Shown here: piece by piece, positions 1 through 64,000 of the stretch
Numbering within the stretch: position 1 is the first letter of the stretch
Layout of the letters: each line of letters begins with the position of its first letter
From: Acidobacteria bacterium bin61
GTDB lineage: Bacteria > Acidobacteriota > Vicinamibacteria > Marinacidobacterales > SMYC01
DNA: 64,000 nt
Assembly: GCA_963578475.1 (NCBI GenBank)
Contig: CAUZCL010000018.1
Location: 4,579 to 68,578, forward strand
Reading direction: 5' to 3'
Made by a program: the position numbers and the translations under genes
The notes under the pieces: generated by a model
Databases searched by the model: none
Told to the model about the DNA's origin: nothing
What the model saw: only the letters and a program-made list of their open reading frames with translations

Positions 1-385
1 GCCCGGCGCGGAAGTAGTGCCGCGCCGCTGGACCGCGGAGACGGAAGTCGAGGACTTGAGCGATATCGATATCGGGGTCATGCCACTTCCAGACGAGCCG
101 TGGACACGCGGCAAATGCGGGCTCAAGGCTCTTCAATATATGGCTCTCGGCATCCCCGCCATTGTTTCTCCTGTCGGCGTGAACACCGAGATCGTCGCCC
201 ACGGCGAGAACGGTCTCGTCGCGGACAGCGACGCAGCCTGGCTCGCGCACTTGAAAACCCTCATGCTCGACTCGGCACTGCGGCACCGGCTCGGCGCCGA
301 AGCGCGCAAGACCGTCGTGACCCGCTACTCGGCGCGTGTCATCGCGCCGAAGGTGGCCGAGATTTTTCGCCAAGCCGCGCACTAG
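1..385 (+). CDS. Glycosyltransferase family 1 (GT-B), C-terminal part; the 5' end lies outside the window
   Basis: The ORF beginning at 17 runs in frame from the window edge. It carries the GT1 C-terminal motif region (...GLKALQYMALGIPAIVSPVGVNTEIVAHGENGLV...). Confidence 0.6.
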   Translation, partial: PGAEVVPRRWTAETEVEDLSDIDIGVMPLPDEPWTRGKCGLKALQYMALGIPAIVSPVGVNTEIVAHGENGLVADSDAAWLAHLKTLMLDSALRHRLGAEARKTVVTRYSARVIAPKVAEIFRQAAH

Positions 386-451
386 TCCCCGCCGAGATCT
401 CGCGGACAGCGCGGTATATCATGATCCTGCTGTCGACTAGATGGAGGAATC

Positions 452-1656
452 ATGACGCGATCGAGTCTTTTTCTGTGGGTGTCCGTGACGCTCGCCGTTG
501 CTCCGCTCTGCTCGTCTCAAGAATCCGATGACGAGCTCCGTGCCCGGGCCGCCCGGTTGCATCAGAGCGCCATCGTGGTGGATACCCATACCGACCTGAC
601 GCCCTTCATCATGAAGGACACCAAGCCCGCCGAGATCACCGACTCGGGTATGGCGGGTAACGCCAATTTCCCGAAGGACGACCTCCTTCACGCACCCATC
701 CGCAGCCCGTGGATGCGGGGCTTCCCGCCGGGCGCTTGGAGCTTTGCCGAACGGCACGCTGACGGCTACATGGATTTACCGCGCATTCGGCAAGGCGGTC
801 TCGATGCGGAGTTCTTCGCCATCTATATGGAGCGGGAGCCGCGCCCGGGGATGGCCGTCAAGAGAGCGCTCGCGCAGATCGAGTCCGTACACGCGCTTTG
901 CGAAAAATATCCCGATGATATTGCGCTGGCAACCACGGCAGATGAAGTGCGGGCCATCGCTGCCTCGGGACGCGTGGCCGCGTTGATGGGCCTCGAAGGC
1001 GGCCACATGTCGAGGACGACCTTAGAGTCCTGCGCATGTTCCACAGGCTGGGTGTGCGTTACATGGCACCCACACACGCCTTCAACATCCATTGGGCCGA
1101 CTCCTCCGGGACCGGACGGCCCGTTCCCGAACGACATGGCGGGCTCAGTCCTTTCGGTGTGGAAGTAATCAAAGAAATGAACCGCCTCGGGATGGTGGTC
1201 GACGTTTCGCACGTCGCGGATGCGACGTTCTTCGACATCATCGAGGTGACGAAAGCTCCCGTCATCGCCCCGCACTCATCGGTGGACGGCGTCAAGGAGC
1301 ACGCCCGCAACATGTCGGATGCGATGCTCCGCGCCCTTGCGGAGAACGGCGGCGTCATCCAAATCAACGCGGTTATAAAATATATCGATCCGATCGAGCG
1401 CGAGCACACGCCTATCTCGGTTTTCATGGATCACATCGATCACGCCATCGAGGTCGCGGGAGCGGATCACGTCGGCATCGGGCTCGACTACGGCTATACG
1501 GCCCCGGCCCCCGTCGACCTCGAGAACATCTCGAAGCTCGGGAACGTGACCTACGAGCTTCTGAAGCGCGGCTATGACGAGGAGACGATTCTGAAGGTGC
1601 TTGGCGAGAACACTCTGCGCGTCATGCGTGAAGTGGAAGCGGTCGCGGCGCGCTGA
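452..1656 (+). pseudogene. Membrane dipeptidase (peptidase family M19, renal dipeptidase-like) with an N-terminal signal peptide. A 1-bp frameshift near 1007-1012 breaks it.
   Basis: Frame 2 (452..1168) ends ...GLEGGHM, and frame 1 (1036..1656) continues with EDDLRVLRMFHRLGVRY... That junction matches the M19 GGHxI-DSL-VLR motif. AIVVDTHTDL and other zinc-ligand regions are present. A single missing base after 'at' at about 1008 restores the frame. Confidence 0.7.
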
Positions 1657-1684
1657 CGCTACCGAGCACGTGGGCTCTACATAG

Positions 1685-2695
1685 TTGCGCGAGCCATCGG
1701 AGGCGCTATACGATAGATTTATGGGCACAGGCGGGAGTATTAGCGGGCTACCTTCATCGAAGCGCTCCTTCGTCTCACGTCAGCCGCCCCATGTCTCGTT
1801 CGAGTTCTTTCCCCCGAAGACGCCGGCAGGCTGGGACAAGCTCAAACAGACCGCGGCGCAATTGGCCGAGTACGAACCGGATTTCACCTCCGTAACCTTC
1901 GGGGCCGGCGGCAGCGGTAACGTTCGAACTTTGGAAGCCTGCCTCAGCGTCCAAAGCGTGCTCGAGGCAGACGTCGTGCCCCATCTCTCCTGTATCGGCC
2001 AGACCCGCGACTCGATTGAAGCACATCTAGCGGAGTTCCACGACGCGGGTTTCACACGAATTCTCGCGCTCCGAGGCGACGTCCCCATCCATGCCGAAAG
2101 CACAGAAATTTCGTTCCCGCCCGGCGGTTTCCGCTATGCCGACGAGCTCGTCTCTTTCATCAAGAGTCATGGTAACTTCCACATTCTCGTCGGCTGTTAC
2201 CCTGAAGGGCATCCTGAAGCGCCCAGCCTGCAGACCGACATCGACAACTTCATCCGTAAAGTCGAAGCCGGGGCGGACGCCGCCATCACACAATATTTCT
2301 TCAACAATGCCGCCTACTTCCATTTCGTCGACGAAGTGCGCCGGCGCGGCCTCGACATACCAATGGTCGTCGGTTTGATGCCCATCTGGCCTTACGAGCA
2401 AGTCCTTCGCTTCTCCGGGAAGTGCGGCGCCGATGTGCCGCTTTGGATCCGAAAGCGCATGGAAGGCTATGAGAACGATCCCGAGTCCCAGTTCGAGTTC
2501 GCCGTCGAGGTCGCCGTGACCCAGTCGGAGGAGCTTCTCAGAAACGGCGCCCCCGGTATCCACTTCTACACGCTGAATCGCCCCGAGGCAACGCTTCGCA
2601 TCTGCGCGAACCTCCGCGGCCAGAAGATCGAGCGCGGCCCCGCATCCGATGACGTTGCCTATGGCGAGGTCGAAGTCCCCGCAAGTCTCTCCTGA
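1685..2695 (+). CDS. metF: 5,10-methylenetetrahydrofolate reductase
   Basis: Full-length similarity to MetF (HVSFEFFPPKT, FTSVTFGAGGSG, LRGD...). The start may instead be the internal Met at 1724. Confidence 0.85.
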   Translation: MREPSEALYDRFMGTGGSISGLPSSKRSFVSRQPPHVSFEFFPPKTPAGWDKLKQTAAQLAEYEPDFTSVTFGAGGSGNVRTLEACLSVQSVLEADVVPHLSCIGQTRDSIEAHLAEFHDAGFTRILALRGDVPIHAESTEISFPPGGFRYADELVSFIKSHGNFHILVGCYPEGHPEAPSLQTDIDNFIRKVEAGADAAITQYFFNNAAYFHFVDEVRRRGLDIPMVVGLMPIWPYEQVLRFSGKCGADVPLWIRKRMEGYENDPESQFEFAVEVAVTQSEELLRNGAPGIHFYTLNRPEATLRICANLRGQKIERGPASDDVAYGEVEVPASLS

Positions 2696-2703
2696 ATCAG
2701 TTC

Positions 2704-3898
2704 TCAGTTTTCAGTCAGAACCCCTTCGATCACCACGTGGTAGCGATCGGCCGCTAAATTCACGCGCTCGGTTTGCTCTCCGCTCGGCCAGCGGATCCGG
2801 ACCTCGTCGACGACCGTCGCCGCGCCTAGCCCGAAATGCAGGCGCGAATCGCTGGACGAGAAAATACTTCCAGAGGCGTGGACCTCCTTCACCTGGGTTC
2901 GCCCTCCGCTCTCGAGCCACACGCGGGCGCCGGCGGCGTCACGATTGCTCTCACGCCCGATGAGAAAAAGACTCACCCAAGGCCGGCCGACAACGTCGTT
3001 GCGCAAGAGCGACGGCGCCTCGTCGATATTGACGACCACGACGTCGACGTCTCCATCGTCGTCCACGTCACCGAAGGCCGCGCCCCGGCTCGGAGCCGCT
3101 TCCGCAAAAATCGTTTCTTCCTCGAAGGTACCATCTCCGCGGTTCAGGAAAATCTAGTTCGCCTGTCGATAGCTCGTCGCCGTCATTGTCCAGATCAACA
3201 AAGTGTGTCCCCCAGCCGAGCTTCCCTAGGCTCGGTGTAGAAAGGCCCAGTTCATCGGTAACGTCAGTGAAGAGCCCGTCCCCCGAGCTCTCATAGAAGG
3301 TGTTCGTCTCGTGAGAAAAGTTGGTGACGATGATATCGAGACGCCCGTCCGCATCGGGATCGCCGAAATCGACGCCCATCCCAGCCTCGGTATCTCCGGT
3401 GGCGTTGTAGGCAGCCCCCGAGAGCAGACCTACTTCGCGGAAGAGTCCGCGGCCGTCATTTTGGTAGAGGAAGTTCGGCAATGTGTCGTTGGCAACATAG
3501 AGGTCGATGTCACCGTCGTCGTCGTAATCGGCCGCGATGACGCCCAGCCCGTAGGTCCCTGTGGGATCGTGAAGCCCGGCAGATTTCGTGGCCTCCACGA
3601 AGCGGCCATCCTCATTACGACAGAAGACATCGCTTTGCCCGTCCAAGCCACGAGGCCCGCACATGACCGGCAGCCCCAGCCACACGCAGGTCGGATCCGA
3701 GCGGGGCGCCGGGATCTTCGACAGGTCTGGATCGACGTAATTGGCAACGTACAAGTCGAGATCGCCATCACCGTCCGCGTCGAAAAAAGCCGCGCTCGTG
3801 CCAAATCGCCCATCGGAGGCCTCTCTGACTTCGAAGAACGTGCCGTCGCCGCGATTTCGATAAAGAACGTTCGCGGAACTGACGAAGCTCGGGCTCAT
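2704..3898 (-). pseudogene. FG-GAP repeat / ASPIC-UnbV (CRTAC1-like) protein. It is truncated at the 5' end by a transposase remnant and frameshifted near 3150.
   Basis: FG-GAP repeats are repeated (DADGDGDLDLYVANY, DDDGDIDLYVAND, NRGDGTF). The C-terminal UnbV/ASPIC block (GARVWLESGGRTQVKEVHASGSIFSSSD, RIRWPSGEQ) is in a different frame (2704..3066) from the repeat region (3068..3898). There is no signal peptide or N-terminal region. Confidence 0.65.
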
Positions 3899-3899
3899 C

Positions 3900-4110
3900 G
3901 TGTCGGAGGTGACGGTATCGCGTTACATGCCGCGCCGGCCTGCCGAGCCCGACCAAGTGAAGCGCTGGGTCGCGTTCTTGCGCAACCACAAGGACGACAT
4001 CGCAGCGATGGATTTGTTCACGTTGCCGACGGTGTCGCTTCGGCTGCTGTATGGCTTCTTCGCCGTTTCCAGTGGCGCACGTCGCTTGGCCCGAAGCCGT
4101 GACCGTTCTT
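3900..4110 (+). mobile_element. Remnant of an integrase-core (rve-type DDE) transposase, internal fragment only
   Basis: ...YMPRRPAEPDQVKRWVAFLRNHKDDIAAMDLFTLPTVSLRLLYGFF... matches the conserved W-x-FLRNH / AMDFFTVPT block of a widespread rve-family transposase. There is no N-terminal HTH and no catalytic C-terminus. The ORF tail is degenerate. Confidence 0.55.
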
Positions 4111-4361
4111 GCTTTCCGATCATCAAGTCCGCAGTCGACGTGACGGTGGCGCGGTCTCACGCACGTCGACCTTACTTTCTTCTTCTTCGTCGTCGGGGCA
4201 CACGAGCCCGCAGTTCCCGCGCCGATTAATAATGGCGAACGACAGCGGCCGTGAGCAGCACAACGAAAGCAAAAGCCGGCATAGCGAACACCTCCCAGCC
4301 ATCAATCTATCACGACCGCGGGACGCTTCGATTGTGGGCGGGAAACGGTTACACTACCCAC

Positions 4362-4991
4362 GTGACTGACACGTCCACGCCGACAACCATTCTCTTTCTC
4401 TGCGTCGCCAACTCGGCGCGGAGCCAAATGGCTGAAGGGCTGGCCCTTTCTCTCGCGCCCGAAGGGATTACGATCTTGAGCGCCGGCTCGATGCCGGCTC
4501 AGGTGAGCGCCTACGCGATTGAGGTGATGAGCGAGATCGGCATCGACCTGTCGGCGCATCACTCCAAGTCGGTCGACGACATCCCGAAAGAGAACGTTGC
4601 GACCGTCATCACACTCTGCGCCGAAGAGGTCTGCCCGGTTTTCCCCGGGGAGGTCGAAAAGCTCCATTGGCCTTACCCCGACCCCGCGGGTGTCGTCGGG
4701 TCGAAAGAAGAGATCCTCGAATCGTTCCGCCGGGTTCGCGATCAAATCCGCGCCAAGCTCGTCGCATTCTTCGATAGAGGCCCTCGCGGGCGAGCTCGCC
4801 ATGCCCGAAAAGCTCAGATTCCGCGCCGGAAGCGCCGAGGAAGCGTGGGTGCAGATGGAGACCGCGCTCGCGCCCGGCATCAAGGACGCGAAGTTCTTCT
4901 ATCACGCAGGATGTATTCGCGCCGCGCTTGCGGATTCCGAGAGAGCAACACATTACTGGGAGCGCTCACTTCGGCTCGACCCCTATTCTGA
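4362..4991 (+). CDS. arsC: Arsenate reductase, LMW-PTP type. The 3' end is uncertain.
   Basis: ILFLCVANSARSQMAEG (CX5R P-loop of the LMW phosphatase/ArsC family) and a downstream Cys pair. The likely start is GTG at 4362. The last ~70 codons of this frame are low-complexity and overlap a more plausible small ORF, so an indel may have removed the native stop at about 4780. Confidence 0.6.
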   Translation: MTDTSTPTTILFLCVANSARSQMAEGLALSLAPEGITILSAGSMPAQVSAYAIEVMSEIGIDLSAHHSKSVDDIPKENVATVITLCAEEVCPVFPGEVEKLHWPYPDPAGVVGSKEEILESFRRVRDQIRAKLVAFFDRGPRGRARHARKAQIPRRKRRGSVGADGDRARARHQGREVLLSRRMYSRRACGFRESNTLLGALTSARPLF

Positions 4992-5049
4992 AGTGGCCGC
5001 GGCAGCGAAACAGGCCCTCGCTGAGCTCGCCGATTCCCGAGCGACGTAA
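4801..5049 (+). CDS. Small TPR-like hypothetical protein
   Basis: An 82-aa ORF with a TPR-like helix pattern (AKFFYHAGCIRAALADSERATHYWERSLRLDPYSE). It overlaps the tail of the arsC frame. Confidence 0.3.
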   Translation: MPEKLRFRAGSAEEAWVQMETALAPGIKDAKFFYHAGCIRAALADSERATHYWERSLRLDPYSEVAAAAKQALAELADSRAT

Positions 5050-5211
5050 CTAAGATTCCCAGGGCGCGGCGCGCATAAGTTGGACTCATTCGGAAAGTGC
5101 CGGTCTTGCACAACCTGCCTCCTCAAGGTTGAACGTTGATGAGAAAGTCCGCTTCGAGCACCGCGGAGCTAGTGCCGAACTCGACATTCTGGAGATTCAA
5201 CGTTTCGAGGC

Positions 5212-5712
5212 TCACGCGCCCGGCCCCGCGGTGAGCTCGGCAATATAGCTCTCGATGTAAGGCTTCGCCCGGATCCTCATCTGCGGAGTGAGCTGTCGCT
5301 CGATGAGCTTCGAGAAAACGTCGAAAAGCTTGTGCTCGGCTTCGAATCTCAGCGCCTCGAGAAAGAGCTCCCCGTCCCCATAGCTCGGAACGCCGCTCAC
5401 GACGATGTCGAAATTGTCTCCAGGCCCGACGCACGTCCCGGCGACTTCCTTGCCCGCGCGTGCTGCAAAGAGAAACCGTATCTGGAGCCGCTCCCCGACC
5501 GCGCTGACCCTGGGCTCCTGGATGAACGCGTAAGCACACATGTCCTCCGGCGCTCCTTGGAGATAGCGCCGGCCACCTTCGGTCAAAAATCTCGTCGTGA
5601 GGATCCGCTCCACAGACGCATAGGCCACATCGAGCTTGGCCGCCGCGCCCGCCACTTGAACGTGTAAGAGAAAAAGGAGCAACACCGCCATGAACGCCTT
5701 CATCATTGCCAC
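5212..5712 (-). CDS. Hypothetical exported protein with a signal peptide
   Basis: N-terminal MAMMKAFMAVLLLFLLHVQVAGAAAKLDVAYASV signal peptide and a non-repetitive sequence. Its 5' end is duplicated at 6368-6450. Confidence 0.5.
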   Translation of the reverse strand: MAMMKAFMAVLLLFLLHVQVAGAAAKLDVAYASVERILTTRFLTEGGRRYLQGAPEDMCAYAFIQEPRVSAVGERLQIRFLFAARAGKEVAGTCVGPGDNFDIVVSGVPSYGDGELFLEALRFEAEHKLFDVFSKLIERQLTPQMRIRAKPYIESYIAELTAGPGA

Positions 5713-6095
5713 TCTCCTTGCTGGACTCGGCGTGCATCATACCAATGAGTGAACGCAAATCGAAAAACCGGAACCCCCGAGAGGTAACGTACCAGCTCGC
5801 TCGTTGGATGCACGCTCTCGGAAAAAGCCCGGTGCGATCCACGGTCTGCTCATAGTGGCTCTCGAAGGAGCTGAGCTCAAATCGGCCCGAGGTTCCGTCT
5901 CTCCTTCGGATCCCGATTCAGGTCGAAAGCTTCGAGAAAGGAGCCCGCGACGGCCGCTACCAGTAAGAGCACTCGTAGGCGAGGGCTCAAAAAAAGAAAC
6001 CCCCTATAGCTCGTATTGAGCGAGAGCCAAAACATGCAAGCACGAACGTATTATATTTCCGCCTCGTCTCGCTGTCGTCGCTCGTCGTGCAGCTT

Positions 6096-6450
6096 GATGT
6101 CACGAGCGTCGCACGTCCGTCCTCGGTGAAATAGTCGTCTTGCGGACCCAAGACGATGCGGAGCGTGACGCCGGTTTCGCTCGTCTCGGCCCGCTCCTTC
6201 AACGACGGCCAACGGCGATTGCTTCAGCTCCTAATAACGTTAGCTCGTCGCACGCTTGAAGCGCGCGGCCTTGAAAGCCGCCCACCTCGGCAAGGACATA
6301 GGTGGAGCGTGAGCCGAGAACGGGCGGAACGTCAATCCCGCCCGCGAACCAACGTAGGCTCTTGACGGACGCATACGCCACGTCGAGCTTGGCCGCCGCA
6401 CCCGCCACTTGGATGTGTAACAGAAAGAGGAGAAACAGCGTTGCTTTCAT
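6096..6450. repeat. Mosaic duplication. A ~90%-identical copy of an internal pxpC (KipA) segment (8047-8319) is joined to a copy of the 5' end of the exported-protein gene (5617-5712). Together they form a chimeric 83-aa ORF (6199..6450, minus strand).
   Basis: By direct comparison, 6096-6360 aligns with 8047-8319 and 6368-6450 aligns with 5617-5700. The chimeric ORF reads MKATLFLLFLLHIQVAGAAAKLDVAYASV followed by the KipA fragment GGIDVPPVLGSRSTYV... Confidence 0.8.
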
Positions 6451-6468
6451 TCTGCCCCCCGTTCTTGG

Positions 6469-7614
6469 TTACCCCACCCGCTTGCCTTCCTTTTCCCATT
6501 CACTCGAGAGATCGGAGAGAACCTCGACGATCCGGTCCTGATCGTCCTCTCCTAAATAAGCATGCATCGGAAGACTGAAGATCCTGCGCGATGTCTCTTC
6601 GGCGCACGAGAGCGAGACCGGACAGAGCGCGACATCCCGGAAGGCCTCCTGCTGATTCAAAGGCTTAGGGTAGTAGACCGCCGTGGGAACCCCCGCCTCT
6701 CGCAGGCGCTCGCGATCGATGGTGCGCTGGTCGCTTAGCAACGAGTACTGCGCCCATACGGACCGGTTGCCCTCGGGGATCTTCTGAAGCGTTCGCGCTC
6801 CACTCAAGCGATCCGTGTAGCGGGCGGCAACAATCTGTCGCTTGTCGACTTCCTCTTCGAATATCTCGAGCTTCTCGAGAAGCACCGCCGCCTGAAACGT
6901 ATCGCAGCGGCCATTTAAACCGATACGCACGTTGTCGTACTTGTCACGACCTCCCCCGTGGACCCGCAGAGAGCGCAGCGTTTCCGCAACCTCATCGTCG
7001 CTCGTGAAAACCGCCCCGGCATCTCCGTAGCATCCGAGCGGTTTCGCTGGGAAGAACGACGTCGTTGCGATGGGAGCGTTCGACCCCGCGCGTTGGCCCG
7101 AGGCCGTTGCTCCAAAGGATTGGGCCGCGTCCTGGATCACGAAAAGTCCTTGCTCCTCGGCAAGCGCGTGGATCGATTCGTAATCCGCAACGAGGCCGAA
7201 GAGATCCACCACAATGACCCCACGCGGGCAGCCGAGTCCTTCATCACGCACACGGTTGATGGCATCTCGCAAGCTTTCCACGTCCAGGTTCCACGTCTCC
7301 GGATCTATATCGACGAAAGCCGGCGTCGCACCGATGAGAGGCAAAACCTCAGCAGTGGCCACGAACGTAAACGCGGGTACGAAAACAATGTCTCCGGGAA
7401 CGACGTCCATAGCGAGAAGAGCCATGAGGAGCGCGTCAGTGCCGCTAGAACAACTCACCGCGTGCTTCACCCCAGTGAAGTCCGCGAGTTTTTCCTCGAG
7501 CTCGAAGACTTCCGGTCCCATGATGTACTTCCCGTGATCGAGCACTCGTCGGATCCGCTCCTCGATGCGCTCGCGCAGGCGCTGCTGCTGGGCCTTTAAA
7601 TCGATGAACTCCAT
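6469..7614 (-). CDS. DegT/DnrJ/EryC1/StrS-family PLP-dependent sugar aminotransferase
   Basis: Full-length match to ArnB/WecE/PglE-like aminotransferases (VSCSSGTDALLMAL, SFFPAKPLGCYGDAGA). Confidence 0.8.
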   Translation of the reverse strand: MEFIDLKAQQQRLRERIEERIRRVLDHGKYIMGPEVFELEEKLADFTGVKHAVSCSSGTDALLMALLAMDVVPGDIVFVPAFTFVATAEVLPLIGATPAFVDIDPETWNLDVESLRDAINRVRDEGLGCPRGVIVVDLFGLVADYESIHALAEEQGLFVIQDAAQSFGATASGQRAGSNAPIATTSFFPAKPLGCYGDAGAVFTSDDEVAETLRSLRVHGGGRDKYDNVRIGLNGRCDTFQAAVLLEKLEIFEEEVDKRQIVAARYTDRLSGARTLQKIPEGNRSVWAQYSLLSDQRTIDRERLREAGVPTAVYYPKPLNQQEAFRDVALCPVSLSCAEETSRRIFSLPMHAYLGEDDQDRIVEVLSDLSSEWEKEGKRVG

Positions 7615-7775
7615 ATTGAGATTGTTCGCTCCCAGGTTGACATTCTGGCCGAGATTACACTATCGGCCGATCGTCGAGCTTAGTGTTTCATCAAGCGCCA
7701 AGAATAGAGTATCGCCGCCAGACGAGCAAATCGGCAGGGAGGTTCTCCTGAACAGCGAGCTCGAGCGGTGGCGCG

Positions 7776-9383
7776 TTAGACCTCGACGGCCCGGAAACGA
7801 ACGCGCTCGCCCGGTAGAAGCTGCGCGAGCTTCGCGACGTCGTCGCCGACCACAGTGGCGATCTTCGGATAGCCGCCGGTGGTGGCGCGGTCGGCCAGCA
7901 TCACGATGGGAAGGCCGTTCGGGGGCACCTGGACGGCGCCGAGCATCATCCCGTCGGAAATGATCTCCTGAGCGTCTTTGTGCTCGAGCATCGACCCTTC
8001 CAACCGATAGCCCATGCGGTCCGAGGCAGGCCCAACCGTGTAGGCCGATGTCACGAGCGTCGCGCGTCCTTCCTCGGTGAAATAGTCGTCTTGCGGACCC
8101 CAGACGATACGGAGCGTGACGTCGGCTTCGCTCGTCTCGGCCCGCTCCTTCAACGACGAGACACGGCCAACGGCGATTGCTTCGGCTCTTAATAACGACA
8201 TCTCGTCGCCCGCTTGAAGCGCGCGGCCTTGAAAGCCGCCCATCTCGGCAGGAACATAGGTGGAGCGCGAGCCGAGAACGGGCGGGACGTCAATCCCGCC
8301 CGAGAACGCAACGTAGGCCCGCGCACCCGAGCGCCGGCCCTCGAAGGTCAAGACGTTGCCTGGACGGAGCCGAAAGGAGCTCCAAGGGGGCACGGGCCAG
8401 CGCTCGAGGTCGCGGCGCTCGACGACCGCGCCCAAGTCGGCCCCCGTCACCGAAGCGATCGTCGTTTTGAGGCAGCGGAGCCTCGGCCCGCTGACGGTAC
8501 ATTCGAGCGCGGCCGCGACGGGCTCGTTTCCCACGAGCTCGTTTGCCGCGCGAAGCGCGGGAGCGTCAACCGCACCCCCGACCGGGACACCGTAGCGCTG
8601 ATAGCCGACGCGGCCGACATCCTGCACCGTTGTGAAGAGGCCGCCGTCTTCGACCGCAAGACTGGGGCTCGTCGTCGGAAGCTTTGGATTCGCGGGCGAC
8701 GGAGGCTCATATGCCGGAAGCCTTTTGACAGGCACGAAGCGAACGCGGTCGCCCGGAAGAAAGCGGCTCGGAGGATCAGAATGGACGTCAAACATCGTTC
8801 GGTGCTCCGCGCGGCCGAGAAGATGCCATCCTCCTGGCGTTGATTGCGGATAGATGCCCGTCTGTCCCATCGCGATCGCCACCGCTCCGGCTGGCACGCG
8901 CGTGCGCGGGGAGTTGCGGCGTCCGAGCGCAAGCTTTTCGTCCGTCATTCCCATATAAGCGAAGCCAGGCGTAAAGCCGACGACGTAGACGAGGTACTCC
9001 GTCCCACTGTGAAGCCCTATGACATTTTTCTTCGTGACGCCAGCGAGCCGCGCCACGTCATCGAGATCCTCTCCGTCGTAAACAGTGGGAACCTCGTGCG
9101 AACGCGTCGGCGGTCGCGTCGGCGAGGCGTCGAGTTTCTTCGCCAGGTTTTGGACCTGCGCTTTTATAGCTTCGAAGCTCGCAGTCGCCGGCTCGTAGAA
9201 CACGAGCAGCGAGCGGTAGGTTGGTATGGCTTCGATGTAGCCATCGAAGGGTGCTTTGAGAATTGCTTGGTCGAGCGCACGGACTTCTTCGTTCAAGCCG
9301 GGGTCGATAGCGTTTCCGAGCTCGATCACGACGGCAGCGTCGCCCGCCCGAAGAAAGCGACGCTCGCTCATGCCCTCACCCAC
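7776..9383 (-). CDS. pxpBC: 5-oxoprolinase subunits B and C fused (KipI-KipA; allophanate hydrolase subunits 1 and 2 family)
   Basis: The N-terminal half is KipI-like (PTYRSLLVFYEP) and the C-terminal half is KipA-like (GGAVDAPALRAANELVGN, cyclophilin-like). It lies directly downstream of pxpA. Confidence 0.8.
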   Translation of the reverse strand: MGEGMSERRFLRAGDAAVVIELGNAIDPGLNEEVRALDQAILKAPFDGYIEAIPTYRSLLVFYEPATASFEAIKAQVQNLAKKLDASPTRPPTRSHEVPTVYDGEDLDDVARLAGVTKKNVIGLHSGTEYLVYVVGFTPGFAYMGMTDEKLALGRRNSPRTRVPAGAVAIAMGQTGIYPQSTPGGWHLLGRAEHRTMFDVHSDPPSRFLPGDRVRFVPVKRLPAYEPPSPANPKLPTTSPSLAVEDGGLFTTVQDVGRVGYQRYGVPVGGAVDAPALRAANELVGNEPVAAALECTVSGPRLRCLKTTIASVTGADLGAVVERRDLERWPVPPWSSFRLRPGNVLTFEGRRSGARAYVAFSGGIDVPPVLGSRSTYVPAEMGGFQGRALQAGDEMSLLRAEAIAVGRVSSLKERAETSEADVTLRIVWGPQDDYFTEEGRATLVTSAYTVGPASDRMGYRLEGSMLEHKDAQEIISDGMMLGAVQVPPNGLPIVMLADRATTGGYPKIATVVGDDVAKLAQLLPGERVRFRAVEV

Positions 9384-9410
9384 CTGGTGGGCATTCGGGA
9401 GAGCCCAACA

Positions 9411-10172
9411 TCACCCGATGGGGCGAACGTCGACGCCACTCTTCCTGAGAGCGGCCCGAACGATCCTCGCATTGTCGAGCGCGGCGGGGTTGTCGCCGTG
9501 AAGGCAAAGCGTCTCCGCATCGAGTGGCACCACTGTGCCGTCATGCGCGGTGACCTGCTTTTCTGCTGCAATCGATACGGCTTGAGCGCCAGCACGTTCG
9601 GGGTCGGTGATGACAGAGCCTTCGATCTTCCGCGATTGCAGCGTCCCGTCCGCGTTGTAGACGCGGTCGGCAAAGGCTTCGCCCGCATAGCGCAGCCCAT
9701 TCGACTCCGCCGCCGCGCGCATCACCGCAGACCCGGCGAGGCCCACGAAGATGAGGTCACGGCTCACGCGCGCCACCCCGCGCGCGATAGCACCGGAGAG
9801 CTCTTCATCGGTGACGGCTTGGTTATAAAGCGCGCCGTGCGGCTTGACGTGGACGAGCGGCAAGCCATGCGCTTTCGCGAAAGCCAAAACGGCCCCCACT
9901 TGATAGACGATATCGGATTCCACGTCATCCGGGCTCGCCGCCACGTTCTGCCGCCCGAAACCTCGAAGGTCGTGGTGGCTCGGATGAGCGCCCACGGCAA
10001 CCCCGTGTTTCGCAGCGAGGCCAACGGTGCGGTCGATGATGCTTGGGTCGCCCGCGTGAAAGCCGCAGGCCACGTTGGCCGACGTTACGAGCTCGAGCAT
10101 CGCGTCGTCATCGGCGCCGATGCGGTAGATGCCGAAGCTCTCCGCCATATCGCAGTTGAGATCGATGCGCAT
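9411..10172 (-). CDS. pxpA: 5-oxoprolinase subunit A (LamB/YcsF family)
   Basis: MRIDLNCDMAESFG...ANVACGFHAGDP...HVKPHGALYN. The start is chosen at the conserved MRIDLN Met. The ORF in the track begins 9 codons earlier. Confidence 0.8.
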   Translation of the reverse strand: MRIDLNCDMAESFGIYRIGADDDAMLELVTSANVACGFHAGDPSIIDRTVGLAAKHGVAVGAHPSHHDLRGFGRQNVAASPDDVESDIVYQVGAVLAFAKAHGLPLVHVKPHGALYNQAVTDEELSGAIARGVARVSRDLIFVGLAGSAVMRAAAESNGLRYAGEAFADRVYNADGTLQSRKIEGSVITDPERAGAQAVSIAAEKQVTAHDGTVVPLDAETLCLHGDNPAALDNARIVRAALRKSGVDVRPIG

Positions 10173-10227
10173 GCCGCGATTGTATAACTTCGCTTTCACT
10201 CGCCGAAAGCGCTAAAATAGGCATCCT

Positions 10228-10359
10228 ATGGGTAAAGGCGACCGAAGAACAAAGAAGGGCAAGATCTTCCAAGGCACCACTGGCAAGATCCGTCCCAAGG
10301 CGAAGAATAAGAAGAAAAAGGCCTCCGGCGCGACCACCACTGGGAAAAAAGAAGACTAG
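10228..10359 (+). CDS. 30S ribosomal protein bTHX (Thx), 43 aa. Not in the ORF track because it is shorter than 60 aa.
   Basis: [43 protein letters not shown] closely resembles Thermus Thx ([24 protein letters not shown]). It sits in the convergent gap between pxpA and ispG. Confidence 0.6.
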
Positions 10360-11498
10360 CCGGCGGCTGTTCTCTCTTCGATCAGTCGGTCGAGCTCCTC
10401 TTTGAGCCGAGGCAGAATCTCCTCGTAGGAGAACGCGCCGAGGCCGTCCCCTCCTTTTTTCAAGTTCACGTATTGCGGAGCGCACCAAAGGCCCAGATCC
10501 GCGTCGTCGGTCTCGCCCGGCCCGTTCACCCGACAGCCCATCACCGCGATCGTGATCGCGTGGTCCTTCGCATAGCGCGTCATTTCCTGCACTTTTTGCG
10601 CAAGCTCGACGAATTGCTCATTCTCGACCCGCGAACAGGACGGGCAAGAAATAATGTTGAGCGAGTGGCTCAATGTCTTGGGTACCGAGCGAAACCGGCC
10701 GGAAGCGATGTCTTCGAGGATGCGATGCCCTATTTCGACCTCTTCGTGTTTCGTTGCGTTCGGCAGCGTGAGCGAGACGCGGATCGTGTCGCCGATGCCT
10801 TGCGTCAAAAGCTGCTCGAACGCGATACGCGTCTTGATGATGCCGTCTGGCGGTAGACCGGCTTCGGTAACCCCTAGATGAAGCGGCACGTCTGGACGCT
10901 CGGCCGCAAAACGCTGATTGCCTTCGATGACCTTGGCCGGGTCGGAATCTTTAAGGGAGACGCAGTAGCGGGTGAAGCCAAGAGCATCGAGCATTTCAGC
11001 GTGCTCGAGCGCCGAAGCCACCATAGCACCCACCGAGTCCTCGCTAAATTCGTCGGCGCGGGCCGGGTCGATCGAGCCGCTGTTGACGCCAACCCGCATC
11101 GCGCAGTCAGAAGCACCCGCGATGTCGACGAGAAAGGCCACTTTGTCGCGCACAGGTTTTTCCCGCTCGTGATGGTAGAGATGGCCTGGGTTGTAGCGGA
11201 TCTTGTCCACGTGGGGCGCCACCTTCTCAGCAAGCCGATAGCTTTCCTGAAGATCGATAGAGAGGTTCGCGCTCGTGCGCTCGCGAATGGCCGCGACGGC
11301 TTCCGCGTCCTTGACGCTGTCGACCGCGATACGAACCACGCCCGCCCCAGCCCGGCGGAGCTGCTCCGCCTGCTCGACCGTGGCGTCGACATCCTGGGTC
11401 TTGGTCGCGCACATGCTTTGCACAACGACCGGCAACCCGTTGCCGATCGTGACATTTCCTATTGAGACGCTTCGCGTCGAGCTCCGCCGTAAGGTCAT
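10356..11498 (-). CDS. ispG: 4-hydroxy-3-methylbut-2-enyl diphosphate synthase (flavodoxin)
   Basis: A GcpE family member along its whole length ([32 protein letters not shown]). The start is set at [16 protein letters not shown]. The longer N-terminal extension in the track is antisense to the PilZ gene. Confidence 0.85.
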
Positions 11499-11615
11499 CC
11501 TCCTTATTGTAGTGTTCCAGGCTCCCGGAACACCATGGATCGACCATAAATCTTGCCGATTTCGGACTTTACTAAGAGGCTCCACTCGGCGTAGCATGTG
11601 AGCGGAGGAGTATTC

Positions 11616-11948
11616 ATGGAGAAGCGTTCTGAGTCTCACCTCAGGCCTGACGGCGCCATCAAATGTTTGGTGGAGTGGGAAAAAGGCCGGGAGGAGGGCC
11701 AAATCCACAATGTCTCCCCCAGAGGCGCGTTTCTCGAATCCAGCAGCGATTTCGGCATCAACCGCGTCAAGTTGATCATCGACCTCGAGACCCTCGAAGC
11801 GCCACTCACGCTCGAAGCCGCCATCCGCTGGCACGCCGTCTCACCCGAGGACGAGACCGACCATTATGGCCTCGTGTTTCGCAACCTCGACGAGGAGACT
11901 CAGGAAAAACTCTACCGCGCCATCGAATCTCTCGCCGCCACGAGCTGA
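11616..11948 (+). CDS. PilZ-domain protein, a c-di-GMP receptor
   Basis: A PilZ-like R-x3-R...D-x-S-x-G-(A/G) pattern (LRPDGAIK...[11 protein letters not shown]) and a C-terminal beta-barrel segment. Confidence 0.55.
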
Positions 11949-11998
11949 CGGACGCCCAACAAGGGCGGGCCGTACATCAGAAATCAGGAGATCCTCGA

Positions 11999-13102
11999 AT
12001 GAAGCTAGTACCTTTCGTCATGGAGCGCACTCAATCCGTCTGGGAGAACCAGGTCGAGCTCAACATCTCGGAAAGCGGCGTTACCCCGCTCACACTCGGA
12101 GAGCTGCTCGACGGCGCGTCGATCGACGACACGAAACTCATCTACCCCCAGACCAACGGCACTCCGGAGCTGCGCGACGCGATAAGCGATCTCTATCCCG
12201 GCTCGGTCGCCGAGAATGTTCTCGCAACGAACGGCACGTCCGAAGCGAACTACATCTCGGTCTTGAGCACGCTCGAGCCCGGCGACGAGGCCGTTGTCAT
12301 GATTCCGAACTATATGCAAGTAGCGGGCCTCGCTCGCTCGATAGGCGCGAACGTGAAGCTGCTCCCTCTTCACGAAGAGCTGGGCTGGGCGATCGACCCC
12401 GACGAGCTTCGAAAAATGGTCACGGACAAGACAAAGCTCATTGCCGTGTGTAATCCCAACAACCCAACAGGCGCGGTGATGAGCGAGAACGCGATGCGTG
12501 ATGTCGCGAAAATTGCCGGAAGCGTCGGGGCTTGGATCCTCTCCGATGAAGTCTATCTCGGCGCCGAGCTCAACGGCGAGCCCTCCGCGACCTATTGGGG
12601 CTGGTACGACAAGCTCATGGTGACCGCGGGCCTCTCGAAGGCCTATGGGCTTCCCGGCCTGCGCATGGGCTGGGTGGTCACCGACAAGGAACACGCAGAA
12701 TATCTGTGGTCCTACAAGGACTACACGACGATAGCGCCTTCCGCGCTCTCGGATCGCCTTGCGACCCACGCGCTCGAGCCGGCACGCCGTACCAAGATCC
12801 TGGAGAGGACGCGCGCGATCTTGAACGATCAGCAGCCGGTTCTCGCGGCCTTCGTCGAGCGGCACGGCAACCACATGTCCTGGGTGAAGCCGAAAGCCGG
12901 CGCCATCGCTTTCATCCGCTATAGCTGGGATATCAACTCCACGACCTTGATGGAGCGCCTCCGCGACGAGAAGGGCGTGTTCATCGTGCCGGGGGATCAC
13001 TTCGAGATGGACCACTACATGCGTCTCGGCTATGGGTACCACAAAGAGGTGCTCGAGAAAGCCCTCGCCCGCTGCTCGGAGTTTTTTGAGGAACTCAACT
13101 GA
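11999..13102 (+). CDS. Class I/II PLP-dependent aminotransferase (AspC/HisC-like)
   Basis: NPNNPTGAV and SKAYGLPGLRMGW (the Lys in the SKxxG motif). It is full length, 367 aa. Confidence 0.8.
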   Translation: MKLVPFVMERTQSVWENQVELNISESGVTPLTLGELLDGASIDDTKLIYPQTNGTPELRDAISDLYPGSVAENVLATNGTSEANYISVLSTLEPGDEAVVMIPNYMQVAGLARSIGANVKLLPLHEELGWAIDPDELRKMVTDKTKLIAVCNPNNPTGAVMSENAMRDVAKIAGSVGAWILSDEVYLGAELNGEPSATYWGWYDKLMVTAGLSKAYGLPGLRMGWVVTDKEHAEYLWSYKDYTTIAPSALSDRLATHALEPARRTKILERTRAILNDQQPVLAAFVERHGNHMSWVKPKAGAIAFIRYSWDINSTTLMERLRDEKGVFIVPGDHFEMDHYMRLGYGYHKEVLEKALARCSEFFEELN

Positions 13103-13158
13103 AAACAGGTGCGCATCGAGGAGCGCGCGGCGGATGGCTCACGTAGAATGGTCGTAAG

Positions 13159-13539
13159 GTGCTTTTTCTCGAACGTCTCGCCGAACAGAAGATCCAGGCC
13201 GCCATCGAGCGGGGCGAGCTCGACAATTTACCCCTCTCTGGAAAGCCCCTCGGGCTCGAGCCTCGCGGCCTCGTGCCCGAAGATCTGAGGCTCACCTACA
13301 AACTCCTCAAGGACGCGGGTTTCCTGCCTCCCGAGATAGAGCTTCGGAAGGAGATCACGACGCTTGGGGACCTTCTCCGAACCGTCCATGAGGGGGACGA
13401 AGACGAGCGCTGTCGCCTCGCCCGCGAGCTCAACGCCAAAGTGCTCCGGCTAAACCTTCTGATGAAACGCTCGTTCGACCGCGAAGATCGCCAGGTCTAC
13501 GCAGGCAAGCTCAGAAACAAGATGCTAGAATCGAAGTAA
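13159..13539 (+). CDS. DUF1992 (DnaJC28-like) domain protein
   Basis: LAEQKIQAAIERGELDNLPLSGKPL matches the DUF1992 N-terminal motif. Confidence 0.6.
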   Translation: MLFLERLAEQKIQAAIERGELDNLPLSGKPLGLEPRGLVPEDLRLTYKLLKDAGFLPPEIELRKEITTLGDLLRTVHEGDEDERCRLARELNAKVLRLNLLMKRSFDREDRQVYAGKLRNKMLESK

Positions 13540-13594
13540 GCATCCCCAAACAAAACTTACAGTCTTTCCCAGGCATCCCCAGGGGGGAGGCAAC

Positions 13595-14110
13595 GTGGCT
13601 TTGAAGCCTTTCGTCAAATCGCAGCTGGTCGAGGTCATCGAGTGGGTGGACGACTCGACCGACACGCTGGTCTACCGCTTCCCTGTCGAGGGGCAAGAAA
13701 TCAAGATGGGCGCCCAGCTCACGGTGCGAGCGGGCCAGCTGGCGGTTTTCGTGAACGAGGGGCCCATCGCGGACACCTTCGAGCCGGACCGGCACCGCCT
13801 CGCGACGCGCAACATGCCCGTCCTGACCAAACTTCTCGCGTGGAAGCACGGTTTCGAATCGCCGTTCAAAGCCGAAATCTACTTCGTGTCCGCGCGCCTG
13901 TTCACGGACCAAAAATGGGGTACATCGAACCCGGTCATGATGCGCGACCCCGAGCTCGGCCCCATCCGGCTGCGTGCTTTCGGAATTTACTCGTTCAAAG
14001 TGCGCGACGCAGCTCTCCGACACGGCCAAGAATCGTCCTCGTACCTGCACACCTTTTTCATTTCATCGCACGACTCGTTTAGAGGGTCTCTCGACGGCCA
14101 GCCCCCCTAA
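13595..14110 (+). pseudogene. SPFH-domain / 'virion core protein'-like (COG4260) gene. Only the N-terminal ~150 aa remain. The 3' part is replaced by the lower-GC island.
   Basis: IEWVDDSTDTLVYRFP...IKMGAQLTVRAGQLAVFVNEGPIADTFEPDRH...FESPFKAEIYFVSARLFTDQKWGT matches the conserved N-terminus of this family. Similarity stops near 14000 and the ORF tail is junk. Confidence 0.55.
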
Positions 14111-14876
14111 ACAGGGGAGCCATGCACCTTGCGGACGATGTCGCTTTGAAAGACCGTCCTTCTCATCCGGTCCTTGTCGTCCAGGACCATGTCTTGGCAG
14201 GTCACTTCCTTCACCACGCCCAGAGACAGGTCCGAGTGGTAGCTGACCTTGTTCGGTCCGAAGATCAGGCTGTAGGCAAGGACCGAGTGCTTCCGGTTGT
14301 CGACGAACGCGCTCACCGGAGTTTCCGAGCCGGCAACCACTCGAACGAAGTCCATGTCGCACATCACGGCTTTGCCATCCACGCCCTGGGGAGGCCCGTC
14401 CACGAACACGAACTGGTATGGATAATCGGGCACCTCCTTGTAAACGTGCCCCCGCACGAACGAGTAAGAGTACACTTCGATTGGTGATTGCCGTATCTCG
14501 ACGAATGGCTTGAACTGGTCGGGCAGCGCCGACAGCGCATGCTCATACCAGATCGGATTTGCTCCATCGAGACGAGCTTTATCCCGTCAGCCGGAGTCCC
14601 ATTGAGGTTCTCCAACATGGCCTGTGCGATGATCATGGTCGACCTGCCAGTGCCGCACTCGAGGACGAAGCTGGGTCGGTCGGTCCTGATCTTCCTGTAC
14701 AGGGCCACGTAGTCGGTAGTACTGACGCCGACGGATGGGGATGCTACGTTGGCATACGCCAGGATGTCTTTAAGTCCTGGTGTCTTGCCCATATAGTCGT
14801 TCGCGGCGGCGAGTAGGCGCAGCCTTCTTGGTCTGCTCCTGATGCGCTCGAATCTATGCTTCAGCCCTGTGATCAT
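14107..14876 (-). pseudogene. Class I SAM-dependent methyltransferase (TylF/CmcI-like), frameshifted. It is the first gene of the lower-GC island.
   Basis: Two overlapping ORFs in different frames (14364..14876 and 14107..14475). The first carries FVLECGTGRSTMIIAQAM (SAM-binding motif I). The second carries YQFVFVDGPPQG (the acidic motif that follows). Confidence 0.45.
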
Positions 14877-15114
14877 AACGCGCCTCCCGAGAGTCTGGGA
14901 ACGAAGCTGTCAACAATATCGCCCTGTAGATCGAATTCGGGCGCGTAGCTGGCATCTGGCCTGGGATGAGACGCGATTTGCGGGGCTGGCGGCACGTGTT
15001 CTCCCACAGTTGGCGAACGGTGCATTTGTAGCTTCCGTACAACTTGCAACTTTTCAGATATGAGCGACGAATTCCACTCTCGTGTCGATGCTCGCAACAG
15101 CTCTCGAAGCTGCC

Positions 15115-15477
15115 TCACGTCGCGGACACCTCTGATGGGGCGCGGCCCTCGGATACAGCCACTCGACCGTTCTCTACGGATATCACCTTGTGGAAATCGA
15201 ACGCCCTTGCCCGACGGGCCAATGCCAGCAGGCCGACTGCCACGGTCGCCAGAACCAGCAGGATGGCGGGAACCCACCCATCAGAGATCGCGACATCCCA
15301 GCCCACCGTTTCTAATACTTTGGCCACCAGGTCAACTGCCTGGTCGGGGGTAAGCAACAGATAGACCAGCGTCAAAGTCGCCGTCTCCAGAGACGGCAAC
15401 GCGAGAGCCAGAGAAAACAGGGTCGCGAGCGCTAGCTTGTAGCGACGGGCGATGTCGGCTAGCTGCCTGACAGGCAT
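15115..15477 (-). CDS. Hypothetical membrane protein
   Basis: A 120-aa ORF with three predicted transmembrane helices, in the island region. Confidence 0.35.
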   Translation of the reverse strand: MPVRQLADIARRYKLALATLFSLALALPSLETATLTLVYLLLTPDQAVDLVAKVLETVGWDVAISDGWVPAILLVLATVAVGLLALARRARAFDFHKVISVENGRVAVSEGRAPSEVSAT

Positions 15478-15611
15478 TCTATTCTATGCCCTCATGCACC
15501 GATTTGGTGGGTCTGTCGGGCATCATTATTGCGTATCCTCTTACGCTCGATGGAATCCTGTGCATTGCGGGGGTAAGGGGGCGCCAGCCGAACGAGGAAC
15601 CGATCCTGGGT

Positions 15612-15938
15612 TCAGCCAGCCGTCTGACGAGGAGGGACCACGTACTCTCTCTGCTCGACGCAGCAGTTATAGGCCCAGGCCTCCTTGGACTTGGCCTCGT
15701 CTTCCTGGGGTGGCGCCACGTACTCGCTGGGGTCGTCCCAGTCATCCATGCGCGTCTCCTGCATACCCTGGAAGAAGCGCAGCCGATACTTCTGCTGGTA
15801 CTCGTCTAAGATGCGGTTGCCCTCCTCGGTATCGCTCTCCGCCTGGCGTATTTTGGGCCACTCGTCTTTGGGGAACTGGACGTAACAGATGAACGTCCGC
15901 ATCAGGCCATCGATTTCGGCCGACGATAGCTGAGGCAT
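15612..15938 (-). CDS. Hypothetical protein
   Basis: A 108-aa non-repetitive ORF in the lower-GC island with no recognisable domain. Confidence 0.3.
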   Translation of the reverse strand: MPQLSSAEIDGLMRTFICYVQFPKDEWPKIRQAESDTEEGNRILDEYQQKYRLRFFQGMQETRMDDWDDPSEYVAPPQEDEAKSKEAWAYNCCVEQREYVVPPRQTAG

Positions 15939-16065
15939 GTTCAGAATGGAGTTCGATGTTGTATGAGTGGTGATGAGTTGGCATCCAAGTAGCCGCGGGC
16001 GACTGCCATGCGAGTCTGTAGGGAATCTCTACCGGATGCTTTGGTAGGGATCGGACACCGCGCGC

Positions 16066-17001
16066 CTATCTCCCGCTCTCCATAGCCCAGCGTGTAAATT
16101 GACGCACGCCCCGTAACGGTGGAAAGGAGGGTGTGAACCCAGTCGCAGAATGCAGGGTAGAGATGTCAGCGGCGATGCCGAAGATGTCGCCCGGGGTGCC
16201 CTCGGCCACCTCAACTGTAAGCTGGTCCGAAACGCCTAGTTCGTCGGCGATAGCGGAACTGAGCTGCCTAATAGTCATCGCTTCACCAGAGCCCACGTTG
16301 AATGGTCCATCAGTCTCGTTCTGGGTCGCACATAACATCCATGCCGTGACTACGTCGTCAATATGCACGACGTCACGAAACCGCTCCAGTGGGCCCCGAG
16401 ATACGATCCTGGGGCTTTTCAACAACATCGCCACGAATATGCTGACCAGACCCTGGTCCATGCGGGTCAAATCCTGCCCTGGACCATAGACGTTGAACAT
16501 GCGTAGGTTGTTGAAGGAGATTCCCCGGTCGCTGCAAAAGATGTGAACCAGCCGCTCACACGCTAGTTTCGCGATAGCATAGTGGGACATGGGCAGGCAG
16601 GGCGTATCTTCCGTCACCGGGTTCTGCTCAATAGTTACGTTGCCGTAGACTGTCATACTCGACGCATGGAGGATGCGCTCGACACCCAACCGTGCGCCCA
16701 GCTCAAGGACATTGTAGGCGACCCGGTAGCCATCGGCCACCGTGCCTACGGGGTTCCTGGCCGATGAGGGACCCGATTCGGCTGCCGCCAGATGCATGAG
16801 GCAATCCGCACTTGATATACTCACGGCCGCGACAGAATTTGCGTCCTTCAGGTCGACTTGGACGAGAGTGGCACCCGGTACGCGTTCTACAACCGAGGTG
16901 ACCGAGCTGTCGAGCATAGTGACCTGGTGGCCTTCCTCTACAAGCCTGGATGCAATCCGAGAACCAACGAATCCCAAGCCCCCGGTAACGACAACGTGCA
17001 T
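16066..17001 (-). CDS. NAD-dependent epimerase/dehydratase (SDR-extended, UDP-sugar 4-epimerase-like)
   Basis: VVVTGGLGFVGSRIASRL (Rossmann GxxGxxG) and the YxxxK region (SHYAIAKLACE). Confidence 0.75.
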   Translation of the reverse strand: MHVVVTGGLGFVGSRIASRLVEEGHQVTMLDSSVTSVVERVPGATLVQVDLKDANSVAAVSISSADCLMHLAAAESGPSSARNPVGTVADGYRVAYNVLELGARLGVERILHASSMTVYGNVTIEQNPVTEDTPCLPMSHYAIAKLACERLVHIFCSDRGISFNNLRMFNVYGPGQDLTRMDQGLVSIFVAMLLKSPRIVSRGPLERFRDVVHIDDVVTAWMLCATQNETDGPFNVGSGEAMTIRQLSSAIADELGVSDQLTVEVAEGTPGDIFGIAADISTLHSATGFTPSFPPLRGVRQFTRWAMESGR

Positions 17002-17163
17002 CTGAATCCCTACCTTTACCCTACTTCCAGGTTGATATTTCTCTATTACGTACTCGGGGCTAATCGCGAAAGAAGTTGTTCACTGATTCAATAATGTAGT
17101 CTTGTTGTTCGCGCGATATTTCCGTTTCCCGGCCCGAGGCGGTCTCCCGAGGGAGTGTTGCGC

Positions 17164-19071
17164 TCACTCGGTGTCAACCTCCAGCAGAGTCTTAAGGTGG
17201 TCACGACGACGGGAGCCGGCCAGAGCATCCCGAAATTCCCCTAGCGGCAATATGTCCTGAAAATACGCGCCCAACTCCAGACTGGGGAGCACGCCCAGTG
17301 CCTCTTCCATCTCCGCGACACCACTTCCAACAGAGCCCACGAGTGTCTTGTCGTAGGCAACCGGGTCCTGAAGAGAAAATCGCTCGTGTGCAGACGGGAC
17401 CTCCAGAAGCAGAATCGTCGCTCCGGCCGGGCTCTGGATCAGCATGGTCTCCAACACCTGCGAATCGCCCGTCAGCTCGACCATGACGTCGAAGGTTTCA
17501 AGGTGGTCCAGCGTGTCCGTGAGGCGGACGTCCGAAGCCGCAAGGTATTCCCGTCGGGCCGGGTTGCGATCATAGACCGTGACCACGTGGCCCTGGCGCG
17601 CCAGCACCTGTGCGCAGAAATGTCCTTGAGGGCCCGCGCCTGCCACAAGGAAATGACGATTACTCGCTGACGGCGGTATTGCCCTCTGCAAACGCTTCAG
17701 GCCCTTGAGCACAGTGGCCAGGGGCTCCGCGAGACTGGCGGACCTGAGGTCGACGCCGTCCGGGATTCGAGCCACGAACTGGCCTGGCAGGACCACGTAC
17801 TCGGAGTGGGCGCCGTTGCGCCCGAAGAGGCCCATCTCGACCCGCTCAGCACAGCCTATCTCGGAGCCACGGCGACACTCGGCACACCTGCCGCACCCTT
17901 GGATGTAGGCGCCGACCACCGGATCGCCCTCCATCCAGGAGTCAACGTTGACACCCGTGGCTACCACGCGTCCGCTGAACTCGTGCCCAAGAACAATGGG
18001 GTACCGAGCGAACCCCTCTTTCACGTAACGGTGCGTTCCGTCGAGCACTTCGAGGTCTGCCTGGCAGACGCCGGCGTACGCGACCCTTACCAGCACTTCT
18101 CCCGGCTTCAGCCTGGGGAGATCGATCTCCTCCAGGGCCGCCTGCCCAGGGCCCCGCGCGACCACGGCCTGGCAGCGCCGCCGGGCGAAGTACATGGCAT
18201 CCTTGCTCTCTAGGTCCGCCACAGCGGCGCCATCCAACAGGCCCCTGACCGTTCCAATGGCCTTGTTCATTCGGAACGAGAAGATCTCCGGTGCCCGCCT
18301 CCAGACGTTGTCCTCTCGCGTGGCACGGTACAGGTCGATGAAGAATCGGCCGGCTTCGCACGCTACCTCGACGGGGACCTTCCGCTGGCCGGTCAACCCA
18401 ATCATCTTCCCCGCCACCGCCTCGCGATAGAATCGCCGGCGTACCTGGGGCCAGTTCTCTTCGTGTATGTGGTAGAGGGCCGCCTGGGGCTCGTACTTCA
18501 CGTGTAGGCCCCGTTCCATCCAGTACTTGGCCCACTCGATGTCTTCCAGGCCCGGCAGGGCCTCGTCGAACCGGTGCGTCTGCCACAGGTCACTGCGTAT
18601 AGCCGAGTTGGCATTGTTGGCGAAGAAATTGGGCGGCTTTAGCAGCTTTGGCTTGCTCCCGAATGTACGCCGCAAGTCGATCGCCTCGCTGAACTTTGTC
18701 GCCTCCCAACCAAGTTGCCTGCCATATACCATGGCGGTGTTCTCTTCACGGAGGGGGGCGATGAGATTGCCGAGCCAGTCGTTGTTCAGCGGCTTGGTGT
18801 GGGCCGACACAATGGCAACGAACTGCCCGACGCATGCCTCCATGCCAACGTTGAGCGAGTAGCCGTAAGTGAAATCGCTGCCGTCGATTCGCAGGATTCT
18901 ATCGGTGTGACGGGCCGCGATGTCCCTGGTCCGGTCGTACGACCCGGAGTCCACGAAGACGATCTCGTAGTCGCGGTAGGACTGGGTGGCCAGCCCCTCC
19001 AGTAGCTTTGGAAGGTGCTTCTCCTCGTTGAACGTCCGTACCAGTACAGACGTCTCTGGGGTCGGGCTCAC
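17164..19071 (-). CDS. Fusion protein. An N-terminal family-2 glycosyltransferase is joined to a C-terminal zinc-dependent medium-chain alcohol/polyol dehydrogenase.
   Basis: Residues 1-270 are GT2-like (VLVRTFNEEKHLPKLLEGLATQSYRDYEIVFVDSGS, DxD). Residues ~300-635 are MDR-like (GHEFSGRVV, structural-zinc GCGRCAECRRG, Rossmann VAGAGPQG). It is one continuous 635-aa frame. Confidence 0.75.
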   Translation of the reverse strand: MSPTPETSVLVRTFNEEKHLPKLLEGLATQSYRDYEIVFVDSGSYDRTRDIAARHTDRILRIDGSDFTYGYSLNVGMEACVGQFVAIVSAHTKPLNNDWLGNLIAPLREENTAMVYGRQLGWEATKFSEAIDLRRTFGSKPKLLKPPNFFANNANSAIRSDLWQTHRFDEALPGLEDIEWAKYWMERGLHVKYEPQAALYHIHEENWPQVRRRFYREAVAGKMIGLTGQRKVPVEVACEAGRFFIDLYRATREDNVWRRAPEIFSFRMNKAIGTVRGLLDGAAVADLESKDAMYFARRRCQAVVARGPGQAALEEIDLPRLKPGEVLVRVAYAGVCQADLEVLDGTHRYVKEGFARYPIVLGHEFSGRVVATGVNVDSWMEGDPVVGAYIQGCGRCAECRRGSEIGCAERVEMGLFGRNGAHSEYVVLPGQFVARIPDGVDLRSASLAEPLATVLKGLKRLQRAIPPSASNRHFLVAGAGPQGHFCAQVLARQGHVVTVYDRNPARREYLAASDVRLTDTLDHLETFDVMVELTGDSQVLETMLIQSPAGATILLLEVPSAHERFSLQDPVAYDKTLVGSVGSGVAEMEEALGVLPSLELGAYFQDILPLGEFRDALAGSRRRDHLKTLLEVDTE

Positions 19072-19315
19072 ACCGACGCCTCGCCGCTTCGGGCCGAGAC
19101 CCGAAAAGGGCCATGCCAGATTACGCGGGGCCCGAGACGAAGGCTACTCTTCACCCTGCCCTGACCTCATCTCGACCGGGTGCATACTGACTCACGAGCG
19201 GGTCCTCCTTCATCAGCGACTGGACCATTACACGGTCAGCCTCGGTGTCGACCGCGTGGCTTGCTGTGCTCGGTCTCCACCATGCGGACCTTATAGCCGT
19301 GTTCCAACAGACGCA

Positions 19316-19576
19316 TCATGTCGACGGATTCGGCCACTCCAGCGGCGTTGGGTCCAGTCGCGCGTACTCGAGAAGCGTCTCCCGCCGGAACGGGATGACA
19401 CACACCTGTTTGTGCACCGGCGTTCCAGCTAATCCCGATGGAGGGCTGGTAGGGATCGCTTGCCGCGAGAAGTACAGTGCATTGCCACTGCCGTCTATCA
19501 CGACCTTGACAGTGTTTGGGTCCCGGTACTCTTCCATGGTGGTAATTCGCTTTGCCAGGTTCACACATCCTATCAT
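19316..19576 (-). pseudogene. Internal fragment of a CMP-sugar cytidylyltransferase (KdsB/NeuA-like)
   Basis: NTVKVVIDGSGNALYFSRQAIP matches the KdsB 'VVxDxxGxALYFSR' block. Only ~85 aa are present, with no N-terminus. Confidence 0.45.
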
Positions 19577-20093
19577 TCAGGCTCTCAGACTGGCAAGAGT
19601 CTCTAGACGTGAACATGACCGGAACATTCTTGTTGACCCAGGCGGTGTGCAGGGTCTTCGAAGAACAAGGGTCGGGTAACATTATCAACATCTGCTCGAC
19701 GTATGGCCTCATGGGCCCGGACCAGCGAATCTACAACGAGGGCGAGGAGATGACATTCGTCAAGCGGACCACCTACTCGGTGACGAAATTAGCTGTGCTG
19801 GGGTTCACCCGCTACCTCGCTGCCTATTACCGCGGAGGAACATCAGGGTGAACGCCCTTACGCCCGGCGGCGTCGAACAAGACCACGACGAAGATTTCGT
19901 GCGCCGCTACAGCGCTAAGACCATTCTTGGGAGGATGGCCCGCCCTCACGAGCTGACCGGAGCGCCTAAGTTAGGCTGTCGTTTCAGCTTCGTCGCACGA
20001 TTGTGGCGAACGCTTCGGCGACGCGACCAACGTCATCGTCATGAATGTGGCAATGGGTCACGAATCGGATGGTGTTGTCTGAACGCAGCATAG
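19552..20093 (+). pseudogene. Short-chain dehydrogenase/reductase fragment, 5'-truncated and frameshifted
   Basis: VNMTGTFLLTQAV...[11 protein letters not shown]...[16 protein letters not shown] in one frame is followed by VNALTPGGV...[12 protein letters not shown] in another frame (19848..). There is no N-terminal Rossmann region. Confidence 0.55.
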
Positions 20094-21130
20094 CAGCTCT
20101 TCCGAAACCGGATCTAGGGCAGCCCATTCAAGCCACATCGGCGCTGCGGACTGTCGCGCCTTCGCGAGATCGAAAGGCGTCGGCTCTCTTAGGGTCATGC
20201 CCTGATCGCGCAGCTCCCGCCGCGCGTCGAGGTCCATGGCGGGGATCTGTCGTCGAAAGGTCGCGCTCCAATCTCTGGCGTTACTCTGCAGGATTGTTTG
20301 CAGCGAGGCCGGCAGCTCGCTCCACGATTTCTGGCTCATGAGCACGAACTGATGTCCCATCGAGAGATTAAGCATGTAGCCGTGCTCGATAAAGTCGTAT
20401 AGCTTCCAATCACGCACGGAGAGAGCCGACGTGATGACGCCGTCAATCACTTTTCGTTGGAGGGCGATCGAGCCTCGGCAGACGCGATGGACACCGGAAC
20501 CGCGCCGATTGTCTTCAACATCTCGACTTGCTGCTGATTCCAGACCCGGATCTTCTTGCCCTTCAGGTCCTCGAGACGTTCGATGGGTGTGTCCGTCCAC
20601 ACATTCTGCGGAGGCATCGTCCAATGAAAGAGCACGCGGACGTCAGCTTTCTCGTTCAAATGGTCCGCGAAAATAGTGCGGGTGCCCCCGACGGCCTCGT
20701 TGAACTCATCGAAGCTGACGCAAAGAAACGGCATGCCGAAGACGTTGAGCTCCGGCACGTCGCCCGCCAAGAGACCAACGCTCCCGTCGACGAGATCGAC
20801 TTGATGGGCCGCAACGATCTTGATCATGTCGAACGGCGTGTAGGGAAGCTCGCCGGCGGTAAACACCTGAAGGCTCAGGGCACCGCCGCTATCATTGCGT
20901 AGGTCGAAGGCGAGCTCGCGGTATAGATGCGCCACCTGATCGTTGGTGGGAAAATAGGTAAAAAGCCGCAGACGCACGGGCTCCGACGTTTCCGCCGCCG
21001 CGCTCGCTCCCGCGGCGCAGCATCCGATGAGCAAAACCGCGATCGTCCGGCACCGCACCTTCCTACTCACGGCTGAGCCTCTCACGCTCTGTGATGGTTC
21101 GCTTCTCGTCAACGGCGCCACCAGCTTCAT
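20058..21130 (-). pseudogene. TRAP-type solute-binding protein (DctP-like), frameshifted
   Basis: Two overlapping frames (20447..21130 and 20058..20624) together cover a DctP-like periplasmic binding protein with a signal peptide. Confidence 0.5.
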
Positions 21131-22795
21131 CGAGAACCACGCCCGTACACTCTTTTCGCGCGCGCGGGCGTCACCCGTCCGGCCAAAACGTCCTGAAGCA
21201 CGAGTGACGGCTCTCGTTCGAGAGGAGAGCCGTAGCCGCCGCCCCCCCCATTTGAACGCTGAACGTGTCTCCGGGCGCGAGCTCGACCGAGGTTTTGGAG
21301 GAATGCTCCTGGAGTTCCGAATCTGGGTTCAGCCTGTACTTCGCGCACCGTGCGGGCTGTCCGCCGGCCAACCCCAGCGGGGGAAACTTGCCGCGGTCCG
21401 AGAGCACGGAGAAGACCACCTCATGGTCGAAGAAATAGTCGCGGCGAAGTCCGAGGCCGCCGTGGTAACGCCCCGCGCCTTGGGAGTCGGGAATCAACTC
21501 GTAGCGGGAGATACGAACCGGATACCACGCCTCGGTCTCCTCGACGGGGGCGTTTTCGGTGCTTTGGCCATGGGGCTGAACGGCATCGATACCGTCTTTA
21601 GAAGCCCTTGCGCCTAGCCTCCGCCCATGGCCTCGTAGAAGACGTAGTACTCACCGGTCCTCGGGGAAATCCCACCGAAAGAGATATTGCATAGAGCACC
21701 CTTGGAGCCCGCGGCGAGCCGCTCGGACATGCACTGCCCGAAAGCTTCGAGTGCGGTCTCGCAGACCCGGAACGCCGTCTCCCAACCGCCTCCGATCGCG
21801 GCCGGTGTCCGCGCGTTCACGATCGAGCCCTCGGGAGCAATGACGTCGAACGTTCTGTAAAAGCCTTCATTGATCGGAAGACCGGGATCCATCATGACCC
21901 GGAGCGCGTAGGCGCAGTTGGAGAGCGTCATGGCGTACGTCGCGTTGATCGGGCATTTGCGTTGCGCGTCCGAGCCCGTCAGATCGAACACGACCTTCTC
22001 GTCTTCGACCGTAATCGCGACGACGACTTTGATAGGCGTTTCGGTGAACCCGTCGCCGTCCATGAACCCTTCCGCCTTATAGACGCCGTTCGGGATGTTT
22101 CGGATCTCCTCCCGCGTCCGGCGTTCGCTATACTCGATGAGCTTTGAGACCGTGCGGTCGAACGTGTCGACGCCGTATTTGTCGAACGTTTCGGAAAGAC
22201 GCCGGGTTCCCGTGTGGATGCCGGCAATCTGTGCCCTGAGATCGCCACCCGTCTCCTTCGGAGACCGACTATTGGCTTGAAACAAATTGAAGATGTTTTC
22301 GTCGAGCTCGCCTCGATTGAGGAATCTCACCGGAGGGATTCGGAATCCCTCCTGGTAAATCTCCTTGGCGAGGCCGATGCTTCCCGGCGTCAAGCCGCCT
22401 ACGTCGAGGTGATGGGCAATCGTCGCGACGAACGCCACGAGCTCGTCATCATAGAACACAGGCGAGACGAGACAGACGTCGTTCATGTGGACGCCGCCGT
22501 TCAGACCGTCGTTACATAGAATCCCGTCACCGGGCTCGAGCCGCTCGACGCCGTAAGCGTCCATGATTCGCGGGACGAAGTGCACGAGCGAGCCGAGGTG
22601 CACGGGCTGGGAAAAAGACTGGGCGATCACGCGCTGTGCGCGGTCGAAGATCGCGCACGAAAAATCCTGGCGAGTGGTGATGTTGGTGGAGTAAGCCGTT
22701 CGTTGAAGGGCAACGCACATCTCGTCTGCGGTCGCTGTCAATCGATGGCGCAATACCTCCAGGAAAACAGGATCCTCGTGCAAGGCGACGTTCAT
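21127..22795 (-). pseudogene. hyuB: Hydantoinase B / 5-oxoprolinase (HyuB family) with two 1-bp frameshifts
   Basis: It is read in three frames. 21614..22795 ends ...FYEAMGGG*. The next frame gives LGARASKDGIDAVQPHGQSTENAPVEETEAWYPVRISRYELIPDSQGAGRYHGGLGLRRDYFFDHE. A third frame (21127..21348) gives GGGGGYGSPLEREP... The first break is a missing base in 'ggcggaggcta-ggcgca' near 21605. The second is in a C8 homopolymer at 21242-21249. Confidence 0.75.
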
Positions 22796-22804
22796 CGCGT
22801 TCGC

Positions 22805-24000
22805 TTACTCCTTCTTCTTTAGTAACAGGACTCCATAGATGCCGACTTCGGCCTGGTACCCTGGATGGAGGAGCGTGGTCGAGTCGACCTCCTCGATCAC
22901 GGCCGGGCCGGCCACGACGTTGTGTTGCTGGAGACGATAGCGGTCGTAGATGGGACAGTCGACGAACACGGCCGCCTCCTCGAAATAGACGGGGCGCTCT
23001 CCCTTAAGAGCGTGCGCCGACGCCATCGGGAACGTTCTCGAGGCGGGGTTTCGGAGCGCGCCCCACTGCAAGGAGACCGACGTTTACGATTTCGAGTGGT
23101 TCGCCGGGGACGGAGTAGCCGTAGCTCTGGTGATGCGAATCGTGGAAGGTGCTCTCGAGCTTCGCGAGCCTGTCTTCCGTCAGTCGCTCGGACGGAGTCG
23201 GGATTCGAAGCGTCCAGGACTGGCCCACGTAGCGCATGTCCAGGTAGTGTTCGAGCGTGACGTTCTCGCGGTCCACACCTTCGTTCGACAGATCGCCAAA
23301 CGCTTTGGACTCGAAATCCTCGTAAATCTCGTTCAGTGCATCGAAGCCGGTCGGACCGAGGTCCGTGAGACGCGTGATTCGATAATCATGACGCAGATCG
23401 CTGATGAGCATTCCCATCGCCGAGGCCACGCCGGGGCTCGGGGGCACGACGACGACAGGAATGCCGAGCTCAGCGGCGAGCCGGTTGGCGTGCACCGGCC
23501 CGGCACCGCCGAACGTGACGAGGCTGAACTCGCGTGGGTCGTAGCCGCGCTGAACCGAGACGAGTCACATGGCCTCGACCATCGTCGAATTCTCAATCTC
23601 GACGATCCCCATGGCCGTCGATTCCACGGGACGGCATAGAGCGTCGGCGCATCGAGCGGCGATGGCGTCGCGCGCCAACTTCCGATGGAGAGAAATCTCG
23701 CCCCCGAGGAAGTAGTCCGCGTTCAACCGGCCAAGAGTTAGATTCGCGTCCGTGACCGTCGGCTCTCGTCCACCTTTTCCGTAACACGCTGGACCCGGAT
23801 CCGCGCCGGCGCTCTTCGGCCCCACACGCATGAGTCCGCCCGCGTCGATCCAGGCGATGCTGCCACCGCCCGCCCCGACTTCGACCAGGTCCATCACCGG
23901 CACCAAAATGGGATACCCGCTCCCTTTCGCGATACCGCTTCCCGAGCCGGCGACGCCTCCGGCTTCGAACTCTGATACGACGGACTCGGCAGGCTACGAG
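22805..24000 (-). pseudogene. hyuA: Hydantoinase A (HyuA family). The N-terminal ~290 aa are missing and there are two or more frameshifts.
   Basis: Three ORF pieces (23565..23906, 23004..23495 and 22805..23071) carry consecutive HyuA segments (DLVEVGAGGGSIAWID..., HANRLAAELGIPVVVVPP..., ...GPAVIEEVDSTTLLHPGY). The ggt promoter region begins at about 24040, so the 5' third of the gene is absent. Confidence 0.65.
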
Positions 24001-24164
24001 GTGGCAGAAATAGATCGCCTCACCAAAGGCCTCGGGGTCGTCTTTCGGAACGCCTTCGTGTATAGAATACCGCGATGTCTTTTTGTTCCGGCCACGGGAT
24101 GGCTTTTTTGTGGCAACACCATTTAAGATGACACCGTCCTGGTCGGGACGAAGGAGGAGCGACC

Positions 24165-25970
24165 ATGAGCTACCGAACCTTTCTGTCACGCCTCTCTGGC
24201 GCGATCCTCGCGCTTCTCGTCGGCCTCTCCATCTGGCAGCTCGGAAGCACCGACGCCGCCAACGAGGCTGCTGTCGATTCGGCACTCCGCACTTATCAGA
24301 AAGAGCAAGGCTACCGCCCCGAAGTCGAGATCTGGGGCCGCAAAGCTATGGTGTCGAGCTCGGTGCCGCTCGCGAGCCTTGCCGGAGCTCGCGTCCTCAT
24401 GGAGGGCGGCAACGCCGTCGACGCCGCGGTCGCGATGGGCGCCGCGTTGAACGTGACGTGGTTCAACAACTGCCAGCTCGGTGGCGACACGGTGATGCTG
24501 ATCTACTGGGCGGAAACGGGCAAGTTCGTCACGATGGACGCCTACTCGCAAGTTCCGGCGAATCCCGAGCTTCGCAATATGTTGGAAGCGCTTCCAGGTG
24601 TGCAAGGCAATCCCGAGGCTTATCGCGAGGAACCCCGCACCGCCACCCAGGAAACCGGACTTCGTCCGCGCGGTGACGGCGTCCTCGTGTCCATGATCCC
24701 CGGCACCGCGGCCGCGTGGACGCGGGCGATGGAGAAATTCGGGTCACTTTCTCTCACGGACGTGCTGGCACCTGCCATCGAGTACGCTGAAGAGGGCTTC
24801 CCCGTCAATAGCGGTCTCGTCGAGAGCCTTTCAGCCATGGAAGCGTCCCTTCGCAAATATCCGTCGACCGCCGAGATTTTCTTCCCCGGCGGCAAGGCAC
24901 TCGAGCCCGGTGACGTGCTCGTTCAAAAAGATCTCGCCGCGACGCTCAGAAAGATCGCTGCGACAGGATTCGACGCTTTCTACAAAGGGGAGATCGCCGA
25001 GGCGATCGTCGACTATGTTCAGGAGAACGGCGGCGTCATCACGCTCGACGACATGGCCGGCTACGACGTCATCTGGCGGGAGCCTTACCGCGCCGACTAT
25101 CGGGGCTACGAGGTGATCGCAGCGCCGCCACCCACTGCCGGCATCCACGTCCTCCAGCAGCTGAACATCGTCGAGCAGTTCGACCTCGCCGCGATGGGCT
25201 ACCACAGCGCCGATGCGCTCCACGTGATGATCGAGGCAACAAAGCTCGCGGGCGCCGATCGCCGCGCGATGGGCGGCGATCCGGACTTCGTTGACATGCC
25301 GGTGACGGGTCTCATTTCGAAAGAGTACGCCGCGACACGGAAAGAATTGATCGACATGGATCGAGCCATCGAGCCAAAGTTTCCCGCGGGCGATCCATTA
25401 CGTTACGAGACCGAGGACACGACCCATTTCGTCGTCGTGGACGAGCAGGGCAACATGGTCTCGACCACCACGACGCTCGGAGGCTGGTTCGGCTCGAAAG
25501 AGGTCATCGCCGGTACGGGGCTCCTGCTTCAAGACCGCACGTGGTGGCTTGCGCTCGACCTGCGGAGCCCGAACATCGTGGCGCCGGGTCGCAGGGGCAA
25601 CATCGGCCACACACCCATCATGGTCTTGAAAGACGGCAAGCCGTTCATGGCCATCGGGAGCCCGGGAGGCGACACGATCCGCCAGACGGTCTTTCAGGGC
25701 ATCGTGAACGTGATCGATTTCGGCTTGAACATCCAGCAGGCCATCGAGGCCGCGCGTTTCGCGGCCAATCCTCTGGAGAATTCGGTCCGCATCGACTCGC
25801 GCATCGCCGCCGATGTGCTCGATGCGCTCGAAAGCCGCGGGCACAAGCTCGTGCGGGCCGACCCCTGGCGCGGACCAGGAACACTCGAGGGCTTCGTGAT
25901 CGACCTGGAGACCGGTGTGATCATGGGAGGCTACGACCCCAAGGGAGGATCCATTGCCATTGGTTGGTAG
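24165..25970 (+). CDS. ggt: Gamma-glutamyltranspeptidase
   Basis: Signal peptide, a full-length GGT and the autocatalytic Thr region (TTHFVVVDEQGNMVSTTTTLGGWFGS). Confidence 0.85.
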   Translation: MSYRTFLSRLSGAILALLVGLSIWQLGSTDAANEAAVDSALRTYQKEQGYRPEVEIWGRKAMVSSSVPLASLAGARVLMEGGNAVDAAVAMGAALNVTWFNNCQLGGDTVMLIYWAETGKFVTMDAYSQVPANPELRNMLEALPGVQGNPEAYREEPRTATQETGLRPRGDGVLVSMIPGTAAAWTRAMEKFGSLSLTDVLAPAIEYAEEGFPVNSGLVESLSAMEASLRKYPSTAEIFFPGGKALEPGDVLVQKDLAATLRKIAATGFDAFYKGEIAEAIVDYVQENGGVITLDDMAGYDVIWREPYRADYRGYEVIAAPPPTAGIHVLQQLNIVEQFDLAAMGYHSADALHVMIEATKLAGADRRAMGGDPDFVDMPVTGLISKEYAATRKELIDMDRAIEPKFPAGDPLRYETEDTTHFVVVDEQGNMVSTTTTLGGWFGSKEVIAGTGLLLQDRTWWLALDLRSPNIVAPGRRGNIGHTPIMVLKDGKPFMAIGSPGGDTIRQTVFQGIVNVIDFGLNIQQAIEAARFAANPLENSVRIDSRIAADVLDALESRGHKLVRADPWRGPGTLEGFVIDLETGVIMGGYDPKGGSIAIGW

Positions 25971-27279
25971 GGCGACCGCCTCTCTTCTCGTTCTTCTGGT
26001 CGCGAACCAGGCCGCGACAGCCGAAGATTGGCCGGAGTGGCGCGGAAAAGGCCGCCTCGGTGTCTGGACCGAGGACGGGATTCTCGACGTTTTCCCCGAG
26101 GAAGGTCTCGACGTGAAGTGGCGTAGGCCCGTGGGGAGCGGCTACGCCGGCCCCTCCGTCGCGGACGGCCGTATCTTCGTCGCCGACTTTCGACCCACGC
26201 AGCACAACCGGGGTTTCGAACGGGCTCTTGCTCTCGACGAGGAGACCGGTGAGGTTCTCTGGGAGCACGAGTGGGAAGTCAATTACACCGGCCTGCAGCT
26301 CGTCTACGCGATCGGCCCGCGAGCGACGCCCACGGTCGACGGGGATCGCATCTTCGTGCTCGGGGCAATGGGGCAACTCCTCGCGCTCGCGGTCAAAACG
26401 GGCGAGGTCTTGTGGCAGAAGGACTTCGTTCGCGACTTCGAAGCCTCGCTGCCGGTATGGGGTATGTCGAGTGCACCTCTCGTCGATGGAGAGCGCGTGA
26501 TCGTCCTCGCTGCCGGTGAGCCCAATGCGAAAGTCGTTGCGCTCCATCGAGACACGGGGCGAGAGATCTGGCGAGCCTTGTCGTCCGACTGGGAGCCCGG
26601 ATACAGCCAGCCTGTGATCTTCGATCCGGGCGGCAAACGCCGGCTCATGATTTGGCATCCGCGAGCGTTGAGCGTGCTCGACCCTGTCACGGGAACCGTT
26701 GAGTGGGAACAGCCCTTCATCGTGAGCATGGGGATGACGGTCTCGACGCCGATCCTGGTGGGCCGTCACCTTTTCGTCTCTTCGTTCTACGACGGCGCAC
26801 GAATGTGGAAGCTCGACGAGGATGGCGCGCAAGCCACGCTTCTCTGGGCAAGCTCGGGCCAGAGCGAGGTCCGGTCCGACAAGGTCCACACCCTGATCAA
26901 TACGGCCGTCATCCAGGGTGACTATCTGTACGGCATCGATAGCTACGGCCAGATGCGCTGTCTCGAGCTCGAGACGGGGAAGCGTGTCTGGGCAAGCCTC
27001 GACGTCACCCGGGAAAAACAGAGATGGGCGACCGCGTTTTTCGTACGCCACGGCGATCGCTACTTCATCAACAACGATCGCGGAGAGCTCATCATCGCCC
27101 GATTCTCGCCGGAAGGCTTTCACGAACTCAGCCGCACGCAGCTGATCGAGCCGACGTCGCCTACGGTGCGGAGGCGTGAGCTGAATGCCGTTCACTGGTC
27201 GCATCCAGCCTATGCGAACCGCCACATCGTCGTTCGGAACGATAGAGAGATCCTGAGAGCATCGCTCGCCAGTCCGTGA
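25954..27279 (+). CDS. Secreted PQQ-repeat beta-propeller protein (BamB-like)
   Basis: Signal peptide and repeated PQQ-type blades (DGRIFV, GEVLWQKDF..., YLYGIDSYGQMRCLELETGKRVW). Confidence 0.65.
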   Translation: MPLVGRATASLLVLLVANQAATAEDWPEWRGKGRLGVWTEDGILDVFPEEGLDVKWRRPVGSGYAGPSVADGRIFVADFRPTQHNRGFERALALDEETGEVLWEHEWEVNYTGLQLVYAIGPRATPTVDGDRIFVLGAMGQLLALAVKTGEVLWQKDFVRDFEASLPVWGMSSAPLVDGERVIVLAAGEPNAKVVALHRDTGREIWRALSSDWEPGYSQPVIFDPGGKRRLMIWHPRALSVLDPVTGTVEWEQPFIVSMGMTVSTPILVGRHLFVSSFYDGARMWKLDEDGAQATLLWASSGQSEVRSDKVHTLINTAVIQGDYLYGIDSYGQMRCLELETGKRVWASLDVTREKQRWATAFFVRHGDRYFINNDRGELIIARFSPEGFHELSRTQLIEPTSPTVRRRELNAVHWSHPAYANRHIVVRNDREILRASLASP

Positions 27280-28568
27280 TGCGGCTTTCGATCGTCTGCC
27301 TCACGCTGTGTTGCTTGCAGACGCAGGCGGAGGCCGCTTCGAAACGGCTCACAATCATCGTGAGCGATCTCCATCTGGAACCCGGGAGTCGCGACGCAGC
27401 ATTCACTCATTTTCTGGGCGAGATTTCCGGTGGATCCACAACCCTCGTCATGAACGGCGATGCGTTCGAGCTCCGCGAACGCACGGAAGCCGAGGCCCTC
27501 TCGAAGCTCGAGGGCATTTTCGAGTCACACGCGGCACTCCTCGATCGGCTCGAAGTGTTCGCAAGCTCGAACCAGATCGTTTTCGTTCCGGGCGACGAAG
27601 ATGCCGCCCTGCTATTTCCCGGGGTGGCCAAGCGCCTCCGGGATCGTCTGGGAAGCGTCGGGGTCGAGCGGCAAGGATTCTGGGTCTCCGAGGACGAGCG
27701 CATCCTCGTCGAGCACGGCCATCAGCTTCCCCGGGGTAGCTGGGTTGAGCGTGTTCCAGACGGACTCGTCATCGATGGGTTCGCCAAACGTCTGGCGGGA
27801 CTCAAATACGCGCTGTCATCCGAGCGTGGCAAGCCGGTGCCGGATGATCTTTTGAAGCTTCTCCTGCTGAACGTGTCGTGGCAGCAATTTCGTCGCGATC
27901 TCGAGCTCGAGGTCGAAACTCCCGAATGGGATTTGGCGGCGGTCCGTTCGACGGGGGACGCGTTTCTGCTCCAGTCTATCCCGGAAGACGATCCGCTTTA
28001 TGAAGCGTGGCGCCGAACCACCCTGTCCGCGAGCGAGCTCACCGATGACGAATTGCGCCTCGTCTGCGATTACCGTGCGGCCGTGCGGAGGGCAAGGCGC
28101 CGCATGGAGCGTGGTCTCACACAGCTCGCAAGGGTCGGCCCAGTCGTGGCGGAGTGCCCGCGGCTCGAGCACACGCGGAATCCGTCGTTCTCGTACTTCT
28201 GGAGCTCACGCGACGCTCTATACGAGAAACGACTAGCGTCGTTCTCGAGCGCGCCGGACGTCTACGTCCACGGCCATACGCATCTGCCGGATCGGGGCTT
28301 CGTTCCCGAAGCACAAGCTGATGGGCCTCGGATTTTGAACAGCGGCGCATTCAAAAGAGTCATCACGCCCGTGAGGTTCGAAGCTATGAAGCAAGAGAGA
28401 GGTGTGACGACGACCGACCTCCTGAAAGAGCTCGGTCCCGAGGACCTACCTCCTTGCTACAGCTACGTCGTTGTGGAGCCCTACGAGGAAACGCCGGACG
28501 CGCAGCTCACCCACTGGCAGCTTTCGCCCGATGGGAAGTGGGGCGTGGGGCGCCGGTGCGAGATGTGA
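27276..28568 (+). CDS. Secreted calcineurin-like metallophosphoesterase
   Basis: Signal peptide and the motifs IVSDLHL, NGDAFEL, GDED and VEHGHQ. Confidence 0.7.
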   Translation: MMRLSIVCLTLCCLQTQAEAASKRLTIIVSDLHLEPGSRDAAFTHFLGEISGGSTTLVMNGDAFELRERTEAEALSKLEGIFESHAALLDRLEVFASSNQIVFVPGDEDAALLFPGVAKRLRDRLGSVGVERQGFWVSEDERILVEHGHQLPRGSWVERVPDGLVIDGFAKRLAGLKYALSSERGKPVPDDLLKLLLLNVSWQQFRRDLELEVETPEWDLAAVRSTGDAFLLQSIPEDDPLYEAWRRTTLSASELTDDELRLVCDYRAAVRRARRRMERGLTQLARVGPVVAECPRLEHTRNPSFSYFWSSRDALYEKRLASFSSAPDVYVHGHTHLPDRGFVPEAQADGPRILNSGAFKRVITPVRFEAMKQERGVTTTDLLKELGPEDLPPCYSYVVVEPYEETPDAQLTHWQLSPDGKWGVGRRCEM

Positions 28569-28777
28569 ATCGTCGAAGTAACTGGACCGCCGCAGTCGCA
28601 GCAACCGTTCTTCTGAGCATTGCAAACGCCGGCCAAGAAACTGCAGTTCCTGAAAAAGTTAAACAGCTTCGCTTGGCCGCAGAGCAGGGCGACGCGGACG
28701 CCCAGTTCATCCTCGGAGTGAAGTACGACCTCGGAGAGGGTGTTCCGGAGAACGACGCTGAAGCGGTGAAGGCGTGA
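28565..28777 (+). pseudogene. Sel1-repeat protein, truncated after a single repeat
   Basis: AAEQGDADAQFILGVKYDLGEGVPENDAEAVKA is one Sel1 unit. The frame ends abruptly where the sequence composition changes. Confidence 0.4.
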
Positions 28778-28870
28778 GCGTTTTTATAGGCGTTGACCCT
28801 GGCTTGTCGGGAGCGCTTGCGTGTATCGACGAAAACGGTGACGTGCAATGCTACAGGTTGCTCCGACCGA
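28774..28870 (+). pseudogene. N-terminal fragment (~30 aa) of a RuvC-like Holliday-junction resolvase
   Basis: MSVFIGVDPGLSGALACIDENGDV matches the RuvC N-terminal catalytic-Asp motif (ILGIDPG...G). There is no similarity beyond ~30 aa. Confidence 0.3.
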
Positions 28871-28936
28871 CCAAAAACGCTTGGGCATTCGTCCACGGCG
28901 CTAGGCGTGACGGAAAAGTGACTTGGTGTCAAAATT

Positions 28937-30172
28937 TCATCGAGAAGTCGAGGCGTGGACGAACGCGGCGACTTCGCGTGCGGCGATGCGAATGCCGTGC
29001 GCGTTCCAATGTGTGTCGTCTCTCCAGAAAACGTACTCTTCTCGTTCGAGAAGAGAGTGGGCTCCTTCGATGAGAGCCGGCGTGAGATCGATGACCGGTA
29101 TGCCGTACGGCAAGAAGACTTGTTCGAGGGTGGCGTGGCCCGGAGAAGGAACCCGTAGACGCCGTCCCGGAGCATCGAGCAGCGAATGGTAGACGCGATA
29201 TTTCGTCGGCACGAAGAAGACGGCCTCGACGTGATCAACGGCTCCAGGAAGGGCCGAGCCCAGTTCGATCTCTAGCGAGTTCGCCGTCGCCTTGTCGATA
29301 TAGCTCCCATAGAAGCCCATATCGTGCCGTCCTACGCGGTAGATCTCGACCGCGGCGTTTACCGGCGGAAACAGAATGCGGCCGAGGAGCCTGGTCCCGT
29401 TGAAGACCAGCCGCCCGAGCCCAAACACGGCGCCGACGGCGTTCCAGCTACGGACCTTGAGCTGATCGTACGTGCTCGGCCGCGTGAGGCCCCTCCCGGG
29501 TCCCCGGAAGTCGTTGCCCTCGAACACGAACACCATCGCGTGAATAGACGGAGCCGCGTTCGCCTCGAACATCTTGATCGCGTTCAAGTAGTCTCGAGGT
29601 CCGGTCGCGGATGCGATCGAATAGGCGTCGACGCCGTGCTCGCGCCGCAGCACGTTGACGAGAATGTCCTTCTGGTCGTTGCCCGTGCCGACCAAGAAGG
29701 AGTCACCGGCGAGCGCGAGCGGTGCGCCCGCGTAGTCGGAGTCGTTGCGGTATCCGCGATTGTCGGTCTCGAAATGCACGACCCGCGGTTGCCGGATCGT
29801 GTGCGACACGAGTGGATCGATGGCCGCGAGGTCGCCGTGAGGCATCGAGAACGTCTCGTCGACGTCGCGCTCGTATCCCCGGACCCTTTCGTGTTTCTCG
29901 TGCGGCCGGTAGTAGGCCGCAGAACCCGCTCCCCGGAGGAGGAAGCGCGTCGCGACCTCGCATAAAGCGAGCGAGAGCACTATGGCACCCAGCAGGAGCC
30001 GCAGTCGGGGCGTGGCCGCCCGCGCCGCCAGCAGTGCGAACAGCGCGAACGCGACTACGTCGATGGCGAGGGGAAAGCCGACCAGCCAGAACAGACCGGC
30101 CAATGCGAGAAAGAGGTTGAAGCGCGTGAAAAACGTCGGGATCGGGCCGGCGAACGCCTCTGGGTGCGGCAT
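28937..30172 (-). CDS. Membrane-anchored SGNH-hydrolase-like protein of the AlgX/AlgJ (DHHW) family. A putative polysaccharide O-acetyltransferase.
   Basis: N-terminal transmembrane segments, a GDSFLVGTG (SGNH block I-like) region and a C-terminal FWRDDTHWNAHG (DHHW motif). Confidence 0.55.
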   Translation of the reverse strand: MPHPEAFAGPIPTFFTRFNLFLALAGLFWLVGFPLAIDVVAFALFALLAARAATPRLRLLLGAIVLSLALCEVATRFLLRGAGSAAYYRPHEKHERVRGYERDVDETFSMPHGDLAAIDPLVSHTIRQPRVVHFETDNRGYRNDSDYAGAPLALAGDSFLVGTGNDQKDILVNVLRREHGVDAYSIASATGPRDYLNAIKMFEANAAPSIHAMVFVFEGNDFRGPGRGLTRPSTYDQLKVRSWNAVGAVFGLGRLVFNGTRLLGRILFPPVNAAVEIYRVGRHDMGFYGSYIDKATANSLEIELGSALPGAVDHVEAVFFVPTKYRVYHSLLDAPGRRLRVPSPGHATLEQVFLPYGIPVIDLTPALIEGAHSLLEREEYVFWRDDTHWNAHGIRIAAREVAAFVHASTSR

Positions 30173-30592
30173 GGTGTCGGATTATATCGAGCTTTCATTC
30201 GATCGCGGGCGAGCTCGCGGTTGCGGTTGATTGCTTCGCCCCGCTCACCGTCCAGGCTCAGACCCGACCAAGGGCACGGGCTGGTCAGGCGTCTTCTCCG
30301 CGGTTTCCCCAAAGCTATGGACGAACCTTTCGGCGAGGACCCGACGGCCGAAATTGATCTCGTCCATGCGCCATCGAACGGGACTCGAAAGCCGCGCCGG
30401 CGACGGGCATGGGGTCAGGAGGCCAAACCTGAAACGGGCCCCAAAGTACAGGGGTTACGAGGATTCGACTAGGGTCCGAGCGTCGCAGCGGCTAGCTTCG
30501 TCCACAACTTCGGGAAACCCTGACGCCAGGCCAGGCGTCTACAGGCGATTCCGTCCTCGCCCACCAAAGGCCCTCGTTTTCCTCGGTGCTAC

Positions 30593-31234
30593 CTAGTGGT
30601 ATCGCTTGGCTTCCCCGGAAAGCGTGATGCCCAGCGCGATCACCACCATTGCGTCGGCAAACGATTTCCCGTCCAGGAACAGCGCCACCACATCTTCGCC
30701 GGACAGATCCCGTTCCTGCATCTCACGAAGTTTCGCCGCGCTCGCTTGTACGAAACCTAGGGACACCGTCGAGCTCGACAGCCCGATAGCGCCCGGTATC
30801 GCTTCCGCAGCAGCCTCGTAGTTGCGACACGAGATTCCGTACAGCACTCGTTTCAGCAGCAGATCATTCACCTCTCCGCCGTCGTTCAGTGCTTCGTAGG
30901 AGCGAAGCGGTATCTCTACTCCCTCTTGGCTCCGAACCCGTGGCACACGGATCGGTACCCGCTGGCCGGCAAGCCCTACCGTGCCAGGGTTGGTTCCGTG
31001 GCGGCGGCCACACTCCAGTTCGTCCTTACGAGCGTATCGCTCTCCCGCCAACTCCTTCACTTCGTCGGCGAGTAGCTCGTGAACGTGCATTAACCCAAGC
31101 GGGATTAGCGAACGGATCATCTCTATTTTGACGTCCACCTCGAGCTCCCCGTACTCCTCGCGCGCCATTACCTCGGGCTTACCAAAACGACGTGACTTCT
31201 TGTGTTTCTTGGCTGGACGTAGCAGACTTCCCAT
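30593..31234 (-). mobile_element. IS256-family (mutator-type) transposase with the N-terminal ~210 aa only; the 3' part is truncated
   Basis: ELLADEVKELAGERYARKDE...GTVGLAGQRVPIRVPRVR...DVVALFLDGKSF matches the IS256 transposase N-terminus. There is no DDE C-terminal half. Confidence 0.6.
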
Positions 31235-31604
31235 CTCGGCTCCTTTCTCTTGCGGCTTGATGTTGTTTTTGCCAACGTCATCAAACTACGGGGTTGGGAG
31301 CCGTTTCAATTTCCAACTCAGAATGGCACACTCTCAACAGCGGCCGCGACATCCCCACATTGGGGACGCATCCGTTTGTTGTTATCTTCCTTTTTTCATG
31401 TTACAAGGAGACAAATTGGTCTGTTTATTTAACAAATAAGGGCAGGGAGGGTGTTGACCTATGGGAGAAGGATGAAGCTCTAGCCTCGAGGAGGGAAGAG
31501 TTCCGGAAACGGCTACCTCCGACCGGCAAGCCGAAGCACCAGGCCAGGGTGGTTCGGCTAACGATGACAATGTTAGTTCTAATACAAAAGATAGGAGTTC
31601 ACAA

Positions 31605-31907
31605 ATGAATTTTGGAAAGATTGCGCTTATTTTGGGTTTGGTCGTAGCAGTCGTTGCCCCTTTTGCCGGAATCCCGTATCTAGCTGTGGCACTGGCTGTA
31701 CTAGGTCTAGTCGTAGGTATTACCGATGACTCAGATCAAGTCACAGTGTTAGTCACTGCTTTAGCATTGGCGGCTGTTCATGGAGCGCTGAATGAGGTTC
31801 CTGCGGTGGGTACCCATATCACCGGCATTCTTGGTGGCGTTTCTTCTCTGATCAACGCCGCTGCCCTCGCAGTGATTGCCAAAGGCATCGTAGCGCGCGT
31901 GTCGTAG
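31605..31907 (+). CDS. Small hydrophobic membrane protein (100 aa) in an AT-rich patch
   Basis: A strong Shine-Dalgarno (aggagttcacaaATG). Ala/Val/Leu/Gly-rich, with about three transmembrane segments. Local GC is markedly lower than the surrounding sequence. Confidence 0.45.
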   Translation: MNFGKIALILGLVVAVVAPFAGIPYLAVALAVLGLVVGITDDSDQVTVLVTALALAAVHGALNEVPAVGTHITGILGGVSSLINAAALAVIAKGIVARVS

Positions 31908-33029
31908 CGCACGTATGGTAAGCACCTTCATCTTAGGGCAGAGAGTAATTAAACTTCTCCAAGACCCGCTGGTGAGGGTGATACTAATTCCTGAATAATC
32001 TGTTTGATTGAGTCACCTGTAAATACTCTTAGGCAGCAAACTCATCGCTGTTCAAGGGGTTTCGGTTTGCTTCTGAGCGCGTGAGCGCCCATATGGCGAT
32101 GGCCTTTGATTCGCCGAAACTTCTTCTCCGCGGTCGCGGTGGCGAAGCGGAGAGCGGTCCATCGGCGAATCAAGGCATCGTTCGCTATCGTACGGATGGG
32201 CCGACGAATCTCGGCATCAATCCGTGGGCGGCGGAGTTTGGCTTGGATAGCGCCTGATTGAGCTCCGAGTCCAGTTTCGTCGGAATCGATTCCGATTCCA
32301 CCGCGCGAGAGTGTCGGCGTTGACGATGGCCAAGTGGCTCTCCCACGCCGGCCCCGAGCTTCGGCGCGCAACCTAGGCAACCTAGAAGGCTCGGTCAGTG
32401 TCTCCGAGGAGCGGGACCAATCCGAAATCTTTGCCCTTCGAGGTGCGCTTCGACACGGAGCGCACGACGGGCACGCTTCAACCACCTTCCTGAGCATCCT
32501 GCTCATGAATATCCAATCGTTCTCGATGATCGGCGCCGCCTATTTCAATCCAAAGCCCTCCGGCTATTTCGCAAACGTCGACCGCTGGATATGGGCGCCG
32601 GCATCGTCTTGATGATCCACCAAAGCCGATCGAGCGGGCGCTCAGTGCGGAGCTATCGCCACACTCGAGTTGGACGGTCGTATTTGTTAAACGTGGCGTT
32701 TCCTCTGCAAAGCAGGAGTGCTTCGTGGCGCGTGAGGAAGTTCCCGGAGCAAGAAGCCAGGGGTTCACATCGACGCAGCCCTGGAAAAGGCTGGGTGGGC
32801 GGTTCAGGACGCCAACAAGGCCAATTCTCTTCGCGCAGCGCGGCGTGGCGGTCTGTTGGCCGGGATTCTCGGTACGCCGTTTCGCGAAGAACCTGGCCAG
32901 GCATCCGATCCAGCTCGTTCGAGCCTACTCCGGATCCCGATTGAACCTCTGCTCAGGGGCCGATACAATCCCCTACAGGTCTCGATCTCTCGCTCATTAG
33001 CTTCATCCGATCAAGCGCTTCCCGAGGGC

Positions 33030-33107
33030 GTCGCGGTGGACGCCATGGGCAACGTATACGCGGGAGAAGTGGCGGGACGGAACCTGAACAAATTCGTCAA
33101 GAAATAA
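33030..33107 (+). pseudogene. C-terminal fragment of an NHL/SMP-30-like repeat protein
   Basis: LPEGVAVDAMGNVYAGEVAGRNLNKFVKK matches the NHL consensus (PxGxAVDxxGNxYVxDxxNxRIxKF). The upstream part of the frame is unrelated. Confidence 0.3.
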
Positions 33108-33153
33108 CGTACCTGGGCACGCATCTCTGTTTCCAGCGGAAGGAAGGTCGAAA

Positions 33154-34328
33154 ATGAAACCGGCTCGCCTTTTTTCTCTCCTGGGCCTCGCGGCCCTCTT
33201 GTCCTCATCGGCTGATACCTGGGCGCAGTCGGAGGTCTATTATCCGCCCCCGGGAGAGTGGGAGCACAAGAAGCCCGAGGAGGTCGGGATGGACTCCCGC
33301 CTGCTGGCGACGGCCATCGAGTACGCGAAGTCGCAGGAAGCGAGCAAGCCCATGGATTTCTCCGATCAGGAGGAGATCTTTGGCAAGTTACTGGGTCCCA
33401 TCCCGACGCTGCGCGCGCACACCAATGGCCTCGTCATTCGCCGTGGCTACATCGTCGCCAAGTTTGGCGACACGACCAAGGTCGCCCGACCTACAGCGCC
33501 GCTAAGAGCTACCTGTCGACGATCGCCGGACTCACCGTGGATCGCGGCCTCATCGCCGACGTCCACGATCCGGTAGCGGACTACGTGGACGACGGCGGCT
33601 ACGCGTCGCCCCACAATGCGATGGTCACCTGGTATCACCACCTCCAGCAGACGAGCGAATGGCAAGGCATCATGTGGGACAGGAAGGACGACTTCGTCGG
33701 GCACGAGGCGTTCGGCCAAGCCAAGCGCCCGCCCCGCAAGTTGCAAGCGCCCGGGACGTACTATGAGTACAACGACATCCGTATCAATCGGCTGGCGCTC
33801 TCGTTGTTGCGCCTGTGGCGAAAGCCGCTTCCAGAGGTCCTCAAAGACGAGGTCATGGATCCTATAGGTGCGTCCGACAGCTGGCGGTATCTCGGCTACG
33901 ACAACGCCGACGGCGCGATCGACGGTCAGGTGATGCGCTCGGTCACGGGAGGGACACGGTGGGGCGCGGGCATCTGGATCAACTCGTATGACCATGCTCG
34001 CTTCGGATATCTGTTTCTCCGCAACGGCAAGTGGAAGGATCGGCAGATCATCTCGGAGAAGTGGATTCGGATGGCCACCACTAGAGGGACCGTCGGGCGG
34101 GACTACGGGTATCTGTGGTGGTTGAACACCGAGGGTGACACGTGGCCTGAGGCACCCAAGACCGCCTTCCGCGCCAGCGGCAATGGCTCGAACACGGTGT
34201 GGATCGACCCCGAGCACGACCTGATCGTGGTCTGGCGGTGGCATCAGGGTCGAGCCTCGAACGAGTTCTATAAGCGCATCCTTCAATCCATCAAGACCCG
34301 CGCCACATCCGAAGTGGGTCTGGACTGA
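33154..34328 (+). pseudogene. Beta-lactamase-family serine hydrolase (class C / PBP-like) with a signal peptide, frameshifted near 33480
   Basis: Frame 1 (33154..33576) has the signal peptide up to ...KFGDTTKV. Frame 2 (33258..34328) continues [16 protein letters not shown] (the SxxK motif) through to the C-terminus. Confidence 0.65.
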
Positions 34329-34356
34329 CCGAGATCAGAACTGCGATGGCGCGGAG

Positions 34357-34744
34357 GTGCACAGCATGGGAGGTCCAAAGAGTCGACGGAGATTCTTCAA
34401 GGCCCTCGCCGCAGGCGCGGCGGTATCCGCTTCGGGAGCCCTTCCCCACCCCTCCGGCGCGCAAGCGCAGCGACCGGAAGGTATCCGTAGCTTCGACCAC
34501 GTCGCCGCTCCGATGCGACACACGGAAGCGATGGTTGCGTTCTACCGCGCCCTCGGCTTACAGGTGAAGGAAGGTTCCCAGGTCTGCTCCGTCCATTTCG
34601 GGGACCAGAAGAGCAATTTTCACCGTCCCGCGCTGTGGCAGCGCGAGACGTTCACGCTGCGTGCTCCCGCGGCACGGCCACCGGCACGAGCCTCTACGTG
34701 CGGGAACCGGACGGCAACCTCCTGGAGTGCATGATCTATTCCTG
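34357..34744 (+). pseudogene. Tat-exported VOC (glyoxalase/bleomycin-resistance) family protein, frameshifted near 34672
   Basis: A twin-arginine signal (SRRRFFKALAAGAAVS) and the VOC beta-alpha-beta core (IRSFDHVAAPMRHTEAMVAFYRALGLQV). The final strand (TGTSLYVREPDGNLLECMIYS*) lies in a third frame. Confidence 0.55.
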
Positions 34745-35254
34745 AGGATCGAAAAAATTAAGGTGGTCGGACCCGCGCGGGAGGTGAGGGAGGGCACTTC
34801 CGTGTGGTCGGGAGAGTGGTTCGTAGGTGGTCTGCCCATTTCTGGAGAGCACTGCGCATCTCGTCGAGGAAGCCGTGGCGCTGGTAGATGTGCGTCGCAT
34901 CCGAACCCGGAGGCTTGTTTGCAGCTGCACGAACTCCCGGTGCTCGCTTACCGCGTCGTTCGATATGGTGGTGGGCTTGTTCATGGCGCAATCCTCCTCC
35001 TCGCCTTTCCAGGCGGGTTTGGTTCTTGCTAACCGGAGGTTACGCCATTTCTATTTCCACGAGAAGCGGGACGGATCCGGAATGAGAGCCACGTCTCAGT
35101 GCATGTTCGGTAAGTAGTCCGAAGAAGCGTTCTACCATATTCATCCACGAGGCATGCGTGGGGAGTGAAGTGAAGATAAAAACGGGGGCGTTTGTCCGTG
35201 AACTCCGTGACTCTGCGCTGAATTCGTTTGTCCGCAGCGTTCTTCCGCGAAAGG

Positions 35255-36247
35255 TCAGGGCGCTCGCGCTGTCGTGTCGATCTCAGGATACAACCACGAG
35301 TGCTGCAGCCCCGGGTGCCGTGCGCCGTATCGGGCGGGAATATCCTGCGTCCAGTTGCTCGGAATGGTCAGACAGAATAGGAGAATGCTGGTCAGCGCCA
35401 ACTTCTGAGTCGCAAGCGGTGACTGTTCGCGAGGCGCGGCCTGCCGCCCGGCCGCAGCCCCCCCCCCGCCCGCCAGGCGTCCCAGCCGCCGCAGGCGCGA
35501 CCGGATCAAGAAAACGATCCCGAGCAGAGTCATGATGATGTTCAGGGTTTGCCCGGTGCCGAGAGCGAGTCGATGGGTCGGGTAGTCACGGAAGAGATCG
35601 ATGAAGATCCGCAGGTAGGCGTACCAGAACACAAATCGAGCCGCGGTAGCCCCGGGAGTCGGATTGGTCTTCCGAACCCTGAGGAGAAAGAGCATCAACA
35701 GGAGGTTCTTCGCGCCGTCGTAGAGAACGACCGGATGGCGAAACCCCTCGGCATCAGGGAACTTCACAGCCCACCACACGTCGGTCACGCTGCCGACGAT
35801 CAGTCCATCGATGAAGTTACCAATCCGGCCCATCCCCATCAGAAAGGCCCCCGGGATGACGAGCTCGTCGGCGAGGGCGAGGAACGACTTCTTGTAGGCA
35901 AGCGCGAACGCGACTACAGCGGCGGCCGCACCCAGCATCAGTCCGTGGGTAGCCATGCCGCCGAGCCAATAGGCTGATATCAACCTGGGATTCTGTCGGT
36001 AGAATGGCCACTCGTCGAACGTCACCTCGATGAGGCGACCGCCAATGAGCACGCCGATCACCATGAAGAGACTGAGCGTGTAGACCTCGCGCAGTGTCAG
36101 CCCGAGGCCGCGATGACGCCGGAGAAAAAGATGGATTTGGAGGAACCCGAGGGCGAAGCCAAGCCCGTACCACCAGAGGTACACACCACCAAGATCGACG
36201 AGCACCGGATCTATCCTGTGGACGAAAGGACCGAGCATCGCGAGCAC
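35255..36247 (-). CDS. lgt: Prolipoprotein diacylglyceryl transferase
   Basis: GRIGNFIDGLIVGSVTDVWWAVKFPD is the Lgt signature. It has multiple transmembrane helices. The C-terminal tail downstream of a G10 run (35458-35467) is of doubtful frame. Confidence 0.8.
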   Translation of the reverse strand: MLAMLGPFVHRIDPVLVDLGGVYLWWYGLGFALGFLQIHLFLRRHRGLGLTLREVYTLSLFMVIGVLIGGRLIEVTFDEWPFYRQNPRLISAYWLGGMATHGLMLGAAAAVVAFALAYKKSFLALADELVIPGAFLMGMGRIGNFIDGLIVGSVTDVWWAVKFPDAEGFRHPVVLYDGAKNLLLMLFLLRVRKTNPTPGATAARFVFWYAYLRIFIDLFRDYPTHRLALGTGQTLNIIMTLLGIVFLIRSRLRRLGRLAGGGGAAAGRQAAPREQSPLATQKLALTSILLFCLTIPSNWTQDIPARYGARHPGLQHSWLYPEIDTTARAP

Positions 36248-37239
36248 TCATCCTGCGGCAATGGTGCCGAAGGTGTCAAGTGGGGATCATCTTGTGGGGT
36301 AGGCATTCCACCCGGTAATCTGCTTACAAATCTCGTACCGCTGACCGCTGATGACTACGGTACGCGTCAATTTCTTTACCCACCCTCGACTCTCGCCCAT
36401 GGAATTTCAGCAGGACGGAGCTGGCGGGCGGAAATTGCTGATGCGATCGAACGTGCGGAGCGAATTCTTTTCTACGTCTCTGACGCTTCCCTATCATCGA
36501 CACAATGGGGCAACCTTTGCAGAAGTCGGCACATGGTCTTATCTTAGGACCGTCTCATGACAGCAATCCGATCCGCGATGCTCGTAACGTTGAACTTCGC
36601 GCTCGTCGCGACGGCGCCTTCGTTCGACGCCCGCTCGGTTTCCTCCTCCGACGACAGGCTCCAGAGCCGCTTGGCGTTTCGATCGGCGCTCAGCGCGTTG
36701 TCGACTACCCGGGCGACTGGCCGCAGCTCTTCCGCCCTTCTCGTGTAAGTGTCGGGGACTCTGCCCATCTTGTGGCGCGAAGCGAGCGGCGATTTTCTCC
36801 GAGTTGCTCCAACACAAGATTCTCGCGGATGTGCCTCACGCTCAATGGGTGTTCTCGATACCAAATGTTGAGACCCTACTGTCTACACCATCGAGAGCTT
36901 CTAGGTGCTCTCGCAAGACTCGCCTACGAAACCGCCCGTGAGATGATGGACGCCGCTGTCAATGAGCCCGACGCACGCCCTGGTATGGTCGTCTTAGCTT
37001 AGGGCCTCTGAAAGTCCGAATTCTGCGGACGGGCTACATCGCTCGGATCCTCCCCTGACTAGGCGAGGGGCAGATAGGAAGTTCAAGCTACGTTTCCGCT
37101 GACCGATAAGTAGGCATTCTGTCCACTAGAGACCGGTGAAGGGATAAGGCCCCGATACGGGGCAGATAAGGCGTCCTTATTGTTGGTCATAAACGCCCCA
37201 GCGGTAACTGACGGCGGAATGCGAACTGGGATACGCTGC

Positions 37240-37860
37240 CTTCGTCAATGTTCAGGAAGGCCTCATCACGATTATCGATACCGAAGACAGCCTGCGCGAA
37301 CTCTATCCGCCGCAATCCAAAATCGTGCGCCTCAAAACGCTGCCGGCGATTGATGAGCATCTCGCCCGATTCATTTCCCTGTCGCCGTTTTTGGTGATTC
37401 TAACCACCCCAACCGCGGTACGGATGTCAGCCCTCGTGGCGATACCCCGGGCTTTGTTGAGATAGTCGACGCAAATACCCTGATGATTCCCGACCGGCCC
37501 GGCAACAATCGCCTCGATACCCTGTCAAATATTATGTTGGCTTGGTGTTCTTTATACCGGGCGTCGAGGAAACCGCGCGCGTTAACGGGAATGCGCGGAT
37601 CGTCACAGACACGGAGAAGCTGCAAGAATTCGAGGTAAAGGGAACGGTGCTTTGCGCCGCGATCCTGATTGACGTGGCCGAGACGTCTCTGCACTGCGGA
37701 AGGCGCTGAAGCGTTCAAAGCTGTGGGGCAAGGAATACAGGATTGAACGCAGCGAACTGCCGACGCTGGGCAAGATTGTCTCGGACCAGATAAACGGTGA
37801 AATCAGTGTCGGGGACGCTGAAGCAGAAGTGAAAGCCAGTTATCTAGATGGGATGTGGTA
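37240..37860 (+). pseudogene. Pyridoxamine 5'-phosphate oxidase-family (FMN-binding split-barrel) protein with three or more frameshifts
   Basis: Pieces in three frames: PAIDEHLARFISLSPFLVILTT, DTPGFVEIVDANTLMIPDRPGNNRLDTLSNIM, and FIPGVEETARVNGNARIVTDTEKLQEFEVKGTVLCAAILIDVAETSLHCG. These are collinear with PPOX-class proteins (MSMEG-type). GC is lower than the flanks. Confidence 0.55.
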
Positions 37861-37968
37861 AGCCCCCTGATGGAAAAAACACTGTCTACCCAAGTCTAGA
37901 TATATTCGACCGAAAATTCACTGCGCATCAGAGTAGACTTGATTAAACCGTGCTGCAATTCTCTACGT

Positions 37969-38170
37969 CTAATCGCAGTACGGACCAACGAGCCTCCTGA
38001 CACCCAACCCCACAAGCCCCAACCCAAGCAGCAGGGCCGGCGAGGGTTCGGGGACCAGGGTCCAGCCTACGGCTACGGGGTCGAAGAAAGTAACCCCGTC
38101 GTCCGCCCACGCAGAGATGAAGTCGGTCGATGAGTCGTAGTACGGCGAGCCCGTAGTTTCCCCGACCTCC
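37969..38170 (-). pseudogene. PEP-CTERM sorting-signal fragment (C-terminus of an exported protein)
   Basis: ...FDPVAVGWTLVPEPSPALLLGLGLVGLGVRRLVGP* has VPEP, a hydrophobic helix and a basic tail. The ORF upstream is antisense to a GGT fragment. Confidence 0.4.
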
Positions 38171-38181
38171 GAGTTCACGAT

Positions 38182-38745
38182 TTGGTCGATCGTTACTCCG
38201 TCGACTCCGACAAGGCCTCTCCCGTCATGCGACCCCGGGATCTCGAAAGCGAGCCAGATGGCGCGACGACCCATCTCACCGTCGTCGACCGGGGCGGCAA
38301 CATGGTGGCCCTGACCCAGACTTTGGGAGCGGGGTACGGATCCAAGGTCATCGTCGGCGATACAGGACTCATTTTCAGCAACCAGATGCGGCACATGCAC
38401 CTCGATCCCCAAAGCCCGTCACAAATCCGGGCCGGCATCTGGCAGCGTCTCGCTCAGGTCATCGTGAATGTGCTCGACTTCGATATGAGCATTCAAGAAG
38501 CGACCGACGCTCCGAGGTTCGTCTACGGCGGACCCCAAGAGACGGGCGACGCCATCGCGCCCGTCTGGCACGTCGAACAAGGTATCGCGGCCAAAGCCAT
38601 CGACGCGCTCACCGAAATGGGACACCGCATCGAGGTCGTGCCGCGCGAAGGCGGCGCCGTCAACGGCATCACCCGCGACCCCGAAACGGGCGTGCTGGTG
38701 GGGGGCGCCGACCCGCGCAGGCGTAGCTACGCCATGGGCTATTGA
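38182..38745 (+). pseudogene. Fragment of a second gamma-glutamyltranspeptidase: the small subunit only, without the large subunit
   Basis: TTHLTVVDRGGNMVALTQTLGAGYGSKVIVGDTGLIFSNQM is the Thr-nucleophile region through to the C-terminus. The N-terminal ~380 aa are absent. Confidence 0.6.
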
Positions 38746-38852
38746 GCAAGTATGACGTCAACGATAGGAGCAGGGATAGCTCGAAGTGCGCCATCGCGAA
38801 GCCAGAATCGCGCCGTACCGCTTCCTCGTAGAGCCCGTAGGGTCAAGATATT

Positions 38853-39062
38853 CATGCGGCTTCCCGATGGTAGAAACGGAGCAACCCGCCAAGCCGTTCA
38901 CGGCACTGAATGGCGCTCTCTAAACCGTTAGTCTGAGCGATCGCGGGCTCGGGAAACAATAAGAGATTGTCCTTGCCTTGATGATTCCTCTCGTGGTGAT
39001 GATGGGCGACGTACTCCTTCAGCGCGTGACGCAGCGAGTTCTCCCCGATTTGGTTGGATCGT
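38853..39062 (-). mobile_element. C-terminal remnant of an rve-family DDE transposase, from the same family as the fragment at 3900-4110
   Basis: The minus-strand translation reads RSNQIGENSLRHALKEYVAHHHHERNHQGKDNLLLFPEP...RERLGGLLRFYHREAA*. This is the characteristic C-terminal tail of that transposase family. It is preceded by an in-frame stop and lies ~140 bp from the tRNA-Ala 3' end. Confidence 0.55.
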
Positions 39063-39199
39063 CAGTAATTTGGTGCCGAGGGGGAGTATTCGAGCCCAAG
39101 CCGAGACCTTAAGCCGATTTACAGGACTTACGCGCCCCCTAAGTGTCCCCTATTCTCATTCTGGCCCGCCTTCTCATCCCTGTAACTCGTTGATTTAAT

Positions 39200-39275
39200 T
39201 GGTGGAGCTGACGGGGATCGAACCCGTGGCCTCCTGAATGCCATTCAGGCGCGCTCCCAGCTGCGCCACAGCCCC
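39200..39275 (-). tRNA. tRNA-Ala (anticodon GGC)
   Basis: The reverse complement is GGGGCUGUGGCGCAGCUGGGAGCGCGCCUGAAUGGCAUUCAGGAGGCCACGGGUUCGAUCCCCGUCAGCUCCACCA. It folds as a cloverleaf: a 7-bp acceptor stem with the G3:U70 Ala identity pair, a GCGC D-stem, a CCUGA/UCAGG anticodon stem, the loop AUGGCAU giving anticodon GGC, a T-arm ACGGG-UUCGAUC-CCCGU, and an encoded CCA. Confidence 0.9.
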
Positions 39276-39592
39276 ACAAAAGGAATCTCTTATCCTAGGC
39301 CGAGCCGGTGACTCGAGTCAACAAAACGAGGGGTTTGGCGAGAGGAGTGAATGGAAGCGAGGGCCTGATTAAAGGAGGGTAAAACCAAGGAGCGTTTTTA
39401 AGGAAGTATGCCGCCCGAAGGCGAGCGGTGGTCCAGTCTCATCAGTATTCTTATTGGGTATGGGGCCCTCGCCCCACTCAAACCATAGTAAGCATAGAAC
39501 TCGCCATAACGCAAATCCCGATCATCAACATGTGAAATAGAGAATTTATATGTCGGGGAAGCGCTTCGCATGACACGTTGACTCCGAAGGCT

Positions 39593-39963
39593 TTAGCTGG
39601 ATAGATGAGTCCGGAGAGCGATCCCGCTCCTGCGATCCATGAGCTCTTGCAGCGATGTTTCTTGCGGCTCCGTGAGCTCGACAAACCGTATGGCCACGCG
39701 ATACTTGACCGCCGGCTGGCCGGCGTTGCCGCGATCGAATCCTTGCACGTAGCTGCGAACGACCTCTGCCTCGAAAGCCGCGGCGTCCGACGCCACGACC
39801 TTGAGGATGTAGCGGCGTTGGCGCTAAGTGTCGAGGGCATCTCTAGGAGCGCTCCAGAGAGCGAGACGTCCACGAGCGGAACGTCGATCTTGCCCTGCAG
39901 CTCGCCCGCGATGGGAACGCGAGGGTGCTCTCGCCGTTCATTTCCTTGCCATGCAACCGACAT
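39593..39963 (-). pseudogene. Small PilZ-domain protein, frameshifted
   Basis: Frame A (39478..39963) has RREHPRVPIAGELQGKIDVPLVDVSLSGALLE, which is the RxxxR...DxSxGG motif. Frame B (39593..39796) has VVRSYVQGFDRGNAGQPAVKYRVAIRFVEL, which is the PilZ C-terminal half. Confidence 0.5.
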
Positions 39964-40060
39964 GTGCAGCGCCCTTCCAGCGTGGAAGACGTTGCTTAGG
40001 TTTTAGTGTCTGTAAGGCCCATGATACTCGCTAGATGCAGCGAGCGCAATTTCCAGCTTT

Positions 40061-40264
40061 CAGTATTCAGAATTCAGGATCATGGACTCCGCATCCAGTT
40101 GCGGGCTCGGGTTTAACTCACGGTGGGCTCCTAATTATTTTCCTCGACTGAGGATACCGGCTTTCGTGGTCGTCCTATGTCCTTAGGCACTCGCATCTGA
40201 GACAGGCCGACTTCTCAACGGACTGCACAGAGCCCTGTCTCAAGGAGCTGAATGCTGAATGCTG
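40061..40264. repeat. A ~200-bp element bounded by inverted heptad-repeat termini. 'cagtattcagaattcagga' (40061-40079) faces 'ctgaatgctgaatgctg' (40248-40264). An internal hairpin lies at 40191-40246.
   Basis: Direct reading of the sequence. The terminal motifs match the (CATTCAG)n family found at 48116, 49501-49634 and 62081. Confidence 0.6.
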
Positions 40265-40266
40265 TA

Positions 40267-41523
40267 TCAATGAATCTTGGTCGTCTTGCGCTTCACGTAA
40301 TCCATCAGCACGTACTGCCCGAGCTGGGCGGGCGTCGTGAAATAAGCCTTGCCTTGCACGATTTCAGTGACTTTCTTCACGAAGCCCACGAGGGAGTAGT
40401 CGCGCGCGAGCATGAACGTGTTGATCATGATCCCTCTTCGGCGGCATTCGACGACCTGTTTGAACGTCTGGTCGAGGATGAGCGGGTCGAGGCCGAAGGG
40501 GTTCTTGTAGATGCGCCCATCTTCGAGGGTGAGCGCCGAGGGTTTACCATCCGTAATCATGATGATTTGGCGCATGTCGGAGCGTTGGCGCATGAGAATT
40601 TCTTGAGCGAGCCGGAGCCCCTCCGCCGTGTTCGTGTGGAACGGGCCGACTTGAACTCTCGCGAGGCGGGATAAAGGCACTTCCTCGGCGCTGTCGTGAA
40701 ATAGCACCAAATGCAGCTTATCGCCTAGAAATTGAGTGCGGACGAGGTGGGACAGCGCGAGGGTGACGCGCTTTGCCGGGGTGAAGCGGTCCTCGCCGTA
40801 CAGGATCATGCTGTGGCTGCAGTCCAGCATGAGCACGGTCGCGCACGAGCTTCGATATTCCGCCTGGTGCACGTGCAGGTCATCCGGGGTCAGGTTTAGG
40901 GGAACACCGAGTCCTTCGCGCCTCACCGCGGACAGAAGCGTGCGCGAGACGTCCAAGTTCAACGTGTCGCCAAACTCGTAGCGTTTCGAGCTTCCTATGA
41001 CCTCAACGCCTGTCGAGAGCTCCTGGGTCTCGTGCTGGCCGAGGTTCGCGCGTCCCAATCCGCCAAGCAAGTCTTTGAGCGCTTTGAAACCGAGGAAATC
41101 GACTGACTTGTCGGTGAGCTCGAAGCGCATCGAGCGGGGCTGCGCAACATCGCCCATCTCGTCCGTCTCAGGATGCCCCACGGCCGTGAGGTTCGGGTCC
41201 CGGGGCGTAATGTTCACATAGCCCTCGTCCTGCATGCGCTGGATGATCTCGTCGAGAATCTCGCGCAGGCGCGAATCCTCGAAACTCTCGGCATCTCCCA
41301 TGAGCCGCTCGATATCCGCCTGCGTGAGCCTTCCTTGCTGGAGGAGCGCTCTCAGGATGGCCTCTCGGAGCGACTGCATCACGTCGTCCGATAGCTCATG
41401 GAACCCGTACATGTCCTGGAATCCGCTATCGAGGAAGTAGTCCGAGAGCCCTTCGAGCAAGTCGGTGATATCAAAATCGTCGAACAGGTCGGGACGAAAT
41501 TTGCTGTACTTGGTCATCGACAT
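40267..41523 (-). CDS. von Willebrand factor A (VWA) domain protein, partner of the upstream AAA+ ATPase
   Basis: A C-terminal VWA fold (LMLDCSHSMIL...ITDGKPS, with a MIDAS-like DxSxS). The N-terminal acidic helical region is typical of ChlD/CoxE-like partners. Confidence 0.65.
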   Translation of the reverse strand: MSMTKYSKFRPDLFDDFDITDLLEGLSDYFLDSGFQDMYGFHELSDDVMQSLREAILRALLQQGRLTQADIERLMGDAESFEDSRLREILDEIIQRMQDEGYVNITPRDPNLTAVGHPETDEMGDVAQPRSMRFELTDKSVDFLGFKALKDLLGGLGRANLGQHETQELSTGVEVIGSSKRYEFGDTLNLDVSRTLLSAVRREGLGVPLNLTPDDLHVHQAEYRSSCATVLMLDCSHSMILYGEDRFTPAKRVTLALSHLVRTQFLGDKLHLVLFHDSAEEVPLSRLARVQVGPFHTNTAEGLRLAQEILMRQRSDMRQIIMITDGKPSALTLEDGRIYKNPFGLDPLILDQTFKQVVECRRRGIMINTFMLARDYSLVGFVKKVTEIVQGKAYFTTPAQLGQYVLMDYVKRKTTKIH

Positions 41524-41551
41524 CGGACTAGTCCTGGCCCCTAACTTAGTT

Positions 41552-43033
41552 TTAGTTCAAATGCGACTTGGTGTGACCGAGCGGCTCCTCATAGCCGATC
41601 TCCGGCTGCCGCTCCTCGTTGCGATGGTAGCCGCGCTCGTCGTTTCTCGAAATCTTCTTTACACCGGCCAGCCCTTCTAGAAGAAACTCGGCGGCGGAAA
41701 CACGCTCGGGCGTCGAGGATTGCTCGGTCACCGAAACAACAGATGTGCGGGCGAGAAGCCCTGGGATCTCTGCGAGCGCTTGCAAAACTTCTTCCGAAGA
41801 CGCGGTCTCCGGCACGCGGCAATAGCCGCCGCCGTCGAACCATTCGATGACGCTCTCAAAATCCTCGCTCGAGGCGTATTTCTGAAAGGCTGCGCCGACG
41901 GCGCGCTTGATGAGGTCTCGGGCGACGACATCCGCGCCTTTGAGCTCCCCTTCATATTCGAGCTCGAGCTTTCCCGTGATCGCGGGAAGCGACGCATAGA
42001 CGTCCGAAACGCGGAGCGCCGTGGCCGCCTCGCCACGCTCGAGCGCGCGCCGCTCGGCGTTCGAGATGGCGCTCTCGAGCAGCGAGATGGGGAGCCTTTG
42101 GCTGACCCCCGACCGCTTGTCGACGCGCCGATCCGAACGCGCTTGGATGGCCACTTCCTCGACGATTTCCCGAACGTAGTGCGGAATGTGAAGTTCGTCG
42201 CGTCCCGCGCGATCCGTCCAAGCCTCGTCCTTCGTAATCGCGATTGACTCTTCGAGCGTCGCGGGGTAGTGGGTACGGATCTCCGATCCGATGCGGTCTT
42301 TGAGAGGCGTAATGATCCGCCCCCGCGCCGTATAGTCTTCAGGATTCGCGGTAAAGACCATCAAGATGTCGAGCGGCAAGCGTAGCGGATAGCCTTTTAT
42401 CTGAACGTCCCCCTCTTGGAGGATATTGAACAAACCCACCTGGATCTTTCCCGCGAGGTCGGGGAGCTCGTTGATCGCAAAAATGCCGCGATGCGCGCGC
42501 GGCAAGAGGCCGTAATGGATGGTGAGCTCGTCGGAAAGATCGAGCCCGCTTCTGGCGGCGCGGATGGGATCGAGGTCGCCGATCATGTCGGCGACGGTCA
42601 CATCTGGCGTCGCCAGTTTCTCGACGTAGCGGTCTTCTCGATGGAGCCACCGAACCGGCGTCTCGGCACCCTTTTCCGCGACGAGCTTCTTGCAGGCGCC
42701 GCAGATCGGGGCGTGCGGGTCGTCATGGATCTCGCAACCGTCAATGACCGGGATCTCCTCGTCGAGGAATCGGGTCAAGCCGCGGAGCATCCTTGTCTTA
42801 GCCTGGCCGCGGAGCCCCAGGAGAATGAAATGGTGCCGCGACAGCAGCGCGTTCACGACCTGGGGAATAACGGTATCGCCGTAGCCGACGATTCCTGGAA
42901 AAAGCTCCTCTCCCGAGCTCATCTTCAGCATCAAGTTGTCGCGGATCTCGTCGCAAACGGCGCGCGGTTGATGATTCTGCAGTTCACCGAGGGTCTGGGC
43001 TTTGCTCATGATCGGATTATAGCCTGATGCCAT
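41552..43033 (-). CDS. ChlI/BchI-like (COG1239) AAA+ ATPase
   Basis: Walker A region [17 protein letters not shown], Walker [11 protein letters not shown], and the sensor/arginine-finger region. The start is chosen at MASGYNPIM (43033). The ORF in the track begins at a TTG 14 codons upstream. Confidence 0.65.
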
Positions 43034-43051
43034 CTGGGAGACGCTAGTGAA

Positions 43052-43200
43052 CTGTAACAGATACTCGTTGCGCAAATCGCGAGGTCATTTTGTGGGCTGG
43101 CGAGGCGCGAGGACGACGTTATATCTGGATATTACGAGGAATCGCAACAAAGCCAGCGCGCAAAAGGACCCGCGATTTTGGCAGCGAGTATCTGTTACAG
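43052..43200. promoter_or_regulatory. A pair of ~30-bp inverted repeats (43052-43081 and 43171-43200) in the divergent intergenic region between the AAA+ ATPase gene and the BON gene
   Basis: Left arm ctgtaacagatactcgttgcgcaaatcgcg. Right arm cgcgattttggcagcgagtatctgttacag. The two are imperfect reverse complements, 27 of 30 bp. The left arm lies in the 5' UTR of the AAA+ gene. Confidence 0.5.
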
Positions 43201-43249
43201 TCTACTAGTGGTGGTACGCGGGTGCTGGTTGAGTTAAGCTTCTCTCGAA

Positions 43250-43843
43250 ATGTTCTGGTTCGTTTTCCGCATGGTTTTTAGAGCTATCACACTCGTGATA
43301 CTCACGGGCACGGCTCTCGTTTTGTACTACCTCTACGAGTCCGGACAGTTTCCTGTCCTCCAGCACGTCATCGAGGATACTGCCGTGACCGCCTCGGTCC
43401 GCGCGGGGTTCGCCATCCATCGGGATCTCGCCGATCGGCCCATACACGTATCAACCGCCGACAGCGTCGTCACCCTTTCGGGGCGCGTCGCGTCCCAAGA
43501 AGAGAAGGACGAAGCCGAGGCGATAGCAGCGACGATCGAAGGGGTCGACGAGATCGCGAATCATCTCGAGATCGAGCCCGGGCTCGAAGACACCGACGGC
43601 GAAACGAACGACAAAAGCTTCGGTGAGCGGCTCGAGGACGCTGCACTTCTGGCGAAAATACGCACCGCCCTGCATCTCGACAGAGAAGTACGCAAGCTGG
43701 ATGTCGACATACGCGTCTCGTCGGGCCAGGTCATCCTGAGAGGTGAGATCCCGTCCGAGGCGCTGATGGACCGCATACGGACGCGGGTGGCAAGCGTCCG
43801 CGGCGTCGAGCGTCTCGAAGACAAGCTCGAGCTAAAAGAGTAG
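43250..43843 (+). CDS. OsmY-like protein with two BON domains and an N-terminal transmembrane segment
   Basis: Two BON units (ADSVVTLSGRVASQEEKDEAEAIA..., SSGQVILRGEIPSEALMDRIRTRVASVRGVERL). Confidence 0.6.
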   Translation: MFWFVFRMVFRAITLVILTGTALVLYYLYESGQFPVLQHVIEDTAVTASVRAGFAIHRDLADRPIHVSTADSVVTLSGRVASQEEKDEAEAIAATIEGVDEIANHLEIEPGLEDTDGETNDKSFGERLEDAALLAKIRTALHLDREVRKLDVDIRVSSGQVILRGEIPSEALMDRIRTRVASVRGVERLEDKLELKE

Positions 43844-43877
43844 CGACAGGCTCCCCGCCGAAGCCCGAAGGGCGAGG

Positions 43878-44138
43878 CTAGTCTTTTTTGAGGCTGGCTA
43901 CAAGGTCGTCCCGGTCGAACGGTTTTTCCAAGTAGCCGTGGAGAGCGAGCCCCGTTCCGCCCGGAAGGTCGAGGTCGGGAACTAGGGTATCGAAGAGCTC
44001 GCCACGGATGAGCTGAAGCGCCCGCTGAAACTCCACGACCGCCACGACATCAAACCCAGCTTGCTCGAGGAAAATTGTCAGTGTTCGGCGCATGGATGCG
44101 TTGTCTTCGACGATGAGAACACGTTGTGGGTCGATCAT
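43878..44138 (-). CDS. Single-domain response-regulator receiver (CheY-like)
   Basis: RVLIVEDNASMRRTL...DLVVPDLDLPGG. The phospho-acceptor Asp and its neighbouring residues are present. Confidence 0.6.
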   Translation of the reverse strand: MIDPQRVLIVEDNASMRRTLTIFLEQAGFDVVAVVEFQRALQLIRGELFDTLVPDLDLPGGTGLALHGYLEKPFDRDDLVASLKKD

Positions 44139-44341
44139 TTAACTTCGTTAACAAGCAAGAGACGTACCAAATTGGGGCGAGGGTGTAAGCCGCAGCACAC
44201 AAACAACTTGAAGAAACTGGCTTCCGGAACCGATTCAATGCTGTCACTAGCGTGCCACAGGCGAGCCACTTTTTGCCACCCGCCTTCGCCCTTCGGGCTA
44301 TGGCGGGCAGGCCCGCCTTACTCTGGGGTTGGGGGGGGTTG

Positions 44342-44902
44342 TTAGGGGCGGGTGGAGCGCTCGACGTCCACAGCGAGGATGAGGCCCTTGTCGATTAGGA
44401 AAAGGGCGCGCCGCTCATCACCATCATTGAGGGCCCGCCGCGCCTGAGCCACGAAGCCACGGGCGGACGCGAATTGCTGCCGCTGGCTGTCGGAAAGCTT
44501 GCGCGTGCTCAGCGTGCCCATGAGTGAGCCCGCGCGCTCGAGCTTCGTCCAGAGCTCCGGGTCGACACGCTTGCTCCCCGCGCGCCCCCGCGAAGGGGTC
44601 TGAGGCGCTTTGTCGGGAGGTTTGGGCGGTGGCGGAGCCGGAGGCGCTTGTATGGACCCCCCATCAGGGCGGGGCGCGGGCTCTTCGACGGCCGGCTCGG
44701 GCTCCACCTCCACGACAGGTTCTTCAGCAGGCCGTGTCTCTTCGGGCGCTTCAGGCTCCGGATGGTCCTCGCCCGCTGGCGTCGATGCTGCCGCTGGCGC
44801 GCGCGGGAAATCCGCACGTCGGGCGCGCCAACATCCGGCCAAGACGCTGAGCCCGATCAAAAGCAGGACGCTTAGCAGAAGACCCCTCATGCGATGTGGC
44901 AC
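44342..44902 (-). CDS. Proline-rich putative lipoprotein
   Basis: A signal peptide with a lipobox-like LAGC, a Pro/Glu/Ala-rich spacer and a C-terminal helical domain. Confidence 0.4.
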   Translation of the reverse strand: MPHRMRGLLLSVLLLIGLSVLAGCWRARRADFPRAPAAASTPAGEDHPEPEAPEETRPAEEPVVEVEPEPAVEEPAPRPDGGSIQAPPAPPPPKPPDKAPQTPSRGRAGSKRVDPELWTKLERAGSLMGTLSTRKLSDSQRQQFASARGFVAQARRALNDGDERRALFLIDKGLILAVDVERSTRP

Positions 44903-44912
44903 CCGACTTCCG

Positions 44913-46715
44913 TCACGCGCGCATCTCGGGAAGGTGGATTGTGAACCGCGTGCCGTTACCCTTCTCTGATTCTACCGTGATTTCGCCGCCGTGGAGTTGG
45001 ACGATCCGATAGACCATCGAGAGCCCGATACCGCTGCCTTTTTTTTTCGTCGTCACATAAAGGTCGAAGATCTTCTCGAGCATTTCCGGCTCGATGCCCA
45101 CCCCGCTATCCGCGACGACGATCTCGACCCCGTCTTCCGTGCGCGACGCCTCGACGCGGAGCCGCCCCCCTCGAGGCATGGCTTCCTCGGCGTTCTGTAC
45201 GAGGTTCAAAAAGACCTGCTGCAGGAGCTCTCGGTCGCCATGAACAGGGGGAAGCTCCTCTGCTACCGCGGTCTCGATCTCGATACCGCTCGCTTTGGCC
45301 TCCGCCGAGACCAGCCTTTCGACCTCGTCCAACAGCTCCCGCAACGGCACCGAGGTCAATTGCAGATCCTCGGGACGCGTGAAGCGCAAGAATCCTTGGA
45401 TGACTCGATCGAGCCGGCGAATCTCCTTCTCGAGCGTATCGAGCGAGGATTGTGTTTCCGGAGAGGCCCACCTTAGCCTCTCCCTCAAGAGCGCGACATG
45501 GATCACCATGGCATTGAGCGGGTTCTTGATCTCGTGCGCGACGCCCGAGGTCAGCTTTCCGAGCGCGGCGAGCTTTTGCGCGTAGGAGAGCTGAGAGCCG
45601 AGACGCAAGAGCTTCTCCTTGTCGCGCGCACTCACCATCACGCCGGAGACCCCGCTCTCGTCGCGCAGGACCTGCGCGCTCAGCGCATAGACGACCGGCC
45701 GCTTTCCGTTCGCGATCGTTTTGTCGACGGGCCCGACGGGCTCGTCGCGCTCGAGCGCCGTCTTGACGATCTCCGCCACCGGATGCTCTTCCGGAAAAAA
45801 CTCCGCGAAGAGTTTCCCCTGAATCTCGTCTCGCCCGAGACCGAGAAGCTCCGCGGCGCGCTCGTTCAACGACAAGACGCACCCCTCGTTACTAAAAACT
45901 AGAACGGCGTCCGAGAGCCCCCCGAGCATCGTCGACAGCCAGCTCGCATCGTTCTCGCGGACGCTCCTCTGGTCATCGAGCCTTTGGCTCATGCTTGCGA
46001 AAAATTCCGCGACGCGGCTCACATCCGCTTCGCTCTGAAGATCCAGGGGTGGTTCGCCGTCCACGGGTTGGAAGCGGCCGAGCTCGCGGCGCAGCAGCTC
46101 GATCGGAGCCCATAGCCAATTCGCAAAAAAAAGCGACACAAAAAAGGCTGCGACGACAGCGCTCGTTGCAAGCAGCACGTTCTGCGTGACCACACTCCAA
46201 ATCTCTTCCTTCAGGAACAGAGTGGAGATCGCGACGCGCACGACCCCGAAAGGCTCCCCATCGCCGTCGTCGAAGGGCATGGCTACTTCGAGAACGTTGT
46301 GGCCTTGCCTGAGCTCCCAGAGCTGCGCGAGAGGGTTCTTCGCGACGAAGCTCTCGAGCGAAGGGGCCGGCGTGAGCTTGTCTCCGAGCTCGAGGGGATT
46401 GCTGTGGACGAGCGCAAAGCCGTCGCGATCCGTCACCGCGACATACATCGTCGTCGCGGAGTAGCCGACGATGCCTTCGGCGTAATTGCTCAGGGCCGGA
46501 TCCCATGTCAAGGCAGAACGGAGCTCCGCCGAGTCGTTTTGACGAATCACCCGTGAGGCCTGATGGCGGAGTGTTTCGGCCAGAAGTCGAGCGCGGGATT
46601 CTGTCTCGCCGACCGAGAAGCGCACGAGCGCGGTCAGATTTACGAGGCTCGTGGCCAAGGCGACGGTGGCCGCTACCAGCGTCAGACCCGCGATTTGTTT
46701 TCTGCGAAATCCCAC
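44913..46715 (-). CDS. Membrane sensor histidine kinase (PAS, HisKA and HATPase_c domains)
   Basis: The HisKA H-box SGVAHEIKNPLNAM, and the N, G1 and G2 boxes (QVFLNLVQNA, DSGVGI, GSGIGL). A PAS segment and two transmembrane helices. Confidence 0.8.
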   Translation of the reverse strand: MGFRRKQIAGLTLVAATVALATSLVNLTALVRFSVGETESRARLLAETLRHQASRVIRQNDSAELRSALTWDPALSNYAEGIVGYSATTMYVAVTDRDGFALVHSNPLELGDKLTPAPSLESFVAKNPLAQLWELRQGHNVLEVAMPFDDGDGEPFGVVRVAISTLFLKEEIWSVVTQNVLLATSAVVAAFFVSLFFANWLWAPIELLRRELGRFQPVDGEPPLDLQSEADVSRVAEFFASMSQRLDDQRSVRENDASWLSTMLGGLSDAVLVFSNEGCVLSLNERAAELLGLGRDEIQGKLFAEFFPEEHPVAEIVKTALERDEPVGPVDKTIANGKRPVVYALSAQVLRDESGVSGVMVSARDKEKLLRLGSQLSYAQKLAALGKLTSGVAHEIKNPLNAMVIHVALLRERLRWASPETQSSLDTLEKEIRRLDRVIQGFLRFTRPEDLQLTSVPLRELLDEVERLVSAEAKASGIEIETAVAEELPPVHGDRELLQQVFLNLVQNAEEAMPRGGRLRVEASRTEDGVEIVVADSGVGIEPEMLEKIFDLYVTTKKKGSGIGLSMVYRIVQLHGGEITVESEKGNGTRFTIHLPEMRA

Positions 46716-46747
46716 CGGATTTGAAGCTCCCCTCTATTCGGGCCGGT

Positions 46748-48121
46748 TCAAGACGTCTTGCGATATTTCTTGAGCTTGTTGTGAAGCGTCTTGAGGCTGA
46801 TTCCCAATATCTCGGCGGCGCGCGTCTTGTTCTGCCCCGTAGACTCCAGGGTCTTCAAGATCAAATTCTTCTCCGCTTGCTCAACCGTCGTTCCGACCGG
46901 AAGCTGCTCGACGTTTTTCGACGCCAGGTCGTTTCCGGGCTCGAGGACTGACGGCGGCAAATCCTCTCGCCGGAACAGGTCACCCTTCGCCACGATAACA
47001 GCGCGCTCGACGACGTTGCGAAGCTCGCGGACGTTTCCAGGCCAAAGGTAGGCTTTCAAGGCTAGGGCGGCTTCGTCATCCATGCCTTTGAGCGCCTTTC
47101 CGTTTCGCGTATTGAACTCGTGCACGAAAGCCTCGACGAGCGTCGGAACATCCGCGATCCGGTCGCGAAGCGCTGGGAGCTCCAGCGTGAACACGTTCAC
47201 GCGGTAGTAGAGGTCCTCGCGCAAATCGCCAGCGTCGAGCGCCTCTCGCGGATCACGGTTGGTCGCAGCCAGGATACGCACATCCACGCGAATCTCCTCC
47301 TCGCCGCCCAGACGGCGGAAGCTTCGCTCCTCGAGAACGCGTAGCAGCTTCGCTTGCGTCGAGGGAGCCATCTCGGCCACTTCGTCGAGAAACAGCGTGC
47401 CGCCATGCGCCTGCTCAAACAGGCCGCGGCGCCGCCCCTCTGCTCCGGTAAAAGCCCCTTTTTCGTGTCCAAACATCTCGCTCTCGAGAAGCGTTTCAGG
47501 GATGGCAGCGCAGTTCACCGCGACAAACTGTTTCTCTTTTCTCGCTGAGAGCTCGTGAAGCGTCCTCGCGACCATTTCTTTTCCGGTACCGGACTCGCCA
47601 ACGATGAAGACCGAGGCCGCGGAAGGGGCGACTTGGCTCATGAGCTCATAGAGCTCTTTCATCCGATCGCTCGTCCCAACCATGCTCCCGAACCGGCCGA
47701 TCGTCTCGAGATTCCTCTTGTAGCGCTCGACCTCCTCGCAAGCCGCGTTGCGCTCGACGGCCCTTTCGAGCACCTCGCGAAGCTGCTGCGTGTCGACCGG
47801 TTTGGTCAGGTAGTCGAAGGCACCTATCTTCATCGCCTCGACCGCAGTCCCGATGCTGCCTTTGGCCGTTACCATCACAACGGCGAGACGATCGAGCTCG
47901 GAGACGAGTCCGGAGAGAAGACCTAGGCCGTCCATCCGGGGCATCACGAGATCAGCGATAACGACTTGAGGGCGGAAGCTCTCGGCTCGTGCAAGGCCTT
48001 CGACGCCATCGGCGGCCGTATCGGCCTCGTAGCCCCACCCGCGCACGAGCTCGGAGAGACCCTGTCGGGAGCCCGCTTCGTCGTCGACGATGAGAACGCG
48101 TGTGGTCAGCAATTTCAGCAT
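46748..48121 (-). CDS. Sigma-54-dependent response regulator (NtrC family: REC, AAA+ and Fis HTH domains)
   Basis: A REC domain (VLIVDDE...DLVMP), the sigma-54 interaction domain (GESGTGKE, the GAFTGA loop, ESELFGHEKGAFTGA) and a C-terminal HTH. The start codon lies inside the heptad repeat. Confidence 0.85.
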   Translation of the reverse strand: MLKLLTTRVLIVDDEAGSRQGLSELVRGWGYEADTAADGVEGLARAESFRPQVVIADLVMPRMDGLGLLSGLVSELDRLAVVMVTAKGSIGTAVEAMKIGAFDYLTKPVDTQQLREVLERAVERNAACEEVERYKRNLETIGRFGSMVGTSDRMKELYELMSQVAPSAASVFIVGESGTGKEMVARTLHELSARKEKQFVAVNCAAIPETLLESEMFGHEKGAFTGAEGRRRGLFEQAHGGTLFLDEVAEMAPSTQAKLLRVLEERSFRRLGGEEEIRVDVRILAATNRDPREALDAGDLREDLYYRVNVFTLELPALRDRIADVPTLVEAFVHEFNTRNGKALKGMDDEAALALKAYLWPGNVRELRNVVERAVIVAKGDLFRREDLPPSVLEPGNDLASKNVEQLPVGTTVEQAEKNLILKTLESTGQNKTRAAEILGISLKTLHNKLKKYRKTS

Positions 48122-48140
48122 TCAGCATTCAGCATTCAGG
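48116..48140. repeat. Three tandem heptads (cagcattcagcattcagcattcagg) that overlap the start codon of the sigma-54 activator gene
   Basis: On the coding strand the sequence is cctgaatgctgaatgctgaATGctgaaattg. It has three ATGs at 7-nt spacing, and the third is the annotated start. Confidence 0.7.
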
Positions 48141-48173
48141 CGCGACGACTGCGACGTCGCAGCTTGCTGGACG

Positions 48174-48893
48174 CTACTTCCTCTTCAAACGTATTTTTAG
48201 CAGTAGCTCGATTTCTTGCTCGGCAAGGCTGTCGTCGACTTCGATGGTGACCGGGACCTCGATTCGCTGATTCGCTATGGGCCCGGACACACTCGCAGGA
48301 GGTATGGTCGTAGCTTGATCACGAGGCATCGAGATCTGCGTTTTGATGAGCTCACTCAAGTTCTCGGCCGCGCTCCGTCCCTGCTCCGCATCGAACGTGC
48401 CGCCGAGGAAATCCGCTTCGAGATCGCGTACGACGTGTTCTTCGACGGACGGCTCTTTCAGAACCGTCGCCGCCACCTCGACGCCAGCGCCCTCATCGAG
48501 CAGTCCGGAGAACATCGAGTCCTCGGGCGCCTCCGGTGCGGTCGGTGCAGAATCACTCGGGGCGTCTGCTCTGGACTTGGTGTCTTTGGTTGTCGCATCG
48601 TCCAACCTCAAAGCGTCATCGAGGATACTCTCGATGTTGAGGTTTTCGAACGCGTCTAAATCTGCATGGTCATCGTCGTGTGAGGCCACGTTCTCTTTCT
48701 CCGAAACAGACGGCCAAGTGCTGGCAGCCTTGGCTGAAGCGTCCTGGCTGGACGCGACTTGGCTCACCTGAGCCCTTTCTCCAGTACTCTCCGTGACGCT
48801 GGTGGAGACCAGAGACGCAGGGTCGGTCAGCGCCGAGTTTGTAACTGTTTTTTTCGCGCTTGCCCATGGGCGACATCGCGCGGGCTCCGCCAT
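48174..48893 (-). CDS. Acidic, low-complexity hypothetical protein. It overlaps the 3' end of the mglA frame.
   Basis: A 239-aa ORF rich in Asp/Glu/Ser/Ala/Thr and predicted to be disordered, with a C-terminal amphipathic segment. Its start lies beside a T7/A7 homopolymer. The frame relationship with mglA is unresolved. Confidence 0.3.
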   Translation of the reverse strand: MAEPARCRPWASAKKTVTNSALTDPASLVSTSVTESTGERAQVSQVASSQDASAKAASTWPSVSEKENVASHDDDHADLDAFENLNIESILDDALRLDDATTKDTKSRADAPSDSAPTAPEAPEDSMFSGLLDEGAGVEVAATVLKEPSVEEHVVRDLEADFLGGTFDAEQGRSAAENLSELIKTQISMPRDQATTIPPASVSGPIANQRIEVPVTIEVDDSLAEQEIELLLKIRLKRK

Positions 48894-49545
48894 AGCGGTC
48901 GATGACCGACTTCAACACGAGGCCGCTGATCGCTTGGAGCGTCTCCTCAACGCCGATACCGTCTTTGGCGACAGCCTCGTAAAACGGCGCGTTCATCGTA
49001 TTGAGCGCGTCGTTCATCTCCTCCACCGTGCAAACGTCCTCGAGATCACGCTTGTTGAACTGCATGACCATCGGCAGCGCCTCGAGCTTCAGGTCGTGAG
49101 CCGCCAGATTCTCCCGCAGGTTGTCGAGACTCTCCCGATTGGCCTCGGGCATGCTCGGTTGCGAATCCGCGACGAAGACCACCCCATCCGCACCTTTGAG
49201 GACCATCCTCCGAGTCGCGTTGTAGAAAACCTGACCCGGCACCGTATAAAGCTGGACCCGAGTCTTGATCCCGCGGACAATCCCAGCATCAACAGGAAGA
49301 AAATCAAAATAAAGAGTACGATCCGTATCCGTCGCCAGCGTCAACATCCGCCCTGTGTTCTTAATCGGAAGATCTTCGTAGATGTACTGCAGATTGCTCG
49401 TCTTACCAGACAAACCAGGCCCGTAATAGACAATTTTAGCGGTCAACTCCTTCAGAGCGCAATTAAAAAGGACCACTGGTTTACCTTCCGGCCAGATTGC
49501 ACTGAATCTTATAGTGTACCAGCATTCAGGATCAGTGGTCAGCAT
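48670..49545 (-). CDS. mglA: MglA-like Ras-superfamily small GTPase, the mutual-gliding / cell-polarity GTPase family
   Basis: KIVYYGPGLSGKTSNLQYIY (P-loop), DRTLYFDFLP, LYTVPGQVFY, FVADSQ and QFNKRDL are collinear with Myxococcus MglA. Two extra parts are of uncertain reality: the N-terminal 30 aa, which starts in a heptad repeat, and ~70 aa after the conserved end. Confidence 0.65.
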   Translation of the reverse strand: MLTTDPECWYTIRFSAIWPEGKPVVLFNCALKELTAKIVYYGPGLSGKTSNLQYIYEDLPIKNTGRMLTLATDTDRTLYFDFLPVDAGIVRGIKTRVQLYTVPGQVFYNATRRMVLKGADGVVFVADSQPSMPEANRESLDNLRENLAAHDLKLEALPMVMQFNKRDLEDVCTVEEMNDALNTMNAPFYEAVAKDGIGVEETLQAISGLVLKSVIDRYGGARAMSPMGKREKNSYKLGADRPCVSGLHQRHGEYWRKGSGEPSRVQPGRFSQGCQHLAVCFGERERGLTRR

Positions 49546-49634
49546 TCAGCATTCAGGAACTCTCAAGACTGCCACTCTGAGATGGTCGGCAACAGTCCTG
49601 AGAGCATCCTGAATGCTGGATGCTGAATGCTGAT
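49501..49634. repeat. A composite palindromic element. Heptad-repeat arms (49521-49557) face their reverse complement (49608-49634) around a nested inner palindrome.
   Basis: agcattcagg...cagcattcagcattcagg / cctgaatgctggatgctgaatgctg. The inner pair is ctctcaagactg / cagtcctgagag. It lies between the mglA start and the helicase gene. Confidence 0.65.
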
Positions 49635-49657
49635 CTGAGATAAACTCCCAGCACACG

Positions 49658-52030
49658 ATGTCGCAGATTCTGGCGCCGGCGGACCGAGGCCATGCTCTTC
49701 AGAACGTCATTGACGAGCTGAAAGGAGGGGCACAGCAGCTGCCGACGGTTACGGCCCTGAGGCATTTTCCCGCGGTCCCAGCCCATTTTGCTGATTTTCC
49801 GGACGAGCTCCGGCCGGAGATCGTCGAAGCACTCAGGCGGCGCGGCATCGAACGGCTGTATTCCCATCAGAGGGAAGCTTTCGAGAAAGCCTCCGAAGGC
49901 AATAACATCGTTATCGTCACGCCAACCGCATCGGGAAAGACTCTTTGCTACAACCTTCCCATACTGAATCGCGTCCTCGAAGAGCCCGAGACGCGCGCGC
50001 TCTATCTCTTCCCAACCAAGGCACTCTCGCAAGATCAGCTCGCGGAGGTGCATGGGCTCATCCAGGACATCGGGGCCGACATCCGCACGTTCACCTATGA
50101 CGGCGATACGCCCCAGGATGCGCGCAAAGCGATCCGCTCACGCGGGCACCTGGTCGTGACCAACCCCGATATGCTGCATAGCGGCATCCTGCCTCACCAC
50201 CCAAAATGGGTGAAGCTTTTCGAGAACCTGCGCTATATCGTCATCGACGAGATTCATGCCTATCGCGGTGTCTTCGGCTCGCACCTGGCGAATATTCTGA
50301 GGCGTCTCCGGCGCATCTGCCGCTTCTATGGATCGGACCCGCAATTCATTTGCTCCTCGGCGACGATCGCGAACCCCAAGGAGCTCACCGAAGAGCTCAT
50401 CGGGAGCCCGGTGCAGCTCATCGACCGAAGCGGGGCGCCGAGAGGCGAGAAATATTTTGTGTTCTACAACCCGCCGGTCGTGAACCAAGAGCTCGGCATA
50501 CGCCGCTCCTATGTCAACGAGACGCGCCGTATCGCGGCGTCGTTTCTCAAGCGCGGGCTCCAGACGATCGTGTTCACGACGAGCCGGCTGAACACAGAGA
50601 TTCTCGTCACCTATCTCAAAAAGGAGATCGAGCAAGACGTGACCCGTCGCGATCTCATTCGCGGCTATCGCGGCGGCTATCTTCCGAAAAAGCGCCGCGC
50701 GATCGAAACTGGGCTTCGAGAAGGTAGCGTGCTCGGCGTCGTCTCGACTAACGCGCTAGAGCTCGGGATCGATATCGGCGCGCTCGACGTCGCCGTGATC
50801 TCAGGCTACCCCGGAACCATCGCCTCGACATGGCAGCAAGCGGGACGGGCGGGACGGCGTACCGGCACCTCCGTCGCCGTCTTTGTCGCGAGTAGCAGCC
50901 CGCTCAATCAATTCGTAGTCAATCATCCGGATTACTTCTTTTCGGGCTCGCCCGAACATGGCCTCATCAATCCGAACAACCTCTCGGTGCTCGTCGATCA
51001 CATAAAGTGCGCCGCTTTCGAGCTGCCGTTTCAGGACGGCGAGAGCTTCGGCGCCGAAAACCTCTCCGAAATTCTCTCTTTTCTCGAAGAGCACAACGTG
51101 GTTCACCATTCGAGAGAACGTTGGCATTGGACGAACGATTCCTATCCGGCCAACAATGTCAGCCTGCGCTCGATAAGCTCCGACAACTTCACCGTCTATG
51201 ACGAGACCCGCGAGCCCAAGATCATTGCTGAAGTGGATTTCGTCAGCGCCCATTCGACGCTCCATCCGAAAGCCATCTATATCCTCGAAGGCCAGCAGTT
51301 TTATGTCGAGAGCTTCGACTATGACGAGAGGCGCGCAACCGTGAGGCAATGGGAGACGGACTACTTCACCAACGCTATCACCCATACAAAGGTCAATATC
51401 CTCGAGAAGTTCGATAGCTCGACTGTTCTCGAAGGTGAGAGAAATCACGGCGAGGTTCACGTGGTCTCGCAAGTAGTGGGCTTCAAGAAGATCAAGTTCT
51501 ATACCCTCGAGAATGTAGGCTCGGGCGAGCTCGACATGCCAGAGCTCGAGATGCACACGACATCTTATTGGCTGACGGTGCCGAGAGAGGTCATGGACTC
51601 GCTTCCGGCTAGCTCGGAAGAGCGCCGAGACGGCGTTATCGGGCTAGCCAATACGCTCAAGACGGTAGCGATGCTCTTCCTCATGTGCGATCGCTCAGAC
51701 ATCGGCGTGGCTCTTGGCGACAACTCGCAGGGGACCGCCAAAGTGGAACGCGGTTTCAAGCGGCTCGGACCCGGCGGACTCCCCGCTTCCGAGCCGATGG
51801 ACCCGTCCTACGAGCCCAACATCTTTCTCTACGACAGCTATCCGGGCGGTATCGGCTTTTCGCAACCGCTATACGAGCTGCACACGCGCCTCGTTTCCGA
51901 GGCCAAAACACTCATCGAAAGCTGTCCTTGTCACCAAGGCTGCCCGTCCTGCGTCGGTCCCGTGGGCGAGGTCGGACTGCGGGGAAAGGTAATCGCACTG
52001 GCGATTCTGGAGCGGCTGGCCGCTTCATGA
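49658..52030 (+). CDS. mrfA: DEAD/DEAH-box helicase with a C-terminal DUF1998 zinc-ribbon domain (MrfA/YprA-like)
   Basis: Helicase motifs I (TPTASGKT), II (DEIH), III (SAT) and VI (QQAGRAGR), and a C-terminal CPCHQGCPSCV four-Cys motif typical of DUF1998. 790 aa. Confidence 0.75.
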   Translation: MSQILAPADRGHALQNVIDELKGGAQQLPTVTALRHFPAVPAHFADFPDELRPEIVEALRRRGIERLYSHQREAFEKASEGNNIVIVTPTASGKTLCYNLPILNRVLEEPETRALYLFPTKALSQDQLAEVHGLIQDIGADIRTFTYDGDTPQDARKAIRSRGHLVVTNPDMLHSGILPHHPKWVKLFENLRYIVIDEIHAYRGVFGSHLANILRRLRRICRFYGSDPQFICSSATIANPKELTEELIGSPVQLIDRSGAPRGEKYFVFYNPPVVNQELGIRRSYVNETRRIAASFLKRGLQTIVFTTSRLNTEILVTYLKKEIEQDVTRRDLIRGYRGGYLPKKRRAIETGLREGSVLGVVSTNALELGIDIGALDVAVISGYPGTIASTWQQAGRAGRRTGTSVAVFVASSSPLNQFVVNHPDYFFSGSPEHGLINPNNLSVLVDHIKCAAFELPFQDGESFGAENLSEILSFLEEHNVVHHSRERWHWTNDSYPANNVSLRSISSDNFTVYDETREPKIIAEVDFVSAHSTLHPKAIYILEGQQFYVESFDYDERRATVRQWETDYFTNAITHTKVNILEKFDSSTVLEGERNHGEVHVVSQVVGFKKIKFYTLENVGSGELDMPELEMHTTSYWLTVPREVMDSLPASSEERRDGVIGLANTLKTVAMLFLMCDRSDIGVALGDNSQGTAKVERGFKRLGPGGLPASEPMDPSYEPNIFLYDSYPGGIGFSQPLYELHTRLVSEAKTLIESCPCHQGCPSCVGPVGEVGLRGKVIALAILERLAAS

Positions 52031-53400
52031 ACACGCGCACGACTCGGGAAAAGCTCGACAAACTCTTTCCTTCGCCCCGCAAACGCAACAATGACTCGCT
52101 CTACAGCCTCGAGAAAGAGGTTCTCGGATCCGAGGCGAGCTCCGAGGGCGAGTTCTCCGTCAAAGAGCGGCTCGAACGTCTCCTCGCCGTCACAAAGGCC
52201 CGTCCCCGCACGTTCCCGTCGCCGGCAATAGCGAGGCCGCCAGCGCTCGAGCTCGGCGAAGTTCTCGACGGCGAGGAAGTCTCGAACGACTTCGGCAGCT
52301 TCTACAGCGTCGACAAGATCTACCCGCTCGCACATTTTCAGGGTCGGATCCAGCTCGCTCGGCTCACGAGCGTTCCGAGAGAAGCGTTCTCGATGCTGTC
52401 ACGCGGCGACGACGTTTTCGAAATTGACTTGAAGGAGGCACTGTTTCTCGACACCGAGACGACCGGGCTCGCGGGCGGCGCCGGCACGTGTGCTTTTCTC
52501 ATCGGCTTGGGGTGGGTCGAGAACGAGAGCTTCGTGCTGCGGCAGCTCTTCATGCGCGACTATGGCGAAGAAGCCGCCATGCTCCATGCGCTCGGTGAGA
52601 TCCTCGCGCGCTTCGAGCTGCTCGTAAGCTACAACGGCAAATCGTTCGACATCCCCCTGCTCGAGACCCGCTTCGTCCTCACGCGACAACGCCTGTCCTT
52701 CGAGCATCTATTGCATTTCGACTTGCTGCACTCGGCACGCAGCCTGTGGAAGGTCCGCATCGAGAGCTGTCGCTTGATGGAACTCGAGCATCGTCTACTC
52801 GGGCTCGAACGCGAAGACGACATACCGGGTCACATGATCCCCGACTTGTTTTTTCGCTTCCTGCGAACAGGAGACGCGATTCGCCTCGACCACGTCTTCC
52901 ATCACAACCGACACGACATCCTTTCGCTCGCCGCTCTCACGATATGCGCCTCGGACTTGCTCGACGAAAGCCATGTTCCAGAGGATCCTCTCGACGATCT
53001 CAGCCTCGGTCGCTTGTTCGAACGCTCCGCGCAGCCCGAACGCTCCATGATGCATTACAGCCGCGCCGTCGAGGCCGGGCTGTCGGGCGCCGCGCGCCGT
53101 CGGGCCCTCGCAGCACTCGCGGACCAGCACAAACGCCGCGGCGATATTGATGACGCGCGCAAGCTATGGGGTGAGCTCGCCGACGGCGAGTCCGTAGAGG
53201 TCGTCCAAGCACTTCACGAGCTCGCGATGCTGAGCGAGCATCGCGAGCGGGACTTCACACAAGCACTCGGCTTGTGCGAGCGCGCGCTTTCCTACCTGGA
53301 CGAGAATTACGAGCTGACGCTCTCGTTTCGCTTCAAGTGGCGTGACGCCTTCGCCCATCGCCGCTCGCGTTTGAAAAAACGCCTTGCCAAGAGCAGATAA
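52027..53400 (+). CDS. mrfB: DnaQ-like (RNase H-fold) 3'-5' exonuclease with a C-terminal helical/TPR-like region (MrfB/YprB-like)
   Basis: The start codon overlaps the helicase stop (ATGA). FLDTETTGL (exo I motif), a downstream YNGKSFDIPLL and HNRHD (exo III-like), and a C-terminal TPR-like helical domain. Confidence 0.65.
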   Translation: MNTRTTREKLDKLFPSPRKRNNDSLYSLEKEVLGSEASSEGEFSVKERLERLLAVTKARPRTFPSPAIARPPALELGEVLDGEEVSNDFGSFYSVDKIYPLAHFQGRIQLARLTSVPREAFSMLSRGDDVFEIDLKEALFLDTETTGLAGGAGTCAFLIGLGWVENESFVLRQLFMRDYGEEAAMLHALGEILARFELLVSYNGKSFDIPLLETRFVLTRQRLSFEHLLHFDLLHSARSLWKVRIESCRLMELEHRLLGLEREDDIPGHMIPDLFFRFLRTGDAIRLDHVFHHNRHDILSLAALTICASDLLDESHVPEDPLDDLSLGRLFERSAQPERSMMHYSRAVEAGLSGAARRRALAALADQHKRRGDIDDARKLWGELADGESVEVVQALHELAMLSEHRERDFTQALGLCERALSYLDENYELTLSFRFKWRDAFAHRRSRLKKRLAKSR

Positions 53401-53410
53401 GCCAGACCGA

Positions 53411-53854
53411 TCACCGCCTCGTGATCGATCGCAGTCGCTCTTCGATCTCGGCGCCTTCTTTCTTGCTGCTGCAGATGATCAAGATGGTGTCGTCCCCGGC
53501 GATGGTTCCCATGACTTGCGGCCACGCGACTTCGTCGAGGCCATGCGCAACGCCTTGCGCGTTTCCCGGAGGGGTCTTGACGACGATCAAGTTATTCGCC
53601 CGCTCGATGGTGCGCACGAAAGCGACAAGGGGGGAGAGGGGGCCATCTCCCAAGGGACCGGCGGTGTAAGAATAGCCGCCGCGCCCGTCCGGTCCTTTTG
53701 CGATACCGAGCGCTTTCAGCTCACGCGAGAGCGTCGACTGCGTCATGGAAATACCGGCTTCGGCCAGCGCTCCGATGAGCTCGCTTTGATTGCGGAGGGC
53801 TCGCGCGCGAACGAGAGACAGGATGATCTCTTGCCGCGTGGTGCGATCCGACAT
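53411..53854 (-). CDS. argR: Arginine repressor
   Basis: An N-terminal winged-helix (RQEIILSLVRARALRNQSELIGALAEAGISMTQSTLSRELKALG) and a C-terminal oligomerisation/arginine-binding domain. 147 aa. Confidence 0.8.
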   Translation of the reverse strand: MSDRTTRQEIILSLVRARALRNQSELIGALAEAGISMTQSTLSRELKALGIAKGPDGRGGYSYTAGPLGDGPLSPLVAFVRTIERANNLIVVKTPPGNAQGVAHGLDEVAWPQVMGTIAGDDTILIICSSKKEGAEIEERLRSITRR

Positions 53855-54099
53855 CAGCCGCCGCTGACAGGAGGAAGAAAAGCAACTTCGTCGTCTGGCT
53901 GGAGCTCCGTTTCTTTGCCGACGAAATCGTGGTTCACCGCGAATTGAAGGGCAGCGCCGTAAGGCTCGAGGCGAGGTTCGTCGCTCACGAGACGCTCCCA
54001 GAGCCCCGTTACCGTCGTACCCGATGGCAGCTCGACTTCCAGTTCTTCCTTGTCCATGACCTCGCGCAAGGCAGCAAAGACGCGTACTCGTACGTTCAA
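53854..54099 (-). CDS. moaD: MoaD/ThiS-family sulfur carrier protein
   Basis: A beta-grasp ~80 aa ending in the diglycine VSGG*. The stop overlaps the argR start. A TTG start is assumed. Confidence 0.6.
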   Translation of the reverse strand: MNVRVRVFAALREVMDKEELEVELPSGTTVTGLWERLVSDEPRLEPYGAALQFAVNHDFVGKETELQPDDEVAFLPPVSGG

Positions 54100-54524
54100 C
54101 GTATTTCCGCCGTTTCCACCGGGCCTTCGACCCAAACTTCGCCGTCATCGAAGACTTCTTTTTTCCAAATTGGAACGATGCGCTTGAGCCGATTGATTGC
54201 GTATTGGCATGCGGCGAAGCTATCGTCGCGATGGGGCGACGAGACTACGATGACCACGCTCGTCTCACCAACATTCAGCCGCCCAACACGATGCTGAATG
54301 TGGAGGCTCTCGAGACCCCAATTCGCCTTGACCTCTTCCCCGATGCGCTCCATCATTTTGACAGCCATCTCCGGATAGGCTTCATATTCGAGGAAGAGAA
54401 CTTTCTTTCCTTTATTGGTGCCTCGCACAATCCCCGAGAACGTCGCGATCGCGCCGTCGCGATCGCTGGCGACGCCTCGTGCAAGCGTTCGCAAATCCAG
54501 AATATCGTGCACGATTTCAAACAT
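54096..54524 (-). CDS. moaE: Molybdopterin synthase catalytic subunit
   Basis: MFEIVHDILDL...VVIVVSSPHRDDSFAACQYAINRLKRIVPIWKKE is a MoaE family member. The start is chosen at the MFEIV Met. Confidence 0.8.
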   Translation of the reverse strand: MFEIVHDILDLRTLARGVASDRDGAIATFSGIVRGTNKGKKVLFLEYEAYPEMAVKMMERIGEEVKANWGLESLHIQHRVGRLNVGETSVVIVVSSPHRDDSFAACQYAINRLKRIVPIWKKEVFDDGEVWVEGPVETAEIR

Positions 54525-54628
54525 AGCCAGTGAAATAGTAGCCTGTCCCGAAGCCCCGAACAAGTTCCTATACGCCTGCCCCAACGGCTTTACCGATCTT
54601 GGGAAGTTGGAAAGGAAGAGAAAAAAGA

Positions 54629-54735
54629 AAGGGGAGGTGGGGATAGGGGGATAAAAAAAGATTAAGAGAATCTTTGTTCTTATCCCCACATCTCCACCCA
54701 TCCCCACCTCCCCTTGCTTTTGCTTTTCCAGCAAC
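54629..54735 (-). terminator. A large GC-rich hairpin followed by a U-tract on both strands. Probably the intrinsic terminator of thiD.
   Basis: On the plus strand, aaggggaggtggggat...atccccacctcccctt forms a 16-bp perfect stem with an inner ggggataa/ttatcccc stem. It is followed by gcttttgcttttcc on the plus strand and tcttttttctcttcc on the minus strand. Confidence 0.5.
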
Positions 54736-54767
54736 TTGCTTTTGTTCTTCCAAGCAGCCCGGCTAGT

Positions 54768-55592
54768 CTAGTCGCTCTCCGGCCACACTTTTTGGCCGAT
54801 GAAGTGGTCGACGGGCCCGTGTCCTCGTCCGATTGAAACCCCTAACTCGAGGGCTCTTGTTAGATAGGCCTTGGCGATCTCGACGGCTTTCTCGAGGGCT
54901 ACTCCCAGGGCAAGCTGAGCCGTGATGGCCGCGGAAAAGGTGCACCCCGTGCCATGTGTGTTTCGGACGGAGAGACGCGGCGCCGTGAAGCTCATGAACC
55001 GGCGCCCGTCATACAACCAATCCACGGAGGCATCTCCCGTCGCGTGTCCGCCCTTGACGACAACCGCCCGCGCTCCCATTTCTACGATCCGCCGAGCGGC
55101 GGCATGGATCGAGCTCTCGTCCTCCATAGGAAAACCCACGAGCGCCTCGGCCTCGGGGAGGTTTGGGGTCACGAGAAGGGCGCGGGGGAGGAGCTGGTCG
55201 CGGAGGGACTTGACGGCTTCCGGCTGCAGCAGTCGATCCCCGCTTTTCGACACCATCACCGGATCCACGACGATTTTATCGACACGGTGCTCTCCCAGTT
55301 TCCGGGCTACCACCTCGATGACCGGCGACGTGGACAACATGCCCGTCTTCACCGCATCGATGGCGATATCATCGTATACAGTGTCGATTTGAAAACCGAT
55401 CGCCTCCGGAGTCAGTTGAGAGACGCCGGCGACCGTCTGCGTATTCTGCGCGGTGACCGCAGTGATGGCACTCGTCCCGTAGACGCCGTGGGCGGCGAAA
55501 GTCTTGAGGTCCGCTTGAATTCCAGCGCCACCTCCCGAATCGGAGCCGGCAATCGTCATTGCCACCGTCGGGCGGCCTTGCTCTTTTGCCAT
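54768..55592 (-). CDS. thiD: Hydroxymethylpyrimidine / phosphomethylpyrimidine kinase
   Basis: MTIAGSDSGGGAGIQADLKTF...GTGCTFSAAITAQL is ThiD/PdxK ribokinase-like. The start is set at MAKEQGRP. Confidence 0.85.
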   Translation of the reverse strand: MAKEQGRPTVAMTIAGSDSGGGAGIQADLKTFAAHGVYGTSAITAVTAQNTQTVAGVSQLTPEAIGFQIDTVYDDIAIDAVKTGMLSTSPVIEVVARKLGEHRVDKIVVDPVMVSKSGDRLLQPEAVKSLRDQLLPRALLVTPNLPEAEALVGFPMEDESSIHAAARRIVEMGARAVVVKGGHATGDASVDWLYDGRRFMSFTAPRLSVRNTHGTGCTFSAAITAQLALGVALEKAVEIAKAYLTRALELGVSIGRGHGPVDHFIGQKVWPESD

Positions 55593-55702
55593 GAAGAACT
55601 TATAGCATGCCAACCTTGACGGCAGCGATCTGTTCTCGTATTCTGTTGGCAGAAAGGGGCTTGCCCCTCGCGGGAGCCTGAAAACCTCTAGGACCATGGC
55701 CC

Positions 55703-57640
55703 ATGTCGAAGTCGAGCCTTCGCTCCTTTCCGGGTGATCGACCGGAATCACGCTCGGACTTTCGGGCGGCGTTCGACCGATCGCCGGTGGCAACGTTTCT
55801 GTTCGACGATGCGACGCGCGCGTGTCTCGAGGCAAACAAAGCCGCCGAGCTTCTCACCGCGTTCAGCCGCGCGGAGCTTCTCGATCGCCGTATAGAAGAC
55901 CTCCACACTCGCGAGCACCGGGATCGTACGCTCAAATACTTCCAGAGGTTTCGTCACGAGCCCGGATTCACCTACGATGATTTGAAGCTCGAGACGAAAG
56001 ACGGACGCGTCGTCGCTGTCGAAGTCCGGGGCATGAACCTCGGGTTCGACGAGCGCAAGATCATTCTTGTCTACGTCCGCGACATCACCGAAGAGCGACT
56101 CTTGCAGCGTGAGGTCTTGTTTCAAAACCACAAGCTCACGACGCTCAACGCGCTCTCCTCGGCGATCCGAAACTCGATGGAGCTCCACCAAATTCTTTCG
56201 GGATCGTTGCGCGTGATCATGGAGGCGAGTGGAAGCGTTTAAGGAGAGGTTCTGATTTATGACGAAGACAGCGAGACGTTCCAAATCGCCACGGTTCGGG
56301 GAGAAGGAGCCTCTGAGCCGCCTCGAGGACCCCCGAACGCCGCGGATTGCGAACTTGCGAACCGCGTTCTCGCGAAGGGCAAGCCGATCCTCCTCGACTC
56401 GCTGGCGCACGAGCCACGGCTATCCGAGCTTCTGAGAGGATAATCGGGCACCGGGGCGGCCGCGGGGGTCCCGCTTCGCAACAAAGACCGCGTCATGGGC
56501 GTCATGCAGCTCGCGATCGCGACGGACCAACTATTCCTAACGTTCGATTTCGAGCTGTTCACCTCGATTGGTGTCCAGATCGGGATGGCAGCTGACAACG
56601 CCGTGCTCTTTCAGAGGACGGTACGCCAAGCGAAGCAAATCCAGCTCCTGAACAATATCGCTCGCATCATCAGCAGCAGTCTTCAAATCGAGGAAGTCTT
56701 CGACTCGTTCACCAACGAGATGGAAAAACTCTTCGACTTCGACCGTCTTTTGGTGGCGTTTCTCGAAAGCTCGGGGAGCTACCTTCGGATTTTCGCTTCG
56801 GGCGCGCGCACGGATTCGGGGTGGGGCATGGAGTCGCTGATCCCCCTCGTCGGGACCGGTCCAGGGTGGACGGTCTTGAACGAGACGCATTTCATCCATC
56901 CGGACACGAAGGAAGAGCAGAAGTTCATCGAAGACCAATTTCTGTACGAAGACGGGATTCGTTCCTACATCCTGCTGCCCATCCACTCACGCGGTAAGAT
57001 CGTCGGCACTTTTGGACTCGGCTCACGCAAGCGCAACGGTTTTTCGGAGAAAGATCTCCCTCTGCTCACGCAGCTCTCGAAGCAAATCTCCGTCGCGATC
57101 GAGAACGTCAAGCTCTACCAACAGACGAAGGAGACATCGATCCTCGACGATGTGAGCTCTCTCTTCAATTTTCGCTATTTCCATCAACCCCTCGACCGTG
57201 AGCTCAAGCTCGTCGCGCGACACAAGTCTCATTTGAGCCTGATCTTCATGGACCTCGACAAATTCAAGCAAATCAACGACGTACACGGACATCTTCGGGG
57301 GAGCAAAGTGCTGCGTGAGGTGGGGTTCTGTTTGCGCGCCGCGATCCGCGAGACCGATATCGCTGCCCGCTACGGCGGTGACGAGTTCGTCGTGATCCTG
57401 CCCGACACGGACTACGCGGCGGCCAAACGGCTCGGCGAACGTATGCGCCAGCTCGTTGTGCGAACGACGTACCTCAAAGAGGAAGGCATCAACGCCCGTA
57501 TCGGGGCAAGCATCGGCGTGGCCACCTTCCCGACCGAGGCACCGTCCAAGGACGAGCTCATCGCCTTGGCCGATGAGCGCATGTACCGAGACAAGGAAGA
57601 GAATTACCGACGAGCAGCATCGTCGCCCAAAGATTTCTGA
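55703..57640 (+). pseudogene. PAS-GAF-GAF-GGDEF diguanylate cyclase with two or more frameshifts at about 56240 and about 56440
   Basis: A PAS domain (55703..56242), then GAF segments in two further frames (GEVLIYDEDSETFQIATVRGE... and AAAGVPLRNKDRVMGVMQLA), then an in-frame GAF and GGDEF (56495..57640) with RYGGDEFVV. Confidence 0.6.
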
Positions 57641-57886
57641 CTCGTCCCCATGAGGCGCCTCAAGAATGGCCAAAGAGGCACAGAGTCACAGAGTTTCGAA
57701 AACACCCACCGCTTCCGCTGGGCACAACGATATGCTCCAGGGAGCTCCCGGCGTCATCGTCCGCGGGACGCTGCTAGCAGCGTCGAACACGGAGGCAACG
57801 ATAAAGGCGGGAGAGTGCTCTTCGCTCGCTCTCGCATTCTCTGTGCCTCTGTGGCCAACCCCCGTTGATTGCGGCCGCAATAGAGG

Positions 57887-59170
57887 CTAGCGGCGCGCGG
57901 TCCTGAATGAAATGATCACCGCGGCACCGGGCTCGCGGTCGGCGGCGCCGGGCTCCGCGACGATTTCCTGTCCATCCTCGTCTTCAATGGCGTCGTAGAG
58001 GATCAGCTCAATCTCTTTGGACGGCTCGAGCTGTTTGTTCGGCTTTACGGTGAGCGTGCGTGAGTCGCGATCATAGGAGACTTCGAGCTCCGGGAACGGA
58101 TTACCGATACCGTCATCGTCGGCATAGAGCAGGTCCACGTTGCGGTTGAAGGTCTCGGCCTTCATAGAGCTCGAGAACTGCATGTGGAACTCGCTGTCGA
58201 GAGGGATATCCCGCTCACCTGGGAGCGGCAGAGAGAAAGTGACTTCCGGCGGGGGACCGAGCGTCAACTCCTTGGGTTTGACGACTTTGACCGGCTCCAA
58301 GTCCTTGTCTTCGGGTTTGTCCGCGAGCTCGATTTTCTCGGCTCTCAAGTAGTAAGTACCGCTGCCGTCGTGCTGCCAGGCCGTGCCGATCACGTTGAGC
58401 CACTTGCCCGTATCCCGTCGCTTTTTGGGGTCGAGTCGAAAGCCGTCGCCCCGCGGCCTGCGTCCCGTGACCCAGATGGCGGCATCCGCGAGCTTGATGA
58501 TGAAGTCGCGCGGCGTGCGTTTGTCCTTGATCGACAAGTCCCCGTAGAGGTTGTTCCCGCGAAACTTTCCGTAAACGACGATTTGCTCGCCGACATAATT
58601 GGCCGGATCCTTGACGAGTTCCCTCAAATCAACGCCGTTCACACCCGACACATCGATGTCGGGATCGACGATATCGGGCTGCTCCTCCGGCTTGTCCGGG
58701 TCCATCGGGTTCTCGATCGGCACGATCACGTCGACGGTCGAGACCGCGAGGAAAGACTCCTTGTTGAAACCTGCCCCGTCCGTGCGCTTGGCGCCCGGAT
58801 AGTAGCGAAGGATGGGGTGATATTGGGGTTCGAGCACAGAATTCATATCGAAGAAAATGCCCGAGATCTCGACTTGCTGCCCGGACATGAAACGGAGATC
58901 CTCGAAGCCCCGCGCACCGGTCCCAATGCGGATAGTGTTGAGGAACATCTCTCCCTCGAGCTCGAAGATGTTGTATTTCTGATCCTCCATGTCGCCGTAT
59001 TTGACCTTGCCTTTGGTGATGACGGGACGGTCGTTGTAGCGGATACCGATGCTAGCCAGATCCTCCACCGAGACCCGGACGGGCTCCATGCCTTGATACT
59101 GTGCGGCCAACAGACGGACCGCGATGGTGAAAACAAACAGTGACAAACAGGAGAGCCCCACTCCACGCAT
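57887..59170 (-). CDS. Hypothetical secreted protein
   Basis: Signal peptide. 427 aa with no confidently recognised domain. Confidence 0.4.
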   Translation of the reverse strand: MRGVGLSCLSLFVFTIAVRLLAAQYQGMEPVRVSVEDLASIGIRYNDRPVITKGKVKYGDMEDQKYNIFELEGEMFLNTIRIGTGARGFEDLRFMSGQQVEISGIFFDMNSVLEPQYHPILRYYPGAKRTDGAGFNKESFLAVSTVDVIVPIENPMDPDKPEEQPDIVDPDIDVSGVNGVDLRELVKDPANYVGEQIVVYGKFRGNNLYGDLSIKDKRTPRDFIIKLADAAIWVTGRRPRGDGFRLDPKKRRDTGKWLNVIGTAWQHDGSGTYYLRAEKIELADKPEDKDLEPVKVVKPKELTLGPPPEVTFSLPLPGERDIPLDSEFHMQFSSSMKAETFNRNVDLLYADDDGIGNPFPELEVSYDRDSRTLTVKPNKQLEPSKEIELILYDAIEDEDGQEIVAEPGAADREPGAAVIISFRTARR

Positions 59171-59246
59171 CGCTTCATCCTAGCTACGCGTCGCGCTCGG
59201 AGCAAGTCTCAGCGCCTTGGCGCCCGCGGAAGAAAAGACGTGTAGA

Positions 59247-59939
59247 ATGCGAGGGGTGGCCAAACAGACTTCCTCTTCCGCTCATCGCCCTTTCGAGGTC
59301 CTCGAGAACATGGTCAAGGGCGGCGAGCTCGATCTCGCACCCAAGACCGACAAGCTCGTGCCACCCCCGTCAAGAGTAGACGGGAACCTCAGCGACGAAG
59401 AAGCCTTCGAGAGCGCAATGGAGGAGGTGCGGCCGCTTGGCTGGAGCTCGACCGCACTTGATTTGACGAAAGCGTTCGAGATTCCCATCTGGTCCGATAG
59501 CAAGTCCGAAGCGCTCTGGGAGCTCGAATCCTTCGTCGCGGGAAGAGGCGAGATGGATCCTTTTGCCACGGGTGAGGGCGTCGAGGGCGCTTCGAGCCGT
59601 CGAAACGAGCGCTACCTAGAACGCCTCAAAAACAGCGACTTCTCCGTTCAGGATCATCTAGACCTGCACGGGCTCGATGCAGAGGATGCGCGAGAAGAGC
59701 TCGCGGCCTTTCTGCGACGCTCGCAGCACAAAGGCTATTCGTGCGTCCGGATCGTCCACGGTCGAGGGAAGCATTCGTCGAGAGAGCCCGCGGTCGTGAA
59801 ACGCGCGGTGCTCCGGTCTCTCTCTTCGCGCAAGATGCGCCGCACGGTGATCGCGTTCGCTTCGGCGCGCTGGAAAGACGGTGGGAGTGGCGCGGTCTAT
59901 GTGTTGCTCTACCGCAAATGGCGACCGGCTCAAAGGTAG
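59247..59939 (+). CDS. Smr-domain protein (MutS2 C-terminal-like nuclease domain)
   Basis: LDLHGLDAEDAREELAAFL...VRIVHGRGKHS matches the Smr consensus. Confidence 0.6.
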   Translation: MRGVAKQTSSSAHRPFEVLENMVKGGELDLAPKTDKLVPPPSRVDGNLSDEEAFESAMEEVRPLGWSSTALDLTKAFEIPIWSDSKSEALWELESFVAGRGEMDPFATGEGVEGASSRRNERYLERLKNSDFSVQDHLDLHGLDAEDAREELAAFLRRSQHKGYSCVRIVHGRGKHSSREPAVVKRAVLRSLSSRKMRRTVIAFASARWKDGGSGAVYVLLYRKWRPAQR

Positions 59940-60997
59940 CGGCGTGAGCGCCTGAGGGCTCCGGCCTCACCGAGCCGTAGCTCGACATCTGGTTCGAGAC
60001 CGAGATCGGAGAATTCTTTCCGCTGGTACTTCGCATATCCGGCCGCCGCAATCATCGCTGCGTTGTCGGTCGAGAGCTCGAGGCTCGGGAAAATAGCGGG
60101 GATCTCGAGGCGGCGGCCGAGCTCGCCGAAGCTAACTCGAAGCTCGCGATTTGCCGCCACCCCGCCCGAGACGACTATGGCGCGCACGCGAAAGCGCTTG
60201 GCGGCTCTCTCAGCACGCATCAGGAGGGTCCTGACGACCGTTCGTTGAAACGCCGCGGCGAGGTCGCAAATATCCGCACGCTCGTTGGGCGCCTCGCCCT
60301 CACGGAGCCCCTCGATCGGACCTTTCTGAATGGCGCGCAAGACCGCGCTCTTCAACCCGCTAAAGCTGAAGTCCTCGCTCCCATCCGAGAACTTGGGCAC
60401 GGTGAAGCTGTGGGCGTTCGCGTCGCCGAGCGCTGCGAGGCGGTCCAGTATCGGTCCGCCCGGATAGCCGAGACCGAGCCGCTTGGCAACCTTGTCATAG
60501 GCTTCGCCCGCCGCATCGTCACGCGTCTTGCCGATGAGCTCGTAGCTCGACGCTTCCTTCATCAGAAACAAGCTCGTATGTCCGCCCGAGACGACGAGAG
60601 AAAGTGCGGGGTGCGGGACCGGCTCAGAGCTTTCGATATAGGCTGCTCGGATGTGGCCTTCGAGATGGTCCACCGCGAGAAGAGGCACATCGCGAGCGAA
60701 GGCGATCGATTTCGCGAACGAGAGCCCGACGAGGAGCGAGCCGATGAGCCCCGGGCCTTGGGTCACCGCCACTGCGTCGATCGCGTCGAGCGCGATCCCC
60801 GCTCGAGCGAGCGCGGTGTCGACGACTGGTCCGATCTGCGTCAGGTGCTGGCGCGAGGCTAGCTCGGGAACGACACCGCCATATGGGCGATGGATCTCGT
60901 CTTGCGACGCGACGACGTTCGAGAGAATCCGTCGACCATCCTCGACGACCGCGGCCGAGGTTTCGTCACAGGAGCTCTCAATGCCAAGAATGAGCAT
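59930..60997 (-). CDS. tsaD: tRNA N6-adenosine threonylcarbamoyltransferase
   Basis: MLILGIESSCDETSAAVV..., the metal-binding HxxxH region and a full-length Kae1/TsaD fold. Confidence 0.85.
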   Translation of the reverse strand: MLILGIESSCDETSAAVVEDGRRILSNVVASQDEIHRPYGGVVPELASRQHLTQIGPVVDTALARAGIALDAIDAVAVTQGPGLIGSLLVGLSFAKSIAFARDVPLLAVDHLEGHIRAAYIESSEPVPHPALSLVVSGGHTSLFLMKEASSYELIGKTRDDAAGEAYDKVAKRLGLGYPGGPILDRLAALGDANAHSFTVPKFSDGSEDFSFSGLKSAVLRAIQKGPIEGLREGEAPNERADICDLAAAFQRTVVRTLLMRAERAAKRFRVRAIVVSGGVAANRELRVSFGELGRRLEIPAIFPSLELSTDNAAMIAAAGYAKYQRKEFSDLGLEPDVELRLGEAGALRRSRRYL

Positions 60998-61017
60998 CTG
61001 GTCAGTCGAGTCGGGGC

Positions 61018-62094
61018 TCAGGCAGCCTGGTGACTCTTCGCGAGCGCTCTGAGCGATTCGTCATACGGAGCTTCCGCCACACCGTTCTCGCAAACGATCG
61101 CGGTGACGAGCCGTGACGGCGTCACGTCGAAAGCGGGATTCCGGATGCGCACGCCTTCGGGTGCTATGCGGACCCCTTGGATGTGGGTCACCTCGTCCGG
61201 CGATCGCTCTTCGATGGGGATCTCTTTGCCCGAGGCGATAGAAAGATCGAAGGTCGATGTCGGCGCTACCGCGTAGAAGGGAAGCCCGTGCTCTTTAGCC
61301 AAGACCGCGACGGAGTAGGTGCCAATCTTGTTGCATACGTCGCCATTCGAAGCGATCCGATCGGAGCCTGTGATCACCATGTCGATCTCGCCGAGCGCCA
61401 TGAAGTGGCCTGCCATGTTGTCAGTGATGAGCGTGACGGGAATGTTGTCCTGGACGAGCTCCCAGGCGGTGAGGCGCGCGCCTTGGAGAAACGGGCGGGT
61501 CTCGTTGGCGAAGACTTCGATCTTCTTCCCTGCCTCGACCGCGGCACGCATCACGCCGAGAGCGGTCCCATATCCGGCCGTGGCGAGGGCACCCGCATTG
61601 CAGTGGGTGAGGATACGCGTGCCATCCGGCACGAGCGCGGCCCCGTGCTCGCCCATTCGCCGGTTGATCTCGATATCCTCTGTCTGAATGGCCATCGCTT
61701 CCCGCTCCATCCCGGCGAGCACCGCTTCGACGCCGCTACTAACGAGCTCTTCGAAACGCTTTGTCATCCGATCGATGGCCCAGAACAAATTGACGGCGGT
61801 CGGTCGCGTGCCCGCCATCAAGGTCGATAGCGATTCCATCGATTGACGAAGACTCTCGGCGTCCTTTTTGCCGGACTGTTTCAGGCCGAGTGCGATCCCG
61901 AAGGCCGCGGTCACACCAATCGCCGGCGCGCCACGGACAACCATGTCTGTGATAGCCGCGGCCACGGCCTCGGCGTTGCGGCAGGAGAGATAGTCCTCCT
62001 TGAGCGGTAGATATCTCTGGTCGATGAGGGCGACGGCATCGCCGTCCCAGCGAATAGTTTCGAGCACAAATCCTCCCTGATCAGCATTCAGCAT
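61018..62094 (-). CDS. mtnA: S-methyl-5-thioribose-1-phosphate isomerase
   Basis: A full-length eIF2B-related MtnA ([12 protein letters not shown]..., ...[21 protein letters not shown]). The start codon is the first ATG of the heptad repeat cctgaATGctgaATGctg. Confidence 0.8.
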
Positions 62095-62099
62095 TCAGG
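62081..62099. repeat. Two tandem heptads (cagcattcagcattcagg) that overlap the mtnA start codon
   Basis: Direct reading of the sequence. It belongs to the same family as the repeats at 48116, 49521 and 40061. Confidence 0.7.
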
Positions 62100-62213
62100 A
62101 ATCCCAGTCTAACGGTCATCGCGTAGGAACTGCAACGGCGTGGTAGATTTTGTTCGGTCTTCGACGTGTTGCGACTCATTATTCTTTCTTTCATCAGTGC
62201 GGGGCTGTAGGCG

Positions 62214-63339
62214 TTGCTTGCGGTTCGCAGCGATGTGGAGCGGTCCGAGCTCTTCGAGCAGAATGTCGAGTTCTACGTCCTTTGGGTCGGGCTCTTCATC
62301 GTGTACGCCATGGCCATTCGCACGGCCGGCCGAAAGAACGACACTGCGGTCTATGTGGTTGTTTGTCTTACGGCCGCCGGTTTCAGAGCGACACAGTTTC
62401 TTGGCAGCGGGCTCGATCATTCCGATACAGCCGTATTTTTGCACGGCGCCTCGCCGTGGTCCGTGCTTTTCGACCACTTCGAGGCCTCGTTCGAGGCAAC
62501 AGTCTCGCGGCGACGGCTGCCGATTTGGGCTCGCTTCTGCTCGCGCCTTCCTTGCTGCGCGCCGCAGGCTTGCCAATCGGCGCTGCTCTCGTACACGGGT
62601 GGAACCCTTTCATCGTCAAAGAAGTGGCGGGGAGCGGGAGACTCGACGCGGTCGCGATTTTCTTCTTGATCGCGGCGCTCAGGCTCGCTCAGACGCCGCG
62701 GTTCCGGGGCGCCGCCGCGGTCGCCTACGGTGTCAGCCTCAACGGACCGCTTTTGCTCGCGGGGTCTCTCCCGCTCATGGGGCGGGCACTGCGCGGCTTT
62801 GTCGCACCGGCGCTCGTCATCGGTGTTTTGGGGTGGACGCTCACTTTCCCGGTTCCTGGTACATGCGCGCCGGGGGGCCGCCAGAAAATTCTCTGGGCGG
62901 AAGCCTCACGCCTGCGCTTCAGACATTGGCGGGACTCTTCTTGACCCGCCATCCGACGATAACGCTTCTCGCGACGCTTCTGCTTTGGCTCGTCTGGTCT
63001 CTTCGGAGGGCTACGCGGTCGCAGGACCCGAAGCGTTGGCCCCTAGAGACCCTGGTCGTGCTCGGCGGATTGATCTTCGTGATGCCTCAGGTTCTGCCAT
63101 GGGCGTTTCTCCTCGTCGGCACACTGGCGCCGTATTCGGAAAATCGAGGATGGCTCCTATTCACCGCCACTGCGCCAGTGACTTATCTGGCGTTCGGCGA
63201 CGGTGCGTTCGGATTTTGGCTAGGTTTTACTCAGTACTTCGCGGCTTACGCGGTACTGATCTTCTTCGGGCTCGGTCGCCCGCCGCGCGAGGCGGCGGGC
63301 GACGGGCCGACTAGGCGCCCCAGAGCACCAAAAAGATGA
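62214..63339 (+). pseudogene. Polytopic membrane glycosyltransferase (GT87 / DUF2029-like) with two or more frameshifts
   Basis: Three overlapping frames carry consecutive hydrophobic segments. Frame C (62214-~62470) has FYVLWVGLFIVYAMA. Frame B has LVHGWNPFIVKEVAGSGRLDAVAIFFLIAALRL, which matches the conserved 'WNPLVI...SGH-D' loop of DUF2029. Frame A (~62940-63339) has the C-terminal transmembrane bundle. Confidence 0.45.
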
Positions 63340-63658
63340 TGAAAGCAATGAGCAGCACGTAGATGACGAGCGACTCGATGAGAGCGAGACCGAGAATCAG
63401 TGCGAAGCGGATCTCGCCGGAAGCGCCTGGATTGCGAGAAATGCCGTCACAGGCGGCCGCGATGGCGCGACTCTGGGCGTAGGCTCCCGAGGCCGCGGCG
63501 ATTGCGAGCGCAAAAGCACCCGCGAACAGGGCGGCTTTGTACATTTCCGACGACCAGCCAGTTATCGGTTGGTGCCCCTGATCCTGAGCAAAGGCGGGTG
63601 CGGCCAATACAAAAAAGGCGACGGCTGAGAATGTCGCCAGCATAACTTTTCTAATCAC
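63311..63658 (-). CDS. atpE: F0F1 ATP synthase subunit c
   Basis: ISRNPGASGEIRFALILGLALIESLVIYVLLIAFII is the c-subunit hairpin with its carboxylate Glu. The ORF has a 38-aa signal-peptide-like N-terminal extension. The alternative start is M at 63544. Confidence 0.75.
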   Translation of the reverse strand: MIRKVMLATFSAVAFFVLAAPAFAQDQGHQPITGWSSEMYKAALFAGAFALAIAAASGAYAQSRAIAAACDGISRNPGASGEIRFALILGLALIESLVIYVLLIAFIIFLVLWGA

Positions 63659-63695
63659 CGGGTTTCCTCCTTGGGAAAGGGATCAAAACTCGAAC

Positions 63696-64000
63696 TTAGT
63701 GCTCCTCGGAAGCGACAGCGCCTTCGAGATAAACCATGGTCAGCATGATGAAAACGAAAGCCTGCAATACTCCTCCAAAAACACCGAAGAGCATCATGGG
63801 CACAGGAACAAGGAAAGCCACCATTATGCCGAGCGCGGCGATGACGAGCTCCTCACCAAAGATGTTGCCGAACAGACGTAGAGAGAGTGAAACGATACGG
63901 CTGAAATGGCTGATGATCTCGATCGGCAACATGAGGGGTGCAAGCACGGGAAGAGGTCCCAGGAAGTGCTTGAAATATTTCCCGGCGCCTTGAGCGCGGA
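63696..64000 (-). CDS. atpB: F0F1 ATP synthase subunit a, C-terminal part (the 5' end is beyond the window)
   Basis: ISLSLRLFGNIFGEELV... is the conserved a-subunit region that contains the essential Arg. Confidence 0.7.
   Translation of the reverse strand, partial: RAQGAGKYFKHFLGPLPVLAPLMLPIEIISHFSRIVSLSLRLFGNIFGEELVIAALGIMVAFLVPVPMMLFGVFGGVLQAFVFIMLTMVYLEGAVASEEH

Follow-up and report, generated by a model that had tools for sequence, protein, structure and literature searches.

What kind of locus lies between a broken SPFH gene and a broken SDR gene in the 64,000-nucleotide stretch of DNA analysed here (the window)? The original prediction, made from the letters alone, described a lower-GC sugar-modification island inserted into the SPFH gene, with an unusual fusion of a family-2 glycosyltransferase (GT2) to a zinc alcohol dehydrogenase. 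We put the probability at roughly 80% that a cell-surface glycan operon was acquired horizontally and has eroded to what now occupies positions 14107-19576. The sugar-pathway genes in a foreign block were rightly recognised, but the island is not a functioning module.

Results

Edges and composition of the block

At the left edge, the host SPFH gene (Band_7_1/COG4260-type; 13595-14110, plus strand, 171 aa) matches only positions 1-115 of the 211 in the Pfam Band_7_1 profile, and its homology to 24 longer homologues stops at nt 14002-14071 in tblastn. The gene is therefore 3'-truncated, as the original prediction held. True homology covers approximately the first 140-160 codons, and the rest up to the stop is junk read-through. 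In the relatives L011 and L093 the SPFH gene is followed by a DZR zinc-ribbon ORF. A search for the 3' half, suggested along with the original prediction, returned neither that half nor the zinc-ribbon tail within the 64 kb, and the 24 homologues gave no second tblastn match anywhere in the window. The right junction falls in an SDR pseudogene of the host (19552-20000, plus strand), which matches only positions 93-165 of 195 in adh_short. By three-frame translation it lacks approximately its first 85-90 codons and carries at least one frameshift near 19848. Since the SPFH 3' half is missing and the far edge cuts a different gene, host DNA was probably replaced or deleted and SPFH not simply split by an insertion. 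Next to the SPFH gene of the host relative L011, no such glycan cluster is present.

Between these two broken genes lie approximately 5.5 kb of foreign DNA (14107-19576), in which the ORF list places every recognisable gene on the minus strand, as had been claimed. The block (~14.1-19.6 kb) is compositionally foreign by its oligonucleotide signature, not by GC. The reported fall from approximately 67% to 55% GC is absent: 14107-19071 has 59.6% (41st percentile of same-size windows) against 60.2% for the whole window, and the fusion gene (17164-19071) has 62.6%. Measured against everything else in the window, 14107-19576 has a dinucleotide delta* of 155, whereas 47 same-size null windows averaged 46 and reached at most 91. 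In sliding 2-kb windows, delta* rises at ~13.5-15.5 kb and drops at ~19-21 kb, the host-like signature resuming from ~19.5 kb. The k-mer analysis proposed with the original prediction agreed, as tetranucleotide distance reaches its maximum (z = +4.0) at 15001-20000, the sole outlier within the 64 kb. The block resembles the homologous clusters L001 and L003 (delta* 39-48), unlike the flanks, which are close to L011 (delta* 44.5). This L001/L003 match may reflect cluster-specific composition and not donor lineage, because the comparison covered the clusters alone. Searches around the island found no flanking repeats and no tRNA, and no integrase-like ORF stood out on inspection of the window's ORF list.

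Five dead genes and two intact ones

When proteins of related clusters are aligned to the window, they match as fragments in operon order, and the stops and frameshifts can be read directly in its sequence. Of the seven recognisable island genes five are dead, which leaves just the epimerase and the 635-aa fusion intact. The KpsU/KdsB-type CMP-Kdo synthetase pseudogene (19154-19576, minus strand) retains residues 121-260 only, with one stop and two compensating frameshifts; in tblastn it is 70% identical to the 260-aa genes that stand intact next to the fusion homologues in L001 and L003. Against NF009905 (cut-off 255) an intact KpsU-like relative reaches 289.6 bits, and its best PDB match is 1GQ9 (E = 6.5e-49). 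A decayed cytidylyltransferase and a decayed SDR are both present just past the fusion, where they had been predicted (Pfam, tblastn, three-frame translation). On the other side of the fusion, comparison with the sister strain L009 identifies the first ~14 codons of an 'FNDIDH'-family gene (17126-17167, minus strand); in L009 this gene follows the fusion intact, with 442 aa.

The "two hypothetical proteins" of the original prediction turned out to be gene debris. One of them (15612-15938) corresponds to the C-terminal part of a radical-SAM gene and lies downstream of an in-frame stop. The whole remnant (15615-16046, minus strand; tblastn) keeps approximately the last 140-159 of 421 codons: the query L001:16806-18071 (PF04055 Radical_SAM, 421 aa) aligns over residues 262-420 at 70% identity, with the stop inside the alignment. 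The radical-SAM family was seen in 13 related loci, and some other loci of these clusters encode longer radical-SAM proteins with an added B12-binding domain. The other (15115-15477, minus strand; tblastn), annotated elsewhere as a 120-aa hypothetical protein, is a fused TMD-NBD ABC exporter without residues 83-543. Its residues 1-82 (15477-15232) are joined directly to residues 544-571 (15201-15118), so ~460 codons were lost in frame; identity to the 571-aa proteins of L001 and L003 is 71-73% in the first segment and 68-82% in the second.

The terminal gene of the operon (14107-14876, minus strand) consists of two overlapping ORFs (170 and 122 aa) and is inactivated by a single frameshift at about nt 14555-14565. 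Once repaired, its 256-aa product shows 46% identity over 227 aa to L137:13794-14570, an intact 258-aa ORF, and the alignment runs unbroken across the frameshift. The single frameshift of the predicted TylF/CmcI-like methyltransferase is thus real in the window sequence, but the family assignment is not borne out: the Pfam and NCBIfam scans list neither TylF nor CmcI, and the label "methyltransferase-like" comes from a single sub-threshold Methyltransf_24 match (E = 0.0019). L010, 100% identical to the window, has the same frameshift, which, seen only in window-identical sequence, could by itself be a sequencing error.

Of the two intact genes, the 311-aa extended SDR at 16066-17001 (minus strand) is an NAD-dependent sugar epimerase/dehydratase, in agreement with the original prediction. 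It covers the full PF01370 profile (161.6 bits), carries the motifs GGLGFVG (residue 7) and YAIAK (residue 141), and is 39% identical to the L003 epimerase of the same operon position; it reaches no NCBIfam equivalog cut-off. The population carries several 311-aa epimerase variants.

The fusion protein and its family

The predicted single frame at 17164-19071 (minus strand) is free of stops and encodes 635 aa. Residues 1 to ~295 (nt 18187-19071) form a GT2 GT-A domain with a helical linker (PF00535, 68.2 bits), and residues ~296-635 (nt 17164-18186) form a zinc-dependent MDR dehydrogenase (PF08240, 94.2 bits; PF00107 below cut-off, 20.4 versus 31.8). The MDR domain reaches no NCBIfam equivalog cut-off (best 114.8 versus 450 bits). 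An AF2 model has a pLDDT of 90.3 overall and 92.6 for residues 1-295. Foldseek matches the MDR domain to 8wwd/2dfv/1e3j (TMt ~0.85) and the GT domain to PcManGT/TarS/TarP (E 1e-13 to 1e-11). The protein retains 141 of the 142 positions that are at least 95% conserved in the family. The catalytic zinc ligands (C336/H363/E364/E449), the structural cysteines (C393/396/399/407) and the motif G478xGxxG483 with Asp501 are all present and conserved. The GT-domain invariants of the family are the nucleotide-binding Asp41 and the E176-D177 pair. The canonical DXD position is presumably occupied by S89-A90-H91 throughout the family, by our hand alignment to SpsA.

The fusion had been called an unusual arrangement. 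On the contrary, it is an intact member of a widespread, uncharacterised protein family. Homologues number 945 at E<=1e-5; all 120 of those listed have GT2 and ADH_N domains, 118 of the 120 are 623-664 aa long, and relatives occur in 162 species genomes spread over many phyla. The closest homologues are 77-82% identical, and the exact protein has entries from assemblies in NCBI, ENA, Logan and JGI. Whether relatives encode the two domains separately, a point raised by the original prediction, has a divided answer: L137 has the GT2 part by itself in the matching operon context, and L138-L142 give GT2-length matches, but the listed homologues are fused. We kept 80 loci in which nearly the whole fusion protein was matched, save at contig ends. 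A KpsU-like gene lies directly upstream of the fusion homologue in 42 of 66 loci, a 2-hydroxyacid dehydrogenase lies in between in 41 of 66, and a KpsU-like gene is present somewhere in 60 of the 73 loci of at least 12 kb. At the level of the protein family, redox chemistry may be coupled to glycosyl transfer, as the original prediction proposed.

Selection on the fusion gene

The sister strain L009 comes from a different sample and is represented by an independent short-read contig. This contig matches the window at 98.7% identity between 19816 and 17126, the strain-specific breakpoint, and is unrelated past it. It has the same KpsU truncation and KpsU/SDR junction as the window, and the window's epimerase is absent from it altogether. 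Three strain-specific indels separate the two sequences, all outside the fusion (p = 0.025). Within the fusion, 15 changes are non-synonymous and 6 synonymous, giving a dN/dS of 0.82, a value from 21 substitutions only between very close strains, which are known to inflate it; omega = 0.1 is rejected (p = 4e-6) and omega = 1 is consistent (p = 0.62). The fusion carries substitutions at a density of 1.10%, the adjacent pseudogene and intergenic DNA at 1.34% (Fisher p = 0.69). The L009 copy also carries D41A, losing the invariant Asp41. The fusion appears to be under relaxed, near-neutral selection in this lineage and is probably turning into a pseudogene. It may still be functional, or only very recently freed from selection, because of its 141 of 142 conserved residues, its open 635-codon frame and the lack of any inter-strain indel inside it.

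Discussion

Intact relatives suggest how the operon would once have been laid out. They begin with a KpsU-type CMP-Kdo synthetase, often a D-2-hydroxyacid dehydrogenase, and the GT2 protein with or without its Zn-MDR part. Next come variable genes for sugar tailoring, a member of the 'FNDIDH' family (~420 aa) and sometimes a radical-SAM enzyme, and the order ends with an MsbA/PglK-like ABC exporter and the 258-aa methyltransferase-like protein. In our proposal, the block would have taken the place of host DNA between SPFH codon ~150 and SDR codon ~85, and it was then evidently reduced by deletions and frameshifts, whose traces remain legible. From its domains, conserved residues and neighbourhood, the GT-A domain of the fusion may contribute a sugar to a Kdo-related polymer as it is assembled, and the NAD-type Zn-MDR domain may carry out alcohol/ketone redox on a substrate of sugar or polyol type. 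Since both the activating enzyme and the exporter are destroyed, the gene content implies that the pathway as a unit cannot work.

A working sugar-modification island in SPFH, whose GT2/ADH fusion couples sugar redox to transfer, is accordingly quite unlikely. Foreign composition, the SPFH truncation at the block edge, and the full catalytic motifs of the intact fusion and epimerase would all fit it, but the pseudogene evidence weakens it: the five dead genes include the nucleotide-activating CMP-Kdo synthetase and the exporter. In addition, the window lacks the SPFH 3' half, the far edge cuts another gene, the fusion is common and its GT2 part is found alone in the same context, and its dN/dS is 0.82. 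A narrower version, in which only fusion and epimerase are selected as a two-gene module that uses nucleotide sugars made elsewhere in the genome and the rest is dispensable, is possible but rather doubtful. Both ORFs are complete, the conserved residues of the fusion are kept (141/142), none of the three inter-strain indels falls in it (p = 0.025), and the population holds several 311-aa epimerase variants. However, the fusion is indistinguishable from the neighbouring pseudogene in substitution pattern and density, the sister strain has no epimerase and a D41A fusion, and the KpsU-like partner kept in 60 of 73 long loci is dead here.

Decay in place of a native, vertically inherited glycan locus, without horizontal transfer, would account for GC equal to the genome background and for the lack of integrase, tRNA and flanking repeats; the closest fusion homologues (77-82%) are also about as diverged as housekeeping proteins are from L011 (70-76%). 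We nevertheless consider it unlikely, as the di- and tetranucleotide signature lies far outside the range seen elsewhere in the window and changes sharply at both truncated host genes, and the L011 SPFH gene has no adjoining cluster. Very improbable is an assembly or sequencing artefact, that is, a chimeric contig or indel errors that mimic pseudogenes. The long-read relatives L011 and L093 do show many split genes resembling indel errors, and the methyltransferase-like frameshift adjoins an AAA run. Yet most of the damage consists of large deletions (460, ~260 and 120 codons) rather than single-base indels, short reads assembled independently from another sample show the KpsU/SDR junction too, and the exact fusion protein occurs in NCBI, ENA, Logan and JGI assemblies.

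The preferred reading, an eroded glycan operon, can be set beside known systems. The relatives' gene directly upstream of the fusion resembles KpsU (E. coli K-CKS, 1GQ9) and passes the NCBIfam KdsB-subfamily cut-off. Like Kdo-containing capsule clusters, the related clusters also hold an ABC exporter and sugar-tailoring genes. In contrast, gene length and Pfam identify their exporter as a fused MsbA/PglK-like half-transporter and not a KpsM/KpsT pair, no Capsule_synth (KpsC/KpsS) domain is among the Pfam families listed for any neighbour in the related loci, and the window's own KpsU-like gene is a pseudogene.

Among solved GT2 GT-A enzymes (PcManGT, 6YV7; TarS, 5TZE; TarP, 6H21; K4 chondroitin polymerase, 2Z86; Leptospira GT, 6P61), residues 1-295 of the model align at E 1e-13 to 1e-11 and TMq 0.5-0.65, but the fusion is only 12-20% identical and its three long C-terminal helices run into the MDR domain. 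Foldseek found no solved structure covering both domains (best TMq 0.48). The MDR domain resembles zinc-dependent medium-chain enzymes of the polyol/threonine-dehydrogenase type (HpsP, 8WWD; TDH, 2DFV/2DQ4; sorbitol dehydrogenase, 1E3J; galactitol-1-phosphate dehydrogenase, 4A2C) in fold (TMt ~0.85), catalytic Cys/His/Glu/Glu, four structural Cys and GxGxxG, but it shares 21-28% identity and sits behind a glycosyltransferase. In CDP-ribitol synthesis by TarI/TarJ, and in the Bcs1 fusion, a cytidylyltransferase works with an alcohol dehydrogenase-type reductase. A cytidylyltransferase gene and an MDR-type reductase are likewise paired here in a surface-polymer locus, and by analogy these systems may offer a precedent for a redox step on an activated unit. 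The cytidylyltransferase here, however, is of KdsB/KpsU type (PF02348) and not IspD type, and the reductase is fused to the glycosyltransferase instead.

Horizontally exchanged O-antigen and capsule loci, and the pseudogene remnants into which they decay, differ in that the present island has no GC deviation, has no IS element, integrase or tRNA at its borders, and cuts host genes at both of them. It shares with them an atypical oligonucleotide signature, multiple deletions and frameshifts, and a mosaic of genes that varies from one close strain to the next (L009 breaks off at 17126). We regard the case as ordinary island decay.

Results

The stretch at 14107-19576 is a fragment of a foreign surface-glycan operon in an advanced state of decay, lying between two truncated host genes, and is genuine, though nothing out of the ordinary. 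Followed along the minus strand from 19576 to 14107, it is a colinear, wrecked copy of an operon order that is intact in a low-GC marine contig (L137), where a sugar dehydrogenase is followed by an epimerase, a KpsU-like protein, a 2-hydroxyacid dehydrogenase, a GT2 of 283 aa without an MDR domain, a 421-aa protein of the 'FNDIDH' family (named by its N-terminal motif), an ABC exporter and a methyltransferase-like protein. The predicted minus-strand bias of the block genes is borne out. Proteins of two large glycan clusters on long contigs (L001 and L003), whose fusion homologues are 77-80% identical, were mapped back onto the window; five of the seven recognisable genes are dead, counting a 14-codon stub from the start of the 'FNDIDH' gene (17167-17126, minus strand).

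Just past the fusion gene, ORF calling and Pfam confirmed the decayed cytidylyltransferase and SDR fragments. The former is a CMP-Kdo synthetase remnant (19576-19154, minus strand) that retains residues 121-260 of a 260-aa protein and carries an in-frame stop and two compensating frameshifts. With NCBIfam NF009905 and Pfam PF02348, this KdsB/KpsU copy does not score as a full-length intact frame; intact KpsU-like orthologues in two related loci pass NF009905 (L003, 289.6 bits; L005, 314.9 bits; cut-off 255). The two 'hypothetical proteins' of the original prediction are not genes. One is a radical-SAM remnant (16046-15615, minus strand), the C-terminal ~159 residues of a 421-aa protein, with a stop. 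The other is an ABC exporter remnant (15477-15115, minus strand), in which a 120-aa ORF consists of residues 1-82 of a 571-aa protein joined to its final 28, some 460 codons being gone. The predicted frameshifted methyltransferase stood in part. Two overlapping ORFs at 14876-14107 (minus strand) are indeed a single methyltransferase-like gene with one frameshift near 14560, and the repaired protein shares 46% identity over 227 residues with an intact 258-aa ORF, the last one of this operon in L137. The TylF/CmcI label was rejected, as Pfam and NCBIfam scans list only a sub-threshold Methyltransf_24 match.

Two genes of the block are formally complete. The epimerase (16066-17001, minus strand, 311 aa) was upheld, matching PF01370 at 161.6 bits along all 240 profile positions, with GGLGFVG at residue 7 (GxxGxxG) and YAIAK at residue 141 (YxxxK); it reaches no specific equivalog in the profile scan. 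The stop-free 635-aa frame of the fusion (17164-19071, minus strand) was likewise confirmed to contain both GT2 (PF00535) and Zn-MDR (PF08240). Its GT2 domain scores 68.2 bits (cut-off 23.3) over residues 8-132, and the AF2 model of residues 1-295 has a GT-A fold (pLDDT 92.6, pTM 0.90). The GroES-like catalytic domain of the MDR half scores 94.2 bits against PF08240 (cut-off 23.5) over the whole profile (1-104). The Rossmann cofactor domain falls below the PF00107 cut-off (20.4 vs 31.8) and is recognised by its fold and by the motif G478-A-G480-P-Q-G483 (GxGxxG), which is conserved in the family together with D501. The catalytic zinc ligands C336, H363, E364 and E449 are present (E364 invariant, C336 and H363 in at least 90% of sequences), as are the structural ligands C393, C396, C399 and C407, all four invariant. 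D41, E176-D177, H201 and H203 are also conserved; the two histidines are invariant among 118 homologues, as are S89 and H91. At the position of the DXD motif after strand beta-4, the fusion reads S89-A90-H91 (18799-18807). This register is probable and not proven, because it comes from an alignment made by hand to the T-D-D motif of SpsA.

The block had been described as a fall in GC from ~67% to ~55%, which failed on measurement. The window has 60.2% GC, 14107-19071 has 59.6% and the fusion gene alone 62.6%; the block lies at the 41st percentile among same-size windows, so GC does not mark it as a genomic island. The lowest GC in the window lies elsewhere (51.3% at 31001-32000 and 54.0% at 37001-38000). 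An ORF at 30593-31234 (minus strand) resembles by eye the N-terminal half of an IS256/mutator-type transposase, and the longest ORF listed in the ~1.8 kb after it has 154 aa (region 30593-33000).

The foreign composition of the block holds through its oligonucleotide signature, not through GC. In 5-kb tetranucleotide profiles, 15001-20000 is the sole outlier in 64 kb (z=+4.0). Between 14107-19576 and the remainder of the window, the dinucleotide distance (delta*, x1000) is 155; 47 same-size null windows average 46 and do not exceed 91. The CpG odds are 1.04 in the block vs 1.32 outside, and the TpA odds 0.74 vs 0.54. Along a sliding 2-kb dinucleotide profile, the distance climbs at 13.5-15.5 kb and drops again at 19-21 kb. 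The block signature resembles those of the homologous clusters L001 and L003 (39-48), and the flanks resemble L011 (44.5), a host relative syntenic with the left flank of the window (PxpBC-like, Thx, IspG, PilZ, aminotransferase and SPFH). Calling islands by GC only would miss this block, which the dinucleotide signature detects cleanly.

At the left edge, the truncation of the SPFH gene was upheld. The 171-aa plus-strand ORF matches only positions 1-115 of 211 of the Band_7_1 profile (PF13421), and homology stops at 14002-14071; the complete SPFH domain and C-terminal region (COG4260-type, with zinc ribbon) are not present. In two relatives (L011 and L093), SPFH is followed by a DZR zinc-ribbon ORF; L093 also encodes WhiA. 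The host itself was sampled in a marine metagenome. At the right edge (~19570), the block adjoins an SDR host gene, frameshifted and missing ~85-90 codons at its start. Like SPFH, this gene is on the plus strand.

Gene decay is not limited to the island, since host-signature genes to its right (20058-24100) are also broken: a DctP solute-binding protein lies in 227- and 130/188-aa pieces, hydantoinase B in 393 + 108 aa and hydantoinase A in 109, 163 and 73 aa. This part of the genome seems to be generally pseudogene-rich. On the left (6096-6359 and 8047-8318), a 272-nt fragment is 90% identical to part of a CT_A_B/PxpC-like gene whose full copy lies ~2 kb away; the fragment is either a duplicate of part of this gene or a further remnant.

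A sister strain, represented by a short-read contig from another sample (L009), is 98.7% identical to the window from 19816 to 17126 and has the same truncated cytidylyltransferase/SDR junction. Past 17126, the two diverge: in L009, an intact 442-aa 'FNDIDH' gene comes next, followed by a 201-aa gene and a third ORF that runs off the contig, and the window has the 14-codon stub and then the epimerase. The L009 copy of the fusion (L009:747-2654) carries D41A at the invariant nucleotide-binding aspartate. With this substitution and the different downstream genes, the two close strains carry different erosion states of one island.

The window copy of the fusion keeps 141 of 142 highly conserved residues, with P361L as the only deviation. 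The two strains differ in this gene by 6 synonymous and 15 non-synonymous changes (dN/dS 0.82); omega=0.1 is rejected (p=4e-6), omega=0.3 is marginal (p=0.024) and neutrality is compatible (p=0.62). Its substitution density is 1.10%, vs 1.34% in the adjacent pseudogene and intergenic DNA (p=0.69). All three inter-strain indels fall in the cytidylyltransferase remnant (p=0.025). A metagenome scan for further close strains as a dN/dS control gave nothing above 57% identity at full length or 66% over part of the length. The conserved residues of the window copy and the position of the indels speak against relaxed selection; we nevertheless read selection on the fusion as relaxed since the loss of its partner genes. 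The window copy is formally intact and is possibly, though not probably, still functional.

The view of the fusion as an unusual arrangement failed, as it is neither rare nor an artefact. It has 945 homologues at E<=1e-5; among the matches listed, all 120 carry GT2 and ADH_N, and 118 are 623-664 aa long. When one genome per species was scanned, 162 encoded a relative. Among the carriers named are Dehalococcoidia, Desulfobacterales, Magnetospirillum (cultured strains too), Gemmatimonadota, Acidobacteriota, Nitrospira, Omnitrophota and a Thermoplasmatales archaeon. A KpsU/KdsB-type CMP-Kdo synthetase gene lies directly upstream in 42 of the 66 loci that extend far enough in this direction, a D-2-hydroxyacid dehydrogenase stands between it and the fusion in 41 of these 66, and a KpsU-like gene is present in 60 of the 73 fetched loci of at least 12 kb. 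One subclade, mostly Gemmatimonadota and Steroidobacteraceae, is without both partners, and its commonest neighbours look, on reading their sequences, like an ATP-grasp protein and a GT4 glycosyltransferase. As to whether the domains are encoded separately in relatives, the 283-aa ORF of L137 is a GT2 alone at the same operon position, with no MDR gene near it, and five further loci (L138-L142) match fusion residues 4-279 only. The fusion domains are separable.

Other genes of the related loci deserve mention. Of 137 related loci searched, 32 have, beside the GT2 or fusion gene, a conserved protein of ~413-442 aa with the N-terminal motif 'F.R.FNDxDH..PI' (e.g., L137:10837-12102, L009:2651-3979, L001:15053-16342 and L003:13085-14326). 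This 'FNDIDH' family (~420 aa) has no Pfam, NCBIfam or PDB sequence match and is a candidate transferase or polymerase of the GT2/fusion pathway. Relatives' clusters (L002/L003:18638-21908) also encode a PPDK_N/PEP-utilizers protein of 999 aa, with a Peptidase_C26/GATase gene after it, a pair with some likeness to the Campylobacter genes for O-methyl-phosphoramidate, Cj1418 and Cj1417.

Discussion

Our analysis explains an apparently odd island as ordinary erosion of an acquired surface-glycan locus. Gene wreckage underlies two annotated 'hypothetical proteins' and the 'SPFH protein' of 171 aa. The original prediction had the island inserted into the SPFH gene, and the truncation at 14002-14071 agrees with such an event. 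A split gene with its 3' half beyond the island was rejected, as tblastn with 24 long homologues and the L011 zinc-ribbon ORF found neither the 3' half nor the zinc-ribbon tail elsewhere in the window. Since this half is absent and the opposite edge truncates another host gene, the SDR, the simplest history is that the incoming block replaced host DNA between SPFH and SDR, or that flanking deletions came later, rather than a clean insertion splitting SPFH. An ancestral SPFH-SDR adjacency was also rejected, because L011 has, 7 kb downstream of its SPFH gene, an adh_short fragment without homology to the SDR fragment of the window. Borders made by a mobile element were discarded as well: the direct and inverted repeats at the borders are short and at chance level, and the only tRNA in the window lies at 39200-39275, away from the block. 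On inspection of the ORF list of the window, no integrase-like ORF stood out.

Could the wreckage be an assembly or sequencing artefact? The lesions of the block are large deletions and not homopolymer indels, and L009, from another sample, has the same truncated junction; only the methyltransferase-like frameshift is without independent support. A JGI contig (L010/L092) was rejected as independent confirmation, because its 100% identity to window 6535-24110 indicates the same source.

The GT2/Zn-MDR family, tightly linked to a second-copy CMP-Kdo synthetase and a 2-hydroxyacid dehydrogenase, is the one item of wider interest. In L005 (regions 200-2460 and 6280-9944), genes with CTP_transf_3, Hydrolase_3 and DAHP_synth_1 domains look by domain content like kdsB, kdsC and kdsA. 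Some 4 kb beyond them, the 2-hydroxyacid dehydrogenase and the fusion are accompanied by a second, KpsU-like gene, which is therefore a dedicated paralogue. The contig of a Thermoplasmatales archaeon MAG (L058) holds the same trio, which suggests inter-domain transfer or a binning error. From its domains and neighbourhood, we infer that the fusion would combine a GT-A transferase with an NAD-type alcohol/ketone oxidoreductase in a Kdo-related glycan pathway. The trio (KpsU-like, D-2-hydroxyacid dehydrogenase, and GT2 or GT2/Zn-MDR) may constitute an uncharacterised pathway for a redox-tailored Kdo-like (ulosonic acid) surface glycan, and this module may be spread over more than 10 bacterial phyla and at least one archaeon. 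With the DXD motif lost to S-x-H, the GT-A domain might do without the usual metal site and accept a CMP-activated donor. Taken jointly, the trio pathway, its spread, the DXD-less use of a CMP donor and the window as a mere fossil form a reading that we consider unlikely, at roughly one chance in five. If true, the GT-A domain would be a new kind of Kdo-type transferase, and the window only a fossil of the trio system.

A full-text literature search found no experimental description or characterisation of the fusion or the trio. Considering this, the size of the family and its linkage to the KpsU paralogue, the family is a reasonable target for glycobiology, best pursued where the operon is intact, e.g., in Paramagnetospirillum marisnigri SP-1 (L047). 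The window itself is a poor place for such a study.

Among the Foldseek matches, no solved structure covers both halves of the fusion, and each half resembles known enzymes. Residues 1-295 resemble the ordinary GT2 enzymes PcManGT, TarS, TarP and K4 chondroitin polymerase (K4CP), with E of 1e-13 to 1e-11. A CMP-dependent GT42-like fold was rejected for this domain, as Foldseek gave only ordinary NDP-sugar GT2/GT27 enzymes. The AF2 model of the whole fusion is confident (pLDDT 90.3), and its C-terminal half fits polyol/threonine-type Zn-MDRs with a Foldseek score (TMt) of ~0.85. The intact KpsU-like neighbours score above the NCBIfam subfamily cut-off, and their best match is the capsule-specific CMP-Kdo synthetase K-CKS (PDB 1GQ9).

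Follow-up and report, generated by a model that had tools for sequence, protein, structure and literature searches.

What are the short tandem arrays of the heptamer CTGAATG that lie beside several genes of this Acidobacteriota genome, a close relative of 'Ca. Marinacidobacterales' OZ240210? The original prediction, made for 64,000 nt of contiguous DNA (the window), was that the arrays supply the start codons of three genes, that facing copies form REP- or MITE-like palindromes, and that changes in unit number could switch the reading frame. Reports of tandem heptanucleotide repeats from bacteria go back to 1990, and such repeats rank among the most common of the long simple type; the STRR heptamers of cyanobacteria were reportedly described by Mazel in 1990.

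Heptamer arrays in the window

The whole 64-kb window was searched for the 14-mer CATTCAGCATTCAG with at most one mismatch. Matches were found at 40248-61 (minus), 48119-39 (plus, two overlapping), 49543-56 (plus), 49609-29 (minus, two overlapping) and 62085-98 (plus), which bears out the predicted positions: the seven matches stood against 0.01 expected, and none of 100 shuffles reached seven. An 11-mer of the motif matched 13 times in the window, where 0.73 matches were expected. Tandem Repeats Finder reported period-7 arrays at five of five loci, together with a degenerate array at 40059-40077, and the CTGAATG unit made up five of the eight exact doubled heptamers in the window. All five array loci lie between genes. 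As in repeats classed as LSSR/STRR, the 7-nt copies run head to tail beyond chance and their amplification is lineage-limited and mostly intergenic; no exact tandem doublet of CTGAATG occurred in 490 kb of other Acidobacteria loci, chosen regardless of the motif.

The 40-kb locus is the same at every base in the window and in the assemblies from JGI, ENA and Logan. An ENA contig is identical to the window at the 48-kb and 49.5-kb loci, and a Logan contig is identical to it at 49.5 kb. Because four independent assemblies agree and an ortholog at ~90% identity carries arrays, the assembly or adapter artefact raised as an alternative in the original prediction is excluded. A cyanobacterial source was rejected as well: sigma-54 machinery is encoded in the window, whose nearest relatives are Acidobacteriota.

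Against Rfam 15 the elements gave only chance miRNA-like hairpins, whether the gathering score or an E-value limit of 10 was applied (23 bits, the gathering score being 90). A distant blastn search of PLSDB plasmids with the 126-nt element and an 18-mer search of IMG/VR viral contigs gave no match, no paper containing the literal 14-mers was found in the literature, and a sigma-70 promoter scan detected nothing inside the elements. Lone 18-mer matches that fall in genes of unrelated genomes (L002, L036, L073 and L087 among them) were discounted as evidence of a family, because ~17 exact 18-mer matches are expected by chance in 596 Gb.

Start codons and unit numbers

The predicted starts at 48121, 49545 and 62094 are in each case where the longest ORF has its first ATG downstream of a stop. 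That such an ATG falls in the repeat is near-automatic, because the unit reads C-TGA-ATG. Weighed gene by gene, the claim of three repeat-derived starts holds for the sigma-54 response regulator and fails for mtnA and, most likely, for the mglA-like gene.

At the response regulator, motif, ORF and ortholog comparisons place an array C(CTGAATG)3, CTGAAATTG on the coding strand of the gene, at 48110..48140 on the minus strand, where it contains the candidate starts ATG 48121 and TTG 48112. Sequence inspection and outgroup comparison delimit the core of this element at 48141..48173; it contains CTGCGACGTCGCAG (48149-48162), a palindrome of 14 nt without a mismatch, together with a single degenerate inverted unit at 48163-48170, and it begins 1 nt past the stop (48174-48176) of an upstream 171-aa gene. 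The spacer between the two genes is 13 nt long in L115 (TAG...ATGAACCGC), with no element, as against 52 nt to ATG 48121 or 61 nt to TTG 48112 in the window. In the ortholog L082 it measures 60 nt, made up of the palindrome and four units, and no start follows the in-frame stop other than the ATG in the final unit, CTGGATG. Judged from these alignments, the response regulator does draw its start codon from the array, the only such case among the three genes. Further starts inside a last unit were found at an ApbC gene (L037) and an MsbA-like gene (L106).

The mtnA array, delimited from the motif, homologs and relatives, is a solo two-unit array (C CTGAATG CTGAATG CTGA TCAG; 62078..62099, minus strand) directly upstream of a Shine-Dalgarno sequence, GGAGGA (62071-62076), and a GTG start (62065-62067). 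The mtnA homologs (n = 120) are mostly 348-352 aa long, and in the 40 whose N-termini were read the alignment begins M/V-[LF]-[ED]-T-I-[RQ]-W; a few of them have longer N-terminal extensions in the gene calls. The 349-aa homologs and the GGAGGA site place the start of mtnA at GTG 62067, outside the array. In the ortholog of the mglA-like gene, the putative N-terminal extension is disrupted by an indel of 1 nt; the window gene most likely starts at GTG 49476, also outside the repeat, at a repeat-to-start distance of 66 nt. An ORF caller that begins a gene at whichever ATG comes first behind a stop will over-extend it into such arrays, as with mtnA and the mglA-like gene.

The units at mtnA number one or two, depending on the species. 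This change resembles equal-length overwriting in place, not insertion, and counts against the insertion view.

Phase variation, in which a slipped-strand change in unit number would switch the frame of the start codon, is extremely improbable. The unit length of 7 nt is not divisible by 3, and, as predicted, unit counts differ among loci; they also differ among species. Against this, the starts of two out of the three genes lie outside the array, and frame switching is contradicted by the unit itself: in each one a TGA in frame immediately precedes the ATG, and the junction between last unit and gene is unmoved by the gain or loss of whole units. At orthologous loci the anticipated variation was seen between species ~90% identical, but unit numbers were constant in four same-strain or near-strain assemblies at 40 kb, including a 99.8% strain variant. 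The consensus assemblies likewise agree at 48 kb (two) and 49.5 kb (three), the comparison thus revealing no within-population variation in the four, two and three assemblies per locus, and the unit numbers of L112 and L113 are identical too. The arrays are short, with only 2-3 units, and the genes are housekeeping or regulatory rather than surface antigens. In none of the three genes is the tract placed, inside the reading frame or in the -35 to -10 interval, such that a change in units would switch expression.

Paired elements and their spread

Facing inverted copies with hairpins had been predicted at 40 kb and 49.5 kb, and both loci fold accordingly. At 40 kb, repeat searches and Tandem Repeats Finder identified a degenerate left arm (TTTCAG TATTCAG AATTCAG G; 40059..40078, plus strand), which reads outward as a CTGAAT-type repeat toward a minus-strand 161-aa ORF. 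It is followed by a core of 169 nt (40079..40247), which RNA folding renders as one long imperfect self-pairing hairpin, and by a right arm, (CTGAATG)2 CTG (40248..40264, plus strand), found by motif search and identical in the four assemblies, which extends to 2 nt short of the complemented TGA stop of a VWA gene (40267-40269). Folding of 40050-40270 gave dG -77.8 and z -3.2. No second copy of the 169-nt core was found among all collected loci beyond array-level matches.

The element at 49.5 kb consists of a left arm facing the mglA-like gene (CAGCATT CAGGAT CAGTGGT CAGCATT CAGCATT CAGG; 49520..49557, plus strand; Tandem Repeats Finder, ortholog), a core hairpin (49558..49607) and a right arm (C CTGAATG CTGGATG CTGAATG CTGA TC; 49608..49634, plus strand; motif, inverted-repeat and ortholog comparisons), with 24 nt between the latter and the helicase ATG 49658 downstream. 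The span 49515-49640 folds into a single near-perfect hairpin (dG -67.2, z -7.25). The core of this element, ACTCTCARGACTG...CAGTCCTGAGAG, ~50 nt long and flanked by arrays, recurs at at least 10 loci spread over a minimum of four genomes, namely OZ240210, OZ253507, SMYC01 and the window, and 21 columns are invariant in an alignment of 10 members. The arms read CAGCATTCAG..., and the arm variant CCTGAATGCTGGATGCTGAATGCTGA is common to several copies. Unit numbers on paired arms are usually unequal (8 versus 4, 5 versus 2, 4 versus 3), and over 820 aligned positions the cores that separate paired arms show 65% Watson-Crick self-complementarity.

Orthologous sites with and without the element were found at two loci, the response regulator described above and the mglA/helicase spacer. 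The latter contains the element in the window, L112, L113 and L082 and is without it in L115, L116, L117, L119 and L183, whose helicases are 75-81% identical. Between the window and L082, the left arm has five versus four units, and a 5-nt duplication distinguishes the cores.

These features uphold the REP- or MITE-like claim as to form. The elements are dispersed, palindromic and absent from the orthologous spacers of more distant relatives at these two loci; inverted doublets fold to hairpins in many extragenic copies, and terminal inverted repeats are present, with arms that are tandem arrays of unequal length. A GTAG or CGTC head was not found in the copies inspected, and the outer flanks of ~12 paired elements contained no direct repeat that would represent a target-site duplication, a test limited by the fuzzy array ends. 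Nor was a multi-copy transposase or RAYT-like gene found near the arrays in an all-against-all blastp of 31 clade loci (~0.3 Mb), which returned only small paralog groups.

Over all loci, 50 arrays had an outward-facing mate and 11 an inward-facing one. No inward-facing pairs were listed in the clade, whose elements with a readable core have arms reading CTGAATG away from it. Arms face inward in some other lineages, and the outward 'stop then start' logic is therefore not universal. Relative to genes called with a crude predictor of our own, 25 arrays pointed to the start of a gene and 24 to the end of one in a tally of 50 arrays; 30 of 49 lay within 30 nt of a gene boundary and 19 of 49 within 18 nt of a stop codon.

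Taken together, we give somewhat better than even chances to a lineage-specific palindromic intergenic repeat family, REPIN- or MITE-like, whose arms are short tandem CTGAATG arrays and which is mainly selfish or neutral. The elements lie in short intergenic spacers, which they entered after the split from relatives that are without them, and the arms afterwards gain, lose or overwrite 7-nt units slowly, on a species-level time scale. Read outward, the unit C-TGA-ATG provides stops in three frames within three units and an ATG per unit, and read inward it presents no stop codon; because of these properties, insertion tight against a gene end should be tolerated. The last ATG may occasionally be adopted as a start codon, as happened at the response regulator. 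The most likely function of the elements is selfish or neutral, and we infer that side effects on expression would arise from them with no designed switch. Of the arrays aimed at a convergent gene, half contact the stop codon precisely in register, which simple insertion does not explain.

Three functional readings were weighed against this selfish or neutral family. The arrays could be cis-acting leaders, either a site on the mRNA where a post-transcriptional regulator binds or a signal that allows initiation without a Shine-Dalgarno sequence. At mutM (L048) the array ends 7 nt upstream of ATG 925, which is profile position 1, and leaves no room for a Shine-Dalgarno sequence; the response regulator array likewise reaches the start codon. 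Over the genes compared, an array within a few nt of the start takes the place of the ribosome-binding site at the response regulator, mutM, L037 and L106, and not at mtnA, the mglA-like gene or the helicase (24-28 nt from the repeat). The unit variant CUGGAUG, which we take to be similar to a putative GGA-type CsrA site, was also counted in favour. Precedents are provided by TAACTGA in Beggiatoaceae (PMC4679880) and by Nostoc heptamers near starts (10.1101/2022.06.06.494920). This reading is nevertheless unlikely: the arrays lack the orientation bias of TAACTGA (147 versus 12), and the same genes occur in close relatives without arrays. In addition, mtnA retains its own GGAGGA, and the downstream genes (helicase, MglA-like, response regulator, MtnA, MutM, ApbC) share no functional theme.

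The proximity to stop codons, the high stability of the hairpins and the resemblance of cores in other phyla to GC-rich terminator stems (L001, L039, L072) would fit a role at the 3' ends of RNAs or in the gaps between cistrons, where the hairpins would terminate or stabilise transcripts or be processed by RNase III just past stops. No T-run, however, comes after the stems, the scan for intrinsic terminators (GC-rich stem plus T-run) was empty within the elements, and the 49.5-kb element sits in a divergent promoter spacer (49477-49657). No excess of G-U wobbles was seen on the sense strand (27 versus 32), which is weak evidence because gene calls outside the clade were crude. We consider such a role quite unlikely.

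Overall, G-U and A-C mismatches in the stems showed no asymmetry that would separate selection on RNA from selection on DNA (63 versus 70). Such mismatches without strand asymmetry, the fixed CTGA core at tandem 7-nt spacing and the paired inverted layout, as in Geobacter and Xanthomonas, could mean that a global regulator or nucleoid protein binds the arrays at the DNA level, or that they extrude as cruciforms. Paired arms are usually unequal in unit number, however, the orthologous promoters of relatives are without arrays, and no candidate protein is known, which leaves this reading highly unlikely.

Comparison with known heptamer repeats and palindromic elements

Among the closest counterparts are the TAACTGA intergenic direct repeats of marine Beggiatoaceae and some Cyanobacteria and Bacteroidetes (MacGregor 2015, PMC4679880). 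Both heptanucleotides contain a CTGA half (TAA-CTGA and ATG-CTGA), are intergenic, occur in two to six tandem units, often a few nt from a start and without a ribosome-binding site, contain stops in the forward reading and none in reverse, and are spread patchily over phyla. TAACTGA sets are nearly all solo and point toward starts, with one inverted repeat in 170 sets (PMC4679880), whereas CTGAATG arrays are mostly paired arms of palindromes without a start bias (25 versus 24), and their unit carries an ATG and can itself supply a start codon.

The 'class 3 global regulator binding sites' of Geobacter metallireducens are five tandem heptanucleotides with the consensus MTYCTGA (Aklujkar 2009, PMC2700814). 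They too are multi-copy NNNCTGA heptamers, and the arm variant ATCCTGA fits their consensus; the four Geobacter site classes are 'mostly found in pairs', and class 3 is drawn folded across two strands (PMC2700814). Unlike the CTGAATG arrays, they belong to another phylum, are fixed at five units and are annotated as putative protein-binding sites.

The heptameric repeats GGGAATC of Xanthomonas and GGGGAYT of Nostoc (Rehm 2015, PMC4692102) are also mostly intergenic arrays. Xanthomonas has 70-75 convergent inverted pairs per genome, usually sharing their gene context between two related species, with differing lengths and a preserved single or paired type (PMC4692102). These units are G-rich and form G-quadruplexes, which CTGAATG cannot, and no conserved inter-arm core is reported for them (PMC4692102), whereas the CTGAATG family has one. 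Cyanobacterial tandem heptamers near promoters and starts, which overlap the start codon in four Nostoc genes (Pradhan 2022, 10.1101/2022.06.06.494920), are similarly placed and suspected of a regulatory role, but differ in unit (e.g. TTTTGAA) and phylum, with hints from reporter deletions only.

The CTGAATG heptamer is itself multi-copy in a few genomes, including those of unrelated phyla, which hints at a sequence-specific process or function. The CTGA half that they have in common ties together three heptamers published separately. It is decidedly unlikely that the NNN-CTGA arrays (ATGCTGA, TAACTGA, MTYCTGA) are products of one undescribed process that writes or spreads 7-nt units beside hairpins in many phyla. 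If they were, the C-TGA-ATG element of this lineage would be a portable cassette, with a stop in every frame followed by a restart, one that could settle between cistrons without polar damage and donate start codons.

With REPINs and REP elements, and with MITEs, Correia elements among them (Bertels and Rainey 2011, PMC3116915; Di Nocera 2013, PMC3733652), the family shares short extragenic hairpin palindromes in many dispersed copies, which are lineage-specific and present or absent at orthologous sites. It differs in that no GTAG/CGTC head, RAYT or IS partner or target-site duplication was seen, and in that its arms are simple-sequence arrays of variable length where REPINs and MITEs have fixed terminal repeats. 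The lineage offers a clean comparative set, with filled and empty orthologous sites and a shared core that marks true copies; the documented capture of a start codon from a repeat adds to its value, and the complete chromosomes OZ240210 and OZ253507 allow a full census. The palindromic CTGAATG elements are of a known but poorly understood kind, within which the CTGAATG family itself is new.

Palindromic elements in the window and its relatives

Heptamer arrays were found at the positions of the original prediction. The sequence CATTCAGCATTCAG gave seven matches with at most one mismatch, against 0.01 expected from shuffled sequence, at 40248-61(-), 48119-39(+), 49543-56(+), 49609-29(-) and 62085-98(+), and the 11-mer CAGCATTCAGG gave 13 matches in the window against 0.73 expected. 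Tandem Repeats Finder called period-7 arrays at each heptamer locus and an extra degenerate array at 40059-40077. Across the window there were eight exact heptamer doublets, of which five were of the CTGAATG unit, and no heptamer array was present in 1-40 kb. Facing copies had been proposed to enclose hairpins, and folding agreed: 49515-49640 forms a single near-perfect hairpin (dG -67.2 kcal/mol, z -7.25) and 40050-40270 one long imperfect hairpin (dG -77.8, z -3.2). Two single inverted units, 15 nt apart within an ORF at 54272-54300 (acattcag...gctgaatg), are probably due to chance.

Assembly or adapter artefacts were ruled out, because independent assemblies carry identical arrays. At the 40-kb locus the window does not differ by a single base from a JGI contig, ENA contig L200 (ERZ27247690) or a Logan contig; ENA contig L112 is identical to the window at the 48-kb and 49.5-kb loci, and Logan contig L113 at the 49.5-kb locus. 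L200 is a strain variant, 99.8% identical, whose match to the window ends at 38834. Beyond this point L200 has a 75-aa ORF and then an OPT transporter, and the window a gamma-glutamyltranspeptidase fragment; the break, near a tRNA-Ala(GGC) gene at 39200-39275(-), may mark the edge of an island or integration site. Coding potential is weak in the ~0.8 kb from the tRNA to the element (39276-40058), and this interval holds only a 161-aa ORF (39478-39963, minus strand), which was called by gene callers in three other assemblies and had no Pfam match.

In a sample of 31 loci and 50 arrays from the clade around 'Ca. Marinacidobacterales' OZ240210, arrays were 2-8 units long and the arms of one element were usually unequal in unit number (8/4, 5/2, 4/3). 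When arrays no more than 260 nt apart were treated as pairs, no inward-facing pair was listed for the clade, and clade arms, where read, point outward from a self-complementary core. Over all fetched loci, mates were outward-facing for 50 arrays and inward-facing for 11, the latter all in lineages outside the clade. At L012, L062, L074, L086 and L101 (other Acidobacteriota, Gemmatimonadota and Humisphaera) the heptamer arms face inward to the core, and the outward rule is therefore clade-specific. Across 820 aligned positions, the cores of paired arms showed 65% Watson-Crick self-complementarity.

Copies of the 49.5-kb core (ACTCTCAAGACTG...CAGTCCTGAGAG), flanked by CTGAATG arms, were found at no fewer than 10 loci, comprising L004, L033, L080 and L082 in OZ240210, L037, L051, L064, L078 and L094 in OZ253507, L021 in SMYC01, and the window. 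An alignment of 10 copies contained 21 invariant columns flanking a variable middle. An odd second unit of the right arm (CCTGAATGCTGGATGCTGAATGCTGA) is common to several copies, which argues for a shared source of the copies over independent slippage. AATATTA-type and GTGATAAAGCTCTCC-type cores were also found between CTGAATG arms; the 169-nt core at 40079-40247 had no second copy among the loci compared. On balance, we favour, with some reserve, a family of palindromic repeats, largely selfish and specific to the lineage, with heptamer simple-repeat arms. Such elements would spread into short spacers, and their arms would drift through slippage or conversion.

Inverted repeats of other kinds also occur in the window. 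A heptamer-free repeat at 43044-43208, whose 47-nt arms are 81% complementary and separated by 71 nt, takes up the divergent spacer from 41552-43075(-) to 43250-43843(+); it is another kind of palindromic feature. At 43837-44324, 39-nt arms (77% complementary, 410 nt apart) that include GC-rich hairpin-like sequence (GCCCGAAGGGCGA) surround an 86-aa ORF (43878-44138, minus strand). At 54623-54721, a G-rich (GGGGAGGTGGGGATAGGGGGA) and a C-rich arm of 29 nt (90% complementary, 41 nt apart) fall within the part of the 54096-54734(-) ORF that encodes its C-terminal end. Two ~260-nt stretches, 6086-6349 and 8037-8307, are 89-92% identical and 1.95 kb apart; with a third related pair of 76 nt (5612-5687 and 6365-6440), they are probably tandem paralogous genes.

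Orthologous sites, start codons and unit number

The comparative material was unusually clean. The OZ240210.1 chromosome ('Ca. Marinacidobacterales', Acidobacteriota) is 90-93% identical to the window over 44343-52050, and orthologous mglA/helicase loci were found by a metagenome scan using the helicase. In L115 (81% helicase identity to the window) and in L116, L117, L119 and L183 (75-76%), the mglA-like gene is still divergent from the helicase and the spacer has no heptamer array. In L082, the OZ240210 locus, the element at this site has four left units against five in the window, its right arm differs, and 5 nt of its core are duplicated. At the response-regulator locus, 13 nt separate the upstream gene's stop from ATGAACCGC in L115, compared with 52 nt to ATG 48121 or 61 nt to TTG 48112 in the window and a 60-nt spacer in L082; the window and L082 spacers contain one degenerate inverted unit, a palindrome and four units. 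At the mtnA locus, the 93% relatives L194 and L195 have a single unit (cTTGAATGCTGA) and the 90% relative L196 has gTTGGATGCTGG. The second unit arose in place, apparently by overwriting rather than insertion, because conserved anchors are 29-30 nt apart in both the window and L194/L195.

The array had been predicted to supply the start codons of three genes. This held for one of them, the sigma-54 response regulator. The only start past the in-frame TGA in L082 is the last unit's ATG (CTGGATG followed by CTGATCACACGC), which aligns to TTG 48112 of the window, where a 2-nt insertion brings ATG 48121 in frame too. The N-terminus reads MNRVLIVDDE in the outgroup and ML(I/T)TRVLIVDDE here, and the array has taken the place of the original start. 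Two more genes of the clade, for an ApbC homolog (L037) and for an MsbA-like ABC exporter (L106), likely start at the last-unit ATG as well; the mutM start at L048 lies 7 nt past the array, with no space for a ribosome-binding site. The C-TGA-ATG unit would be harmless beside gene ends and an occasional donor of a new start codon.

For mtnA, the proposed start at ATG 62094 was rejected as an over-extension in favour of GTG 62067. The 349-aa product from GTG 62067 is covered to 100% by the best 120 homologs, most of them 348-352 aa long; the closest of those with a name are labelled Vicinamibacteria or Acidobacteriota. In the 40 N-termini read, the alignment begins M/V-[LF]-[ED]-T-I-[RQ]-W, and a few carry longer called N-terminal extensions; the NCBIfam MtnA profile alignment begins at residue 3-4, and GGAGGA is located 3 nt upstream of the GTG. 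The mglA-like gene would likewise start not at ATG 49545 but at GTG 49476, which coding potential favours and which presumably gives an N-terminus of MglA length ahead of KIVYYGPG. The 49477-49545 interval contains a heptamer unit, and a 1-nt indel in its L082 equivalent would shift the frame.

Unit number was correctly noted to vary between loci; it also differs at orthologous loci between species ~90% identical. The most striking claim, that slipped-strand changes in copy number would switch the reading frame, fails. On the CTGAATG strand the unit reads C-TGA-ATG, so each ATG of an array is directly preceded by an in-frame TGA, and since 7 and 3 have no common factor, three units give TGA in every frame; the CATTCAG strand has stop codons in none of the frames. 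Where the last unit joins the gene, nothing shifts when whole units are gained or lost, so the frame of the last ATG cannot change, and upstream ATGs meet a TGA no more than six codons on. Independent (consensus) assemblies agreed in unit number, contrary to expectation for a phase-variable contingency repeat that switches start-codon frame, an explanation we regard as highly improbable. The differences between ~90%-identical species amount to slow drift.

Position relative to genes

In a manual tally of per-array output for the clade sample, the forward direction of arrays was toward a gene start in 25 cases and toward a gene end in 24, and a gene boundary lay within 30 nt for 30 of 49 arrays. 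A role as an mRNA leader or translation element, for which the starts at the response regulator and mutM speak and against which the even split of directions counts, is unlikely. Half of the arrays pointing at a gene end (12/24) finish 4-6 nt from the stop codon; with the terminal CTGA counted, these abut the stop codon, the outermost unit being stop+TCAG on the gene's strand. Arrays in this register occur at L037, L043, L050, L057, L063, L064, L075, L080, L094, L095 and L111 and at 40262-40269 of the window. The convergent-gene strand at these loci reads stop codon, TCAG and (CATTCAG)n, with TGA, TAG and TAA all found. Insertion into very short operon spacers, such as the 13-nt spacer of L115, explains the closeness of arrays to genes but does not explain the exact stop-codon register.

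Closeness of arrays to stop codons and the stable folds are what an RNA 3'-end or processing hairpin would offer; a scan for T-run terminators found none within the elements, and the stems had no G-U excess on either strand (63 vs 70 overall, 27 vs 32 with strands taken relative to flanking genes). We consider such a hairpin rather unlikely. A DNA-binding or cruciform site would be consistent with the paired inverted layout of the arrays; this explanation appears decidedly improbable. No sigma-70-like promoter was detected within the elements, no Rfam family matched them, and no recurrent gene was found near the arrays of the 31 clade loci. Plasmid and viral-contig searches gave no match.

Distribution and relation to known heptamer repeats

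An exact 18-mer was present in more than 111 stretches of a species-level genome set. Chance alone would give approximately 17 exact matches in 596 Gb, so lone matches inside genes carry no meaning. By hand counts among the matches listed, multi-copy carriers were OZ240210 (at least 12 loci), OZ253507 (at least 15), CBDCYI01 (at least 3), Acidobacteria SMYC01 (at least 7), and an Armatimonadota MAG and a Bdellovibrionales MAG (at least 4 each), with smaller numbers in Lentisphaeria, Gemmatimonadota and Lewinella. Adjoining units in these carriers' arrays are often other NNN-TCAG heptamers. The exact CTGAATG tandem doublet was absent from 490 kb of Acidobacteria loci fetched regardless of motif. 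At three Lentisphaerae loci (L006, L011 and L092), CATTCAG arrays alternate with arrays of two other heptamers, GAATTAT and CCCTCGC, to form long mixed satellites that extend for hundreds of bases; this architecture is unlike that of the short palindromic elements.

The phenomenon itself is already known. Heptanucleotide repeats are the commonest long simple-repeat class in many bacteria, according to Mrazek (2007) as cited in PMC4679880. TAACTGA repeats immediately precede start codons in Beggiatoaceae, some Cyanobacteria and Bacteroidetes (PMC4679880). In Geobacter metallireducens, 15 of 16 sites comprise five tandem MTYCTGA units and the site classes are mostly paired (PMC2700814). Xanthomonas GGGAATC arrays form 70-75 convergent pairs, whose gene context is usually kept between two related species while their length differs (PMC4692102), and Nostoc heptamers near or over start codons affect reporter output (10.1101/2022.06.06.494920). 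CTGAATG arrays are mentioned neither in these heptamer papers, Mrazek (2007) being represented by its citation, nor elsewhere in the literature searched. The elements are REPIN/MITE-like in build, but have neither the GTAG or CGTC head that defines a REP nor, as far as was found, the target-site duplication or partner that defines a MITE. Whereas TAACTGA repeats are strongly start-biased (147 vs 12), CTGAATG arrays have no such bias. The CTGAATG arrays are filed with the known bacterial heptamer repeats, and the CTGA half of their unit is common to published heptamers.

Follow-up and report, generated by a model that had tools for sequence, protein, structure and literature searches.

A chromosomal gene pair of an acidobacterium as a probable counterpart of the Bacillus subtilis MrfA/MrfB helicase-exonuclease repair module

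A chromosomal mrfA-mrfB operon was found in the window, the whole stretch of 64,000 nucleotides of acidobacterial DNA that was analyzed. We put at about 85% the probability that it encodes the excision-repair module of two genes, one for a helicase and one for an exonuclease, that was originally described in Bacillus subtilis. Both gene products are orthologous to MrfA and MrfB, their catalytic and zinc-binding residues are intact, and the two genes form an operon in a housekeeping, vertically inherited context. The gene pair is an ordinary MrfA/MrfB counterpart, and its importance beyond correct annotation is small.

The upstream gene, mrfA (yprA-type; 49658 to 52030, plus strand), encodes an SF2 DExH DNA helicase of 790 aa, and its start codon is backed by the N-terminus M(S/T/A)(Q/E)ILAP, which is conserved among relatives. 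The domains are arranged in the order NTR, RecA1, RecA2, winged helix, OB, CON, and MZB, and helicase motifs I (TPTASGKT, residues 88 to 95), II (DEIH, 197 to 200), III (SAT, 234 to 236), and VI (QQAGRAGR, 393 to 400) were identified. The Pfam families DEAD (124.6 bits), Helicase_C (52.9 bits), WHD_HRQ1 (PF22982; 44.4 bits), and MZB all scored above their gathering cut-offs. Residues 663 to 766 matched MZB (PF09369, formerly DUF1998) with 64.9 bits (cut-off, 24.2), and the zinc site CPCHQGCPSC at residues 756 to 765 (codons at 51923 to 51952, plus strand; C756, C758, C762, and C765) aligned with CPCHDGCPSC of B. subtilis MrfA. The first-pass annotation, made from the DNA letters and an open reading frame list, had the helicase end in a four-Cys DUF1998 zinc ribbon, and this was confirmed. 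Zinc binding by the four MZB cysteines is known from PMC7797055. Beyond position 451, the helicase contains only C677 in addition to the canonical four cysteines and has no extra Cys clusters. In a search of PDB sequences, it matched 6znp (B. subtilis YprA/MrfA) with an E value of 2.5e-250 and 835.7 bits; residues 41 to 685 and 720 to 787 aligned colinearly with chain positions 31 to 673 and 684 to 750, all the way from the NTR to the C-terminus, and 52% of the 708 aligned residues were identical. The first of these blocks contained no indel longer than 3 residues, and the winged helix, OB, and CON domains are fused to the core without interruption. The only name found in the sequence cluster of either protein was the generic "DEAD/DEAH box helicase domain-containing protein", attached to a 229-aa fragment.

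The downstream gene, mrfB (yprB-type; 52027 to 53400, plus strand), encodes a protein of 457 aa, a predicted DEDDh 3'-5' exonuclease that ends in a TPR domain. The choice of the ATG at 52027 as the start codon is supported by the alignment of the N-terminus MNTRTTREKLDKLF with those of homologues. A longer version given in the open reading frame list (GTG at 51685, 571 aa) was rejected, because the additional stretch is another frame inside mrfA and the homologues begin at the ATG. The Exo I motif FLDTETTGL lies at residues 140 to 148 (52444 to 52470, plus strand), as had been noticed at the first reading, and it includes D142, E144, and the wedge residue L148, which aligned with the Leu wedge L113 of the B. 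subtilis MrfB core structure (8un9). The protein matched RNase_H_2 (PF13482) with 136.8 bits and the sequence of 8un9 with an E value of 8.4e-35. D142, E144, D208, H293, and D297 aligned with D107, E109, D172, H258, and D262 of B. subtilis MrfB, which are experimentally tested residues (numbering from PMC11194089), and all five were invariant in an alignment of 16 homologues. The TPR-like tail that had been proposed for this protein was likewise recovered at residues 321 to 456 (52987 to 53394, plus strand): TPR_5 matched residues 334 to 407 with 26.5 bits (cut-off, 24.2), and in an AlphaFold2 model (pLDDT 83.6) the tail is all-helical, its helices mostly having a pLDDT above 90. When the model was used for a Foldseek search, 8un9_A ranked first (E = 4e-9; target-normalized TM-score, 0.72; identity, 25%), followed by exonuclease domains of B-family polymerases and by TPR proteins, designed ones included. 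The paper on the MrfB structure also reports a resemblance to B-family polymerase exonuclease domains. The first-pass annotation had named two outcomes that would speak against an MrfA/MrfB-type architecture, namely DEDD residues missing on alignment and a helicase C-terminus that failed to match DUF1998 profiles; neither was observed, and the matches to 6znp and 8un9 bear the proposed architecture out.

The mrfB start codon and the TGA stop codon of mrfA share the sequence ATGA (52027 to 52030, plus strand), which makes translational coupling within one operon probable. The same overlap was seen in the related loci L084 and L085. In 23 loci, which belong to Acidobacteriota, Atribacterota, Bacillota, Halanaerobiales, Chloroflexota, and delta-proteobacterial MAGs, mrfA was located on the strand of mrfB and directly 5' of it. 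A third conserved gene of the module was ruled out by all-against-all clustering of the flanking ORFs of 81 loci, in which the pair loci shared only mrfA and antisense shadow ORFs. These results agree with the two-gene unit suggested earlier. Downstream, argR (53411 to 53854), moaD (53854 to 54099), and moaE (54096 to 54701) lie on the minus strand, in accordance with the first reading; these names are those given for an identical contig (offset, 42026) in its Pfam-labelled gene table. The gene order histidine kinase (HK), sigma54 regulator, GTPase, mrfA, mrfB, (argR), moaD, and moaE was kept in relatives whose MrfB proteins are 87% and 55% identical to the present one, on contigs of 2.9 to 10.4 Mb. 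The GC content of mrfA-mrfB resembles that of the surroundings, and relatives of MrfB occurred in none of 50,697 phage records and in 2 of 72,556 plasmid records. These observations mark the MrfAB repair module as a stable part of the core genome in Vicinamibacteria-like soil Acidobacteriota, whose habitat also harbours producers of mitomycin-type antibiotics.

DUF1998/MZB helicases are also central to the published anti-phage systems DISARM, Dpd, and Druantia. The pair could accordingly be all or part of a YprA/DUF1998-helicase defence system (DISARM-like, Dpd, Druantia, or ARMADA-like), with the helicase sensing or tracking foreign DNA for degradation by the exonuclease. PADLOC profiles did match the helicase, with 168 bits for BrxHI, 152 for SngC, 126 for DruE, and 72 for DrmA. 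However, none of these matches extended beyond the RecA core (roughly residues 45 to 420), whereas the MrfA match spanned the full length of the protein. The DrmA match (71.9 bits) covered only residues 194 to 419, no full-length match to DruE, DpdF/DpdJ, or BrxHI, whose profiles are 610 to 2055 positions long, was obtained, and the NCBIfam family for DISARM DrmA (NF038326 DISARM_DrmAL) gave 28.5 bits, far below its cut-off of 999. The sole PADLOC match of MrfB was a weak, generic DEDDh one (20.7 bits). Moreover, the helicase carries the OB-CON-MZB module as a fused part, with no inserted zinc-binding modules, and has the MZB domain as its own C-terminus, in contrast to the separate DUF1998 protein DrmB.

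The neighbourhood also speaks against a defence function. According to the Pfam-labelled gene tables, neither a PLD nuclease gene nor a DNA methyltransferase gene is located within about 10 kb of the pair or within 8 kb of it in close relatives, where such neighbours had been proposed as a sign of a DISARM-like system. Neither type was present among 20 proteins flanking the pair loci of other phyla, and no accessory genes of Druantia, Dpd, or BREX are found near the pair in the gene table. The only methyltransferase seen was a small Methyltransf_11 protein in locus L015, in which mrfA and mrfB are separated by 4.2 kb. A defence function is further opposed by the failure of any third gene to be conserved, by the stable core-chromosome gene order, by the native composition, and by the near absence of MrfB relatives from phage and plasmid records. 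In the published tree of YprA proteins, the MrfB-associated helicases fall in a repair branch, apart from DISARM, Dpd, and Druantia. Sequence and context therefore indicate the repair branch, there is no sign of a phage-defence system, and we regard a defence function as highly improbable. The first-pass annotation had stated that nothing here tells repair and defence apart; that statement does not hold, given the full-length MrfA match, the restriction of the defence profiles to the RecA core, the lack of methyltransferase and PLD genes, and the conserved gene order. Repair and defence helicases of the DUF1998/YprA type can be separated by sequence and context alone, and the present pair is a worked example. 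The repair branch can be recognized by an OB-CON-MZB module that is fused and uninterrupted, by a partner of the DEDDh-TPR type, by a housekeeping neighbourhood of conserved order that lacks PLD and methyltransferase genes, and by absence from mobile elements.

If the pair acts as its B. subtilis counterpart does, MrfA would load on single-stranded DNA and move 3' to 5', and its OB-CON-MZB "canopy" would close over the loading strand. MrfB, with its TPR tail, would act as a DEDDh DNA exonuclease of 3'-5' polarity that depends on Mg or Mn; for both enzymes the polarity is assigned from B. subtilis. The overlapping genes would allow MrfA and MrfB to be produced in a fixed proportion, and by analogy with the cooperation in B. 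subtilis, the two proteins most likely form a complex. MrfA would then unwind the adduct-bearing strand and MrfB would degrade that strand, so that guanine mono-adducts or intrastrand crosslinks of the mitomycin C type, the lesion class expected from B. subtilis, would be removed independently of UvrABC. Among MrfA proteins, 3'-5' ATP-dependent helicase activity and mitomycin C sensitivity upon deletion are known only for that of B. subtilis.

It is conceivable that the MrfA and MrfB activities are kept but serve another substrate or process here, such as adducts of other soil natural products, DNA-protein crosslinks, or the processing of stalled forks, in which case the label "mitomycin repair" would be wrong. 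Burby & Simmons reported that the B. subtilis mutants were complemented only by homologues of close relatives; those of P. aeruginosa and S. pneumoniae failed, and the authors proposed that such distant homologues may have adapted to different uses. However, this failure may stem from species-specific protein contacts and not from a different lesion. Further points in favour of another substrate are a segment of 34 residues in the MZB domain (686 to 719), which comprises 10 residues in B. subtilis, and the genes for an AP_endonuc_2-type TIM barrel protein and RadC, which flank the pair in Atribacterota. In addition, MrfB-like genes without an adjoining mrfA are found in many Bryobacterales, which implies that the mrfA-mrfB partnership is not obligatory across Acidobacteriota. 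On the other hand, the catalytic, zinc-binding, and wedge residues are all conserved, as is the complete domain order, and no sequence feature indicates a different substrate. A change of substrate is thus considered unlikely, and repair of the B. subtilis type is preferred. Still less probable is a retuned acidobacterial MrfAB, adapted either to different DNA adducts of soil natural products or in its expression, by way of a recently inserted palindrome in the promoter or 5' region of mrfA and the GTPase gene.

That palindrome is located at 49519 to 49635, in the intergenic region from which mrfA and the MglA-like GTPase gene (minus strand) diverge. Copies of the heptamer CAGCATT, arranged in inverted arrays, surround its 48-nt center. 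The long arms (49530 to 49558 and 49607 to 49635) are 29 nt in length and 86% complementary, and its short arms (49519 to 49532 and 49606 to 49619) are 14 nt in length and 100% complementary. An ATG at 49545 was discarded as the start codon of the GTPase gene in favour of a GTG at about 49476, based on an alignment with L084. The position of the palindrome, whose 3' end is only 22 nt from the mrfA ATG, and the very stable predicted RNA fold of 49500 to 49660 (−72.1 kcal/mol; z = −6.7) would suit control of both mrfAB and the divergent GTPase gene by an operator array or a 5'-UTR hairpin, and L084 and L085 carry it at the same site with the same center. However, the palindrome is absent from L004, L005, and L086, which have the same mrfAB gene order; there, unrelated sequence joins the flanking blocks GGACTGGATC..ATAGT and TATAAACTC. 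Heptamer arrays of the CAGCATT type also occur at unrelated intergenic sites of the window (40054 to 40264, 48110 to 48141, and 62080 to 62100), where the enclosed sequence differs. From its absence in those three loci and the arrays at other sites, the palindrome behaves as a dispersed REP-like or MITE-like repeat. Of the 87 scattered stretches obtained in a metagenome scan for an exact 19-mer of the palindrome arm, 17 had an inverted partner no more than 400 bp away. Several of the 87 were on low-GC contigs and are probably unrelated microsatellites, and the set does not define a family. The comparison of loci indicates that the palindrome is a lineage-specific insertion of a dispersed repeat and no conserved part of the mrfAB module, and a regulatory function for it seems improbable. 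The palindromic element flanking the pair that had been noted at first is real, but it is missing from more distant mrfAB loci.

Other regulatory signals were also sought. A scan of 49350 to 53600 yielded no sigma-70-like promoter and two terminator-like sites, both of them within coding sequence and fewer than expected by chance. The motif GTTCN7GTTC, the LexA-type box of Acidobacterium capsulatum, which may not suit the present lineage, had no site with one mismatch or fewer between 46893 and 55760, and its total in the window was below chance. Damage-inducible regulation is thus unsupported, as no recognizable sigma-70 promoter, intrinsic terminator, or LexA-type box is found near the pair. 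An Rfam scan of the whole window detected only a tRNA at 39203 to 39275 and gave no match at the palindrome.

Among the known systems, DISARM (DrmA/DrmB, with DrmC and DrmMI/MII) resembles the present pair in combining an SF2 core with a DUF1998/MZB zinc domain. In DISARM, however, OB-CON-DUF1998 is the separate protein DrmB and is accompanied by a PLD nuclease and DNA methyltransferases, whereas here the module is fused and the partner is a DEDDh exonuclease, with no PLD or methyltransferase gene nearby. SftH of Mycobacterium smegmatis, a monomeric 3'-5' DNA helicase, belongs to the same YprA family; the corresponding NCBIfam family TIGR03817 (DECH_helic) matched residues 32 to 683 of the present helicase with 667 bits, below the family cut-off of 874, and the actinobacterial proteins are of a "YprA-only" type, without an MrfB partner. 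B. subtilis MrfA (YprA; PDB 6znp, 6znq, and 6zns) shares the domain order, motifs I, II, III, and VI, the zinc site CPCHxGCPSC, and the gene position directly 5' of mrfB. It differs in coming from another phylum, in its length of 749 aa (PMC7797055), and in lacking about 10 N-terminal residues of the present helicase, in which, moreover, the longer MZB segment is free of Cys. The acidobacterial MrfB proteins have in common a conserved N-terminal segment, LExEVLG ... KERLERL (residues 25 to 53). B. subtilis MrfB (YprB; 8un9) is only 25% identical to the present MrfB in the structural alignment. Nevertheless, it is the best match in both sequence and predicted fold, with the same DEDDh core of five catalytic residues, the Leu wedge, the C-terminal TPR domain, and a long N-terminal insertion ahead of beta-1.

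Two overlapping genes on the forward strand, mrfA (49658-52030, 790 aa) and mrfB (52027-53400, 457 aa counted from the ATG at 52027), were present exactly as described in the first-pass annotation, and the ATG of mrfB overlapped the TGA of the helicase gene (ATGA). This overlap of stop and start codons implies that MrfA and MrfB would be co-translated. The start of mrfA was backed by the N-terminus M(S/T/A)(Q/E)ILAP, which is conserved in three relatives, and the N-terminus beginning at the mrfB ATG was common to sixteen homologues. A start of mrfB at GTG 51685, given in a mechanical ORF list, was rejected because the extra upstream part falls within the helicase coding sequence, in a different frame. 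The two motifs claimed previously were located at residues 756-765 of the helicase (the four-Cys motif CPCHQGCPSC) and residues 140-148 of its partner (FLDTETTGL). The stop of mrfB (53400) and that of the convergent argR (53411) are 10 bp apart; no intrinsic-terminator-like hairpin was found between them (53400-53411), and the transcripts from opposite strands may overlap there.

The helicase scored above the gathering thresholds of four Pfam families, DEAD, Helicase_C, the HRQ1-type winged helix, and MZB (PF09369, previously named DUF1998), the last of which confirmed the assignment of its C-terminus. The best match by far among all PDB sequences was B. subtilis YprA/MrfA (6znp; E 2.5e-250, 835.7 bits), with which the helicase aligned colinearly over residue 41 through the C-terminus (52% identity, 708 aligned positions). 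The runners-up, Lhr, Hel308, and Brr2, scored 87 bits or less and matched only the RecA core.

The partner protein matched RNase_H_2 (136.8 bits) and TPR_5 in Pfam, and its sole match in the PDB was the exonuclease core of B. subtilis MrfB (8un9, E 8.4e-35). The MrfB residues tested in B. subtilis are D107, E109, D172, H258, D262, and the wedge L113 (PMC11194089). The alignment placed D142, E144, D208, H293, D297, and L148 of the window protein at these positions, so that all DEDD catalytic residues were accounted for, and the six residues were invariant among 16 homologues with identity down to 44%. An AlphaFold2 model (pLDDT 83.6) retrieved 8un9 first in a structural search, followed by B-family polymerase exonuclease domains and TPR proteins. 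The former resemblance is shared with B. subtilis MrfB, for which it was also given by the MrfB authors (PMC11194089). Relatives carried Vicinamibacteria source names and the JGI label 'YprB with RNaseH-like and TPR domain'. The main reading as a MrfA/MrfB-type pair is supported by sequence, fold, and catalytic-residue matches.

The first-pass annotation held that repair and anti-phage roles could not be told apart for this pair; profiles, domain layout, and context favour repair. In 2025, a survey of about 52,000 YprA-like proteins distinguished a repair branch, YprA-only or MrfB-associated, from a defence branch, in which the canopy (the OB-CON-MZB part) is split (DISARM) or broken by extra Zn-binding modules and the helicases are accompanied by PLD or other nucleases (bioRxiv 10.1101/2025.09.15.676423). 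In contrast to the split canopy of DISARM, that of the window helicase is fused; unlike those of the defence branch, it is uninterrupted and without extra Cys clusters, and the partner is a DEDDh-TPR protein. Profiles for DISARM, Dpd, Druantia, BREX-helicase, and Cas3 reached the RecA core only; the NCBIfam DrmA score was 28.5 bits (cut-off 999), and that of PADLOC DrmA was 72 bits over residues 194-419. In the Pfam-labelled gene table, genes for methyltransferases, PLD nucleases, and mobile elements were all absent within about 10 kb of the pair. Its neighbours were a two-component system, a sigma54 activator, an MglA-like GTPase, argR, moaDE, thiD, a GGDEF protein, Smr, and TsaD; argR, moaD, moaE, and thiD lie downstream of mrfB on the minus strand, their names being taken from the Pfam-labelled genes of an identical metagenome contig. 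The GC content of the pair (0.57-0.60) matched that of the window (0.60), and MrfB relatives were found in none of 50,697 phage records and in 2 of 72,556 plasmid records. These results point to repair rather than defence.

The gene order of the window was kept in relatives with 87% and 55% MrfB identity (contigs of 2.9-10.4 Mb). Of 81 distinct genome loci with a mrfB relative, 23 had a mrfA gene directly upstream of it on the same strand, and these 23 span Acidobacteriota, Atribacterota, Bacillota, Halanaerobiales, Chloroflexota, and delta-proteobacterial MAGs. When all flank ORFs were clustered, no third gene proved common to these 23 loci, and twenty flanking proteins from ten of them were varied housekeeping gene products.

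The other 58 loci had a MrfB-like gene without mrfA within about 8 kb (L008, L012-L014, L016-L018, L021-L038, and others, from Bryobacterales / Solibacteraceae MAGs). Their proteins were approximately 40% identical to the window protein, usually from about residue 45-80 onward, and the neighbours were housekeeping genes whose sequences, judged by reading alone, resembled GalE, alanine dehydrogenase, enoyl-CoA hydratase, and a membrane glycosyltransferase-like protein. Therefore, the exonuclease in Bryobacterales may act by itself or be paired with a helicase whose gene lies elsewhere. In two Atribacterota-like MAGs (L010, 4670-9863; L011, 2298-6579), a RadC/JAB gene directly follows mrfAB, and in L010 an AP_endonuc_2 (xylose-isomerase-like TIM barrel) gene precedes it; these genes may form a small lineage-specific DNA-repair cluster. 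At a locus of a Terriglobia MAG (L015, 1210-9281), mrfA and mrfB are 4.2 kb apart, with two intervening genes that encode a BNR/Sortilin-repeat protein of 1107 aa and a small protein of the Methyltransf_11 type; insertion can thus disrupt the adjacency.

The palindrome reported upstream of the pair (49519-49635) proved real, and an inverted-repeat search identified its arms at 49530-49558/49607-49635 and 49519-49532/49606-49619. It consists of inverted arrays of the heptamer CAGCATT, and the region 49500-49660 folded as RNA at -72.1 kcal/mol (z = -6.7). Further arrays were found as a pair enclosing an unrelated 166 bp (40054-40079/40246-40264) and singly at 48110-48141 and 62080-62100, and all the array sites lie at gene boundaries. 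A 19-mer of the arrays had 9 matches in the window against 0 expected by chance; it occurred exactly in 87 metagenome stretches, 17 of which had an inverted partner no more than 400 bp away. Judged from sequence, the (CAGCATT)n arrays look like a dispersed REP-like or MITE-like family. Their CAT triplets create spurious minus-strand ATG starts, e.g., at 48121 and 62094. The palindrome recurs in L084 and L085, the closest relatives, where its site and centre are unchanged. L004, L005, and L086 lack it despite identical gene order; unrelated sequence connects the conserved flanking blocks GGACTGGATC..ATAGT and TATAAACTC in L004. On this distribution, the palindrome is a young, lineage-specific dispersed repeat inserted in the divergent intergenic region and not a conserved component of mrfAB. 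A conserved block, (T/G)ATAAACTC, at 49638-49646 ends 12 nt before the mrfA ATG; we infer that it could be a -10 element, which would leave the mRNA almost without a leader.

The MglA/Ras-like GTPase gene divergent from mrfA (48174-49476, minus strand) was split into two overlapping frames, 48670-49545 and 48174-48893, which were 90% and 69% identical to residues 1-220 and 203-425, respectively, of the L084 counterpart, a single 425-aa ORF whose GTPase domain precedes an acidic C-terminal tail. The comparison indicates a frameshift near 48860-48900, real or due to assembly error. The GTPase gene probably starts at a GTG near 49476, which was favoured over the ATG at 49545 within the palindrome. 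A tRNA gene (39203-39275, minus strand; RF00005, 63 bits) was the sole match in the window to reach its Rfam gathering score.

By orthology, MrfA would be a 3'-5' ssDNA-loading helicase translocating by the 'canopy and skipping-rope' mode of B. subtilis MrfA (PMC7797055), and MrfB would be a Mg/Mn-dependent 3'-5' DNA exonuclease, as is the B. subtilis enzyme (PMC11194089). In B. subtilis, mrfA and mrfB are epistatic, UvrABC-independent, and specific for mitomycin C, and the lesions removed are probably mono-adducts or intrastrand crosslinks, not interstrand crosslinks (Burby & Simmons). By analogy, the lesion class would be the same in bin61. The B. subtilis mutants were complemented only by homologues from close relatives, and distant homologues may serve other uses (Burby & Simmons). 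A scan of 49350-53600 found no promoter or terminator that would point to damage-inducible control. The LexA-type box GTTCN7GTTC, known from Acidobacterium capsulatum and possibly not used in this lineage, was absent near the pair (46893-55760, up to 1 mismatch).

The sole notable difference from B. subtilis MrfA was a Cys-free segment of 34 residues (686-719) in the window helicase, where the B. subtilis protein has 10 residues. The pair is a textbook MrfAB in an uncultured Acidobacterium.
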